Below are positions 1 through 64,000 of a stretch of 64,000 nucleotides of DNA, in pieces; positions within the stretch are counted from its first letter, which is position 1; each line of letters begins with the position of its first letter. Under the pieces are notes generated by a model. It ran no database searches. It worked only from the letters and a program-made list of their open reading frames with translations, and was not told where the DNA came from. The stretch spans positions 23,663,033-23,727,032 of the forward strand of contig NC_081360.1 in assembly GCF_030684315.1 (NCBI RefSeq), read 5' to 3'. This stretch comes from Stegostoma tigrinum (Eukaryota). The position numbers and the translations under genes were made by a program.

Positions 1-1249
1 GCGGGGAATCAATATTTACAATCTTGCCTATTCACATTGCACAGCCTGTACATCATCTCAGCCATCTTCTCATAACTTGAGCAGCACAGTTAAAAAAATG
101 TATTTGTGTATTATCAAGGATCTGGAGTAGGACAAACTTCATTCCCAGCACAGAGTCCCCCTAGACTGGAGTACAATCAGATCAAACACTGATTTAGAAT
201 TGTCCTATACTGATGTGAAATGATGCCTATGAATTGGAATCTATCAAAAAGTATACATGGGAGAAATGGCATTTTGATTTTTAATTTTAAAGTGAATTAA
301 TAAGGAAACTATACAAACGTGCATGAAATATCTCAGACAGACTCAGAGCATTCAGGATAACCAATAAGTGCTAGCATTTACTCTCCATTCAAGCCTCCTT
401 CTGTCTTTCCTCGTTTAAATATAATTAAAACCCTCCATTAATTCTCCCTCTTAGGCTTGTCTAGTTTCCCCTTAAATTCTCTGATACTGCTTGCCCCAAA
501 ATCTCTCTGCAGCAGCAATTTCTTATTCTCTTGTGTAAAAAAGTATCTTCTGAAATCCTGAATGGATTTCGTGGTGATTATTTTCTATTGATGACTTCCA
601 GTTATGTTCACAAGAAAAATTGTTGTCTCTCTTTCCACTCTGTCAAGATTTTTGCTCTTTCTTAAGACTTCTATTAGGTCTCTCCCTCAGTCCGTCTTTT
701 TTCAAAGGACAAAAGACCTACCCTGTTCTTCCTCCCTTGATGATAGATAGGAATATGGAAAATAAGAGCGGAAATAGGCCATTCAGCTCCACAAACCTGT
801 TCCACCATTTAATATGATCATCCGGCTCAATATCCTGTTCTTGCTTTCTTCCCATAACCTTTGATGCCTTTAGCCCTAAGAACTGAATCTAACTTCTTCC
901 CATTTTAAAGAAAAAAGCAACCAGAAGAAATCAAAAGGCTCAATAAAAACAGCCACATTCTGTTTATATATCTCCTTAGAATGAAAATCGCTGTTCCACA
1001 TTCACTTGGAAGAGCAGAAAGTGTATTTTGGAAAGCAATATTACCAATAATCTACACGCTATAAGGTCCTACAATCTGCAATTCAAGGAACAGTCAATCA
1101 TTTGAATTCTGTTGGTTGAGGGACGAAGGTTAGTGGGTCAAAGGTGGAATTCCAATTATGCTTTTCTTAAAAAAAAATCACGAAATTATTATGTAGGGTC
1201 AAAGAATGGTGCAGAGGATGACGATTCAAAGGAGGCATTGTTAAAGTAA

Positions 1250-2104
1250 CAATGGGACCTTGACCAGATGGGCTGAGGAGTGGCTGATTGAGTTTAAATT
1301 AGATGAACATGAGGTGAGGCATTTTGGAAAGGCAAATCAGGGCAGGACTTATGCGCTTAATGGGAAAATCCTGAGGAGTGTTGCTGAATAAAGAGACCTT
1401 GAAATGCAGGTTCACAGTTTCTTGAAAGTGGAGTCAGAAAGTAGATAGGTTAGTGAAGAAGGCGTTTGGTATACTTGCCTTTATTGGTCAGTGCATTGAG
1501 TATAGGATTTGGGGAGTCATGTTGTGGCTATACAGTGCATTAGTTAGGCCACTTATGCAATACTGCACACAATTCCGCGCTCCCTGCTATAGGAATGATG
1601 TTGTGAAACTTGAAAGGGTTCATAAAAGATTTACAAGGATGTTGCTAAGATTGGAGGGTTTGAGCTAGAGGGAGAGGCTGATTAGGCTGGAGCTATTTTC
1701 CCTGGAGCATCAGAGGCTGAGGGATGGCCTTATAGAGGTTTATAAAATCATGAGGGGCATGGATAGGGTAAATGGGCAAGGCATTTTCCCCGGGGTGAGG
1801 GAGTCCAAAACTAGAGGGCATAGGTTTAAGGTGAGAGGGAAAAGATTTAAAATGGACCTTACAGGCAACATTTACATGTAGACAGTACTGCGTGTATGGA
1901 ATGAACTTCTAGAGAAAGTGGCAAAGGCTGGTAAAATTATAACATTTGGTAGGCATAGGGATGAGTACATGAATAGGAAGGGTTGAGAGGGATATGGACC
2001 AAATGCTGGCAAATGGGACTATATTAATTTAGGATATCTGGTCAGCATGGATGGACGGTTTAGACCAAACAATCTGTTTCCATGCTGTATATCTCTATGA
2101 CTCT
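1250..2104 (+). mobile_element. CR1-clade LINE 3' fragment (decayed ORF2 C-terminus and 3' UTR)
   Basis: ORF 1453-1668 LYSALVRPLMQYCTQF..P.YRNDVVKLERVHKRFTRML is typical of the CR1 ORF2 C-terminus. Ends in ...ctgtatatctctatgactct tail. Confidence 0.9.
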
Positions 2105-2939
2105 TTAATTGAAGAACATTTGGGCAATTAATAGAGGAGAGAATTTTTTTATAGACAATCAAGGAAAGTGAGTTTGGGTTATTTAATTGAAGAGACTGTG
2201 TTTTGCAGTAATTAATTGAGGAATTTGTGTTTGGAATATTTACGTAAGGGTATGTTTTAGAGTACATTTTGGGGTAGTTGATCTAGGAGTGTGTTTAAAG
2301 GTAATTAATCAAGGAAGGTGTGTTTAGGGTAAGTCATTGAGGTGAGTGTGTTGGGGATTAATATGGATATGGTGGTAGCAGGATTATGCTGTGTTGGCTG
2401 CAAAAGATTTGGATTACGGAGATCTGCCAGGTAGAGACAAGAACTCCCCTTGAGCGAGGCCTGGCCTCGCATTAGCCTGTGTTTAGAGAACCGCTCCTCC
2501 AGGTGGGACTCATGTGCTAGCCTAGACTCCATTCTGTAGTTGGGCCCAGATACCTGCACGGTGACTGAGCGTTCCAGGCACATTTATGCAGGTGGGACTT
2601 TGGCTTTTGAGATCTGGACTTTTTATTTTCCTTTACCTTTTTGACCCTGCTAAATCTTTAATTCTGGGTTTGTAACCAAGTTGGAGCTGGGAAATGGCAA
2701 CTGTGTGCACTTTTCACTGTACTCAAGTGTTCTTCTACTTAGTACATATGACAACAAAATCTGAAAAAAACTAACAATGTAGAATATCTATGAGTTGGAG
2801 AGAAATCGGGTTGTAGAGGAGACAAAGGAAATTGGAGGTAGGGCCCTGGAGCAGATGTCACCCACATTATTCATCTAAAAGGTGACAAAGTTCTCCAAGC
2901 TCACAACCATGTGCAGTACTGAGGATTTGTAACACTCTC

Positions 2940-4230
2940 AGCGGGGTAGTGCAAAGGGAGTGCTACACTGATGGAAATTCTGTATTGAGGGGGTGCTGCA
3001 CTATGGAAGGGTTAGTTCTAAGGTAGCCTATTGTGCGGGAGGATGAGTGCTAAGGAAGATCTGCTCTCTGGGTGGGTTAGTACTGAGAGAGTGCTGCAGT
3101 GTCAGGTGGTATGTACAGAGGCTGTGTAGTCGGAGAGGTGAATATTAATGGAACATTGCATTGCGAGATGGTCAGTACTCAGGAAGAGCTGTATTGTTAG
3201 GAGAGTCAGTAATAACGTGAGAGTTGCATTGTCAGAGGGTCTGTACTGAGGAAGGTACATAGCTGGTGGATCAGCACAGAGTGAACACTATACAGTCAGA
3301 GAGTCATTACTGACGGAGTGCTGCACTGTGAAAAGGTCAGTATCGATGGTACACTGTCCTGTCAGAGGGCCACTACTAAGGAGGTGATGCACTGTTGGAG
3401 CAACAGTAGTCAGGCAGGCCTTCCATATTGGAGGCCCAATGTCAAGGGAATGCCGCATTGTAGAAGGGCTTGTACTAATGGACCACTGCATTGTCAACAG
3501 TCAATGTGAATGGAGTGCTGCACTGTCAGATGGTCAGAACTGGGGAATACTGCATAGTTGAAAGATCAGAGGGAGTTGTGCACTGTGTGGAAAGGGGTTC
3601 AGTATAAATGCAGTGCTGTCAAACGGTCAAAGGGTTTTTACTGGTGAAGTGTTGTACTGTGGGAAGGTCAGTTCTAAGGGAGATCTGCACTGATACAGTT
3701 TCATTAGTGAGGACTACTGCATAATGTGGTGTGTGTAATGCGGGAGTGCTATACTGCTAGAGGGTTGGTACTGAAGTAATGCTGTCACTGGGTCAGTACT
3801 AAAAGCATCCAGTACTATTGGTCAGTGAACAAGGGAGCACTGCACTGTTAGAGGGTCAGTACTGAGGGAACATTTTACGGTCAGAGGTCAGATCCAAGGG
3901 AATGCCATATTGTGGGGGGGTGGAAGGGCATCAGTTCTAAGGGAGGACTGGATTGTTGGAGGTTCAGTAGTGAGGAATGCTGTGTAGTTGGATGGAGTGT
4001 ACTGAGGATGTGCTTTACTGTTGGAAGGTTAATATTGAGGGAATACTGGACGGCAGGATGCTCAGTACTGAAGCATTGCTGCACTGTAGAAAGTTAATTA
4101 ATGAGGGAGTGCTGTGCTGTCAGAGTGTCAGTACTGAGGCTGTGCTGCACAGTTGGAGGGCAGGTACTGCTGGTGGATCAGTATTGACGGTATGCCACAC
4201 TGTCAAAGGGTCAGGGCCCATGGAGAACTG
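2940..4230 (-). repeat. Degenerate ~33-bp minisatellite array (reverse orientation to the 9-10.5 kb array)
   Basis: Recurrent unit similar to AGAGGGTCAGTACTGAGGGAGTGCTGCACTGTC with many substitutions. Confidence 0.8.
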
Positions 4231-4420
4231 TGTCACTACGGCCTCACGTTGTAAATCAAGCTCCCCTATTCTTACTGCTATCATAAAAGTAGAAGGCCTT
4301 AAAAAGTACACAAAATTCTCCAATTTACCTATCCTTTAGTTGACAGAAAGCACTTAGGAAATTCCTTTACTTAACAAAAAATACTACTTTTTATGAATAA
4401 CTAGCTTCTAACTACAGATA

Positions 4421-4857
4421 AGACCATAAGACCAGAAGACATAGGAGTGGAAGTAAGGCCATTCAGCCCATCGAGTCCACTCCGCCATTTAATCATGGCG
4501 GATGGGCATTTCAACTCCACTTCACTGCACTCTCTCCATAGCCCTTGATTCCTTGCGAGATCAAGAATTTATCAATCTCGGCCTTGAAGACATTTAACAT
4601 CCCGGCCTCCACTGCTCTCCGTGGCAATGAATTCCACAGGCCCACCACTCTGTGGCTGAAGAAATGTCTCCTCATTTCCGTTTTAAATTTACCCCCTCTA
4701 ATTCTAAGGCTGTGCCCATGGGCCCTAGTCTCCCTACCTAACGGAAACAACTTCCCAGCGCCCACCCTTTCTAAGCCATATATTACCTTGTAAGTTTCTA
4801 TTAGATCTCCCGTCAACCTTCTAAACTCTAATGAATACAATTCCAGGATCCTCAGCC
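4421..4857 (-). mobile_element. CR1 LINE 3' end, relatively young
   Basis: ORF 4511-4867(-) LYSLEFRRLTGDLIETYK...TRAHGHSL...F..EMRRHFFSHRVVGLWNSLP; short tandem tail agaccata/agaccaga at 4421-4445. Confidence 0.9.
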
Positions 4858-7800
4858 ATTGAGCCAATGAACAGTTATGAACTTTCGACTGATAACCCGA
4901 GTAGTTAAAACCCTAACTCACTTCTAAAACTTCTCTGCACAAATATGCAAACACAACAGCCCGACATTATAAGGCAGGAGTAATGGACAGAATGAAAAAG
5001 TTTGCTCAAGTGATCCTTTTGCTGATTAGACTGCAGTTTCTCAACCTCCCTTCTCCAGGTACTTACAATTGTTTGCAAGATGCGCAGGGTGACTGGTTCA
5101 CATTTGTAAGGGCCTTGACTTATTCATTAAAAGTCATAGTTTACAAAAATTGATGAGGTGAAATAAATTGGCTATCATCATGTTCACATGGAGACAGCGT
5201 CCAGAGAGACAGAGTGAAAGAGAGAGAGAAAAGAGGGACAGGCAAACAAAGAGATTTCTGATGAGGAGCCAAGAGAGACTGTAGCTAGGTGGGGTGCTAA
5301 CAAGAAGTATAAATGGGTTGGCCAAGCTGAAGCAACCCTTACAGGACAGGATCTAAGGGAATGGACAAGGGAGAGGGCATTCACATTCTGAAATTGTTAA
5401 ATTGTTTAGTTGCAGACAGAACATAGGTGTTCAGCAAAACAGTAACCCAGTTTAGCCACCAGAATAGAGGACACTTGCACTATGAGCAGCAAATACAGTA
5501 GACTAAACTGAATGAGTGCAGGTAATCATAAAACTGACCTTGAGTTTCCAGTTACCTGCTACAAAGATACACCACTGTGTTCCCATGTGATCACTTCTGA
5601 CTCATACCTACTGTAGTGCTCCAGCAAGGCTCAATGCACAATTTCAATGAACTCTATTCTCTTAGCCCGTGCCCCGACTTCACCAAACCCACACCATCAT
5701 CAACAAACATTCCAGGTTTCAGTTCTGATGAAGCCTATTTGAAATGCTAACTCCATTTCCCCACTACAGATTCTGCCAGACCTGTCGTATTTCTCCTGGG
5801 CTCTCTCTTTCCAGTTTCCAGCATCTGCAGTCCTTAATGTTAATTTCAACGCTCAAGTGTGGGATCCTGCTGTGCATAATGTGGCTGTGACATTTTCTAT
5901 AACAGTGGCTACATTTTCAGAATGGCTTACACTGGGCTGGAAAGCAGCTTGCAAAGTCTTGTGGTTGTGAAAATGTGCAATCGGAAATCCCAAGCTCCCT
6001 TCTTTCTCATTCCGGTTATAACAATTTTAAATTCTCCTCTACTTGGATGCCAATCAACAGCTTTTAATGAATGGAATTTCCTCGGCAGATGCCTTACTCT
6101 TGGACCCTCAAAGCTACAGGTTTTTTGTCCACTATGGGCTGAAAAGGGAGCAATGATCCAAGTATTCATGGTTTGGATCTATGAGGCAAAAGGCAAGAAA
6201 ATCATTTGAAACCAGCTGAGTGGCCTGAGATGTGTTTTTTTTGTTTAAATCACATTATGTTCTAGTAACATTTTCCACCCTTCATTTTGTTGTCTTCTCT
6301 CTTTCTCAGTCAGCCAGGTTTCCAGTTAAGTAAGGAGTGATATTTGCACACCTAGATTAAAAGCAAAAGTAAGCATGTTTGTATTTTGCAATTTTTAACA
6401 TTTTAACATCCCACCTCCCAACACTTACCAGATTTTAGGAGTTAATGTCCCCTTTCTGTATCCAGGATGGACCTGTCATATGTTGTCCCATTAACATGTC
6501 CCTTCCAAAGAGGTTAGTACTTTTCTCCAGGAAACAGCAGCTCAAACAGCATTTGTGATATTTGCCCAGATGTTCCAAGAAGTCAGAATTGTCAGTTTGA
6601 CAAGCGGCTCCTATTTTTTTCCATTAGTGCTAAACTCCATGTTTCTAACCAGGAATTTCAATCCCTCTCCCCCCTCAGAAACGCACAACATGAATGAAAC
6701 CAATACAGATCCCCTTGGTGGCGCAGGAGAATGGGGGATGTCATACCATGCTCCCTTTAACAGTAGTCAATGTGCCATGTCCTGAGATTTTTATATAGCC
6801 AGCAGTCACTTTGACAGTCTCTGTAAAAAGGTAGGCAGCTAAGGTAAGAATGACAACTGTTTAAAGAGCTAGAATGCTGTGTGAGTAGGGTGCCCGGGAA
6901 ATGATGGAACACTTCGGGTGGGTTTGTGAGATGGAAAGTGTGCCAGAGCTGGTAGAGGTGGGACTGTCGAGAATGTCAGGACTGCAGGAGAAGGATGGTG
7001 TCAGGGTGAAGTACCCTAGCAGGGTCCAGGCTAGAATTAGATTTGAATACCATATTCAAGAACAGGGAAGGAAAGGTGTTGGTTTAGGATAGGACAGGGG
7101 GATGGTTATCAGGAGCTCTGGGCGTAAAAGTGATCAGGCGACATGTAGACGATGGGTGTGTGTGGAAAGTTTTGAATTCAGTTAAATAGTTACCTCAGGG
7201 TTAGTTCTGAGGAAGGGTCACCGGACCTGAAATGTTAACTCTGATTTTTCCTTCACGGATGCTGCCAGAGCTACTGAGCTTCTCCAGCAATTTGTTATTG
7301 TACCTAGGAGTTAGGCTTCAAATTCCCCACCTTTAACTGATTTTTTGGTGGATTGCAGATGCATGGGAACCACCCATCGGAATCTTCAATTTCTCTGGCA
7401 ATTCCCATATAGTCTGCTGTGATAGCAGTTCCACATGCTCCTGATACACAACTTCAGTGTGTGTACTTGCAACAGGACTATCTGGCTATCAACATGTTGC
7501 CTTTCTGTTATCTGTGCATTGCTACCAAATGCTGCCTGGAACATTATGTTTCTGTGAGATGTGAGGGTGGAAACTGTCTCCTGTCTTATTCATCAACACT
7601 TACACAACGTGAGGAGATATAAACAGTCTGACAATATCTCCTTAGCTTTTAGTTTTTGCATTGTTCAGTGTGGGATGAAAGTTATCCATCCTCCAGCACA
7701 ATAGGACAACCAGTGAGAGGCTGGGCCAAACTCTCGAAACAAAGAAAATCCTAGATTTTCACCTGTCAGTGATTTTCCTCCTCTCAAGGATTGGAAGCTG

Positions 7801-8744
7801 TGTGTATTCCAGAAGGCTGTAAAAATGACTCAGAACCCAGTATGTACCTTTTGGCGTGTGCTTTTTCTTTCAGGATATCTCTGTAACAAATAGGTGCTAG
7901 TTATAGTGCTAGGGTGTGAATCAATAGAGAAACTGTGTACTTAGCTGGACTTACTGACACTGGGACTCAAACTGTCTGGATTTCCCTTCTCCTACCCCCT
8001 CAGTCTTTCTGCATTTTAATTAAATTGAACTGGGCGTCCTCTCAATCCCTAAACTGTCACCATTTCAATCCCCAACTCCTAGTACTCTTGTTTTCCACCA
8101 ACTGAATTAAGAACTGCTAGGCTTCTCTGCACTTATGCTTCCAAAGCAAAGCAAAGCCTGGAATCTGCATGATGTGGGCCATGACAAGAAAGTTGGGAGA
8201 ATAGCATGAAATGTCCACCAAGAACATCTCAATGGTGGGAGAAATAAATCCCAGTCTGCTGTTGAACGGCAACATGGGGTTCTGTCTGAATGAGAGGCAA
8301 GGGCCCTATTTGTGTACATTAGCATGCATTCACATCTCATTAAGATGCATGTCTCATTCTCACACCTGCTAGGTAGAAATTAAACAGTGACAATTCCCCA
8401 TATGAAAATCAGAGGGGTTACCTGGTGAGTTCCACTCACTGCTTGCTCCTCCTACCTTCATCTTGGACATCAGGCACCAATATGTCAGGGCACACTTCAC
8501 TTGCAGTGAACACACAGGACACCATCCCCATTCCAAGATCCTTGCATCTGACATATACCAGCCTTATTACATCATTGTGCCACATCTCTGGCCAACTCAC
8601 AGTAGGGTTTCACATTTCAGTTCTCCACTTTGGAGCACAGTGGAGCCTTTTGTTACCCTGTTGCTATAAGGATACTTGCACACAGGTCCTGGCACCCAGC
8701 TGGTGGATTTGATCGGAATGCATTTCAGGGTTGCTCTCTCACTC

Positions 8745-9040
8745 ACTGTCTCACAGCCTCAGATGTTCCAAAGCACTTTACAGCCAGGGAAGTCCTTTGA
8801 AGTGCAGTCACTGTTGTAATGTGGGAAGTGCATCAACCCATTTGTGTGTAGCAAGATTCCAGGGACAGAGATGTGATAACGGCCAAATAATCTGATTTAT
8901 TGATGTTGACTGAGTGATGAATACTATTCAAGATGCCAGCAAGAAAGGCCCAGCACTTCTTCAAAAAAAACTCAACGGACTATTTTTCATCCAACAGAAA
9001 GAACAGACCGGGCCTCAATACTTTTTCCAAAAGACAGCAG
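8745..9040 (-). mobile_element. Ancient conserved-core SINE fragment (DeuSINE/SacSINE-like)
   Basis: ccaaagcactttacagcc...gaagtgcagtcactgttgtaatgtgggaa...cagcaagattcc motif. Related copies at ~1030-1170, ~5850-5990, ~37590-37730 and ~37870-38050. The family name is from recall only. Confidence 0.5.
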
Positions 9041-10545
9041 TTTTGACCATACAATTCACACAGTACTCCCTCTCTGACAGAGCAGAAAACCCTCAGTCAC
9101 ACTTCAATAGTGTCTCACACCAACAGTGTTGCTTCTCCAATGGTACAATCTTCCCTTCTACAGTGCAGCACTCCATCAGTGATGCCGCTCCAAAAACACA
9201 GCTCTCGTTCAGTGTTGATAGTGCAGCATTCTTTGTTACAGAACTTCTAGCAGTGCAGTACTGCCTCAGTGTTGAACCTTCCATGCTGTATTCCCTGAGT
9301 TCTTGCTCTCCAACACTACAGATCTCCCTTAGTATTGATCATTCAAGATTCCAGCACTTCTCAGCACTGACCATCCAACAATGGCAGCACTCCTTCAGTG
9401 TCAACCCTTCAACAATGTAGCATTTTTCAGAACTGTCTGACCAACAGTGCAGCCATTGACTCAGTACTGACTCACTGACAATGCAGCTGTCCCTCAGTAC
9501 TAACCCTCTAACAGTGCTCCATTCCCTCAATACTGACCCTAAAACAGTGCCTTACTTCCTCAGTACTTACTCTACAACAGTGCTAGTCTCCCTCAGCACT
9601 GACCCTATAACAGTGCTAGTCTCCCTCAGTATTGACCCTATAACAGTGCTAGTCTCCCTCAGTATTGACCCTATAACAGTGCTGGCCTCCCTCAGCACTG
9701 ACCCTATAACAGTGCTAGTCTCCCTCAGTATTGACCCTATAACAGTGCTGGCCTCCCTCAGTATTGACCCTATAACAGTGCTGGCCTCCCTCAGTATTGA
9801 CCCTCTAACAGTGCTGGCCTCCCTCAGCACTGATCCTATAAGAGTGCTGGTCTCCCTCAGTACTGACCCTAAAACAGTGCTGGTCTCCCTCAGCACTGAT
9901 CCTATAAAGTGCTGGTCTGCCTCTGAACTGATCCTAAAACAGTGATGGCCTCCCTCAGCACTGATCCTATAAAGTGCTGGTCTCCCTCTGCACTGAACCT
10001 AAAACAGTGCTGGCTTCCCTCAGCACTGATCCTATAACAGTGTTGGTCTCCCTCTGCACTGATCCTATATCAGTGCTGGCCTCCCTCAGAACTGATCCTG
10101 TAACAGTCCTGGTCTTCCTCAGTATTGACCCTATAACAGTGCTGGTCTCCCTCAATACTGACCCTGTAACAGTGCTGGTCTCCTTCAGTATTGACCCTGT
10201 AACAGTGCTGGTCTCCATCAGCACTGACCCCATAACCGTCCTGGCCTCCCACTGCACTGACCCTCTCACAGTGCTGGTCTCCTTCAGCAGTGACCCTATA
10301 ACAGTGCTGGTCTCCCTCAGCACTAACCCTATAACAGTCTGGTCTCCCTCAGCACTGATCCTACAACAGTGCCTTACTCCCTCAGCACTAATCCTATAAC
10401 AGTGCTGATCTCCATCAGCACTGACTGGAAGATGCAATGTTCCCTCAGTACTGACAGTGTAGCATTCCTTCATTCCTGATCTTCCAAAACTGCAGTGCTC
10501 CCTCAGTATTGACCCTCTGACAGTTCTGCACTCCCTCATGTGCTG
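9040..10545 (+). repeat. 33-bp minisatellite array, homogeneous core ~9585-10410
   Basis: Unit ACTGACCCTATAACAGTGCTGGTCTCCCTCAGT; translates as an 11-aa repeat (STDPITVLVSL) in the ORF track. Confidence 0.95.
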
Positions 10546-11369
10546 CACAATAATTCAACCTGGATTATGTGCTTAAATCTCTGCATAACAAACATTTGAC
10601 TTTCTAACCCATGAGTGAGGCTGCAGCAGCTGTACCAGGATTGTAAATACATTGCTCTCTCATCTCGTTACTTCCCATTGATTCTTTTGCTTCTTTGTTG
10701 ATCTCTTTGAAATCTTGTTGCTAACATTTCAAAACGAGATGTTGGAAAACTTAAAAGTCCAGTGGGAGAAGGTAGCTAAATTGAACTGGTGCATAGACTT
10801 CTCGGCTCTTGGATTCTATGATTCAAGGCACATCTGCGTCTAAGATTGTTCCTATAGTCAAATATTGTTAACTTCAGACACTTCTTGGCATTGCCTATTT
10901 GCCAACAACACTACTTGGCATATTTCAGGATGACATTTTTCTCCTATTATGGTTCATTTGTTTATTTAACATTCTTTGGCTTGGAAGTGTGTGGCCTCAC
11001 ATTTCATATCAAATTTCCATTATGCATGGTCTTTGGCTGACTTTTCTCAGCGTTCTGAATGGTTATCATAATTACCCATACTATTGTAAAAGTTAGTTAC
11101 ATTCTATCTTTGATACAGTTTCCTATAGCACTTCTCAAAGAGGCGGATTAGAAAGCAAGTAGATGGCTTGATTGACAGAAGTGTTCTTAAAGTTTGAGGA
11201 ATGCATTTTATATGTTGAAAGAGCGAGGAAGTCATTGTTTCAGCGCCATTTCTCCTCATTCTCCACACTTCAGCAGTTTAAGACTGGGATGAAGTTAAGA
11301 TGCTGGAGAATCCCTCCTCCCCCTGAAGTGAGATTCATTTGCATTCAATACAGAGTCCTGGAATGAATA

Positions 11370-11765
11370 GCGCTGAAGGAGGCTAGTCAGCCCATCAATT
11401 CCATGCCCCACGCATTGCCCTTTTTCTCCTTCAAGTTTTTGTCCAATTCCTTTTTGAAGATAACTAGGGAACTTTGAGTCCATTGCAGTGTGAGGCATGC
11501 TTTGCAATTTCTAACAATTCATTGTATTTAAATTAGTTTTTCTTCACCTTGTCTCTTTTATCGAGCCCATTACCTTAATCCTAACATCTCTGGTTATTGA
11601 AATTCCAGCCTTTGGAAGCAGTTTCTCTGTATTTGCGCCACATAAATCCTACATCATTTTAAACACGTCAATCAAATCTCCTCTCAGCCTTCTTAACTCC
11701 TAGGAAAGCAACCCCAGATTTTTTCATCCGTCCACACAACGGTAATTCCTCTCTTACCATTCAAG
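11370..11765 (-). mobile_element. Old CR1 LINE 3' fragment
   Basis: Decayed reverse-complement CR1 3' sequence (cagcccatc...ttttaaacacgtcaatcaaatctcctctcagccttct). Confidence 0.6.
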
Positions 11766-12534
11766 CATTCTTTACAGTGTTCAATTGGGTTCATCCGGGC
11801 CAAAGAGCTTTCATTTTAACAACCTCTTGCTGAATAAGAGATCTAAATTAGCTTAATACAGGGCAATCATTGTAATTTGCTGGTAAATGAATGCAACAAC
11901 AATTTAACCATGCTTTCCCCTCGAGGGGAGTCTTGTGTCTAGCAAAAGACTGGTCCGCAGATGGAATTACTCTGCTTCACGGTTCTGTATTTCAGTGGTC
12001 TAACAGCCTTCCATTTAAAATCTAATCATGTAGACAACACCAAGCCACAAACATTCCTATAGTCCTCACAAGTCAAGAGTGGAAATTGGAAGGTAGAGAG
12101 GCAATCCTAAAAGATGTTGGGGTGATTCATAACAGAAAGAATGTGTTTCTTCCAAAACTGCTGGATTATTTAAACAGTCTGATTTCCTGCCCAAAACCTT
12201 TCTACTATTCACATCACTCACTAAATGAGATCATTTGTGGCATGGGAGAGCAGCAGTTTTGCGAGGAAAGTATTTAACTCCAGGAAATGTTGTTACTGGG
12301 AAGTGAAAATCAAATGCAAAGAGACCTTTTTTTTCAGAATGAAATGGCAACTTGAATGAAGAAAAAAAAATCATTTAACCACTAATGAATTAGAACTAAA
12401 CTTGATTCAAGTTCTTACTCCAGTTAGCCCCACATTTGGCAAGTTAATTGTATGGTCTGAAAGTTGAGCAACTGAATGTTCCATTCTTATAACTGCACAT
12501 CTGGCTATAATGGAAGAAACTTTAATCATATTAA

Positions 12535-12630
12535 AGCCACTTGTCAGCAGCTTTCCCTGCCCAGGACCAAAACTGAGTAAATATGAGTCAGTGTTTGAAT
12601 GTGGTGGAGGCGCAGGATATAAAGACTGAA
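12535..12630 (+). promoter_or_regulatory. Proximal promoter of paralog 1
   Basis: TGAGTCA (AP-1) 12584-12590, TGTGGT (RUNX-type) 12600-12605, TATAAA 12618-12623, about 95 nt before the ATG. The block is conserved in all three paralogs. Confidence 0.75.
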
Positions 12631-12713
12631 TGCAGCAAGGAAACGGCAGAGCAAGAGAGAGAAGCAGCTCATTTACTCTGAGAGGGCAGCAAGCTGATCA
12701 CACAAGAAGCAGA

Positions 12714-15700
12714 ATGAAAGCCTTCCTCCTCACCATTGCTGCAGTGCAGATTCTCCACTGCTCAGGTAGGTACCAGAGAGAGCTACACCTCATTGAGGAA
12801 CAAATTACTGCTAATGAGTCTCACTCGCTGAGATATCACCAATGTGTAAAAATAACTCACTGAAGAATCCAACACGATGCACTTCAGCGATTTGCGTAGT
12901 TGAAAACTGAGCAGTAACAGACTATTCCTGGAGTGTTTTGCACAATTTTCTTTTTCTCTTCACAGGAGTACCAAACCCTGAGGATGCTTTGCGGGCAGCT
13001 GTTATGAAGCTGAATGAAATAAGTGAAATCAGTCACCTTTGCCGTACCATCAGCAGCACAGTGACAGATGTAAGTGTGCCCTGGTCTCAGCCTGTTTCAC
13101 TCTCTAAAGTCTGCAAGAATGTTATTGAGAGCAGTTCCACATGAATTATTACTTAGAACAGAATGGTATATTACACACACTGACGGCAATCACGGTTCAG
13201 GAACGCAATCATGATTCAGTGTATAATTTTGAAATTCTGACTGGGGAATTAGATTAACCTGTTGTGAGTGAGGTTTGAATTTCTTCCAAGCTATATATCT
13301 AAGAGATCATAGCTGTTTTGTAGCCTTTACTTTTTACCGTTTTGCAAATAAATAGATTAAAGTTTGAAGCTTGAGTTTCAACTCCCTCTGGTTGGTGGGT
13401 CCCAAGGTGATATTGGATTTGAAATCAAGTTGATCACACCCTGTTCCCACACAGTTACCACACTGCCTGAGGCTTGTGCTCAGCTCTCCTCAAGGCAGGA
13501 GGTTCTTCAATGCAAAGAGTTTCTCCGATGAATGGATTCCTGGGCAGATTGTAGGTGCCATCCTGCTGAGCAGGAGCAAGACAGTGGTATTCAAGTAGTC
13601 TTTCCCTGGGCAGATTTTGTAGAAAACTGTCCTCACCAGGCNNNNNNNNNNNNNNNNNNNNNNNNNNNNNNNNNNNNNNNNNNNNNNNNNNNNNNNNNNN
13701 NNNNNNNNNNNNNNNNNNNNNNNNNNNNNNNNNNNNNNNNNNNNNNNNNNNNNNNNNNNNNNNNNNNNNNNNNNNNNNNNNNNTTCCGCCGCCCCCCCGT
13801 CTTATCACATCCAGCCCTCTCCCATCACACCCAACCTATGCTCCATCACCGCCTGCTCACACAATCAATGAAGTACAATGCCCACTGCCAACCCTTAGTT
13901 TTCCCTAACCCCACCTTCCCCCTCACCATTTGCTACCCCTTGATTATACTTCACCTTTTCACTACCCTCCCCAGCTCTGTCAATCCCTTCATGATCATGC
14001 AGCAAAATCTTTACTGACTGAGGTGGCCTTTGGAAGGCCTGATTCAGTAAAACCAGAATGTTCAGTTTGAAGATGGACAGAATACCCCAACCAGAGGAGT
14101 GCAGTGGTCACTCCATCCAACCAGCAATATGATGCAGCATGCAACAAAGACCCTGTTCTGCCCTGAGATTATGATACAATATTTAAAAATGTTGAGATAT
14201 TTAGGTCAGATGATGAAAGGTTTTGGTCAAATTGGTAAATTTTAAGGCAGAATCTTCAACATGAAAAAAAATCAAAACTAGGAGCAGAAGGCCATTTGGC
14301 CCTTAAAGCCTGCTTCACCATTCAGTATGGTCATGGGTGCTCACCCAACTTGGTGCCAATTTCCCTCCATTCACTTTGAACCCTTTATCACTAAGAACCA
14401 CATCTATTTTCTTTTTGTAAACATTCAATAATTTGACCTCTGTAGCAGAGAAAGGCTCATCATTCACCAGTGAAGAAATTTCATTTCAATCCTAAATGAT
14501 CTGCGATGTATCCTTATATTGTGACCACTGGACCTCAATCATTAGAATCCCTGCAGTGTGGAAACAGGCCCTTCAGCCCAACAAGTTCACACCGACCCTC
14601 AAAGCATCCCACCCAGACCATCCCCTGAATCTACACATCCCTGAACACTGTGGGCAATTTAGCATGGCCAATCCACCCAGCCTGCACATCTTTGGACAGT
14701 GGGAGGAAACCAAAGCACCCAGAGGAAACCCATGCAGACACTGGGAGAATGTGTAAACTCCACACAGACAGTCACCTGAGGGCAGATTCGAACCTGGGAC
14801 GCTGGCACTGTGAGGCAGCAGTGCCAACCACTGAGCCACAGTGCTTCCCCTAAATGTCCTGGACTGCCCGGTCATCAGGAACATCCATCGTGAGTTTACC
14901 CTGTCTATTTCTGTTAGAATTTTATAGGTTTTATGAGATTCCCTCTCATGCTACTGAACTGCAGTTAACAGTGGCCTAACCAATCCATTCTCTCCTTACA
15001 CATCAATCCTGCCATTGCGGAATTAGTCTGGTGAATCTTTGTTGTACTCCCTCTGTTGTCAGTACATCCTTCCTCAGATAAGGAGATCAAAACTGCACAC
15101 AGCATTCCAGGTGCGGTCTCACTAAGGCCTGTACAATTGCAGCAAGTCATCCCTGCCTGTGTATACAAACTCTTTCAGTATGAAAGCCAAATACCTTTTG
15201 CCTTCTTTATTGCCTTTTGCAACTACATGCACAAGGACACCCTGGTCTTGTTGCATCTGTTCCCCTTTCAAGAAAGGAAAGCAAGATAAAGAGAGGTGAA
15301 ATAGAAAGAACTCCAAAGTCTAAGGCCCAGGAAGTTTAAGGGATTGCTGCCAAAGTTGAAGAATTATAACTGTGGGAGTTCATGAAATCAGAATTAGAGG
15401 AATACAGATATCATGGAGGGATGTAGGGCTGGAACAGATTGCAGAGATAGGGCGAGTTCAGGGCCTAGAGGGATTTGAAAACAAGGATGACAATTTAAAA
15501 ACTTTAAGTATTACTTTGCTAACAGACCTGTAAGCACAGGATGACAGATGAATGTGTCAGAGGTGACAGAGTTTTAGATGAGTTCAAAGTTTATATTGTG
15601 CGCCTGCTAAAGAGACAGCATTAGAAAAAGCTAACCCTAAAGGTAACAAAGGCATGAATGAAAATTCAGCAGGACAAACATGACAAGCACACATTGTCAT

Positions 15701-18700
15701 ATTATTAAGACCTGGATGAGAATTCAAGCATGAGGATACTGTTCTACATTGTACATCACCACCCACCATTCATAAGAACACAATAAACTGAAACAGAAAT
15801 AGGCCATTCAGTCCCTCAGGCCCACCCCATAATTCTAGATCATGACTGATCAGCTTCAACACCACTTTTGTGCACTATACATATATTCTTTGATATTGTT
15901 ATTTTGTTGAAATTTACTGATCTTCATCTTGAACAGCCAAGGCTTTGCAATACTCTGGGACAGAAAAGTCCGGAAATTTTCACTCGCAAAAATTCCTTCT
16001 CATGATCATCTAATTTGCCACAGTTCAGCGTATAAAGTTTTAATGGGTTTTTATAACATACACTGTGTACCGGCCAAGTTGTTTTTCATTGACACAAGGC
16101 CAGTGAACAGGGAATCTGTCCAAATGACTCCTGGCCAGAGACTTGAGCTTGGGATGAAGATATTTTATTGTTGCCTGCCCTGATAGTTTTCTGAGAGCAT
16201 CACCATTTACCATGAATCATCTGGAGGAGATCCATCAACAAGACACTAGTGTAGCCATTCATCCGATAGACGGGCAGTTATCTAGGAAGCAGGAAAAATG
16301 TTGTCGGAATGACAAAGAAAGATAGGAACTGGAGTAGACCATTCAGCCCTTTGAGCCTGTTTCACCAGTCTGGATCACGGCTGATCATCTACCTCACCCC
16401 CACAATTTTACAAATCCCTGCAGCCACTTCCCAATCCCTCACCATTTAAAAAATACTCTGAGCCTCCATCCCTCCTACGAAAGTGGATAGCCTCACGTTC
16501 ATCCACATTATGTTCCAGCTGCTATGCATTCCACCCAAACCTGCTGGAAGCCTCTTTGAATCCTCCATGCATCTCACATTCCCCTCTCCTATAATCATCT
16601 GCAAACTTGGAAATATTACAACTGGTTCGATCATCTAAATCATTGATCTAAATTGACGAGAAACTGAAACTTCAATACAGAATCCTTTGGGCATCCTTTT
16701 GGTCAGAGCTTGCCAACCTGAGTATTATCCTTACTCTCTCTGCCTGTTAACCAATCCTCAATCCATGCTGGTATATTGCCCCATTCCATACATTTTCATT
16801 TTGCTTATTAATGCTCTGTGTGTGGCTGTATCCAAAGGCTTCCAGGGATTCAAACACGCCACATCCATTAGTTTCCCTCATTGACATTTCCAGTATTTAC
16901 CTGTATACATATACCACTAACTGATAAATCTCAGAACTTAATCAATCGCACTTCTTGAGGGCATATAACTAACATTTATTCCTTCATCTAGCTTTCTCCC
17001 ACTGGAAAATTCTCCTACAACGTGGACCTGGCATTTTCTGTGAAAGAAACCGTCTGTTCCAAAAATTCTGGGCTCGAGTTTGATGATTCTAGCTGCAGTT
17101 TCCGGCCCACGAAGATCGCTGTAAGTAACTGAATTGGTGATGAGAAAAAAACATTTCTGCCTCCATTTCTTGACCACCCCTGCTAACATGAGTGGGTTGC
17201 TGTGAAATGCACACCCAAGTGACGACAAACACTTTGTTTGTGAGCACCAACCTCATACACCAAGCATTTATTTTTTTTAAAACCAGAGGCTCACATGGGC
17301 TCACTTTGCAGGATCAGCAACATATTTTCTTCATTATAGACCGAATGAATGGTCTTATTCAGTGGAGTTTTGTCACACTGGAGGCAGGGTGGTTGAAGTC
17401 ATTCAGCTTCATGTGAAGCTGTGTTGGCTGTTCTGAGCACTCTGCCCGGATGTATTCAGAGTTTGCAACGGTTACCTGTTGCTTCCTGCAGAGGGTTTCC
17501 ATTTCTCCAAATCGTGTGGGTCAGAGCGAATGAAGGGAGGCAACTGCAAACAAACCTATCCTCATTGGGTGTGCCGGTGAGGTAGAAGAATGTTCCTTTC
17601 AGAAATAACTCTATTTAGTTGACGGTGTATTTCAACCTTAGGGTTAGCAGGAGTTGTGCTTTGTGAATTCTTTGTATTGTCAAGTGGGTAGGATAATTCT
17701 TATGAACTTGAATCTATTCTGTTTCTCATGTCTGGGCTGTATACTCCGTCCACAACAATATTAGGAATTATAGTTCAAAGTTCTATTTCACAACAAAGTT
17801 AATGAATCCATGTAAATAGAAACAGTTTCAACACCAAGAGGCCCCATAAGGTAGTATCATGGGTGCCGTGAATCTACTTTTTGTGCCCACTAATGTAGTT
17901 TTCATGGGAAAACCTCCAATTTTATTCTAATGTCAATATTTTTACTCCGTTTTCTGGTACTGTAAAAACAGAACGCATCACTGAAGAGCACAAGAGGACT
18001 GATCCAGTTAACTCTTTCTTGGCTCTCATTTATGTCAGCGATATTGTTGGGACTTCGACCCACCCTGGGACTCTGGGATAATTGCTGACACCGACGCAAT
18101 GGCTGGAAGCCAGCAGAGCTCTGCAAGACTAGTAGAGAGTGGCAGTGCATGTTGAGGGCTCAGATGTTTTGTATGGAATGTCAGACCACCCTTCACCCTC
18201 TCACCCCTATGTCTAATCTGTAAGTTTTCCATTTGCATTCCAACAATTTCTGAGTGGAACTGGAGCAAGCGGAGAAGCAAAATGAGGGAGGAAATCTCAC
18301 TGTCTCCCTTTCCCAGTAACTCCTCTCCAAGATATTCATCTACTGATGCCCATTACTTGCTAATGATCACAGGAAGGAACAGAAATATTTTTAAGGGCAA
18401 ATTGTCATTTGAGGTCCTGGCGCATTAGAGATAAGCTTCAAGGAACAACAGATCAGCAGGAGAACCACACTGTGCAGCAAATCTCCAAAGTCTGCTGCTC
18501 TAGGTATGGTAATCCTAACATCTTCACTCCCAAAAGGCAATCTGTTCAATGCACAGCAGTGGCTCAGGGGCCAGAAATTTGTCCAGGACCAGAGAATCCA
18601 TCTTTGAGCCAACAGAAGTCCCAGGTGCACAAAGAGTGGAACTAAATGTCTGGAAGCTTGATTTTTGTGAGCAAGGGACAGTGTGACAAAATGGTGGCAC

Positions 18701-21700
18701 TGTAGTTAGCGCTACAGCTCACAGTGCCAGGGACCAGGTTCAATTCCAACATTGGAATTCCAACATTCTCCCCATGTGAGTTTCTTCTTAGTGCTCTGGT
18801 TTCCACCTGCAGTCCAAAGATGTGCAGTTTAGGTGGATTGGACGTGCTAAGTTGCCCCCAAGTATCCAGCAATGTGCACATTAGATGGATTGGCTGTGAT
18901 AAATGTTAAGGAGATAGGGTGGGATGCTCTTTGGAGAGTCAGGGCTGACCCTCTTTGAACTGTAGGGATTCTGTGATTCGAGGCTGAGGGTGAGTAACAT
19001 CATTTACTCATGTGGGAATGTGTACAATGGAGAGCCTGTCAACATCCCAACTCTCGCCAATTAAATCTGGGTCGGGAAGGTCAGGAACAGCCAACTGAAA
19101 CCACATAAAGGGTCTCTGCCTGCCGCCTCTGCAGTTATGGTGAAATTATGTGGGCAGGCCACCCTGGCGGACCTGCCCTGAAGTCAGAGACTGTCTTCCA
19201 CTCAAGCACCCTGTGATCTATGGTGGGGTCCTCCAGTGGCAATTGCAGGACTTCTCACTGCCCTCCAAATGTGGGCCCCTCTGTGGCATGCCTGACCAAC
19301 TGCAGTTCTCGCCAGTGGACAGGCGCAACACAACAATTAATAAACCCAGCACAAACACGTTGAAAGCAATGGAAGAAGAGAAAACCCATTCTGTCAATCC
19401 TGCGTAATTGTGAGGCCTCACAAAGCACTAGATAGCAACGCCCTGACACCACCTGAAAATCATGCAATTTGGAAAAGATGTGAGCTGGAGAAAAACTCAG
19501 GCCACTTAAGGAGAGGGAAATCTGAAATATTGTTTTTTTGTACCTTCCCATTGGCTTTCTCCACCAGTTCTTTCTCCTGACTTCTAAAACTTGATTTTAC
19601 ACCAATGTTTCGGAAACCCAAGAGAAAGCCATGGTCATTTGCAAAGTACCGGTGTGAATAAAGGACCACTAGCTGAGACTCTGTTTCTTAGGGATGTACC
19701 AATGCAGCAGCAGATATGAAGTTTCAGGATTTGGAAAACACACACAGCAATGCTCACCCCTGATGTGGTTTTGTTTCTGCAGGAGACAGCTACATGCAGG
19801 AGTCGTGTTAAATATTTAGCTGATGAGGTACTCGATGTTGATGTTGAATGTCATGGCTTCAAGAAGGCCAGGGGCAATGGAGACTCGCTGGAGAGGCAGA
19901 GGAGTGAAAGTGAAATACACAGAGGCAACAAAGAGCAGAGTGACATTTCTCAAGGAGGGAAGGTTCACAGCAAACCCACCAAAGGCAGAAAAGGCCACAG
20001 AAGACAATCATCAAGGGCCAGTCATAACACAAGATCATCGGAATTAACCAACAGCAGTGAAGAGGTAAGCTGTCAGTCTTTAGAAGTTATTTTTTAGTCA
20101 GGTGATCATGGTCTGTTGTTCTCCCACCATCTTAAATACAAAAAAGTGAAGAACATTACATTTTAAAACAAACAAAAGTGGTGTCCGAATCAAATATGTA
20201 ATCATCCCATCCCTCCAATCCACAATATTTTCCAATATTGCATTCTACAAAGCTTTATCAAGGGCTTTACTAAAACCTCTATATACTCCATTGTCCAATT
20301 TCCCCCAACTAACACAAGTGTTAGCTTCTCAAAGAATTTTGAGGTTTACCAAGCATGGCTGATCCCACTGACATCCCTGTTTACTATTCCTAACTCCTTC
20401 CCTCTGTTTAAGCAGGTGATAATTTCATGATGAACGCAAAGTGTTTTTTTTTAATTTAAATGTTGGAGCGATTTAGTGTATTTGCTGTGTGGCGCATTTT
20501 CCAGTTCCTGTACAATTGTTAAATGGAACTCATAATGGCAATATGCTGGTTTATGGTGTGCCCATTAGATTGAACTGGGGAGAAATTACATTCTGAAACC
20601 CTAGTGGTGAACAGACTCCCTGCTCCTTATCAGTTGGCTGTCATGGGAAGCCTCGCTGTTCTAGTCATGAGCCAAAATGTAACACACAGATTAGAAGCCT
20701 CCATCCTTTTGTTCATTCACCATTACAATCTGTTAGTACTAACAGATTGTATCATTCTTTCACATTCTGCACTTATTGATAACAGGCTCAGATTAACCTA
20801 ATTGGAGGGTCTTAAAGATTTGCTGGAGACACACTGGCAACATAATAATACCACCGTCTCCCGACTTCTGTGGAGCAATAGTGAATGTGAATTGTCTCCT
20901 GGCCAAAAAATGGTACTCACCAACTATTCATAATTCCGAGTTGCCTATTCTTCCTTTTCAGTCTGATCTTACAGCTCAAATACATTGAGCATCATCTAGT
21001 TTACCCTCACCATCCCCCCGCATAATTCTCTTGCCCCCAATTGGTGCTGCCCAAGTGCTGCTTCAATATCCAAAGTTAGCTATTCTCTGCAGATACGGCA
21101 CAGCTAATAAAACGACACAGGCCTCACAGCAAGGATTACAGTTTAGTGTGCTCTACCCTTTGCCTATCCACTGAAAGTACAAATTGGCCCCAATTTATTA
21201 TTTATTGCTCAATGCTAAAGCAAAAACAGCCCAAGCAGATGAGAGCCACCTCATATTACAACTTGTATGAAAGTAGGGAAAATAGATGGATGATTTTAAG
21301 AAAGGAATTCTAGAACTTATGACTTTTACAGATGAAGGAACTGCTGAAACTGAAGTAGTGACCAAAATAAGGAATATGCAAAAAGTCAAAATTGGAAAAC
21401 ATATCTCAGAGAGTTGTGAGCCTCGGGAGTTTATAGAGGTGTTGGGGGGGGGGGGGGGCGCTGCGGTGCTGTGGGGGTGAAGCCATTATCATTAAGAATA
21501 TGAATAATATTCCACCATGACAAATTCAATATCAATGTTTCAGGGGAGCAAAGCTGAAGTGTAGAAAGATTCCCTGACAGAAACAACTTGCTAAATCAAT
21601 CTGAATAGATGATTATTACAAAACAATGTTCCCACTTTCACCTCTCGGACTTGCAACAGTTAGAAAATATGCTTGCAGAGAACTGGCCCTTCTCGACCAT

Positions 21701-22454
21701 AAGCTATTGCAAAATGCTTTAGTGCAGTTCATATTATTCAATTAATCTGGTAAATGCGCTATATGTTAGTGTTCTATCCTTGTAATCACCTCAAGTCCAC
21801 CAAACCTCCAAGATATCTGTTGTGCATTCCCAGTTTTAATGCCTCAAGCAGTAATGGCTGTGCCTTCAGTTGCCTAGGCCCTAAGCTTTTAAATTCTTTC
21901 CCTAAACCTTTTGCTCTGCCTACCTTATTTTCATCTTCTGAGGTGCTTCTCAAAACATAACTCTTTAAACAAGCTTCTGGTCACCTGTCCTGTTATTTCC
22001 TTAGGTGGCTTGGTGTCATACTTTGTTGTATCATGATGAACTTTGGGACATTCATTACATTAGTACAACATAAATATAAACTGTTATGTTCAATACAACC
22101 ATTCACCTAACCCCTGAGCCACAATCACATGTTGACAAAGAAGGAAATCTACTCTTCTATCTATGTTATGTTATTTCATTTATATCTTTTGTTTGGAAAT
22201 CATTTTGAAATTTGGTTCTTCGGGTTAAATGTCTTAATATTTCAACGCAGCTGAAAATGACATCAAGGGAATCATGGATGGAGGAATCTCTAAACGTGAG
22301 TAAGCTTGGACTTTGTGTCAGAGAATTACCTCTCAATCATGATCATAACAACAATAAAGCTTTGAACTCAGACAGAGTTCTGTCCATCTGAAAATGACTA
22401 CTTTTTCCATTCTGTTAATTCCAGGAATATGAAGATTCAAGATCCCGACACTAA
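12714..22454 (+). CDS. spp2: SPP2 (secreted phosphoprotein 24)-like secreted cystatin/cathelin-domain protein, paralog 1, ~213 aa, 6 coding exons
   Basis: join(12714-12765,12966-13069,16992-17120,19783-20064,22251-22295,22425-22454), all introns GT-AG, frame open. Protein: MKAFLLTIAAVQILHCSG VPNPEDALRAAVMKLNEISEISHLCRTISSTVTD LSPTGKFSYNVDLAFSVKETVCSKNSGLEFDDSSCSFRPTKIA ETATCRSRVKYLADEVLDVDVEC...TNSSEE LKMTSRESWMEESLN EYEDSRSRH*. Motifs DAL..AV.KLN, FSVKETVC..SG....C.F and TATCRSRVK.....V..V...C match SPP2 as recalled (DALSASVVKVN / FSIRETTCRKDSG / TAVCRSTVKV). ATTAAA at 22514-22519. An N gap lies in intron 2. Confidence 0.85.
13642..13783. other. Assembly gap (142 N) in intron 2 of paralog 1
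   Basis: Run of N. Confidence 1.
14275..15260 (-). mobile_element. CR1 LINE fragment interrupted by a SINE
   Basis: CR1 3' sequence on both sides of the SINE at 14541-14849; ORFs at 14965 and 15122(-) resemble CR1 ORF2 (DLLQLYRP). Confidence 0.75.
14541..14849 (-). mobile_element. tRNA-derived SINE (HE1-like)
   Basis: Reverse complement begins gcactgtggctcagtggttggcactgctgcctcacag (A box), then ggttcgaatc (B box), the gtctgtgtggagtt..cacattctccc core and a CR1-like tail. Confidence 0.9.
15290..15715 (-). mobile_element. Old L2-like LINE fragment
   Basis: gaactccaaagtctaaggccc...gagggatttgaaaacaaggatga motif, shared with 56690-57220 and 57990-58255. Confidence 0.5.
16320..16880 (-). mobile_element. 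CR1 LINE fragments (3' tail joined to RT region)
   Basis: taggaactggagtagaccattcagccc tail followed by decayed RT-region sequence (catctgcaaacttgg, tccaaaggcttcc). Confidence 0.6.
18690..18980 (+). mobile_element. tRNA-derived SINE (HE1-like), decayed
   Basis: atggtggcactgtagttagc...ggttcaattcc...agtccaaagatgtgcag...tgtagggattctgtgattc. Confidence 0.8.
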
Positions 22455-25400
22455 CCCAAGATAAATCTTCTGGAATGTTAAGCTTGGTGTGAACACAAGA
22501 AGACCTCATTTCGATTAAAGAAGATATTATCATATATTGTTCATATATCAGGAAAAACATGTAATGACAACAAAAGTTTTCTGTGCTTTGTATATGTCCT
22601 CATCTGTGATTGTCTTTCATGTTAATGCTCATATGATGAACAACACGATAAATGTTCCCTGGTACTCTTCAAACTGATGTTACTTTTCATTTCACTGGTA
22701 AACTTAGGAATTTTAGTGCGGAGAGCGAGCAATCTGCCTGCCACACAATGTCAGATTTCCTCGGTTTAACATGCTCTGTTAGGCCTTTAGCTACAAAAGA
22801 ACAAGTGTGGGGAGAAGGACAATTGAAATGGGAAACTTCACACTTTATTTCCCCAGTTTGGAATTTTGAAAATGCCTGCACAGCCGAAGTGAATTGTGAA
22901 ATTAGTGCCCTGTATCGTGGGTAGAAGTTGAACAAAGTCTTTGGCTGTACCCTGCCTTATTGGAACCATTTCTCCTCAAATTAATGTTTAGTCCCAAACA
23001 AGCCTACTGTGCAAATTGTCTCAGTCTCCAGATTTACAGGGAGGGAAGTTATAAAAACAGAGAATTCATAGCAGGCTTGGGCCTGCGTGAAAAATGAAAA
23101 GAAAATAGTTTTTTTGTCTAAGTGGTCACCAGGAGTTTCTGAGGGCAATTAGTTCAGAAAACAATGTACAAAGGAATAGGAGCCCTCTTTTCCAATGAGT
23201 ACTGTGTGAGAAGTAAAGTGGCATTATCAGAAAGTTGACAAAACAGCCCTCGCTGTGGAAAGTCAACACGTTCAGTCAATGTAGCCTCAACACAGCAGCC
23301 ATTGCGAGCGAGGGTGCAGTGAAAAGATGTAGACAGATTGGTGGCAATCGTCGTTATTTACCCTGTTATTTGTTTATGTTGCTCTTCAGTTGTCTTCGTC
23401 AGATGCTTATTTAGAATTGGACCTCTCTATTCTACCCCCAAGTGCAGGAGTTGAGACTTCAGATGATTTACTTCTCCATATCCGCACTGTTCCACTGTCA
23501 CAGTGCAGTGTGCGACAGAGAGTCAGTCAATTACCACCACCCATCATTTAGGAAAAGAAAAGATGCATGGAAGCCAGTTACATAACTAAGGAGAGTGCTT
23601 CCTGTTTGGCACTTGTTGAATTGTTCTAATCACATCTATATTTTTTTAAAGCAATCTACTCTGTTTAATTGAAAGTTGATCAATAAATTGATGATTTTAT
23701 GACTCATAAAATACATGATCCAGTTTCCATTGAATGAATATCATCTCAGATCACATACAGTGACATTAATTTTTCTGTAACGGCTCTCTCTTATTGGGAA
23801 CCAGAATCATATAACCAATCGTTGTTGGTATTTATTAATTTTGCTCTACGCGTCCTTGTTCACTGCTTAAATTCTAATACGAATAGCTGGACTGAATCCA
23901 TGTGACCAAGCCTCTCAGTCGCATCATGTACCCCCTCAATCACTTCTTGAATAAGCTAAGGGCATAATTCCAATAATATCAAGCACTCAACTCAACATTT
24001 CCAAACTTTACCTTCCAATCCAGTTGGAAAATCCAATACTTCCATGTCTTTTGGAGGTGGATAGCGGCATGAGGTGAAGGAGAGGGTAAATGTTGAGGGA
24101 TGTGTGGGATGATTTAACGACATTGGTATAGTTTGTAAACAGCAGCAGGCCATGGAAAGATTCCTGACAGAAATCATTGTCATACTGGAAGTCACCCCAA
24201 GCCAAGGAATATCAGCCTCTTCTCCAGTCCTAGGGATAATGGCCAGTTGAAAGCAAAATTGGATAAGTGATAAATATGGACAGATAGGTATGTGAAGAAT
24301 GACATAGATAATTTGAAACGTTCTGACATCAGCACTAAAAAAAAGCCAGCCAGTTTTAGATTTGAAAGAAATGTTTAAATTTGGAATTGCTCATCTCAAA
24401 TGAATTCTTGGAACCAGGCAGAATCTTAGCTTATCTTTACTGAAAGCCTGTTTGCAAAACTATCATTCTTTTCTGAGTTGCTTTCAATGTGCTACCTTTC
24501 ATCTCGAACAATGGGAAATGAATTTAGCAATTATTTTGACTACGTACCTCTAACAGTTGCGTGCTGCTCTTGGCATGGCAAACTTGATGATATGATAAAC
24601 AGATCTTCTATACTGCAGCTGAGCAAACAGTGAGGATTCCCTGACCTCCTGGCTGTCTGATTTTTCCAATTGCAAATATTTACACTTTTTGGCCCATATC
24701 GCAGGCGGCCCATATTTTCTTGCATCACAGCGATTGCACAATTGCGTTGGTGACATAAGATACTGTATCCAGGTCGTACAATCAGAATCTATGCTGTTAT
24801 TTGGGTTTTTCAATCACGGCTATCATGTTCCAGCGCACTGACAATAAAAGACCACACCTATCCATCTTTCACATGCATAGGTAAACAAAACAATTTCTCT
24901 CTGGCTATGAACCCAGCTTGCAGTAACTTGCTCTGTTCTATTTAGAGACAGCTTCTGTTCTGCCTTCACTCACTCCTGTGTTGGAAATGTCAAATGCATA
25001 AGCAGCCTTACAGACTGGGAAGTGAACCCAATTTATGGACTGGGATTTAGAAATACCCCACTTCCCAGCTGGGAAATCAGGTGGAGGGTTGGGGGTGCAG
25101 GGAGCCTGATTTAGCCAACTCTGGAAATCATGTGGAAGGCAATGGAGTTGTGTTAATGTTGATGGATCAATAATCCAAAGGCCAGGCTGAATGTTCTGGG
25201 AGACGTGGGTTAATTCCACTCTGGCAGCTCATGGAATTTAAATTCTATGAATAAAATCTGGATTTGAAAAATTGTTGATTGTCATAACAACACATTTGGT
25301 TTACAAATATCATTCAGGGAAAGAAATACCATTTTATCTTGTCTGGCTTGCGTGTCCCTCCATGTCCCACAGCAAAGAGCATTACTCTTTACAGCTGTCA

Positions 25401-25599
25401 AAAATGGCCAAGAAAGTCACTCAGTTGTATCAGACTGACAGAAAAATCAAAATTGAATGGGCTGCAACAGTTAAAGAATACAACAGAGTTAAAGAAGGCA
25501 TCTTAGCACCACCTCATCAAGGACAAATAAGGAGCGATATCCATCTCCCATCCAAGAATAGTAAAATGTTATTTTGCATTTCTCAGGCAATCATTCAAG

Positions 25600-26335
25600 G
25601 AGTATGAGGAAATTTGGCAGACATGTTGAATTATTACTTTGTCTCAGTACTTAGAATAGGAAAGAAGAATGGTATCCTGGAAGTCCTGAAGAAAGTAATA
25701 GTAGATTGGAAACAGGGAGTGAATAAAATTAATGTAAGTGAAACTTCAAAAAAAATGAAGAATTTGATGGAATTAGAGAGTGACAAATCCCCAGAACCTG
25801 GCAGTTTCTATTCATGAGTGTTTAAGGAAGTGGGGGGGGGGGCATATTGTAGGTAACCCAGCTACAATCTGTCGGAGTTCTATAGAAACTGGAGTCTTCC
25901 CTAGGATTGGAAAATTGTTCATATCTTTGCATTTTTTAGGAAGGGTGGAAGAGGGAAGCCAAGGAATTCAAGAGCAATTGGCCTGATATCTGTGACGGGG
26001 AATTTGTTGGAGTCTATAATCAAATTTGGGGTATCTGAACACCTTGAAAATTTTCAGTCAACCAGGGAGAACCAGTCTGAATCCATGACAGGTAGGTCAT
26101 GCCCGACAAACCTCAACCATTTTTTACAAAGAGATGACTAAGTTAATGGACAGGAAAATAACTGTGGGTGTTGTTTATATGGACTTCCAGAAGACATTTG
26201 AAAATGTCCCACATAAGAGACTGCTAACTGAGATAGATGCCCACAGAACTGACGACAAACTACTGGCATGACTGGGAAATTGGTGGTGTGCAAAATGGCT
26301 GGTGGATTCCGAATACAAACATGAGAATTTGGAGC
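25600..26335 (+). mobile_element. CR1 LINE ORF2 (RT N-terminal) fragment
   Basis: ORF MADMLNYYFVSV...LMELESDKSPEPG followed by decayed RT motifs. Confidence 0.75.
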
Positions 26336-27289
26336 AGGAAGAGACAATCTGATAAGATCATGCCTGATCTTGACCTGTAGTCAGTCCAGGGTTGATGGGG
26401 GAATTTGTTCAGAGTGTCAACCGTGCTATGGCTCATGACTGGGGCTTGGTCCGGAGGTGTTGTAAAGTGGAAAGAAGTGGGATAGAGACATGTTGCAGAT
26501 GGCAGGGTGGTACTTGAAAGCTGTAGATTTGGGAGAGTACATCTGGGAGGGATTTTCTCAGCAATCACTTGGGAAGACAACCTCTCTGTTGATCTGGACT
26601 GCCAGGAGCATAACCTCTAACAAAGCATTGCTAATCCTTGTGTCCAACTAATATTGCTCTGTGACATCCCAGGAGCTGCCAACAGAGGTTTCATTGTAGC
26701 TCTAGGTTTGCCAATGAGCCAGGAGGTGCCAAACTAGCCTTTCAGGATACCATCAGAATCTCCAACTCAGAAAGGTCCCAGCAGGAGTCATAATGTCCCG
26801 CCTGCCAGGAACACATGCTTCACAATTTCACTTGCACTCCAATTTGCTTGTGTACAATGTGAGTGGAGAATTACAAAGCCGCTTGAAAAAGGATGCCAAG
26901 AGCTATGATGGAAGTGAAGCTTGTTATGTGAGTTAGTTGTTCTGAAAGAGCTCCTGTTGAAGCTGTTCGCCAAAGCTTTTGAGATCACACAATCCTTGGG
27001 AGGAGAATCAAGCACATTGTAGCAGACCATGAAGGAGTTTTCCTGGGAATTGAAGATTTTTACTGGGTAACTCTTCAGCACCTGGAACCCACTGAAAGTC
27101 TTTATACAAAGCGAAGAATTCGGAGGGGTTTCCAATGAAATTAAGTAAGGTAGTTATTCAGGGAAAATTAGGCTATTAAGTGGTTTAACTCCAAGTTAAA
27201 CATTCAACTGACCATATACTTACCTCACACAAACCCCAATAACATCACATCAGATAATTTACAGCACCCAAACCTGACTCCCCTTCATC

Positions 27290-27610
27290 TGATGATGGGT
27301 CTAGGCCCGAAACATCAGCTTTTCTGCTCCTAAGATGCTGCTTGGCCTGCTGTGCTCATCCAGCTCTATACTTTCAGAGATAATGGGAACTGCAGATGCT
27401 GGAGAATTCCAAGATAATAAAATGTGAGGCTGGATGAACACAGCAGGCCAAGCAGCATGTCAGGAGCACAAAAGCTGACGTTTCGGGCCAAGACCATTCA
27501 TCAGAGATGCTGCTTGGCCTGCTGTGTTCATCCAGCCTCACATTTTATTATCTTGCAGCTCTATACTTTGTTATCTCGATTCTCCAGCATCTGCAGTTCC
27601 CATTATCTCT
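27290..27610. mobile_element. Nested short Penelope-derived end elements (foldback)
   Basis: Same sequence as the Penelope terminus at 62463-62590. Inner insertion 27375-27555 is flanked by cagctctatacttt twice; outer element is flanked by ctccccttcatc twice. Confidence 0.8.
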
Positions 27611-27919
27611 CTCCCCTTCATCCACACTGGACCTGGTGCCACTTCCCCCATTCTGGAACATTCCCCACACCTTCACCGCATGAGGGATGCCTGGATCCTT
27701 CACCCTTTCACCACCCTACTCCCTACTTACCTGGCATCCTATCTTCCTACTCCCTTGCACCCTAACCTCACACTTAGCTGATGTAGTTACCATCTGACAA
27801 CAACAGTCAAAATGGCTGTCTGTGGCTCTCAATCTTTCAGTCCCAACATAAGGCAGCTGACATGCTATGAGAAGGGGAGGGTGTAGTTTATCTTCCTCTG
27901 ATGACTCTGCACCATCAGA

Positions 27920-28130
27920 GGAACAAGAACAGAAGTTGCTGGAAAAGCTCAGCATATCTGGCAGTATCTGCGAAGAAAAAAAAAATCACAGTTAATGTTT
28001 CCAGTGCTTTCCAGACCTTTCTCCAAAACGTTAACTCTGATTTTTTCTTCACAGATGCCTCAGGACCTGCTGAGCTTTTCCAGCAGCTTCTGCTTTAGTT
28101 CCTGATTTGCAACATCTGTCGTTCTTTAGG
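27920..28130. mobile_element. Short palindromic Penelope-end-like element
   Basis: cagaagttgctggaaaagctcagc ... gctgagcttttccagcagcttctg inverted arms. Confidence 0.65.
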
Positions 28131-28499
28131 TTTTATTGTGTGCTATGAGACAACTGCCAAAATGGAAGTATGACTCCACATTTCTGAAGCGTCCCTGATC
28201 AAAATCCCCTGTCAGAAATTCCGAACTCTCTCCTTTGATAAAAATGAAGTGAGATTGCAACTCCTTGGAAAATTCAACCTGTTGACTCTGGCTCCTGACA
28301 GTCTTAAGTAATTATGTCCAACTAATCAATGTAGCTTGTACACATGGCATTCATGTGATGACTACTTTGTTATATTAAACAAATGCTGCTCCTTGTTAAG
28401 ACTCATCAGGAGGAATGGTGACAGCATTGCACCTCAACCACCCAGATCTCAATAAGGGAAGGTCTTCTAAGATAAACGATGCCAAAATTAAACTCCAAA

Positions 28500-29810
28500 A
28501 TGGAAAATTCTGGCCGTAATTTCCATGCTTGGAAATGTCACGACGCTGGTCACTTTGGTTACATTTCATTTCAATAAAAGTTTAGAAATAGCAGGCAATT
28601 GGCAAATGAGCTTCATATGTGTAAGTGTGAGGCAATATAATTTCAAAGAAAAATGAGCAGGTCAAATACTCCTTGGAAAATGGCAATGTCTGAATCGGTG
28701 GGGGTGGGGATGTGCTGATGGCAGGTTGAGACCTTTCTGGATAGATCCACAAATCACTAAAATGAAAGTTGATAAGGCCACCAAAAAATCAAATTATGTG
28801 CTTGGCTCATTATTTGGAGGAATAGAACTGTGTTACAGAGAAGTTATGTTAAACTTGTCTCAAACATTAGTGAGAATACTCCTGGCGCATTTTGCATAGG
28901 ACTGATGTCTATATTGCAAAAATAATACAAAATCACTTCGAAGGTTGGTAAAACATTCACCAGAATGATTAAAGTGTAATAGAGCCATAGAGATGTACAG
29001 CATGGAAACCGATACTTGGTCCAACTCGTCTATTTATCCTAAATTAATCTAGTCCTATTTGCCACTATTTGGCCTATATCCCTCTAAACCCTTCCTTTTC
29101 ATGTACCCATCCAGATTCCTTTAAAATTTTGTACTTGTACCAGGCTCCAACATTTCCTCTGGCATCTTGTGCCATAAACGCACCTCCCTCTATGTGAAAG
29201 CGTTGCCCCTCAGGTCCTTCTTAAATCTTTCTCCTTCACCTTAAACATATGCCCTCTAGTTTTGAACTCCCTTAACCTGGGAAAAGACCTTGGCTACTCA
29301 CCCTATCCGTGCCACTCATAATTTTGAAAAACCTCTATAAGGTCACCCCTCAGCCTCCGATGCTCCAGCAAAAATAGCCCCAGCCTATTCAGCCTCTCCC
29401 TATGGATCAAACCCTCCAACTCTGTAGAACATAATAAAGTAGAACTGAGAGGTTAAACCTATCAGGAAAGACTGAAAAGGCAGGGAACCAAGTGAAGATT
29501 GAAGCCTTTAAAATCATGAAAATTTTTGGAGGTTAATCTGGAGAAAATATTCCCACTTGTGGGTGAGACCAAAACTATGGATCATAAGCATAAGCATACC
29601 AATAAAACTATTAGGGAGAAACATCATTGCCCAGAACATAATAAGTATATGTAACCAGCTACCACAAGAAGTGCTTAAGATGAATTGCATAGTTGTGTGC
29701 AAGAAGAAACCATATAAGTACATGTGGGGAACTAAATGGCAGGATATGCTGATGTGAAGAGAGTTACACGGAACCGAAATACTGAATGGATCAATTGGGT
29801 GATCTGTTGT
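28500..29810 (+). mobile_element. Old CR1 fragment interrupted by a younger inverted CR1 3' end (~28980-29420, minus strand)
   Basis: Decayed CR1 ORF2 C-terminus on +; the inner segment is the reverse complement of the family at 1670-2104. Confidence 0.75.
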
Positions 29811-30899
29811 CTCCAAAGTCAGAAATCACACAACATGAGGTTACAGTCCAATAGGTTTATTTGAAAACACAAGCTTTCGGAGCATCTCTCCTCCTTCAGG
29901 TGTTAATGAGAGAGGGAGTATCCGACACAGAATTTATAAGTAAAAGATCAAAGGCCCACACCATTGATGAGGATGTACTAAACAAACCTTTGAAAGGAAT
30001 TTGGGGATTTACATAAACATATTAATCAATTAAAACCTTCTGATAGATTAAAGATTTAATAACATCTTAGGTTTGTTTAGTTGTGACCAGTCCACCCCTG
30101 TCCGACACTCGCATCTCCACATCACTGTTGTCCCCATACGTCTTCATCAACCACTAGGGGGAGGTGGTGTCCTTGTCTATTACCATTAGACTATTAATCC
30201 AGAGACCCTGTATTGGTCAGACTAGGATTAGGCAGTACAGTTCATGTAACACTTTTCAATAATATAGCATTAGGATTACAGCCTGTTATATCTGTGCACA
30301 CCAGGTAATGTGTTATTTAGTCTTAATATGTTAAAAACTGCATTATAAATAGTTCCTAAGCCTGAAGATAGCTCTTGGTGTCGCTTTCTCCTCAACTTGT
30401 CCACACTGAGCCCAAACTCATTGAAGTGGGATAATACCTGTAAGATGGTGCAGTGATTCCATCATTTAGACAATTATGGCAGCAGTGAAGATTGAAGCAA
30501 ACCTGATATCATTTGGAGAAGGGAATAACTCAATGATAACTTTTTTAAAAATGTCACTAGTATAGTTTTAAGAACAGCTAGCAACCTGAAAAGTGGCAGA
30601 GCTGAGCATCTGCTGTGAGGGAATGAACCGAAAGAGAAATTTGCTGCAGAGAAACCATTTACAGTCGTAAATTTGAACACTAGCCTTTTTACAACCAGTA
30701 ATGGGTGAAACAAACTGTTTAAAAGCAGTGAGATGAGTAAAAACTCCACTAGAAGTTAAGGTGATATCTCTGGACTGAACACCCACTGATAAAGGTCTAT
30801 TAGTCAACTGCCGAAGCAGATTTGACCTATTAAGGGATGGCATAAATAACGTTTCATTTCCACCCAAAAACCTAGGCAAAGTTCAGACTTTCAACAATT

Positions 30900-32520
30900 A
30901 TTTAACAATTTCTAAACTATTTACCTAACAACAAAGTTAACAAGAAAGCTAAGAAAATTCTTCAAAAATAGGCATCAAGTAAATTGATGGAAAAAAATCT
31001 AGATTTAGAATCGTTTGCTGCAAATCAATGTTTCAGAATCGTAACACTGAAGTTAGTTAAAATCTAAAATAAAACAAGGAACTGCAGATGCTAGAGAGCT
31101 GAAACATACCAATGCAGAAATTGTTGGGCAAACTCAGCAGGTCTGATACCATCTTTGGAGGGATCAGAGTTAATATTTCACAGCTTGTGACCCTTCTTTG
31201 GAACCTTTACTATTTTGATAGATTTAAGCTACAAACACAAGCTTTATTGAGGGACTAACATTGTTTTTAACAACGTTCAGCAGCAAATTGAAATACAGTA
31301 AAAGAGTGCCAAAATGATCACATGGTGTTGAATTCAGTGTAAAACTATCTTTAAGTACACTAAAACCTGGCCAAAATTGCATCAAGCCAGCCATCTTTTA
31401 TACAATCAAAAATCATTGAGTCTTTATTGATTGAAGCCATTTTGAGAAAGTTTCTACCCATTGATCTTTTGGAAATCGTTCACTATCTTGGGAAAGGAAT
31501 ATTTTCATTTATCTCTCTGAAGACACCATATTGACATCAAAGCCATCAAATGAAAACTGAACTTTACAGTGAAACAGAATTTAAAACAGTAGGAACTTTT
31601 AGCAAATTCTGTTTTAATACTGCATTAACAATATTTACGAAGATTCAACAAAAACTTTAATCTGCTAATTTACATGGCAACAAAATGAGTGTTGTACAAG
31701 CACATCCCAATCCTAACAATCATCATTCCATCAATAAAATAATCAGCAACTTCAAATACCTTTCAATAAACAAACAAAGCAACAAAATTCCCCTGTACCA
31801 ATCTTTATAACAGAAAAAAAACTGAAGTTTCTGATCTATTTCATAGATCTACTCATTGGCAAATGTGGAAAGCACATCTCCTAAACTTTTGGACGGATCT
31901 TAACTTAAATGCAGAAGTCATATGTTACAGAAACAACAGACTGTTGAGGAATAAATTACTTTTGACTTCCTTTTGACAGGTTTTGATCAATATTTCATTT
32001 GAAGAACAAATTGGATGCTGCTGAGATCATGCTTCAGTAGCAGATAATAATAGCTAGGAGTGTCTCTTAACTTCATTAATGATGTATATATACGAGTAAA
32101 CATTGCAGCATGGATACCGCTTGAGCTCATGTGTGGCAATATTTTCATTGGTGTCTTAGATAAATTAGTAATTGAACTTCTTTAGTCAAAAGAGGACCTA
32201 ACTCCAGAAAGAACAATCAAAACGGCAGTGGGTGCAGAGTCTGGAAGAATCTTCAAGGAAAATTGTACAGTAAAACTTCAAGTTGACACAAAACATACAT
32301 ACAACACAACGTAGCGTGATGGCTGCTAAAAGCACACTAGAGCATTCAACCAGAGGAAAATGTTGTCTTCCGAACATTATACTGCATATGACAGCATTTA
32401 CATAAAGTCCTAAGCAATCTACTGCTATAGTGTCTTGCTACAGGTTTGGTTCTAAAATGTCACATCAATGATGACAAAAGTATGCAGCCATACACCAGCA
32501 ATATACTCATTAGAGGAAAA
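30900..32520 (+). mobile_element. Possible highly decayed hAT-type transposase remnant
   Basis: AT-rich coding-like stretch with broken motifs resembling D-A-A-x-x-M...GV (~32015-32065) and HC..HRLEL (~32100-32130). No intact ORF; tentative. Confidence 0.3.
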
Positions 32521-32571
32521 GTGATCATGTCTTAAAGATGTGAAGAACATAGCAAGCATCAAATCAGAGAT

Positions 32572-35212
32572 CATAGATAATGGGAACTGCAGATGCTGGA
32601 GAAGCTGAGGTAACAAAGTGTGGAGCTGGATGAAAACAGCAGGCCAAGCAACATCTTAGGAGTGCAAAAGCTGACGTTTCGGGCTGAGACCCTTCATCAG
32701 AGAGGGGGATGGGGAGAGGATTCTGAAATAAATACGGAGAGAGGGGGAGGCGGAGCAAAGAAGGATAGAGGAGAAGGTAGGTGGAGAGGAGAGTATAGGT
32801 GGGGAGGTAGGGAGGGGATAGGTCAGTCCGGGGAGGACGGACAGGTCACGGAGGCGGGATGAGGTTAGTAGGTAGGAAATGGAGGTGCGGTTGAGGTGGG
32901 AGAAGTGGATAGGTGAGAAGAAGAACAGGTTAGGGAGGCGGGGACGAGCTGGGCTGGTTTTCAGATGCAGTAGGGGGAGAGGAGATTTGAAGCTTGTGAA
33001 ATCCACATTGATACCATTGGCTGCAGGGTTCTCAAGTGGAATACGAGTTGCTGTTCCTGCAACCTTCGGGTGGCATCATTGTGGCACTGCAGGAGGCCCA
33101 GGAAGGACATGTCGTCTAAGGAATGGGAGGGGGAGTTCAAATGGTTTGCGACTGGGAGGTGCAGTTGTATATTGCGAAACAAGCGTAGGTGTTCTGCAAA
33201 GCGGACCCCAAGCCTCCAGTTGGTTCGTCCAATGTCCCGCAGACCCGACCAGTCCCCATGCACCGACACCCTCATCCGCCTAGACGAACTCGTCCTCACC
33301 CTCAACAACTTCTCTTTAGACTCCTCCCACTTCCTACAGACTAAGGGGGTGGCCATGGGTACCTGCATGGGCCCAAGCTATGCCTGCCTCTTTGTAGGTT
33401 ACGTGGAACAGTCCCTCTTCCGCACCTACACTGGCCCTAAACCCTACCTCTTCCTCCGTTACATTGATGATTGTAACGGCACCACCTCATGCTCCCAAGA
33501 GGAGCTCGAACAGTTCATTCATTTTACCAACACCTTCCACCCCAACCTCAAGTTCACCTGTACCATCTCCAACACATCCCTCCCCTTCCTGACCTCTCTG
33601 TCTCCATCTCAGGCAACCACCTAGAAACTAATGTCCATTTCAAGCCCACCGACTCCCACAGCTACCTAGAACAGGTAGGCATGGTGGCTCAGTGATTAGC
33701 ACTGCAGCCTCACAGCACCAGAGACCCAGGTTCAATTCCAGCCTCGGGCAACTATCTGAGTGGAATTTGCACATTCTCCCCGTGTCTGCGTGGGTTTCCT
33801 CCGGGTGCTCCGGTTTCCTCCCACAGTCCAAAGATGTGCCGGCTAGATGGATTGGCCATGCTAAATTGACCATAGCGTTCAGGGGTGTGTGGGTTATAGG
33901 GGGATGGGTCTGGGTGGGATGTTTCAAGGAATGGCGTGGACTTGTTGGGACAAAGGGCCTGTTTCCACACTGTAGGGAATCTAATACACCTCCTCCCACC
34001 CACCTTCCTGCAAAAATTCCATCCCCTATTCCCAAATCCCAAGCCTCCGCCACGTCTGCTCCCTGGATGAGGTATTCCACTTCTGTACATCCCAGATGCC
34101 CTCGTTCTTCAAGGACCGCAACTCCCCCCCTGCAGTGGTCGAGAACGCCCTCAACCGTGTCTCCCGCATTTCCTGTAACATATCCCTCACACCCCGTCCC
34201 TGCAATAACTGCCAGAGGAGAATCCCCCTCGTCCTCACATATCACCCACCAACCTCCGGGTACAATGCATCATCCTCCGACACCTCCGCCATCTACAATC
34301 CGACCCCACCACTAAAGACATTTTTCCATCCCCACCCCTGTCTGCTTTCCGGAGAGACCACTCTCTCTGTGACTCCCTTGTACACTCCACACTCCCCTCC
34401 AACCCCACCACACCCAGCACCTTCCCCTGCAACCGCAAGAAGTGCTACACTTGCCCCCACACCTCCTCCCTCACCCCTATCCCAGGCCCCAAGAAGACTT
34501 TCCACATCAAGCAGATGTTCACCTGCACATCTGCCAATGTGGTATACTGCATCCGCTGTACCCATTGTGGTTTCCTCTACATTGGGGAAACCAAGCGGAG
34601 GCTTGGGGACCACTTTGTAGAACACCTACGCTTGGTTCACAATAAACAAGTGCACCTCCCAGTCGCGAACCATTTTAACTCTCCCTCCCATTCCTCAGAC
34701 GACATGTCCTTCCTGGGAGTCCTGCTGTGCCACAATGATGCCACCCGAAGGTTGTAGGAACAGCAACTCATATTCCGCTTGGGAACCCTGCAGCCCAATG
34801 GTATCAATGTGGATTTCTCAAGCTTCAAAATCTCCCCTAACCCCACTGCATCCCAAAACCTGCCCAGCTCGTCCCCACCTCCCTAACCGGTTCTTCCTCT
34901 CACTTATCCTCTCCACCCACCTCAACTGCACCTCCATTTCCTATCTACTAACCTCATCCCACCTCCTTGACCTGTCCGTCCTCCCCGGACTGACCTGTCC
35001 CCTCCCTACCTACTCTCCTTTTATACTCTCCTCTCCACCTATCTTCTCCTCTATCCACCTTTGGCCCGCCTCTCCCTCTGTCCCTATTTATTTCAGAACC
35101 CTCTCCTAATCCCTCTTTTCTGATGAAGGGTCTAGGTCTGAAAAACATCAGCTTTTCTGCTCCTGGGATGCTGCTTGATTTGCTGTGTTCATCCAGCTCC
35201 ACACTTTGTTAT
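32572..35212 (+). mobile_element. Penelope-like retroelement (RT + GIY-YIG), with an inverted copy of its 3' part at the 5' end
   Basis: ORF 33070-33624 has RT motifs QTKGVAMGTCMGPSYACLF and LRYIDD. ORF 34515-34757 has GIY-YIG NVVYCIRC..CGFLYIGETKRRL...F.EH. 32572-~33232 is the reverse complement of ~34575-35210. 14-bp TSD atcaaatcagagat at 32558-32571 and 35213-35226. Confidence 0.92.
33673..33983 (+). mobile_element. tRNA-derived SINE (HE1-like) inserted in the Penelope ORF
   Basis: ggcatggtggctcagtgattagcactgc...ggttcaattcc...cctgtttccacactgtagggaatctaa interrupts the HSYLE|YTSSHP coding sequence. Confidence 0.9.
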
Positions 35213-35220
35213 ATCAAATC

Positions 35221-35373
35221 AGAGATAGTAGGAACTGCAGATGCTGGAGAATCTGAGGCAACAAGGTGTAGAACTGGATGAATACAAAGGGCCTAGGTCC
35301 AAAACGCCAGCCTTCCTGCTCCTCTGATGCTGCTTGTCCTGCTGTGTTCATCCAGCTCTACACCTTGTTGTCT
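35221..35373. mobile_element. Short foldback Penelope-end element
   Basis: Inverted arms caaggtgtagaactggatgaa / ttcatccagctctacaccttg; 13-bp duplication aagcatcaaatca at 32554-32566 and 35374-35386. Confidence 0.75.
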
Positions 35374-36774
35374 AAGCATCAAATCAATTAGCTCCCAGGC
35401 CAACATGTGCGTTCATGTCTTGGAACAAAAAACCTGACAAACATATCAGTGCTGCAAGGAGACAAGTTTCTTTCTGTGAAAAACAACTACTCATGAGCAA
35501 ATTTTATCACCCTTTTCTCACCCAGAACCAATCTAAATTCTGCGTGCATTCCTGCAGTGACATGAACTCATATCCCTTCACAAGTACTGCTGACCAAATG
35601 GAAGAGAAAAACAATCTCTCCCACTTTCCCTCAAGAGTTTCCTTGGCTTTCCATAGATTTTCCTGCATCACCTTCCAACAACAGCAAAATCAAATCAAAG
35701 ACATGGAGATGTATAGGAGATATCTGAAGAAGGGTCCAGGCCTGAAACATTAGCTTTCTTGCTCCTTTGATGCTGCTTGACCTGCTATTTTCATCCAGCT
35801 CTGCACCTTGTTATCTATAAGAAAAAAAAGTTCATTAAATGTGTTAAAAGAAGTAATCAAGAGAGCTAATTTGAGAATGAATATAAATATTAATCAATGT
35901 TTGTCACAGGTGCAAAGAATCACGAGGAGGGGTGTTGGTAAAGGCATTTAGGACCTTTCAGCAACCTTCCAATGATGTCATAGAGTTGCAGCTCATGGGG
36001 TATAAATAGCACACTGTGGGCAGAGATTTGCAGATGTACCTTACTGTATGTAAATAGCAAAGCTTAGACAGAGTCAGGCAGATACACTTGCACATGCATA
36101 TGGACACATGAAGAAGAGAGAAATACATGCAGAGTGGTGAAAGCCTGACATTCTACACTTTGCTGTGGTTTTGGATCATTGTCCCTTTCCTGGTAAAGAA
36201 CCACTGGTTTCCAGTAAATGATTGTGTGAACAGGTTTCCTGGGAGATAAATGATCATGATGAAGGAGTTTAACACTGGCAAATTAAAGGGCTGTTTTTGG
36301 GCTCAAGGAATTGAGTTTTAAAGTTTAGAACAAGCTGGGTAAAAGAAACTTCTTCCAGAAAAGAATCATTGAAGTTCTGGGTGTTGATTAAAAGAAGTAA
36401 AACACTTGTTAGCTGAATTACGTGATCAGCGAAGAGAATGTTAGATGCAAAATTCTAGTGTTAAGGAATATTGGAATCAGAAGAATTCTGATCAGAGGTG
36501 ACTACATTTACGTTGCCAGCGATGTCTGTATTGAACAGGGAAGTTACAAATTTAGGATGGTTTGAGGAGTACTGAAGAAAATGACCGAAGACTCAAAACA
36601 TTGCAACTATCATATAAATCTCTGAATCAATGTATAGACCAATTTTTAGACCAACGCCTGATTTAAAAATTTTGGAATGCAAGCCTAATGGTTCTGGAAG
36701 CAATATGGAATTAAGGCATTTGACTTGGACAACAGTAATTGTATTGATTTATATTTTTATTATCTTTAATATAA

Positions 36775-37110
36775 ATCATACAGTCATAGAGATCTGCAGC
36801 AGAGAAACAAGACATTTGATGCATCAAGTCTATACTCATCCCATTTTCCAGCATTTAGCCCAGAGACTTGCATGCCTGGACATCACAAGTGCATATCTAC
36901 ATATTTCTTAAATATTTTCAGGGTTTCTGCCTCTACCACTCTGACAGGCAATGAACTTCAGATTCTCATAACCCTCTAGGTGAAGAGGTTTTTTTCTCAC
37001 GTCACCTCTAAATCTTCTGCATCTTAACTTAAATCTATGCACTACACAAGCCCCCCCCCACCTCAGACATTACTCACTCTATCAAAAGGAAATGTTTCTT
37101 CCAGTATACA
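36775..37110 (-). mobile_element. CR1 LINE 3' fragment
   Basis: atcatacagtcatagagat tail plus decayed CR1 3' sequence. Confidence 0.65.
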
Positions 37111-37139
37111 CCCCAGATTTAAGTAAAATTGCCATAATC

Positions 37140-37340
37140 CTAGTAGACCATAAATCTGCTCTCTCATTAGAGACAGATGACTGCTGGTGATTTACCCTGA
37201 GTGTTGCCATTCCTCAGGCAAAGGGAGAGGTTATGGAAGAGACTCCTGCACGGTAACCTCGGCCAGTGTAGGAATTGAAGCTATGCTGGTGGCTTTACTC
37301 TGCATTGCAAAGCGACCATCCAGCCAACTGAGCTAATCAA
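37140..37340 (-). mobile_element. Second tRNA-headed SINE family (also ~59225-59410 and ~60060-60220)
   Basis: Ends in ggaattgaa...cagccaactgagctaa, the reverse complement of a tRNA A/B-box head; three similar copies in the window. Confidence 0.65.
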
Positions 37341-39484
37341 CCCAATTTAAGAGAAAGCGTCATTGTTAAAATTTATGTTCTTTGATTTTAGTGTAATTAA
37401 AAATCTTTAGGTCAAACCATGGGCTTTGTGGCTCATTCTTTTAGTAAGTACTCAAGTTTTCAGTAGCTAAAAAAGAACTCACGACATTACTGTCCTCCAC
37501 CAAAAATGTGCAATTCTATTTGCAGAACAAGGGAGCTATCCTAGGGTCTAGGCCTATAATTATCGCTCAGTCCGTATCAAAGAATTTGCTGTGACCTGGT
37601 ATAATTAAATTGCTGTTTCTGGGGCTTTTGCAATGAGCAAATTTTCTGCAGTGTTCCCTCTAACAGAGACTACATTTTGAACGAAGTATTTTGTTGAAAT
37701 GTTGTGAAAAACCTGATGCACATATAAGTTTTTTCTTTCTTCGAATTGACAGCCTTAACTTGGGTTGAAGCCCTATTTAAGCAAGTGCATTCCAACCAGC
37801 ATCTGCTAACTGAGGAAATTTCCAACGCTTGATCACTGTTCATCTTTCACTGACACAGGTGAAGAAGGAAGCCAACATTTCACAACCTCAAGTTGTCCCA
37901 AAGCCAACTGCAATTTTTTTGAAGTGGGGTCATTATTGATATGTAGGGAAGCACACTCGCCAACATACATACAGCAAGATCCCACAAACAGCAATGATTA
38001 GATGACCACAGAATCAATTATCTTGCATGAGGGATAAATATTGACCAGCGATTTGTGTCTATCCTCTCTCAAGTCTTTTTCAGCTGCCCTTCCCCCACAA
38101 AACTTGCCAGTGGACCCACCTCGTGAAGTCCGGAAGCAGGAAACCTCAACCACGAAATTCTCCACAACTGTCAACAAGCCCCTGTTCCAAAACAAGCTCC
38201 TGATGTTATTGCTTCACATATGGAACTGAATAGGCTCTGCTGTCATGGATACATTGATGTGATCTCTCAATAGTTTCTTTTACGATTCTGCTTTGTTGCA
38301 TTAAGCCAGTTGGAGCTGGTTGGGATCAGATTGATAGAAATGAAGAGCAAACTCTTCCCCACCCTGGTAGTTGGACTAAAACACGGGGGCAGTCTGGGTT
38401 CAAACCTGGTGCTCGGCCAGTGAAGCCACGCTGATATTAAGAGTTGGTATTCGGGATTGATCACTTCACTGGCTGTTATTGATTCTGGGGTAAGGGATTC
38501 CTCAAGTGTGCAATTATTCTATTGCATTCAGTTCTCCTGGAAAATCATTGGTCTCCCCAGGGCAGGCTGTTGCTAATGGTTTCTGCAGTGGGAATGCTGA
38601 AACATTACTAGCCTAAAGGCAAGCACCAGTAAAACAGTCTCTATCACATTCCATTTTCACAATGCAGCATTAAGGGGGAACTGAATGTCACCAACATAAC
38701 CAGAGTCTGAAGTACATTGCCCTCCCTGTTTATACCTTTGATAGAACCTCATGCACATGTACCACTTCATCAAGAGTTCAGATAAAGTTACAATCTACAA
38801 CTGCCTCCTCAATAAACTGGAAAACACCTCATGGAAATCACAGACCAAGACCCTAAGAGCCTCTGTTCTTCATCATACACGCCATCACATACTCATCTGC
38901 AGAATGCAGAGATGTAGAATGTTCGCACCAACTTCTCAATGTGCAATTCAACTCAACAAAGCACACCCTCACAGGTATTGTTCAAACCTCTTCCAGTTCA
39001 GTGTAAATATCTCCACACCCACCCAGGTCAGTAGGTTACTTGTAACAGGAAGCTATTGGAGAAAGTTTACTGAAACTCATGTCTCCCCTTCTTAATCAAC
39101 GCCCTCCGGAATCCACCAATAGAATGCCATCCCTCATGCCATATGATTAAACCCAGAACTCCGAGGAGGAACAGCAGAGATTCTGTAGCAGGACTGGGAG
39201 GAGAAAGCACGTTCTCATTGTAGACTGCGCTACTCATCCACCTGATTTGGATCCCCCACAGCAAGAGTAGGCCCTTTTAAAACTGATCAAGGTCTCTATA
39301 CAGCCACTCAACACCATCTGAATTGTGAAGACCATTCAGGCTGCTGTAGTGCAGTTTACCCCCTTACTCACATTGTAGAGGAACATCTCCTGATTAAACC
39401 TGAAGTCAAGCTAAAAGAAATGGTGAGGTTGTTGTTTGGCACAGCATTAGTGCAACAGAGGAAAAGGATCGAGAAGGTTCCATT

Positions 39485-40935
39485 CTTTCTTTTCATTTGG
39501 TTATAGAATGTGGACATTGTTGGCTGGGCCAGCATTTGTTGCCTAATCGTAATTGGCCTGGAGAAGGTGGTGCTGAGCTCCTATGTCGAGCTGCAACAGT
39601 CATTGCGGTCTAGGTAGACCCAACAGGCCTGCTGGCAGGGGAGTTCCAGGAATTTGTGCTCACAACAGTGGTGACATAGTTCCAAGTCAGAATGGTGTAT
39701 GGCTTGGAGGGGATTTTGTTGTTGGTGGTGTTCCTGTGTATCTGCTGTCCTTATCCTTCTAGGTGGTAGAGGTTGCAGATTGGAAGGTGCTGTCAGAGGA
39801 GCCTTTGTGAGCTACTGCAGTCAATCTTGTAGATAATGCACAAAGCTGTTACTGTGTATCTGTGGTGAAGGGAGTGGATGTTGATTTTGGTGAATAGGAT
39901 GCTAATCAGTGGGACTGATTTGTCCTGGGTAGTGCCAAGTCCTTTGAGTGTTGTTGGAGCTGCACAGATCAAAGCAAGTGGATCATATTTCATTGCACTC
40001 CTGATTTGTGTTTTGCAGATGGTGCAATAGCATTGAGAAGCTAGGAGGTGGGTTACCCGCTGCAGGATTCCCAGCCTCTGATCTGTTCCTGTAATCACAC
40101 TATTTCTACGGCTAGTCCAATTCATTTCTGGACAATGGGAAAACCCCCAGGAAATTGACAGTGGACAATCCAGTTATGGCAATGCCATTAACGTCAAGGG
40201 GTAATGATTGCCCTTTTTGTGAGAGCTCGGCTGGTAGAACTGAGTACTGTTGTGGAGAAGTTACTGGCCATCGTTAGGTCACTGGTTCCCCCTTCCCTTA
40301 ATTGACAGGTATTCTGCTTCAAATAGAAATGCTATTCTGCCAGCTTCAAGCTCTGTTGCTAGAAGATTTTCTTATGGAAGCTTTAACCAGTATGAATTCT
40401 TAGTGTCAAGAAATGAATTGGACTAGCCATAGAAATAGTGTGATTACAGGAACAGATCAGAGGCTGGGAATCCTGCAGCAGGTAACCCATCTCCTAGCTT
40501 CTCAATGCTATTGCACCATCTGCAAAACACAAATCAGGAGTGCAATGAAATATGATCCACTTCTCTGTCATTGAACATGGCCATTGTGTGGCTTTTGTAA
40601 GACACAAATGCTGTTTGTGACTTTTCAGATCAAACCTGGATGTTGTCCAGCTCTTGTTGCACATGGGCACAGATAATATCTTGAATGGTGCTGAAAGTTC
40701 TGCAATCATCAGCAGACATGCTCACTTCTGACCTAATAATGGAGGGAAGGTCATTGATGAAGCAACTGAAGATTGATGGGCTGTGTATACTACCCTGAAG
40801 AACTCTTGCAAAGAGCTGAGATGACTGACCTCCAACCACCACAGCCATCTTCCTTTGTTCTGTGGTTGACTCCAAACAGTTTAAAGTTTACTAACCATTC
40901 CCATTATCTCCAACATTACATGGGCTGCTTGATGC
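39485..40935 (-). mobile_element. Non-LTR retrotransposon (CR1/L2 group) RT-to-3' fragment, rearranged
   Basis: ORF 40630-40875(-) VLQGSIHSPSIFSCFINDLP...SADDC is a decayed PQGS/FADD RT; ORF 39793-40125(-) is the downstream ORF2. Confidence 0.8.
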
Positions 40936-41309
40936 CTCTGGTTTGACATTGGTGCTAACATTACACATGAATCTCTACCCATTCCTCTTCTATCTCTGCA
41001 AGCGAATCCTTTATTTCAGCTTTAGAGACCAAACTAAGAATTCATACTGGTTAAAGCTTCCATAAGAAAATCTTCTAGCAACAGAGCTTGAAGCTGGCAG
41101 AATAGCATTTCTATTTGAAGCAGACAACCTGTCAATTAAGGGAAGGGGGAACCAATGACCTAACGATGGCCAGTAACTTCTCCACAACAGTACTCGGCTC
41201 TACCAGCCGTGCTCTCACAAAAAGAGCAAGGATTTCCTATGCATACAAAATCAAGTCGAGTTTTAACAACCAATTTGAACCACAGCACAAAACATGACAG
41301 CAAAGGAAG

Positions 41310-41890
41310 ATTAATCATTTTTTTGCACATTTAATGCATAATGGCCTGGTTGATAATTGTAAACGTCCTGTGTAATCTCCGACAATATTTGAAGGAAGAA
41401 TTTACTTTTGCAGGAGAAAACCCTCTGATGAATCATTGCATCAAAAGCATTTACAGTTACAATGCAATCTGAACATGTCCAAACATTTAACAATTATCTG
41501 ACTGAATGTTTTTGATTCACCATCAAACTTTCATCCACGATCATGAACCCATGCAGGAACTTTATGATTTCAGGGCTTCCAATACCTATGACAGTATTTG
41601 ACATTTGTTCGCAGAATGGAACTAAAAGTTTCCTGTGGTCCTCGCAATGACCTGTGAAGAGAATGGATGCATTCGCTTTGCATGCAAGGGTTTCCCAATA
41701 CACCAAAAGGCCACACAAGGACAGTGTGTTGTCAGGAAAGCTATTCTTCCACCCACAAAAGCTTTGTATTTCACAATCTGATTACCATGTCCATTTGGAG
41801 ATGAAAATCTGTCTCTCACTTTCCAGGCAAGGAGTGTCCTCCTTATTCCTTTGAACAAAATGCAGAAGTTCCACATAGAAACCAATCTTT
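41310..41890 (-). mobile_element. Possible decayed DNA-transposon (hAT-like) coding remnant
   Basis: Consecutive short minus-strand ORFs including FMIVDES, similar to the hAT first catalytic Asp motif. Weak. Confidence 0.25.
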
Positions 41891-42674
41891 AACAATATTA
41901 TAAAATTAACAGACATGGAGGAGCTTTGAACCAATCAGTGTGAACATGAAGTTCTAAGTGGTATTCGTGAGGAACATGTACTGCTTATTGTCGTACACTA
42001 TCAGGACATCAATGCATTAGAATTCTATCCCCTTGATGTAGCTGGGTGAGTCATCTGTGTGTAATTTCAGGCCAAATGAGTGCCATAAATCACAGGATGC
42101 AAAACATTCATGCCATTTATCGACTGCAATTTTCATGAACGCAAAAGAAAAATCAGCCTCTTTCGATCCATGTTCAGTATAGAAAAGGGAGTGTGAATTT
42201 GCATAAATTTGCTTTTTTACTTCATCCCCAGGACTTGTGGATTATTGGAAAGATCAACATTACTAATGACCGTGAGTTGCATTCTTGCCATTTCAAATGG
42301 AACTAAAGTGCCAATCACATTACTGTGGGTCATAATGCAAGTATCGGTCAGAGAACCAGATCTCCATCATAACAGAATATGAGTGAACTGGATGGGTCTG
42401 GAGACAATACAATTGTTTCAATACAATATTCCAGGTTTATCCAATTAATCAAACATAAACTTTCCCAGCTGCCATAGTGAGATTTGGTCTCACGAAATTG
42501 GACAATTAGACCAAATATTTAGATTACTATTTCAGGAAAATATCAACTATATAATCATTTCTCATTCCTTCTTACTGTGATAAGGACAAGAATCTTGAAA
42601 GATTTCTGAACTAACCTATGGCCATCAAACTTAAGCACGATGATGATGTTCAGAGGAAGTTCTGCCTATATTAG

Positions 42675-42770
42675 AGCCACTTGGCAGCAGCTTTCCCTGC
42701 CCAGGACCAAACTGAGTAAATATGAGTCAGTGTTTGACTGTGGTGGAGACACAGGATATAAAGACTGAAC
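42675..42770 (+). promoter_or_regulatory. Proximal promoter of paralog 2
   Basis: TGAGTCA 42723-42729, TGTGGT 42739-42744, TATAAA 42757-42762; same spacing as paralog 1. Confidence 0.75.
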
Positions 42771-42852
42771 ACAGCAAGGAAACGGCAGAGCAAGAGAGAG
42801 AAGCAGCTCCTTTACTCTGAGAAGGCAGCAAGCTGATCACACAAGAAGCAGA

Positions 42853-45800
42853 ATGAAGGTCTTCCTCCTCACCATTGCTGCAGTGCAGATTCTCCACTGC
42901 TCAGGTAGGTGCCAGAGAGAGCAGCACCTCATCAAGCAACGAGTTATTGGCAGTGAGGCTCACTCGCTGAGATATCACCAATGTGTAAAATAACTCGCTG
43001 AAGAACTCCAGAATGTTTTGTACAACTTTTCTTTTCTCTCGACAGGAAAACCAAGCCCGAAAGATGCTCTGAGAGTGTCTGTTCTAAAACTGAACCGAAT
43101 CACTGAGACCAGCAATCTGTGCGGGATAACTAGGAGAAGAGTGAAGGATGTAAGTGTGTCCCGGTCTCAGTCAGTTTCACTCTCTAAACTCTACGACATC
43201 ATTACTGAGTGCAGTTCACACAGATTATTACACAGGAGCAGAGTGTTATTATACACTTGGGCTGATGGGTGAATGAGCCCAGAGTAAGAATACCAGACAC
43301 AGTCAGACACAATCAGACACTAATAAACTGTTTTTCTCCCATCAGATTTATCGCACAGGGAAATTGTCATACAACGTGGATTTAACATTCTCTGTGAAAG
43401 AAACCGTCTGCTCCAAGAATTCTGGACTGGAATTTGATGATCCCAGCTGCCGCTTCCGAACCAAAAAGTCTGCAGTAAGTTCTTAGTTACATAGCCGCAT
43501 CCAAACCCTCATATGTATACCATAGAAAAGATCATGTACACTGAGTTATGTCATAGGAAGGGCAATATGACCTCAATTAGAGGTCACATTTACTGACATA
43601 TCACATAGAAAGGGTGATGTATATTGACAGAAACAACCGTGTGCCATGGATTATGTCGTAGAGAGATTGTCTCAACTGAGTACATAGTAGAAAGGGTTGT
43701 GCGTACTGGGATATACTATAGAAAGTAGAATGTGCAGTAAATTACATCATGAATGCTCCTTAAGTGATTGCCAAGCTTGTTGTGATCAATAACCTCAATG
43801 CTCTCTCATTTCATTTGGCAGGCGAAAGGATTTTGCAAGAGCCACGTTGAATATTTTGCTGATGAAGTTGTTGACATTGATGTGGAGTGTCGGGGATTGA
43901 AGACATTTGACAGCAGAAGTGGATCTTTCGAGTCCAGTGAAAACAGCATCGAGGTAACCTCACAACGTAACTCATCTGGACAATAGGGTCTCTGATTTTG
44001 CGCTTTAGTCTAGACCAGATTTTGTCAGGCTCAAAGTTGTATTTTGAATCTTCAAACTCTTCCTTTGGCAAACTCCTGTGGCAATGAAATAATAATCAGA
44101 CTTGTTCCTTGCTTTGCACCAGCAGTAGACATGTACAGAGATATTATTACTGCTTGCTGCTGTTCAAAGAAATAATTCCTCTTTATTATCTGAGGGTTAA
44201 CAGGACACAGTCCATTGTGTTGCTTTAATACTTCGACCATTGACCAAACTGAACCAGGACTGCACTCATTATTGTTATACCATAAACTATCCACATATTT
44301 GATGAAGCCTTCACCACTCCACACTGAAACACTGCACCCCATCCCAGAAATTTAACCATTTAAAATTCCTCATTTAATTTTAAAGGGTTACCGAATTGGG
44401 AATCATGCTCAAATTAATGCTTCACTCCTGTCCCAGGGCTAAACAGCAAAATATTTTGATTTTAATTCAGGTGAAAACCAGGAAAACATCTCGCCCAGGA
44501 GTCTACAAACGTGAGTATAAATCTGGATTTTTACCACAACACTATTGGCAACAACAAAGTGTATTTCTCTGGTTAGAGTGGAGTCTGTGACAGCACTGTG
44601 CTGTGTTTTTATTGAATTCAATGTCATCCAGAATAAGTTGGGAAAGGAAGACAAACACAAGAATCTTGTCAAGTCTTTGCCTGTGCTCATCAAAGGATGT
44701 TGGGAGGAACTTAAGTAGAGATGTTTGCTTTTCCCCATGAAGAATATCTCACACTAGAATAATGTAATCGAATCGACTTTTGCATTTTCAATACTTACCA
44801 GACAATAATTCCTGTGTAAAATTAAAATAACGCAGATTCTGAAAACTAGACACAAAACCAGTAGGTGCCGGTGTATCTCAGCAGATCTGGCAGCGCCTGT
44901 GGAGCGAGATGCAGAACTGCTCTGCCAAGGCCAGTATGACTTTTGAAGAAGAGTAAAACCTGTTTCTCTTTCCAAAGATGCTGCCAGACTGGCTGAGGTT
45001 CTCCAGCATTCCTTGTCTTTTCAATAGTTCTTGTGTTCTTGAGAGAATACACCAGATATAAACCGATCAACAATCTCCCACCATGTTAGTTTATCCACCA
45101 ACACCACAGCTCCACCGTCCCACAAGTGGAATGATTATTGCTGTGCTGGAGAATAGGAGATATTTGAAGAGGGATCCTCCACTCCAGTCCTGAGTCTCTG
45201 AATCTCGACTCCAAAATTTAAGGAGTTAACAGCTCATCATGTTTTTAAACATAGCAGTACAGAACTCAGTTATTCACAGAAGAATCTGATAGTTTAGAAC
45301 AATAACAAAATGATTCATTGATTCCTGACAATAAATCAATAATCTGATATTTTTAAATGCAGGTGTGAAGCAAATCAAAAGACTGGTCACTGCGGGAGGC
45401 TTCAAACGTGAGTATAAACTGGAACTTTGCGCCAAGAATTGTCTCTCAATCATGATCATCCATAACAATAAAACATTGAACTCAATCCATCCACCGTGGC
45501 CCAGTGGTTAGCACTGTTCCCTCACAGCACCAGGGAACCGGGTTGATTCCACCCACAGGCGACTGTCTGTGTGGAGTTTGCACATTCTCCCCGTGTCTGC
45601 GTGGGTTTCCTTCGGGTGCTCCGGTTTCCTCCCTCAGTCCAAAGATGTGCAGGCTAGGTAGATTGGCCATGTTAAATTGCCCATAGTGCTTAGGCATGTG
45701 TAGATTAGGTGGGTTATCGGGGATAGGTCTGGGTGGGGTGCTCTGAGGATCGATGTGAGCTTGGTGGGCCATAGGACCTGTTTCCACACTGTAGAGATTC

Positions 45801-45853
45801 TGTGATAATAACTATTGTGTTCATTTCTGTTCATTCCAGGAACACTGTGGTGA
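42853..45853 (+). CDS. spp2: SPP2-like paralog 2, ~171 aa, with frameshifted cationic C-terminal tail
   Basis: join(42853-42904,43046-43149,43346-43474,43822-43953,44471-44510,45363-45407,45840-45853), GT-AG introns. Protein: MKVFLLTIAAVQILHCSG KPSPKDALRVSVLKLNRITETSNLCGITRRRVKD IYRTGKLSYNVDLTFSVKETVCSKNSGLEFDDPSCRFRTKKSA AKGFCKSHVEYFADEVVDIDVECRGLKTFDSRSGSFESSENSIE VKTRKTSRPGVYKRVKQIKRLVTAGGFKRTLW*. Exons 1-4 are well supported by paralogy. The tail depends on inclusion of the 40-nt exon. Confidence 0.8.
45495..45803 (+). mobile_element. tRNA-derived SINE (HE1-like) in the last intron of paralog 2
   Basis: gtggcccagtggttagcactg...cctgtttccacactgtagagattctgtga; absent from the homologous last introns of paralogs 1 and 3. 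Confidence 0.9.
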
Positions 45854-47757
45854 TTCTAGATCCCGACACTAAGCAGGAATGAAATTTTTGGAAATCCGAG
45901 CTTGGTGTTAACACAAGACCTCATTCCAATTAAAGAAGATGTTATCAATTGTACTTTACTTGTTCATATGTAAACCTGGGCTTCCTGACTGTATATTTCA
46001 CTGTAACTGGAAGTTTCTATAGTGTGTAAATGTTCCGTCTTTTGGTGTGTGTTGTCTTGTATTCTGTGGATCACATTAAAATTGTAAAGAGAATGTTTCC
46101 TGAAATTTCTCTCAATGTTGTTCCTCATTTCACTGTTTGGATGGGAGTTCAGGGAGACACAGCACTCAAACCAATTTGTCACAGACTGTGACTACATTCC
46201 TTATGTTAACTACTAGCTGCTGGGGAACTGGAACTTCTCAGTTTTAAGTCCAGAGTTGAGATTTAATTAATTAGCAATACAGCAAAACCTTATTAAAGTG
46301 GAACTATCATTCCTGGGCTATGACATTTAAATGTTTCATGAACCATCTGAGGAATTGTGCTTTCAGAATGAATACATACAGCTTGTGATAGTTGCAAATT
46401 CTGTGCGGGCCTGAATTCTCTGGTATTGGAAATGAGTTCTAGAGTTTACATTTGGTTTTACAAAAACCCAGTCTGTTAGAAGCACCAGTCTCAGAGTCAG
46501 TGGACTAATTTGAAGACGTTTAAACAAAGCAGTAAATTCTCAAATGGTCAGAGACTAAAAAAGAATTTCTGTCTTCACCTCTTCATTGCATTAGAGGCCC
46601 TGCAGATCCTAGATTTTTTGGCTGTCTTCTACTTCATTCTACCCACATTCCGCTGGTTTGCTCTTCCTTTCGGGAGCAGTTTCCATTGGAGGATGTGATT
46701 TCATCCATGACTCAGTTTGCATTTTCCAGAATCCTCATTCCATAGCTGCGACCAGTGTTTAGTGTGAGAAACACTAAACTACCCAGCGATTACTGCCACA
46801 TATGGCTGACAGGTCTCTGACTGGTGTGTGAATTATCTGCCACCACTCTACTTGGGAATCTGGTCATTCAGGACAGCTGACTGTACTTAGCTGTCCCTCT
46901 TGCTTTTAGTTAACAGGTCTGAGAGAATCTTTGAGCCCAAATACAAGTAACACTTACCTTTGCAAGCATAAAATTCTAAACTACTTTCTTCCTTACCAGC
47001 CCAGTAATCAAATATTAAGAAAATTTGACAATCTTCTCAGAGGAGATGTCATTAATGGCGTTTGAAGTTGACTAGAATGAAGATCGTCGTCAGAAGCTAC
47101 TTCTGAAACTTGAGTGGGACTTATCCCAGTTGTGTTGTATATTTGAGTGCTGCTTCTTGTCATTGTTAGTGTAAATTGCAGTAAATTAGCCCTGAGACAT
47201 GTCCACTTCGCTGTCATTTGTAAAGTTAGTGATGTGTCACACTGTATATCCTGAAGAGGAGAAAGTGTAAGAAAAGATATCTGTCAAAACAGTGCAAGAT
47301 GCTCTATTCCCCACTGTTATTGCATGTGTTGGTATCAAGTATTAAACTGCTCTGTAATTGAAGGCAGGTTTCAGCTCACCCAGGGCAATGCTCCAATATT
47401 GTAAGTTTTGTGCATGAGGTCTTATTCCAATTTATTAGGAGAAAAGCATTGTTTGTGAGAATGAGACTTTAATACTAAGCACAAGGGAAAATTACGACCA
47501 AAGGCAAAGCCCTTGCAGGAAAATCACTTTAAGACCCGAGTTTTGCTTTGTGATAGCGATAGCAAATGTAAAATACAGGATATTTCTGACAGCATATGAA
47601 CCCAGAGAGCCCACAATAACTGAATTACAGCTTCTATCTCATTCTGTAGTACCAAGCTCTTCAACCAATCCTGTGTGACACTTCTCTAACAAAATGAATT
47701 TGTCTCTTCATTCTGCCACGTAACTCATTGTTTGATGTCAATTAGACGCTGAAGGAT

Positions 47758-49460
47758 AGAATCTTAGTCACGCAGCGCAAAAACAGACCCTTTAGTCCAA
47801 TTCTTCCATGACAAGCAAGCTTTCTGAGCTAAACTAGTCCCACTTGCCTACATTTTTCCCATAACTCTCTAAACTTTTCCTTTTCATGTACCTATTCAGA
47901 GGTCTCTTAAACTTTTGCCAGTGTACCTGCATCAACCATTTCCTCTGGCAGTTCATTCCACATATAAGCCAGCCTCTGTATGAACAAGTTGATCCTCAGG
48001 TCTCGGCTAAATCTTTCTCCTTTTGCATTAAAAATATGCCGCCTAGTTTTGAATTCCGCCACCCTATAGAAAAGTCCTTTACCTTTCACCTTATCTATGC
48101 CCCTCATGATTTTATAAAAATGAATAAGGTCATCCCTCAATCTCCTATACTCCAATGAAAAAAGTCCCAGCCTATCCAGCCTCTCCTTATAACTCAAACC
48201 CTCCAGTACTGGCAACATCCTGGTAAATCTTTTGCGCACCCTCTTAATTTAATTCCCAAAGCAGAGTGACCAGAACAGGAGACAGTGCTCCAAAAGTGGA
48301 CTCACCAATGTCCTGCACACCTGCTACATATCCTTCCACCTCCTATCCTCCTGAGCAATGAAGGAAAGCATGCTAATCACTTTCTTTACTACCATGTATA
48401 TGTTTGAAGCAACTTTGAAATAAAAATATACCTGAATCTCTAGATTTCTCTATTGGACAACATTACCCATTAACTGTATAAGTCCTGCCTTGTTTGTTTT
48501 ATCAAAATGCAATACCTCTCATTTATCTCCCATGGGGAGGTGATGGCCTAGTGGTATTATCGCTGGACTGTTAATCCAGAGATCCAGGTAATGTTCTGGA
48601 GAACCAGGTTTGAATCCCAACACACAGATGGTGGAATTAAGAGTCTAATGATGACCATGAATCCATTGTTGATTGTCAGGAAAAAAAAACCTCTGGTTCA
48701 CTAATGTCCTTTAGGGAAGGAAACTGCCATCCTTTCTTTGCTTGACCTAAATGTGACTCCAGACCCACAGCGATGCGGTTGACTCTCAACTGCCCTCTGG
48801 GTAATTAGAGATGGCAATAAATGCTCCTAGGCATGGATGTCCTCATCCCGTTAATGAATAAAAGGGAAAAATTCCAAATTAAACTCCATCAGTGGTCAGC
48901 CAATGAAGATCCCTTTGTAATCTTAGATGATCTTCTTTACTGCTCACTATACCATCAAGTTTGCCGCCATCTGCAAACATGCTAACTCTGACTCCTAGGT
49001 TCTCACCCTCATCATTGATACAAGTGACAGACAAAAGCAGACCCAGTACCAATCCCTGCTGAACACTGCTGGTCAGAGGGCTCCAGTCTGAAAATCAACC
49101 CTCCATCACCCCCATTAGTCTCCTACATTGAGGCAATTTTGTATCCAGTTAATAATTTTTCCCTGAATCACATGTGACCTAATTTTCTTAACCTGTCTAC
49201 CACATGGAACCTTGTCAAAGGCTTTATTAAAGTCCACGTAGACAATGTCTACCTCTCTGCCCTCACCTATCCTTTTAGTCACATCCTCAAAAAAACTCAA
49301 TCACGTTTGTAGGATGCAAATTGCCACGCACAAAGCCATGCTGAGTATCCCTAATTAGTCCTTGCCTCTCCAAGTGCACATAAATCCTACCCTCCAACAA
49401 CTTACCCACCTCTGGTTCAGACTCACTTTTCAATAGTTCCCAAGCTTCTCCTTTCAGCCT
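47758..49460 (-). mobile_element. CR1 LINE ORF2 fragment (RT to 3' UTR), interrupted at 48533-48870
   Basis: ORFs 47907-48239(-) KRFTRMLP.LEGLSYKERLDRLGLFSLEYRRLR and 49115-49300(-) VDIVYVDFNKAFDKVP. Confidence 0.92.
48533..48870 (+). mobile_element. Third tRNA-derived SINE family inserted in CR1
   Basis: ggggaggtgatggcctagtggtattatcgctggact...ggtttgaatccc head; ends aatgaataaaagggaaaa. Fragments at ~25150-25380 and ~30157-30208. Confidence 0.8.
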
Positions 49461-50714
49461 TTCATAAATAAAAGATCACTTTGCTTCTGGATCATTGAGA
49501 TTGAAATAGTTTTGCATTCCTGCTGGTGATGCTATTGAACATTGATCTCCTTCAGCAGCTATCTCATGGCAAGTCCTCTTCACTTCACAGATAATATCCA
49601 GTCCAATAGGTTTCTAACTCAAGGATGTTTATTCACATATCAATGCAGTACAGATAATCGATTAAGTCTTCCCGAACGCTATCTTCTTCTGATTGTAAAT
49701 CTCAATATGGATAAAGAAAAGAGAATTGCGTGTCAGCAGCAATTGGTCTCTGATCTGAATGTACCCCACCTCTCCCTCCACCACCACCACCATCCCCCCG
49801 CAAGCTGCACACCCCCCCTCCTTCTCTTGTAATTGAGTTAATTCATCATCAGCAAGTGATGGTTTACCCTGGCGTAAGGCCAGTTACTCCCACTGAGAGC
49901 ACGTTCTTAGCCAATGTCAATATTAGTCACTGAGGGTTTAGTTGTTGACTGTTTATCTCATGAATGGTCCCACAAGCCTGTGACATTTTTCAGAGTCAGT
50001 CCTGGAGGTTGAGAGGCTGTCCTTTCATTTAACCATTTGATTATCTCAATCTCAAGACTCACCTGGACAACAATGTCCACTGTCACTCAAGAGCAATTTA
50101 TTCTCATTGCAAGACTACACATTTTGTTATATTGCTCTCTCCATTGCCTTCTCTGTTAGGGATATGGCAATAAAAATGGTTCAACAATGGTTGCCTGCAA
50201 TGAGCATATGTGGCCTCCTCAGGGCAATGCATTGCAGAAAGTTGGAGACATACCTGGGATAGAAGTTATTTCAGAAGTTAAGGACTGGCAAAAAAAACTT
50301 TAACACATTTTTGGAACTACTAAAGTTGATTTTGAGGATGTTTGAGCCTTCTGAAAGTTCTGTTCAGATATAGAGTGAGTACACACAGAGGGTAATTTGA
50401 AAAATAAACTGAAGATATATTGGCGGCAATAGAGGACTTCAATTGGTCTCTCTACTGAGATTCATCTTCATACCCCATTATCACTCATATGGATGACTAT
50501 TTTAAATGCTTGGTGAAAGTTTGGAACTGCAAGCGTTGGCTTATTTATCCAAATGGCCTTCAACTTTTCAAAAGCAGTTTGTTTTATCTCAGTGCATACC
50601 ACCTGCCTTTTAATCTCTAGTAGGCCTGTCAGCTGTCTAGTGGGATGCAGCTGTGTAGCTGGAGCTGGGGTGCACTTTTAGTGTCACCTACCTATTTCGA
50701 AAACCTCGTAATTT

Positions 50715-51135
50715 TCAATAAAAATGAAAGAACTGTGGACGATGTAGATCAGGGACAAAAACAGAAGTTGCTGGAAAAGCTCAGCAGGTCTGGCAGCAAA
50801 TGTGGAGGAGAAAAAAAGAGTTAATGTTTCAGATCTGGTGGCCTTTCCTCAGAACTTGTGGTGGCTGGGGAAAACATCAGTTTATGTGAAGAAAGTAGAG
50901 ATGGGGTTGGGGGGTGGGATAGAGAACAAATGATAGAGAAGAGCAGTTGGACAGATAAAGAAGTTGATAATGATCCAGCTGGGAGGGTGAATAGTTGTTA
51001 ATGGGGGCTGTTAGTGGCTAACAATAGGTAGTGTATAATAGAAGGCTATGTGATATCAAGGCCTGGTGTTTGAGGTAGGGGGCTGGGACATGAGAGAGTT
51101 TAGGCCCTAAAATTATTGACCTCAATATTGAACTC
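50715..51135 (-). mobile_element. Penelope-like element 3' fragment (second subfamily)
   Basis: Terminus cagaagttgctggaaaagctcagcaggtctggcagc as in 27920-28130, followed by purine-rich sequence like the reverse-complement Penelope 3' region. Confidence 0.55.
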
Positions 51136-51716
51136 ATAATTTTCAGTTTTCTCACAGGAATGGGGAGCTCTACTGCTTCTGGCAGCCTTGGGCAGTATTC
51201 ATCCTGGACCTACTATGTGACCAGAAAAGGCAGCTGAGCCTGAACAAATTCACTCTTTGTAAGATTACCCTAAAAATCAGCTAACAGTGTTTTCCAGATG
51301 ATTTCAGTCAGCTTTACAATCTTCTAGCAGTTGCACAGAAGAAGATGAACATCTTCCTCCTTCATGAGGACATTTCTGAAGAAGGGTCCCGACCCAAAAC
51401 ATTAACTTTCCTGTTCCTCTAATGCTGCCTGGCCTGCTGTGTTCTTCCAGCGCCACACGGTGACTTCTAATTATTCCTTTTACCTTTTAAAAATAGGTGA
51501 AGATGTGTTTCCCCAAGTCCTGTTTGTGAATTTCAACATAAAAATGATCCACAGCAAATTCTTTAGTCAAGGGAAATTAGGTTTTCCTATTGAATTCCAA
51601 TCCTGGGGGATTGGACGCAATACAATCTCAGATACACAGGCAGACAAGCAAGAAAGAATAAAGATGCAAGGAATTCCAAATGACTTAAAAATGAAAGATA
51701 TTGATATCAGTGTTCA

Positions 51717-52012
51717 GTCATAGAATCACTACAGCATGATAATAGCCCATTCAGCCCATTAAATCCACACCACCCCACCGAAGACCATCCCACCCAGACT
51801 CTCCCCTCTATCCCAAGACCCTGCATTTAGCTTGGTCAATCCACCTAACCTGTATATCTTCAGACTGTGGAAGGGAATCAGTGCACCCAGAGGAAACTCA
51901 TGCAGACACAGGGAGAATGTGCAAACGCCACACTGGCTCTGAGGCTGGAATCAAACCCAGGTCCCTGTCGCTGTGAAGCAGCAGTGTCAACCATTGCGCC
52001 ATTGTGCTGCCC
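51717..52012 (-). mobile_element. tRNA-derived SINE (HE1-like)
   Basis: Same family as 14541-14849. Confidence 0.85.
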
Positions 52013-54727
52013 CAAAAGTTCAGTGAAGCTTTGTATTTGGCTCTCTGCCAGAATTCCTACTCATGGTATTATATATTCAGGTGGACTGAAATCGAAGGTA
52101 CGATAATATAATCCTTGCGTGCTGGGAAATTAATTCACCTTTCAGACAAAATAATGAGTTCTTTCCAGAAGTAAAAGTTCAAGAGAGTTTAAAAGTAGAG
52201 GTAGGCTGAAGCTGATCTTTTGTTAACTTAATCAATGCAGAAGGCAAACTAATGAAAGAAGTCAAAGTATATAATTACGTTTGTTCAAAAACCAAAACAA
52301 TTAGTTATGTGGGCAGGGCTCCCATGTGAGTCACTTTAGTTATTGCAATGACTTTGATGCGACTGATCAACATCCATTGTGTGTTATAACAGAACATCAT
52401 TAGCAGCATCTCAGATGTATGGAGTTTCAATAGCAGGCTGGTGTAGACATTTCAACTACTGTTCCGGATCTGCCTGGAGTCTCCATACAATGCAAGGACT
52501 TTGATATTCTCGAAAAGTAATGTAAGCCTTTGCGCCCTGGTTACTGATGATCAGAACTTTCCAGATCATTGAGGTCAACTGGCTACCAGCTGTGGTGTTG
52601 GCACTCATGTGCTATTACTGTGCTAGGACATAGGAACCTTTGCAATGCAGAGCATGCTACCTTACAGTCAATAAGTATTGTTTAACAGTAACCAAGAACT
52701 TTGGCTTCAGTTGCAGGAAGAACTGAAGGTTTCTAAAGTGATCATGATGTCAAGGGTTATGAAGCAAATGTCATAAAACTGAACTCTTGTGTGAATCAAC
52801 TGTAATATAATTGAATGATGAAGAAGGTTCAAGGGGATAAAGAATTGTTTGCTGTGCCTAATATTCTGATGTTCCTTCATGGCCCATTATCAAGCTGCAG
52901 ACATTAAAAATGCCAAATTCAATTTTTTTCCCATCCTCAATGCAATTCTTTCAATATTTTTTCTGAACCTCTACTTGCTTATTGGGCATGCCTTCAGAAT
53001 CCTAAATCTAACATTTTCTTCATTGGATGGAGTCTTTGCATCTAATAACTTAAAATTCTTCACATTAAAGATTAAACAATCAATAACTGTTGATGCTGAG
53101 TACATTTTTGTCTAATTTTGTACTAACTTCAATTAAGTTAACAACAGTAAATGGACCCTGGCAAATTCCTCACAATATTAGGAGATATCTCAATAGTCCA
53201 AATTTGGTAATTTTTCCTATTTTAATCATCATTTACAGTCACATTGTTGACCAATATAATGCATGATTTAGTCCAGAATTCAACACCTGTTTCCCCATGG
53301 GATTTATTATTCCATCAAATTAACGTTAGCTCACCCCAAACGCTTGTCTATTTGTCACCATTCCTCCTCCCCACCCACACAAACTCCAAGGCCTACACTC
53401 AGCTCAGGAGGCAGGAAACCTAACCACAGATATCTACACCACAGTCAACAGGCCCCAGGCCAAATCAAATCCCTCTGAACAGCTCCTACGCGTGATGGAG
53501 CTGAATAGTCTTTACTGTCAGGGACACATTGCAAAGAAATCTGCTCACTCTAGCAAAATATTCTCTGCGGTTCCTTTACTGACACAGCGCAGACTGTAGA
53601 TGTTACAATGTTCTGGATTCGTAAAGTGATCGAGCTTTGATCAAAGTTGCCATTTGTGAACTAAACTCACACAAAATTAGGATGCAAGTCATCCCTATTG
53701 TGACCACCAGGCAAAAGCATTCTTCGATTGAAGTATCTGATCATTTGATGATATTGAACATGGGGCTGGTTAATATTAGGGCTTTAGTGAAGATGAGCAA
53801 TCATAACATTTCTAGCCTCACCAAATATGTCTGCATCCCTTGAATGAATATAAAAATAACTGCATCACTCACCGATTTAGAAAGAATGATTTCTACAGAA
53901 CAGGTTAAAGAATGAAATCTGATAGTCCCAGGGAATATGTTAGGGACTTACATGTGCTGATAGCCAGTCACAGCATGATGCTTAAATTTGTGACTTAATT
54001 GTACTTGTAATGCTTTTGAAAGATTAATCTGTACATTTGCAATTCAGAAATCAGGAAATTGTCCTGCTGTTTACTGCATGTGACTGGGAACTGGGAAATG
54101 TATCCCACAGACCACAAAGGCCTGAGGATGCAGATAAAGAAAGCCTCAGTGGAGCAGATGTAGAGGAGAGTTGCTCACTAAGCCATCACAGGAGCAGGCG
54201 CTGTAAATACACAGTCCCCAGCAAACCAGAGAAATATTACGTCCACGCTAAACATTGCGAATCACTTCAATAATCTGCATTACCCTGAAATACCCATGTC
54301 AGTAAGATCTTCAAAATGTGTCAATAACAACTTACATTTACCAAAATTGACATCAGATTAGCCGATTTAAAACAAACGTGTTAAAATGAAAATTTACAGC
54401 TTATGTTCAAAAATTCTAGACGGCTCTCTGTAACTTTCATAATGCCAGTAAGTGTGCACAGTTACTATTCCATCCATCAGCTCACCAGCAATGAAGGAGC
54501 TGAATGAATTCACTCCATTGCTGCTCGTACTGATGCATAGTCTCTTCTGTAACATCAATCTCAACATTGTCTTCTTCAGATAGCATAGGATGCAGTAATT
54601 GTGAAAATTTATTTAAACTTTGACAAAACTTCTGTCATCAGTCATTGGGTAAAGACACTCGCCATGCCAGACTAAGCCGAAAGAAGAAAATTGTTACAAT
54701 ATAGCTTTTAGGACAAATATCGAAATA

Positions 54728-54930
54728 AGAGATAACACAGTGTGGAGCTGGAGGAACACAACAGGACAGGCAGCATCACAGGAGCAGGAAAGTTGACGTT
54801 TTGGATCGGGACGCTTCTTCAGAAAATGAGCGTTTTCTTGCTCCTCTGATGCTGCCTGGCCTGCTGTGTTCCTCCAGCTCCACACTGTGTTATCTCTGTC
54901 ACCAGCATCAGCAGTTCTTACTATCTCTGA
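54728..54930. mobile_element. Palindromic Penelope-end element
   Basis: agagataacacagtgtggagctggaggaacaca ... tgtgttcctccagctccacactgtgttatctct inverted arms. Confidence 0.8.
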
Positions 54931-55722
54931 GATGAAACTATATTGATTGTTTAGGATGAAACGATCAGAATGATAGCAGGGATAAGAAACCAGTGATGAA
55001 ATCTGAGAGAAATCTGGGCTACTTATGTTGGAGAAGAGATGAGGTTTTAGTGGAAACTTTTAAAAATGATGAATTTCATTAGGGGGAATAGATGATAGTT
55101 TCTGCTGATTAGAAAATTATTAACAGAGGATTATTAAGCTAAAACTCTCACAAAGATATGGAGAAGAGAGAGTAGAAACCAATCCTCGTTCATAGTTATT
55201 AGACAGCAGTAGGCTTTACTGCATGTCATGGTTAAGCACATATGAAGATAAAAGTAGAAGGAATGAATTGTGATCAGAAGGGAAACAGAGATATGGAAAG
55301 ACATCAAGAAAAGAGCTTGCACAGGCATGATGGGTGCAATGGCCTCCCTCGGTGTTGGAGGAGGCATCTACATCTTAACTTGTTTACTGCGTGCTGAATA
55401 GTGATAGAGAATAGTATCTAACTAACCTCGTGCACCTCAGTGTAAATATCTGCCGACTTTCAACTCGCAAACTCGCTCTGCTTCAATCTTTCAGCTGGCA
55501 TGCCTTAATTTATCCGCTGGCCCATCAGTGGCTGGCAGCTCTGCATTACTGACGATTCAGTAAAAATCAGAAAGGCCTCTGAGGGGTTGTTAGTTCCTCA
55601 GGGGTGGGAGCATGTGTTAATCACTAGCTCACGTACTCCATTCATCATTTTCTGCAACTCTTTACGGAATAACAGGTAAGGATGTACCTTACTGATGATT
55701 TCTGATTACTGATGAACCTTTT

Positions 55723-55845
55723 CTGATGAAGGGTCTTGGCCCGAAATGTCAGCTTTTGTGCTCCTGAGAGGCTGCTTGGCCTGTTGTGTTCATCCAGCTC
55801 CAAGCTTTGTTATCTCGGATTCTCCAGCATCTGCAGTTCCCACTA
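55723..55845 (+). mobile_element. Solo Penelope terminus
   Basis: Near-identical to 62463-62590. Confidence 0.8.
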
Positions 55846-56204
55846 GCTCTGCATTACCGATAGCTCTAGCAAGTGCCGTGGGCACTATTGTTCAGCCAGC
55901 AATTAGCGATCGATCCAGACCTACAAGGATCTTAGGGTGTGAAGAAATGTTGGACAACAGTTATTGGAGTGGGGGAACAGAAATAGCAACACAGTGGGGG
56001 GAAAACTGTTGGGGCAGACTCTAATTGTCCTGGAACCTGAAACAGAGGCCCTCACAATGGCACAGCATTTATTTAATGTGCCTACTCTAGGGTAGCCATT
56101 AAAACTCAGCCCCTTGTTTTAACTGATTGAATCCACTGGGGAATTGCGACTACTAATATTTTCCGAGGGCACTCAAAGAAATCTCCTGGTTATTAATTAT
56201 GGAT

Positions 56205-56487
56205 CATAGAATCCCAACAGTACAGGTAGCGGTCATTTGGTCCGTCAAGTCTACACTGCCCCATTGGAAGAGCATCCCAACAAGATCCACACCATCCCCA
56301 TATTCCCCATGGCTAATCCACCTCTCACACGCATCCCTGAACACTATGGGGCAATTTAGTGCAGTCAATCCACCTAACCTGGACATCTTTGGACTGTAGG
56401 AGGAAATCTGAGCACCTGATATAAACCCCACAGACACATGGAGAACGTGCAAACGCCACACAGACAGTTGCCCAAGGCTGCAATTGA
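56205..56487 (-). mobile_element. tRNA-derived SINE (HE1-like), head truncated
   Basis: Same core and tail as the other copies. Confidence 0.8.
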
Positions 56488-57377
56488 AGTGGTGGCACAT
56501 TGAGTCCATAGCACTCTGCCAGCTTACCATATCAATGCCAGGATAGTCCAGGGGCATTCCAGAGTGTTTGCAACTAACCAGAATGGAATAATTTTAAAAA
56601 TTACATTCATACAATACATTTTAACTTAAAATTTGCAAGTGACTTCAGAGCATCTTTATCAAGTACCATGTCACAGAAAGAAAGAGGCAGTTGGGTGACT
56701 GAAAGCTTACTGAAAGACATGGATTTGACATAGAATCCTAAAGGGTGGAAGTGAGGTACAGGATGAAGTCTTAGAGCTTACACTCCATGCAGATGAAGAT
56801 GTTATCATCAATGGTGCAGTAGTCAAAAAGTGGTGAGCTCAAGAGGCCAGATTACAGAAATCTGGAGTGTCGTGAGGCTTGAAGAGACCAGAGTGAGAAG
56901 GAACGGTGAAACCACGCAGGGATTTGAAATTACGGGTAATATTTGAAAATTACATATTGCTTAACTGGAAGCCAAAGTAAGGCAGTCAAAGAGGTGAATG
57001 GAATTTGACATTTGACGTTGAATTTGGAACGATTTCAGGTTTAGGCAGGGAAGATGCAGGAAGCCAGCTAAGAGAATATTGGAATAGTGATGTCTCGAGG
57101 TAACAAATGCACGATTGAGGTTTCAGGAGCAGATGAGGTAATATGTGGGCAAATATTACAGAGATGGAAACAGGCAGTTTTAGTAATGGCACAGATATGT
57201 AATCGGAAGCTCAGCGCAGTGAGCAATTCCTAATGGATTGAAGGTACCTTTGTATAACTTAGAAGTGATCAATTCCTGTCCTTTGACAGTTCATCACTTC
57301 ATATTCTGAGGAATAATCTGTGATCTCACCAAATCTAAACATGATGGCTCTATGGGGTGGAAGCTCTGCCCATATTA

Positions 57378-57475
57378 GAGCCACTTGGCAGCAGCTTTCC
57401 CTGTCCAAGACCATAGTTGAGTAAATATGAGTCAGTGTTTGAATGTGGTTGAGGCGCGAGATATAAAGACTGAAC
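57378..57475 (+). promoter_or_regulatory. Proximal promoter of paralog 3
   Basis: TGAGTCA 57428-57434, TGTGGTT 57444-57450, TATAAA 57462-57467; same spacing as the other two paralogs. Confidence 0.75.
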
Positions 57476-57557
57476 GCAGTAAGGAAAGGGCACAGCAGGA
57501 AAGAGAAGCAGCTCCTTTACTCTGAGAAAGCAGCCAGCCGATCACACAAGAGGCAGA

Positions 57558-60500
57558 ATGAAAGCCTTCCTCCTCACCATTGCTGCAGTGCAGATTCTCC
57601 ACTGCTCAGGTAGGTACCAGAGAGAGCTACACCTCATCAAGCAACGAGTTATTGGCAATGAGTCTCACTCACTGAGATATCACCAATGTGTAAAATAACT
57701 CGCTAAAGAACTCCAGAATGTTTTGTACAACTTTCCTTTTCTCTCGACAGGAATACCAAGCCCAAAAGATGCTCTGAGAGTGTCTGTTCTAAAACTGAAC
57801 CAAATCACTGAGACCAGCAATCTGTGTGGGATAACCAGGAGAAGAGTGAAGGATGTAAGTGTGTCCCAGTCTCAGTCAGTTTCATTCTCTAAACTCTACG
57901 ACAATGTTACTGAGTGCAATTCACTCAGATTATTACACAGGCGCAGAATGTTATATTGCACTTAGGCTGGTGAATCAGACTGGAGGTAGGGAGAGATGAA
58001 ATCGAGCAGGGATTTGAAAGGAGGGTAGCAATTTTGCAATCAATGTGCTGCTTAGTTCATACCCAAAAGAAGACAATGAGCACTGGGATAAATGGAACTA
58101 GATGTGAATTAAGTACTCACACCAGAATTCTGGGTGACCACAATTTTACAGGTTGAGGATTTGGAAGGTCATTAAGGGAATGTTAGAAAAGTGAGGTCCG
58201 GAGCAAACAAATGCACGAGAGGTTTTAAGAGCAAATGAAATTAGGCAGGACTGAATGACATCAGATACAGCCAGATAGTAATAAGCTGCCTCCCTCATTA
58301 GATTCAACGCACTGGAAAATTGTCATACAACATGGATTTAACATTCTCTGTGAAAGAAACAGTCTGCTCCAAGAATTCTGGACTGGAATTTGATGATCCC
58401 AGTTGTTTCTTCCATCCCAAAAAGACTGCGGTAAGTTCAAAAGTCACATTGTCACACCCAGACCAACATGCATAATGATATCATTGAATGCGATTTTAAT
58501 CAATTCTGCTTTGACAGGAAAAAGGTTTGTGTAAAAGTCGTGTTGAATACTTTGCTGATGAGGTTATTGATGTTGCTGTGGAGTGCCGGGGGTTGAAGAC
58601 ATTTGATAGCAACAGCGACGTTTCAGAGTTGACTGAAAACAGTATTGAGGTAATTTCATAACTGTACATATCCGCTTAATGAGATTTTTAATATCGCAGA
58701 TAATTTACATTTCTCATTGGTCTGCTGTGCTAAATAGAGAAATATTAATATTTTATTACAGGTCAAAACTAAGTCAAAGGAGATACCAAATGAGGATTCA
58801 ATTAATGTGAGTACAAAGTAGGAATTTGTCAGATTTTTCTCATTGATCAGGAAAATTCATAAAATGCTTAAACTCCAGGATCAAACTGTGTCAGAGCAAA
58901 GTATCAGACAGCAAGTTGCTTTAATCAGAGATAGTAGGGCAGGAGAACCAAAATACAGAGAAAGTTTGTTCTTTCCTATGGACCAATCAACTACACAGGT
59001 ACAAACAATGACATTAGAAAACCAGTATCTCTTACAATTTTATAAATGATGAATACTAATTACTTGTCATTTGCTGATGGAAATGCGGGTTTGTCACAAT
59101 AAATCGCAATTAATGGAGAATCAGAGCCTCCATTCTTTTATCCATCAATCCCACAGACTGTGTTGATCAGTGCTGTGCTAGAAATTTTCAGTAAGGATTT
59201 CCCGACTCCAGACATAACCCTATCAGATCATAGGCTGCTCTTTTGTTGCGGGAGAGAGACAACTAGTAGTGGTTTAACCTGAGGTTCACAACATCTCAGG
59301 TACGGGGATAGTTTGAAGAGGAGACTCTTTCATGCCAACTTCATTCTGTGCAGGAATTGAACCCGCACTGTTGGTGTCACTCATCACCCGTCCAGCCAAC
59401 TAAAGCTAACAGAATTTCCCAAAGGTAAAACACTGAGACACCGACTGCCAATTTGGAAACTCAAAACATTGCCCCTTCCACATTTGGAACCTTGTTGACA
59501 TTTAATTGTTTTGTTTCGAGTTGATGCCACAAATCAAAATACTAAACGTTCTAATCTGGATATTTTAATCCAGGAGGAAAGCAAGTCCACCGAATCATCG
59601 CTGGAGGAGTCTCCTGATGTGAGTACTATCTGAGATATTTTCTGTCAGCTAGCTATAACAAATGTAAACTGTTGAAAGCTTGATTCAGCTGTATCAGAAC
59701 AAGAGTTTGAACCAGCACTATGTATTTCATTTAGTTAAATGCATTTCTACGACCTAAAAATTGAAAACAGTTAACATTTCCTAATTTATGGTTTATTAAT
59801 CACTAAATCTTTGGCTTAAAAATAATTTCAGTTATAGTAGTAGTATTATAATACTAGTTTATAATTTAATTGTCTTAAATATAATTCTATAGTTCAATAT
59901 TTGTAATAAAATATTAAATCATTTCCCTGCAATAACAAGATGTATCTGAATATTTTATTCCAGGTGAAAAGCAAGTCAACAGAAACATCCCTTGAGGACT
60001 TTCCCAATGTGAGTATTTATTTTTTATTTTATATTTATTGCACTATTTCTTCATGGAGCATGCTCATTAACCAAGAGTCATGTATGGTGGTTAGTGCCAT
60101 GGGGCAGGGTGAGGAGGATGCTGGGTCCAAGAGCTACCTCAGCTGGTGTAAGAATTGAGCCCACCCTGTTGCCATTGTTCTGCATCAAACTCTCTCGACT
60201 TAACAACTGTGCTAACCCCACCATCTGATAGTTATCACTTCAGTTGTTGGATTGATGCTAATTGAATGATGATTGATTCCTCACATTGAGAAGTTTCCAA
60301 TAACTGGAGGGACACAAATGATGGTTTCATGAGGACAGCATCACTGTCATTCTCCTCATTCAATCGATTAGGAATTACTGGTTTTTCTGAAAGTGTGAAT
60401 ACATTACACACTCATCAATGGAAAACGTCAGCCTGTGTGTGTGTGTTGTTTGTGGTGGTGGAGTGTCATGGTGCACTGGAGCACCAGCCACATTGATTAG

Positions 60501-63500
60501 ATTAGATTCCCTACAGTGTGGAAACAGGCCCTTCGGCCCAACAAGTTCACACCGCCCCCTGAGGCATCCCACTCAGACCCATCCCCCTATAATCCACACA
60601 CCCCTGAACGCTATGGGCAATTTAGCATGACCAATCCACCTAGCATGCACATCTTTGGACTGTGGGAGGAAACCGGAGCACCGGACGAAACCCACGCAGA
60701 CACAGGGAGAATGTGCAAACTCTTCACAGACAGTTGCCCGAGGCAGGAATCGAACCCGGGTCCCTGGCACTGTTAGGCTGCAGTGCTAACCACTAAGGGA
60801 CCGTGCTGCCCTAAATTTGGCAAGGATTTCTCTGCTCCAGCACTGTGTCACTGAATTCAGACTCTGAACTTGAAAGAGTTGTCACTGCCTCATTGACAAT
60901 CTGATATTATTTCACTATTTTGCTTAGAGATGACTTGAAAAATTGAGATTATTTGCAAAATGCTAAGTATTTAAGCATTTTTTTTAATGCAGGTGAACAG
61001 CCAGTCAACAGAAACATCATTTGAAGATTCTGTAAATGTGGGTATAATCTGGGATTTTCTGTCATAATTATTTACGCAAAGAAAATGTTAAAACTTGGAA
61101 TTAACTGCATCACGCTTAAAAGCAATTCAGTTTTTATTAAATTAAATGAATGTCTAGAGAATAGAAGGTTCAAGAGTTAACATTTTCTCATTTATGGTTT
61201 AATGATCACAGCAATCTTTGATTTAAAAACTAAGTCGTGAAATTGTTGATATACAGTTCGGGACACCATACATCAGATGAATGTGAATGCATTTGAGAGA
61301 GTGCAGAAGAGTTTTACAAGAGTGATTTCAGGGAAGAGAAATTTCAATTATGAAAATAGATTGGAGAAGTTCACAGAATCATGGAATCATAAAATTTGAG
61401 TCCATTTTCCTTAGATAGGAGAAGGTTAAGATGAGATTTGATAGAAGGTTTCAAAATCAAAAGGGGTTGAAACCAACTGGAGAGAAAGAAACTGCTAGAT
61501 AATAAAATGTGAGGCTGGATGATGTTGTACCTACAACGCATCATCCTCCGACACTTCCGCCATTTACAATCCGACCCCACCACCCAAGACATTTTTCCAT
61601 CCCCACCCCTGTCTGCTTTCCGGAGAGACCACTCTCTCCGTGACTCCCTTGTTCGCTCCACACTGCCCTCCAACCCCACCACACCCGGCACCTTCCCCTG
61701 CAACCGCAGGAAATGCTACACTTGCCCCCACACCTCCTCCCTCACCCCTATCCCAGGCCCCAAGATGACATTCCACATTAAGCAGAGGTTCACCTGCACA
61801 TCTGCCAATGTGGTATACTGCATCCACTGTACCCGGTGCGGCTTCCTCTACATTGGGGAAACCAAGCGGAGGCTTGGGGACCGCTTTGCAGAACACCTCC
61901 GCTCAGTTCGCAACAAACTACTGCACCTCCCAGTCGCAAACCATTTCCACTCCCCCTCCCATTCTCTAGATGACATGTCCATCATGGGCCTCCTGCAGTG
62001 CCACAATGATGCCACCCGAAGGTTGCAGGAACAGCAACTCATATTCCGCCTGGGAACCCTGCAGCCATATGGTATCAATGTGGACTTCACCAGTTTCAAA
62101 ATCTCCCCTTCCCCTACTGCATCCTTAAACCAGCCCAGTTCGTCCCCTCCCCCCACTGCACCACACAACCAGCCCAGCTCTTCCCCCCCACCCACTGCAT
62201 CCCAAAACCAGTCCAACCTGTCTCTGCCTCCCTAACCGGTTCTTCCTCTCACCCATTCCTTCCTCCCACCCCAAGCCGCACCCCCATCTCCTACCTACTA
62301 ACCTCAACCCACCTCCTTGACCTGTCCGTCTTCCCTGGACTGACCTATCCCCTCCCTACCTCCCCACCTATACTCTCTCCACCTATCTTCTTTACTCTCC
62401 ATCTTCGGTCCGCCTCCCCCTCTCTCCCTATTTATTCCAGTTCCCTCTCCCCATCCCCCTCTCTGATGAAGGGTCTAGGCCCGAAACGTCAGCTTTTGTG
62501 CTCCTGAGATGCTGCTTGGCCTGCTGTGTTCATCCAGCCTCACATTTTATTATCTTGGAATTCTCCAGCATCTGCAGTTCCCATTATCTCAGAAAGAAAC
62601 TGCTCCCTGTTTATAAATGAATGCATCAAGAATGAGAAAACAGAGATATCAGGTAATTTAAAAAAGATGCAAATGTAACGTGAGAAAAAAAGACTCTTTC
62701 ACACAGTGAGTAGTTGTGGTCTAGAACACACTGCCTGGAAATATGGTGGAGACAGGTTCAATTGAAACAAATGGAAACTTACTTAGGATTACGAGAAAAG
62801 GCGCTAAAATAACAGAGTCACAATGCTCAGTCAGAGAGATGATTTAGAAACAATGGGCCAAATGGCCTAATTCTGTACTATAATGGTGCTGTGACAAAGA
62901 TAGTTTCATTATTCAATGTTAATTAAAAAATAGCTCATGGATTCCTTGTGTAAGCATAGTAGCCCGAATATTTTAATGCAGGTGTAAAGTCTCATTTACA
63001 ATCAGATATCATTTAAACTGCTGTTTAGAGCAGAATCTAAAAGGTCAACATTATTTAGAAATACTAAGTATATAAATCTGCATACTCTAGGTGAGGAGCA
63101 AATCAACAGAAACATCAGTGGAGGATTCTCCAGATGTGAGTACAACCTGAAATTTTATGTTGTTTATACTATTAACACAAATAAGCTGTTGAAACCTGGA
63201 TTCAGTTGCAATGCACAAGTCTGACACAGCTCTGTGTTTTTAACCAATTCAACATATGTACAGGCTCTATAAATTTAAACAGTTAATATGTCTTCATTAA
63301 TGGCTTAGTAATCAGAAGAACCTTTGGTACAAAAATAATTTCAATGCTCAATAACAGATGAAAGACATATCATTGATTCCCTTTAATAACCAGATGAATC
63401 TTAATTGTTTTTAAACAGTTGAACAACAAGTCAACAGAAACATCATTCGATGTGTCATCAAATGTGAGTATAAATTGAACGTTAGTGTCAGAGAATTGTC

Positions 63501-63609
63501 TCTCGATCATAATAATATATTGAACTCACGTTGAACTCAGCCCATTTGAAAATGACCATTATTTTTGTTCTGTTCATTCCAGGAACAAAATGATGATTCA
63601 AGATCTTAA
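57558..63609 (+). CDS. spp2: SPP2-like paralog 3, ~237 aa, with six-repeat acidic S-x-E tail (11 coding exons)
   Basis: join(57558-57609,57751-57854,58302-58430,58518-58649,58762-58806,59574-59618,59964-60008,60993-61037,63091-63135,63419-63463,63583-63609), GT-AG introns, frame open. Exon 2-4 lengths (104/129/132 nt) equal those of paralog 2. Tail: VKTKSKEIPNEDSIN EESKSTESSLEESPD VKSKSTETSLEDFPN VNSQSTETSFEDSVN VRSKSTETSVEDSPD LNNKSTETSFDVSSN EQNDDSRS*. ATTAAA at 63669-63674. Confidence 0.85.
60494..60811 (-). mobile_element. tRNA-derived SINE (HE1-like) in a paralog 3 intron
   Basis: gattagattagattccctacagtgtggaaacagg...gctaaccactaagggaccgtgctgccc. Confidence 0.9.
61497..62590 (+). mobile_element. 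5'-truncated young Penelope-like element (GIY-YIG endonuclease) in a paralog 3 intron, nested in an old CR1 fragment (~61255-62890)
   Basis: ORF 61519-62235 with NVVYCIHCTRCGFLYIGETKRRLGDRFAEH...LGTLQPYGIN. 14-bp TSD agaaagaaactgct at 61483-61496 and 62591-62604. 61497-61522 is an exact inverted copy of 62530-62555. Confidence 0.93.
62463..62490 (+). ncRNA. Candidate minimal hammerhead ribozyme core in the Penelope terminus
   Basis: CUGAUGA-A-GGGU-CUAG-GCCC-GAAA-CG-UC: both catalytic boxes, a stem II and a minimal stem III. Stem I pairing is weak (about 2 bp). Confidence 0.5.
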
Positions 63610-64000
63610 CTAGGAATGAAACTTCTGAAAGTCTGAACTTGATGTGAACACAAGAAGACCTCATTCATATTAAAGAAAATGTTACCAATTGTACTTTATT
63701 TGTTCATTAATAAGGATGAAGGGACCTGGGGTTCCTGTCTGTATATTTTACTGTAACTGGGAGATTCTATAATTTGTAAATGTTCCGTCCTTTGGTGTAT
63801 GTGGTTATCTTGGTTTCTATGGACCATATTAAAATTGTAAAGAATATTTTCTGGTGTTTCTCATTTCAGTGATTAGATTGGAGTTTAAACTGATATGGTG
63901 CTCAATTCAACCTGTCACACACTGTGACCAATTCCGGCGGTTTACTGGTGGGGCTGCTGGGGAATTGGGGATTTACTGCTGAAATTGGATGAGTGAGAAA

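What the first reader, a model, noticed from the sequence alone, without database searches (positions are those of the whole stretch)
12535..63675. Tandem SPP2/cathelin-fold gene cluster whose three members have chemically opposite, exon-modular tails
Seen: three spliceable paralogs invisible in the ORF track, with the same promoter module, signal exon and exon phases (1,0,0,0), and exon 2/3 lengths of 104/129 nt. Their tails are a basic insert plus one S-x-E unit (paralog 1), a cationic peptide (paralog 2) and six acidic units (paralog 3). Established: SPP2 is typically single-copy in mammals and is a cystatin-fold phosphoprotein tied to mineral and BMP/TGF-beta binding; cathelicidins share the fold. 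The FSVKETVC motif here is as close to cathelin (FTVKETVC) as to SPP2 (FSIRETTC). Inference: a lineage-specific expansion that uses one secreted scaffold to display either mineral-binding or cationic tails. I do not know of a description of this system.
Basis: partly seen in the sequence, partly recalled or inferred. Interest (0 to 1): 0.85.

Follow-up and report, generated by a model that had tools for sequence, protein, structure and literature searches.

The report
Frameshift-born cationic shark cartilage protein
This is part of a recently published shark gene cluster for cartilage-mineralising proteins, but one member turns out to read its acidic, mineral-binding tail exons in a shifted frame, which gives a positively charged tail that sharks and rays have both kept.

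Summary
The three genes are real and spliceable as described. They are shark spp2 (secreted phosphoprotein 24) paralogs, not cathelicidins. The tandem cluster and its acidic S-x-E tails were published in 2026 (PMC13188829). Paralog 1 is that paper's spp2.2; paralogs 2 and 3 are spp2.3.

Not in that paper's text: paralog 2's cationic tail is two copies of the same 45-nt acidic exon, read out of frame after a net 5-nt loss. It is not decay. The same tail, with the same 12-residue spacer, occurs in 12 named proteins from 8 sharks and 4 rays. The catshark ortholog, spp2.3s2, is abundant in cartilage (2692 TPM) and near absent from gill, spleen and blood. That argues against an antimicrobial role.

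The cystatin cores of the cationic genes group by lineage with acidic neighbours, and their monophyly is rejected (AU p about 1e-7 or lower). This points to gene conversion rather than only recent duplication.

Likeliest function, untested: a polyanion-binding matrix anchor working beside acidic mineral-binding siblings.

The parts
12514..12865 (+). P1 promoter, 5' UTR, signal exon (12714-12765) and start of intron 1; homogenised with P2/P3
   Evidence: 86-92% identity upstream, exon 1 96-100%, intron 1 start 86-89%, against 64-66% in exon 2
12714..22454 (+). Paralog 1 = spp2.2 ortholog, 213 aa. Exons 12714-12765, 12966-13069, 16992-17120, 19783-20064 (basic insert), 22251-22295 (one S-x-E unit), 22425-22454
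   Evidence: 79% identical to catshark P0038, whose insert is what the paper's spp2.2 probe encodes when read by eye
42653..42852 (+). P2 promoter/5' UTR module: TATAAA -96, TGTGGT -114, TGAGTCA -130 (RUNX- and AP-1-like; motif names recalled)
42853..45853 (+). Paralog 2 = ortholog of catshark spp2.3s2, 171 aa, cationic tail. Exons 42853-42904, 43046-43149, 43346-43474, 43822-43953, 44471-44510, 45363-45407, 45840-45853
   Evidence: 92% identical to Rhincodon P0010; same junction pattern in the spp2.3s2 probe (by eye)
44471..44510 (+). P2 exon 5: copy of the 45-nt acidic exon shortened to 40 nt; causes the frameshift (phase 0 in, phase 1 out)
   Evidence: PWM score 12.8 with a 5-nt gap vs maximum 4.8 in 2000 shuffles; the gap position is not resolved
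45363..45407 (+). P2 exon 6: full 45-nt acidic-type exon read in the shifted frame; the old frame has a stop at codon 2
   Evidence: PWM score 21.8 vs maximum -3.4 in 10000 shuffles; 21-30 of 45 bases match the seven acidic exons; three-frame translation
57358..57557 (+). P3 promoter/5' UTR module
57558..63609 (+). Paralog 3 = acidic spp2.3 gene, 237 aa. Exons 57558-57609, 57751-57854, 58302-58430, 58518-58649; six 45-nt phase-0 units at 58762, 59574, 59964, 60993, 63091, 63419; last exon 63583-63609
   Evidence: 95% identical to Rhincodon P0002

Best explanation
The genes encode secreted Spp24-type matrix proteins of mineralising shark cartilage: signal peptide, cystatin-fold domain ending in a 19-residue disulfide loop, a serine-rich stretch, then a tail. 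In P3 (and in P1's single unit) the tail is built from symmetrical 45-nt exons of S-x-E sites which, once phosphorylated by Fam20C, would bind calcium phosphate (inferred from the family). Before sharks and rays split, one spp2.3 copy with two such exons lost a net 5 nt in the first. That shifted the rest into a Lys/Arg-rich frame, and selection has since held a 12-residue basic core nearly fixed (well supported by sequence comparison). In sharks its 5' half keeps being homogenised with acidic neighbours while its tail is not (supported by the tree test). Most likely function (inferred, not shown): P2 is two-ended. It keeps three S-x-E sites and the cystatin domain, and its cationic end binds polyanions of the cartilage matrix (sulfated glycosaminoglycans, possibly also the phosphorylated tails of its siblings). 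This would anchor the Spp2 scaffold and locally mask the charge where mineral starts. Confidence by step: frameshift origin and conservation about 0.93; recurrent conversion about 0.8; polyanion-anchor function about 0.5. The score given is for the function.
For: Exon homology. Cationic tails of 7 of 7 other sharks tested match the offset-2 translation of the window's acidic exons (shuffle p 0.003 or less) and neither other offset (p 0.06 or more). Polarity: spp2.2 (P1) and the chimaera protein P0113 both end in the acidic frame. The spacer is 12 aa in 12 of 12 relatives. The 12-aa core is 82% identical between sharks and rays, against 75% for the cystatin domain. Picked by charge alone, 15 of 115 non-spp2.2 tails are net +3 or more, and 12 of those 15 carry the motif. 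Catshark probe vs window, by eye: 5 differences in 15 core codons, all synonymous in the new frame, and the old frame is stopped at the same codon. Expression of spp2.3s2: Meckel's 2692, vertebrae 2378, chondrocranium 877 TPM; 12 TPM or less in the 28 other samples. It rises from 266 to 1205 TPM during mineralisation and is the highest of the 6 listed spp2.3 genes before it. An XBBXBX heparin-binding-type pattern (name recalled) is present in 12 of 12. Precedent for a cationic GAG-binding end on a cartilage protein: PRELP (PMC2806584).
Against: No binding, proteomic or functional data exist here. Expression is from the catshark, not this species. TPM may be mis-split among paralogs 95-99% alike in the 5' half, and the in situ probes cross-react. 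XBBXBX is easy to meet in any K/R-rich peptide. The tail helix has pLDDT under 50 and its amphipathicity is not significant (p about 0.07). The 15-codon window was chosen after looking; over the 29 codons up to the end of exon 6 there are 8 amino-acid differences and 6 synonymous-only ones, mostly at the ends. No cationic member was found among the listed Mobula proteins or in the chimaera.
Confidence: 0.5

Rival explanations
1. The cationic tail re-creates the arginine-rich C-terminus of mammalian Spp24, so P2 is the high-affinity BMP/TGF-beta-sequestering member, perhaps switched off by cleavage at its two invariant Lys-Arg pairs.
For: Mammalian Spp24's arginine-rich end is proteolytically trimmed, and trimming lowers TGF-beta affinity by 1-2 orders, with qualitatively similar results for BMP-2 (PMC3753320 passages and Discussion part 2). 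The 19-aa Cys100-Cys118 loop has the TRH1 length in all three genes. Both KR pairs are present in 13 of 13. tgfb2 rises in the same tissue.
Against: The tail is not descended from the mammalian tail's frame, it comes from the acidic exons. No binding data. Which part of the mammalian C-terminus raises affinity is undefined in the passages read. Not exclusive of the best explanation.
Confidence: 0.25
2. P2 works like a cathelicidin: the cystatin pro-domain carries a cationic helical peptide that a protease releases to kill microbes, here guarding avascular cartilage.
For: Cystatin/cathelin fold (top hits chemerin, hCAP18 cathelin domain, cystatins). Tail +7 to +16 directly after an acidic spacer, predicted helix at 150-163, hydrophobic moment 0.7.
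Against: The ortholog has gill 2, spleen 3, blood 0, oesophagus 7, denticles 0.1 TPM, and no spp2.3 gene exceeds 37 TPM outside skeleton, so read mis-assignment cannot hide immune expression. Seven coding exons, not four. Below the Cathelicidins cut-off. A near-fixed core is unlike fast-evolving defence peptides (recalled). Healthy animals only; infection was not tested.
Confidence: 0.12
3. The frameshift simply removed the S-x-E repeats; the tail itself is a tolerated by-product or the gene is decaying.
For: The first 10 tail residues are only 36% identical pairwise, and stop positions differ (23 to 47 aa, one model 117).
Against: The core is better conserved than the cystatin domain across the shark-ray split. 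Core differences to catshark are synonymous (by eye). Scyliorhinus duplicated exon 6 in the new frame (P0045; probe).
Confidence: 0.06
4. Direction reversed or repeated: the cationic frame is ancestral and the acidic units arose from it, or the frameshift happened independently in each lineage (which would remove the need for gene conversion).
For: The cystatin-core tree needs 8 changes of tail type, as repeated origins would also give. No bony-fish, lamprey, spp2.1 or spp2.Like outgroup sequence was obtained.
Against: spp2.2 and the chimaera gene use the acidic frame. Identical spacer length and core in 12 of 12 are very unlikely from independent events. Homogenisation is visible in the window itself: P1 differs from P2/P3 at 0-1 of 17 third positions in exon 1 but 18 of 34 in exon 2.
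Confidence: 0.07

Closest known systems
Elasmobranch spp2 tandem cluster, clades spp2.2 and spp2.3 (Debiais-Thibaud et al. 2026, PMC13188829)
   Same: Same genes: tandem copies, cystatin-like domain, S-x-E tails, expression in mineralising chondrocytes. P1 = spp2.2, P2 = spp2.3s2 type, P3 = acidic spp2.3.
   Different: The text says all duplicates accumulate S-x-E motifs and that catshark proteins lack an arginine-rich end except spp2.1 (and L2), and it reads species-level grouping as recent independent duplications. It has no occurrence of frameshift, exon, gene conversion, concerted, cationic, cathelicidin or antimicrobial. Fig. 9 and the .fas alignments could not be seen.
Mammalian Spp24 (SPP2)
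   Same: Signal peptide, Spp-24 domain, 19-aa disulfide loop, serine-rich stretch; P2 also ends in a basic tail.
   Different: Single copy, liver-made and blood-borne; the shark genes are multi-copy and made by chondrocytes, and P2's basic tail arose separately by frameshift.
Cathelicidins
   Same: Cystatin/cathelin fold followed by a cationic C-terminal segment; clustered genes.
   Different: Below the Pfam cut-off, 6-11 coding exons rather than four, tail split over three exons, cartilage rather than myeloid or epithelial expression.
euAP3 motif of APETALA3 (PMC1513400, abstract)
   Same: After duplication a small deletion shifted the C-terminal frame and the new motif became conserved.
   Different: Plant transcription factor; here a secreted matrix protein whose charge is inverted, and whose shifted exon can itself be duplicated.
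PRELP glycosaminoglycan-binding end (PMC2806584, passages)
   Same: Short, highly cationic terminal segment on a cartilage matrix protein that binds heparan and chondroitin sulfate.
   Different: Unrelated fold, N-terminal; binding is shown for PRELP and only inferred for P2.

Membership tests
SPP2/Spp24 | Spp-24 cystatin-like domain above Pfam's cut-off | tested here: met
   Exon 3 alone 26.2, 25.1, 26.5 bits vs 26; nearest full-length relatives of P1, P2, P3 score 48.5, 38, 36
SPP2/Spp24 | Four conserved domain cysteines, last two bounding a 19-aa loop | tested here: met
   Cys 74, 87, 100, 118 in all three, plus 16 and 43; loop length from PMC3753320
SPP2/Spp24 | Serine-rich S-x-E region after the domain | tested here: met
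   5, 3 and 12 S-x-E after Cys118
SPP2/Spp24 | N-terminal signal peptide | tested here: inconclusive
   Hydrophobic 17-aa exon 1, helix 4-17 in the P0010 model; no signal-peptide predictor was run
SPP2/Spp24 | Synteny with nme9/vps8/sh3bp4/arl4c | not testable with these tools
   No flanking gene recognised in the window; P1-P2 adjacency matches the neighbouring rows spp2.2 and spp2.3s2 in the paper's catshark table
SPP2/Spp24 | Fam20C phosphorylation, mineral and BMP/TGF-beta binding | not testable with these tools
   Needs experiments
Cathelicidin | Cathelin domain above Pfam's cut-off (21 bits) | tested here: not met
   12.9-14.6 on exon 3; 13.7-19 in 3 of 6 full-length relatives, absent in 3. 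One fused model, P0001, carries a precomputed PF00666 label
Cathelicidin | Cystatin/cathelin fold | tested here: met
   Model of P0010 matches the hCAP18 cathelin domain at E 2e-4, with cystatins and chemerin alike; does not discriminate
Cathelicidin | Four exons, mature peptide in exon 4 (PMC3487008) | tested here: not met
   6, 7 and 11 coding exons; P2 tail spans exons 5-7
Cathelicidin | Cationic C-terminal peptide | tested here: met
   P2 only: +11 in 32 aa
Cathelicidin | Myeloid or barrier-epithelium expression | tested here: not met
   Catshark ortholog's published TPMs; not measured in this species
Cathelicidin | Protease release and antimicrobial activity | not testable with these tools
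   Needs experiments

The most novel reading that the evidence does not exclude
Elasmobranch calcified cartilage is built with a two-component Spp2 system made from one exon read in two frames: a frameshift-born cationic member, switched on first, binds the sulfated matrix and recruits the phosphorylated acidic members that nucleate or stabilise mineral. Gene conversion keeps promoter and scaffold the same, so both are co-expressed while their tails stay opposite. The chimaera, which lacks the cationic member in the data seen here, mineralises poorly.
Probability: 0.3. Interest if true: 0.82.

Novelty: new variant of a known kind. Interest (0 to 1): 0.62.

Why it matters
How sharks and rays mineralise cartilage without bone is an open question, and the spp2 cluster is the main new candidate. 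One of its two most highly expressed cartilage members in catshark is not an acidic phosphoprotein at its end but a cationic one, which changes the mechanism to be tested and gives a short peptide to assay. It is also a clear animal case of a frameshift turning an acidic repeat into a conserved basic motif. And if the 5' halves are homogenised by gene conversion, trees of this family overstate recent independent duplication, and pan-spp2.3 probes mix chemically opposite proteins.

Tried and rejected
(1) I first guessed P2 was the paper's gill-expressed spp2.1, which would have favoured an antimicrobial role. The spp2.1 probe encodes a different, more divergent protein, and it was not found in the window. 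Rejected.
(2) Assembly error or recent decay as the cause of the 40-nt exon: rejected by 12 named relatives.
(3) The old-frame ending still visible in P2's 3' UTR was not used for polarity, because conversion could preserve it; the catshark 3' UTRs of spp2.2, s2 and s7 look near-identical by eye.
(4) A tail-only homolog search (P0010 132-171) gave 5 of 5 candidates, all already known spp2 proteins; it missed even the ray orthologs, so it says little about absence elsewhere. The ESM Atlas gave no usable hit for the tail. A PDB sequence search gave only cystatin F at E 0.09.
(5) Cluster-member look-up could not be made, so species hidden inside clusters (e.g. Stegostoma, Chiloscyllium, Carcharodon, Leucoraja) are unconfirmed and accession-level orthology rests on the paper's probes.
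(6) One search's charge classification failed on a wrong spacer and was redone.
(7) No complex prediction was run: disordered charge-charge binding is not what it tests.
Full report
Observation. Gene models built from them have canonical splice sites at every junction and give 213, 171 and 237 aa. Exons 1-3 are 52, 104 and 129 nt with phases 1,0,0,0. P1 has a long exon 4 with a basic insert and one 45-nt unit, P2 a 32-aa tail of net +11, P3 six 45-nt units of net -14 with the last exon. No fourth copy was found. The nearest proteins are from carpet sharks (P1 91% to a Chiloscyllium cluster; P2 92% and P3 95% to Rhincodon); I did not identify the species.

Family. A profile of the three exon-3 translations found 125 proteins, 120 listed; 118 of these carry shark, ray or chimaera names, nearly all 'secreted phosphoprotein 24-like', and 2 are unnamed. 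Pfam Spp-24 passes its cut-off in 6 of 6 full-length relatives and Cathelicidins in none. An AlphaFold model of the whale-shark ortholog of P2 (mean pLDDT 68; only 1 of 5 models above 50) has a cystatin fold with a low-confidence tail and matches chemerin, cathelin domains and cystatins about equally. So these are Spp2 proteins; the fold does not make them cathelicidins.

What is already known. PMC13188829 (BMC Biol 2026) describes this cluster: clades spp2.1, 2.2, 2.3 and Like, S-x-E tails, and expression of 2.2/2.3 in mineralising chondrocytes. I read its abstract, part of Results section 5, sections 6, 7, 10, 18, 20 and 22, word searches of the whole text, and supplements S11-S13, S18 and the first part of S14; figures and .fas alignments were not visible, and probe cells were cut at 400 characters. 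Read by eye, its spp2.2 probe encodes the basic insert of catshark P0038, the ortholog of P1; its spp2.3s2 probe encodes the cationic tail of P2; its spp2.1 probe is a different gene. The text nevertheless says the catshark proteins lack an arginine-rich end except spp2.1 and never mentions frameshift, exon, gene conversion or cationic. Searches for 'secreted phosphoprotein' + frameshift + elasmobranch and for spp2 + elasmobranch + 'gene conversion' returned 0 papers; 'secreted phosphoprotein 24' + shark + cartilage returned only this paper. Subscription journals and theses are not covered.

The cationic tail is a frameshift. P2 exon 5 is 40 nt and exon 6 is 45 nt; both have the splice context of the acidic units. 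Against a matrix of the seven acidic exons, exon 6 scores 21.8 (10000 shuffles, maximum -3.4) and exon 5 with a 5-nt gap 12.8 (2000 shuffles, maximum 4.8). In the old frame exon 6 has a stop at codon 2 and otherwise reads like an acidic unit. Conversely the acidic exons read at offset 2 match the cationic tails of 7 of 7 other sharks (p 0.003 or less), and offsets 0 and 1 do not. spp2.2 and the chimaera protein end in the acidic frame, so the cationic frame is derived; more distant outgroups were not obtained.

It is old and under selection. Of 133 stored proteins, 2 unnamed were left out, 6 did not parse and 10 were spp2.2-type. Of the remaining 115, 15 have a tail of net +3 or more: 12 with the shared motif (Rhincodon, Hemiscyllium, Mustelus, Scyliorhinus, Cetorhinus, Heterodontus, Heptranchias, Pristiophorus; Pristis, Hypanus, Narcine, Amblyraja), 2 basic in the old frame and 1 apparently mis-modelled; the other 100 have a median of -6.5. 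The spacer before the motif is 12 aa in 12 of 12. The core VYKRVKQIKRLV is 82% identical between sharks and rays against 75% for the cystatin domain, while the first 10 tail residues are 36% identical pairwise. By eye, window and catshark differ at 5 positions in 15 core codons, all synonymous in the new frame; that window was chosen after looking, and over 29 codons there are 8 amino-acid differences. The catshark old frame is stopped at the same codon, and exon 6 is duplicated in the new frame. These are database gene models plus one probe based on an annotated transcript; no raw reads were seen.

Concerted evolution. A tree of the 100-column cystatin core (115 rows; 13 failed to parse; partial and fused models were not entered) keeps spp2.2 as one clade (SH-aLRT 98) but places shark cationic genes among acidic genes of their own lineage; the four ray cationic genes group together. 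On 83 of the 115 rows (ray acidic genes thinned to two per species; one probably mis-modelled ray row dropped after seeing the tree) the label needs 8 changes, and monophyly is rejected for all 13 cationic rows (p-AU 5e-61) and for the 9 shark ones (1e-7) under LG+G4, quick search. In 5 of 9 sharks the core is closer to a same-species acidic paralog than to any other cationic gene; in 4 of 9, including this one, and in all 4 rays it is not. The alignment is short and most forks are unresolved. In the window, P1 differs from P2/P3 at 0-1 of 17 third positions in exon 1 but 18 of 34 in exon 2, and P2/P3 share 91.5% over 614 bp including intron 1. One ancient frameshift plus repeated exchange of the 5' half explains both patterns; it qualifies the paper's reading of independent recent duplications.

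Function. Catshark spp2.3s2 has 2692, 2378 and 877 TPM in three skeletal tissues and at most 12 in the other 28 samples; it is the highest of six listed spp2.3 genes before mineralisation (266 TPM vs 17-123) and rises to 1205. Reads may be mis-split among paralogs, but no spp2.3 gene exceeds 37 TPM outside skeleton, so immune or barrier expression is not hidden. The shared promoter holds TGTGGT and TGAGTCA, which I recall as RUNX and AP-1 sites; being homogenised they count as one weak observation. I therefore favour a matrix role: a cationic end that binds sulfated glycosaminoglycans or phosphorylated sibling tails, on a protein that keeps three S-x-E sites and the TRH1-length loop (0.5). PRELP is the precedent (PMC2806584, passages). 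Second is a re-invented arginine-rich end that raises BMP/TGF-beta affinity as in mammalian Spp24 (PMC3753320, passages and Discussion part 2; 0.25). A cathelicidin-like role is third (0.12; PMC3487008 passages for the definition). None of these was tested.

Other papers: PMC1513400 (abstract) is the closest precedent for a conserved frameshift-born motif; PMC2784779 (passages) treats Spp24 and cathelicidins as separate vertebrate cystatin families; PMC6795676 (passages) says shark antimicrobial peptides are little studied.

Verdict. The cluster is known; the frameshift-born, elasmobranch-wide cationic member and the conversion pattern were not found in print in the searches named. New variant of a known kind, interest 0.62.

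Noticed in passing
window 55566-55698 (-): U8 snoRNA match, full length, 74 bits vs gathering 41, between P2 and P3; gene or dispersed copy not determined.
   Followed up: no
window 9490-10425: 33-bp minisatellite, 28.5 copies, with stop-free frames on both strands; a degenerate related array lies near 3100-4150 (-). No convincing Pfam match.
   Followed up: partly
window 32974-35100 and 61513-62600: Fragments of a Penelope-like retroelement (weak RVT_1 and GIY-YIG matches, both below cut-off; class name inferred), 94% alike over 300 nt; one copy sits inside a P3 intron.
   Followed up: partly
window 18690-18960, 33680-33900, 45480-45800, 60500-60820, 14535-14855, 51714-52017: Repeated SINE-like elements; one is inserted in P2's last intron between the frameshifted exon 6 and the last exon.
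   Followed up: no
stored proteins P0112 (Rhinoraja) and P0086 (Hemitrygon): A second route to a basic tail in rays without frameshift: Lys-rich units in the old frame, or an Arg-rich repeat of the last exon.
   Followed up: no
stored proteins P0064/P0065 (Narcine isoforms X3/X2): Two annotated isoforms share a core; one ends in acidic units, the other in what looks like their shifted-frame reading, so splicing alone may switch frames in one gene.
   Followed up: no
window 43822-43953 joined to 45840: Skipping P2 exons 5 and 6 would restore the old-frame ending; skipping exon 6 keeps a short basic tail; skipping exon 5 stops at once. No transcript evidence.
   Followed up: partly
window 12963-12968 and 59571-59576: Tandem NAGNAG-type acceptors at P1 exon 2 and P3 unit 2 allow a one-codon-shorter form.
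   Followed up: no
window 13642-13783: 142-base assembly gap in P1 intron 2; does not touch an exon.
   Followed up: yes
catshark spp2.1 (PMC13188829; not in window): The divergent spp2.1 gene is the one with gill, olfactory and skin expression (6145 TPM in gill) and a reported arginine-rich end, so it is the better candidate for a barrier-defence role.
   Followed up: no

Follow-up and report, generated by a model that had tools for sequence, protein, structure and literature searches.

The gene at positions 57558-63609 of the analysed DNA (64,000 nt of contig NC_081360.1 of the zebra shark Stegostoma tigrinum; hereafter, the window) is spp2.3, which encodes a secreted phosphoprotein 24 with a cystatin fold. 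It carries an acidic tail on six short exons, and we consider it probable that this tail, a predicted disordered region and a likely FAM20C substrate, is released from mineralising chondrocytes, binds calcium phosphate and limits crystal growth. The tail would work like an acidic SCPP, yet the gene is not an SCPP.

The open frame comprised 11 exons (714 nt, 237 codons), all on the forward strand. A TATA-like box (TATAAA, 57462-57467, forward strand), a putative promoter element, was located 96 nt upstream of the ATG. Exon 1 (57558-57609) encodes a signal-peptide-like N-terminus and was the same at 52 of 52 nt in six of nine paralogs, including spp2.2. Intron 1, which follows it, is of phase 1, and the remaining nine introns are of phase 0. 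According to the gene model and the AlphaFold model, the cystatin-like domain begins in exon 2 (57751-57854); its Spp-24 core lies in exon 3 (58302-58430; Pfam PF07448, E = 7.4e-6, above the cut-off), and exon 4 (58518-58649) contains the end of the domain, a serine-rich stretch and the first S-x-E. Then follow six mini-exons of exactly 45 nt with AG/GT ends and phase 0-0, at 58762-58806, 59574-59618, 59964-60008, 60993-61037, 63091-63135, and 63419-63463. The canonical splice sites and the 237-codon open frame agree with the preliminary description of this DNA, which had reported six such exons. The final coding exon (63583-63609) ends with a TAA stop, and the C-terminus was identical in all five named 237-aa proteins. 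A leave-one-out profile of exon plus splice sites scored the six units at 44.6-71.2 bits, against a block-shuffle maximum of 9.2 (n = 10, 314-kb region). Pairwise identity among the units was 74, 77, and 54% at codon positions 1, 2, and 3, respectively, and the greater divergence of third positions is as expected of a selected coding frame. Judging from the splice sites, the conservation and the database gene models, all six units are probably spliced into mRNA.

The spliced model was identical at 237 of 237 residues to RefSeq XP_048391374, a database gene model of the zebra shark that appears in Table S14 of PMC13188829. Four further carpet-shark proteins (also database gene models) were identical at 200-226 of 237 residues with six units each; the count of mini-exons in orthologs that had been proposed earlier thus gave the six-unit layout in 5 of 5 carpet-shark proteins of 237 aa. 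The protein matched the SPP2/Spp24 domain PF07448 with 39.1 bits (cut-off 26). It has mature-domain cysteines at residues 74, 87, 100, and 118 with one more at 43, a serine-rich region C-terminal to the domain as in SPP2/Spp24, and, in the sequence and the AlphaFold model, an N-terminal hydrophobic helix that matches named Spp2 proteins (the signal peptide is putative). A protein search with exon 3 returned 103 candidates from sharks and rays, nearly all of them named secreted phosphoprotein 24-like. Exons 2 and 4 searched singly against Pfam gave no match, and exon 3 gave none against PDB sequences. Foldseek with the predicted model had no match at E ≤ 0.001, and the highest-ranked entries (chemerin, cystatins, and cathelin domains) amount to a weak cystatin-superfamily likeness. 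In the shark's own genome, exon 3 as a query gave nine matches, and the PF07448 profile gave two, both below threshold, because the exons split the domain.

The gene belongs to a tandem cluster of ten spp2 genes at 23.51-23.76 Mb of the window's contig, three of them inside the window. A vps8-family gene (TPR_Vps8 matches) is located at 23.94 Mb, ca. 210 kb from the gene, and vps8/nme9 synteny has been reported for spp2 (PMC13188829). One of the cluster genes in the window is the spp2.2 paralog (12714-22295, forward strand, from the ATG to its only 45-nt unit at 22251-22295), located by profile and exon search. In a domain tree of 37 rows, which was built without spp2.1, spp2.Like or a bony-fish outgroup, the gene grouped with catshark spp2.3, with support of 100/100 against spp2.2. 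The elasmobranch spp2.3 clade of Debiais-Thibaud et al. 2026 (PMC13188829) shares with it the family, the locus, and the S-x-E-rich C-terminus. Mammalian and bony-fish SPP2 (SPP24) likewise combines a four-cysteine cystatin-like domain with a serine-rich region and putative FAM20C sites, and has a signal peptide, which is putative in the zebra shark protein; it differs in being a single-copy gene expressed in the liver (PMC13188829).

S-x-E is the phosphorylation motif of FAM20C, a kinase of the secretory pathway. From SIE in exon 4 to the end of the protein, 12 such motifs were counted, whereas shuffled tails had 4.4 on average (10,000 shuffles, P = 1e-4), in line with the dozen or so noticed earlier; each unit contributes about two. 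Three bony-vertebrate SPP2 proteins compared here have three S-x-E each after the domain. The 113-residue tail has a net charge of -19, which by computation would reach about -51 at most if the 12 S-x-E and four primed serines were phosphorylated. In the AlphaFold model, a helix and strands extend up to residue 119 and pLDDT is below 50 across residues 126-237. The tail is therefore predicted to be disordered from residue 126 on, as had been proposed for an acidic tail.

The 45-nt unit was found in nine of the ten paralogs, in one to six copies each; most are 45 nt long, with variants of 40, 42, and 60 nt. Flanking introns assign the units to four positional types (A-B-C-D) common to the carpet-shark paralogs. 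By intron comparison together with the gene model, mini-exon 1 is an A-type unit (also by profile), mini-exon 3 a B-type, mini-exon 4 a C-type, and mini-exon 5 a second C-type unit. Mini-exon 6 is the terminal D-type unit, and it is homologous to the sole unit of spp2.2 (downstream intron, Z = 16); the unit is therefore likely older than the split between spp2.2 and spp2.3. The long intron 3' of mini-exon 4 consists of a full C-D-type intron up to 62981, a 9-nt stub, and the 3' end of a B-C-type intron from 62991. The stub (62982-62990, forward strand) comprises an acceptor and ca. 9 nt of a D-type unit (partial profile match, E = 0.057, and intron junctions), and it appears to be the expected footprint of a tandem duplication broken inside the exon, which would have doubled the C unit. 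On its flanking introns, mini-exon 2, with a B-like intron upstream and a C-like (C-D-type) intron downstream, reads as a second chimera. The introns following units 2, 4, and 5 align at 70-83%. These comparisons indicate that a single block of exon plus intron was duplicated in tandem to lengthen the tail, and the extra copies probably arose by unequal crossing-over. The tandem exon duplication suggested from the mutual similarity of the introns is thus strengthened by the positional intron homology, the chimeric flanks, and the stub. The phospho-tail is not new but an inherited module that was amplified, since SPP2 already has a serine-rich region after the cystatin domain (PMC13188829).

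The introns between the mini-exons also contain inserted repeats. A repeat with 63 copies occupies 61532-62597 and contains an ORF with a GIY-YIG match that falls short of the Pfam cut-off (E = 6e-4); a 14-mer that occurs twice, at 61483 and 62591, bounds it. On account of this ORF and the duplicated 14-mer, we call the element at 61483-62604 (forward strand) Penelope-like. It is nested in a fragment that we call LINE-like because its part at 61250-61396 is similar to a nearby RT-bearing ORF. The intron after unit 3 holds an interspersed repeat (60501-60815, no strand assigned; up to 17 copies in 314 kb), a putative SINE as labelled earlier. A weak tRNA-like match was present at 59342-59415 (E = 0.065), and ARAGORN found no tRNA. 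The insertions described previously between the exons are thus real and the Penelope-like one is supported, and the element named CR1 would correspond to the LINE-like fragment.

The symmetry of the unit means that a copy can be added, removed or skipped without disturbing the reading frame. Among 153 database proteins, five of nine block-deletion pairs differed by exactly one 15-residue unit, and two spp2.2 isoforms also differed by exactly one unit; these one-unit length differences are compatible with exon skipping. The earlier proposal that the tail length is tuned by alternative splicing is thus consistent with the paralogs, while no such isoform was found for this gene. When 114 distinct tails were sorted by length modulo 15, 41 fell in a single class, and no other modulus from 10 to 20 did better. 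This 15-residue periodicity is weak, because modulo 19 came close (5.0- vs 5.4-fold) and the sequences are related. The elephant shark tail showed a 5/15-residue period. Motif counts in the 340 units found by profile are partly circular and were excluded from the evidence.

Whether six units do more than three or four is a separate matter. Six was the highest unit count observed (9 of the 114 distinct tails), and the number could drift near-neutrally if symmetric disordered exons gained through unequal crossing-over carry no cost. This explanation, which covers only the unit count and is compatible with a role in mineralisation, fits with the coexistence of one to six units in a single cluster and with the readiness with which symmetric disordered exons duplicate in general, a point made in a paper that also treats SCPP exon duplication generally (PMC3632108). 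Moreover, S/E motif positions showed no significant extra conservation in five orthologs (3 of 24 variable vs 20 of 66 for the rest, P = 0.11). However, six units were retained in 5 of 5 carpet-shark orthologs, and among the six units the third codon positions are the most divergent. We regard a neutral unit number as possible but doubtful.

The likeness of the tail to SCPPs suggests a similar way of working and does not amount to membership. SCPP genes (SPP1, DMP1, AMBN, and caseins) and the elasmobranch scpp gene likewise encode secreted, acidic, S-x-E-rich proteins on short duplicated phase-0 exons (PMC9122587, PMC3632108), and spp2.3 shares with them an acidic, S-x-E-rich, predicted-disordered region on short phase-0 exons. 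In contrast, SCPPs derive from the 5' exons of sparc-L and sit at the sparc-L locus (PMC9122587), whereas spp2.3 has a cystatin domain and vps8 as a neighbour. SCPP genes have phase-0 introns from the first coding intron (PMC9122587), while intron 1 here is of phase 1. SCPP membership and an SCPP origin or locus were therefore rejected, and the non-SCPP assignment in the preliminary description holds. Its statement that SCPP genes are lacking in chondrichthyans is outdated, because a true scpp gene is present in sharks and rays (PMC9122587). With such a gene available in elasmobranchs, and phase-0 S-x-E exons being typical of scpp genes, the tail exons might have been acquired from a true SCPP or sparc-L gene by exon shuffling, so that the likeness would be homology. 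Since the introns around the unit trace to other spp2 paralogs and to spp2.2, and the cystatin domain, the phase-1 first intron, and spp2 synteny are all retained, such an acquisition is extremely improbable.

The link to mineralising cartilage comes from paralog expression in catshark. There, expression of each of the seven spp2.3 copies increases at mineralisation, with 260-2708 TPM in Meckel's cartilage, and stays below 0.2 TPM in liver and blood and below 1.4 TPM in denticles and dental lamina; the probes for these paralogs cross-hybridise (PMC13188829). On the basis of this expression, spp2.3 would be secreted locally by mineralising chondrocytes. FAM20C would phosphorylate the S-x-E serines of the tail, and the phosphorylated tail would stabilise amorphous calcium phosphate and modulate crystal growth in tesserae and vertebrae. 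The calcium phosphate role is proposed by analogy with mammalian SPP24, fetuin-A, and osteopontin: mammalian SPP24 is located in calciprotein particles (PMC13188829), and Spp24 has been classed with the cystatins and placed in the fetuin-mineral complex (PMC2784779, PMC3838770). The accessible text of PMC12650399 does not mention SPP2.

The tesserae had been named before along with serum mineral handling and dentine or enameloid. Mammalian SPP2 is made in the liver and circulates, and denticles and dental lamina express copies of spp2.1 and spp2.Like (PMC13188829); the zebra shark protein could accordingly chaperone mineral in the circulation or belong to the matrix of dentine or enameloid. 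Because the gene groups with spp2.3, whose catshark copies have the low values given above in liver, blood, denticles, and dental lamina, we consider both roles very unlikely.

The same gene and tail could also act in the opposite direction, with the phosphorylated tail acting as a nucleator on the matrix of the cartilage, as acidic SIBLING proteins can when bound to matrix. Local production by chondrocytes that rises as mineralisation begins would suit nucleation, as would the copy numbers, since the elephant shark, which is weakly mineralised, has one copy and a heavily mineralised skate has 18 (PMC13188829). However, the one elephant shark copy has the most motifs (22 S-x-E after the domain), calciprotein particles are inhibitory, and overexpression of mammalian SPP24 reduces bone density (PMC13188829). 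Nucleation is therefore an unlikely reading, and restraint of crystal growth by the phospho-tail remains the one we prefer.

The same unit is also predicted to be read in a second frame. An adjacent spp2.3 paralog in the window (42853-45853, forward strand; exon 1, 42853-42904; exon 3, 43346-43474; exon 4, 43822-43953; exon search) carries an A-type unit of 40 nt with a GT donor (44471-44510, forward strand; profile E = 6e-7). Two paralogs have this 40-nt first unit, the other being located outside the window. It shifts the downstream frame, so that the next 45-nt unit encodes a K/R-rich tail; in the adjacent paralog this is a D-type unit (45363-45407, forward strand; profile and intron comparison) that has a stop in frame 0. 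The predicted cationic tail has a net charge of ca. +11 and its stop codon in the last exon. The two copies differ at two sites, and each change is synonymous in the shifted frame but nonsynonymous in frame 0. The motif V-Y-K-R-V-K-Q-I/V-K-R, in this or a closely similar form, was found in 26 of 256 database proteins, from batoids (sawfish, stingray, and electric ray) and sharks (sevengill, sawshark, horn shark, carpet sharks, basking shark, smooth-hound, and catsharks). The predicted cationic tail is thus conserved from rays to sharks.

Catshark spp2.3s1 and spp2.3s2 belong to this cationic class and have no S-x-E after exon 4; their expression in Meckel's cartilage is 1109 and 2692 TPM, respectively (PMC13188829). 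The class with a basic tail and no S-x-E units therefore accounts for two of the seven "mineralising" genes of the catshark, one of which is among the two with the highest expression. The text of PMC13188829 calls an arginine-rich end obvious only in spp2.1 and spp2.L2. In the zebra shark cluster, the two cationic genes flank a central pair consisting of a divergent gene, likely spp2.1, and spp2.2. Table S14 of PMC13188829 places catshark s2 and s1 on either side of spp2.2 and spp2.1, an arrangement that would match, provided that the table lists the genes in chromosomal order.

In cathelicidins, a short cationic peptide lies C-terminal to a cystatin-fold domain. The frame-shifted paralogs share this layout, with weak Pfam and fold resemblance, but differ in their Pfam Spp-24 assignment and their expression in cartilage. 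A cathelicidin identity was rejected (PF00666, 13.6 bits; cut-off 21), and an amphipathic antimicrobial helix was not supported, since the hydrophobic moment of the cationic tail was not above that of shuffles (P = 0.07-0.33). A possible but doubtful reading is a two-charge system of sharks and rays, in which one exon module gives polyanionic phospho-repeat tails and, after an upstream loss of 5 nt, conserved polycationic tails. Both would pre-date the shark-ray split and be co-expressed through gene-converted 5' ends, and together they would determine where calcium phosphate is deposited in tessellated cartilage, either through binding of one class to the other or through attachment to sulphated cartilage proteoglycans.

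In the 37-row domain tree, shark genes clustered by lineage and not by tail class, while the three ray cationic rows did form a clade. Forcing the 13 cationic-tail rows together cost 129 log-likelihood units (AU p = 2e-9), and the tail label changes nine times on the tree; the cationic group was defined by tails, but only after inspection of a quick 117-row tree (33 of 166 proteins omitted; without spp2.1 or a bony-fish outgroup). Nine independent origins of one motif are unlikely, and we therefore infer that the 5' exons were homogenised, probably by gene conversion. Exon 1 of zebra shark spp2.2 was identical at 52 of 52 nt to five spp2.3 paralogs, whereas exon 3 was only 70-78% identical; intron 1 was 81-93% and intron 3 47-62% identical. 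Furthermore, spp2.2 signal peptides carry lineage-specific residues found in spp2.3 of the same lineage. Such homogenisation would challenge the reading of recent independent duplications in PMC13188829. If gene conversion did occur, the clustering by species in the published tree gives no date for the duplications, and probes and short reads cannot tell the acidic from the cationic class.

The spp2 tandem expansion, its four clades, the accumulation of S-x-E, the putative FAM20C sites, the expression of spp2.3 in mineralising chondrocytes with none in liver, and the parallel with SCPPs have been reported in PMC13188829 (2026), so that the earlier idea of an SCPP-like design with a mineral-related acidic tail was right and already published. 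The unit structure, the frame-shifted cationic class, and the 5' homogenisation are not in its text. "Exon" is absent from its main text and eight text supplements, a search that left its figures and.fas supplements aside, and "conversion", "concerted", "splic", and "lysine" are absent from its main text. For cartilaginous fishes, no report on the exons of spp2, on a frame shift in it or on its gene conversion was found in a literature that mostly excluded subscription journals; the figures and alignments of PMC13188829 could show some of this. Within these sources, the way in which the exons were duplicated, the reading of the unit in two frames, and the homogenisation of the 5' exons appear to be unreported, and they would matter to specialists. 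At present, spp2.3 is the best candidate family for explaining how sharks, which have no bone and a minimal SCPP set, mineralise their cartilage. The exon map offers a natural dose series, from one to six units with skipped isoforms, for asking whether these tails promote or restrain mineral.

Exon 1 of three paralogs in the window (12714-12765, 42853-42904, and 57558-57609) is near-identical, and this near-identity, spp2.2 included, extends to intron 1 and the DNA upstream. In contrast, exon 3 of spp2.2 (window 12714-22295, + strand) shows just 70-78% identity to its paralogs. Judged from the sequences, near-identical 5′ parts alongside the divergent spp2.2 exon 3 present a signature of gene conversion. 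spp2.2 also has a long, basic extension of exon 4 and a single 45-nt unit, which is the difference between its two database isoforms.

Three units of other paralogs apparently use GC donors, and one unit is lengthened to 60 nt, running past a lost GT (G000:C9:23741970, 23758726, and 23517816, on the contig carrying the spp2 cluster, for these and the 60-nt variant). A Penelope-like repeat (window 61483-62604) has an open frame of 240 codons, and occurs in up to 63 copies within 314 kb. It sits inside a LINE-like fragment and is flanked by a duplicated 14-mer. The paralog adjoining the window (G000:C9:23739136-23744292, + strand) is probably a pseudogene, as its exon 4 contains a stop and its exons 2 and 3 carry unusual changes. 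No 45-nt unit was detectable in a divergent spp2 gene (G000:C9:23601725-23608512, − strand), which is likely spp2.1.

The tail of elephant shark spp2.3 (P0193) contains 22 S-x-E motifs, and its sequence repeats with a period of 5/10/15 residues. Two spp2.3 paralogs (window 42853-45853, + strand, and G000:C9:23580630-23585585, − strand) have a 40-nt unit, and the shifted frame following it predicts a conserved, cationic tail. This cationic-tail class is present across both sharks and rays. In catshark spp2.3s2 (P0157), the 15-residue shifted-frame unit occurs twice; therefore, the exon seems to have been duplicated again after the frame shift.
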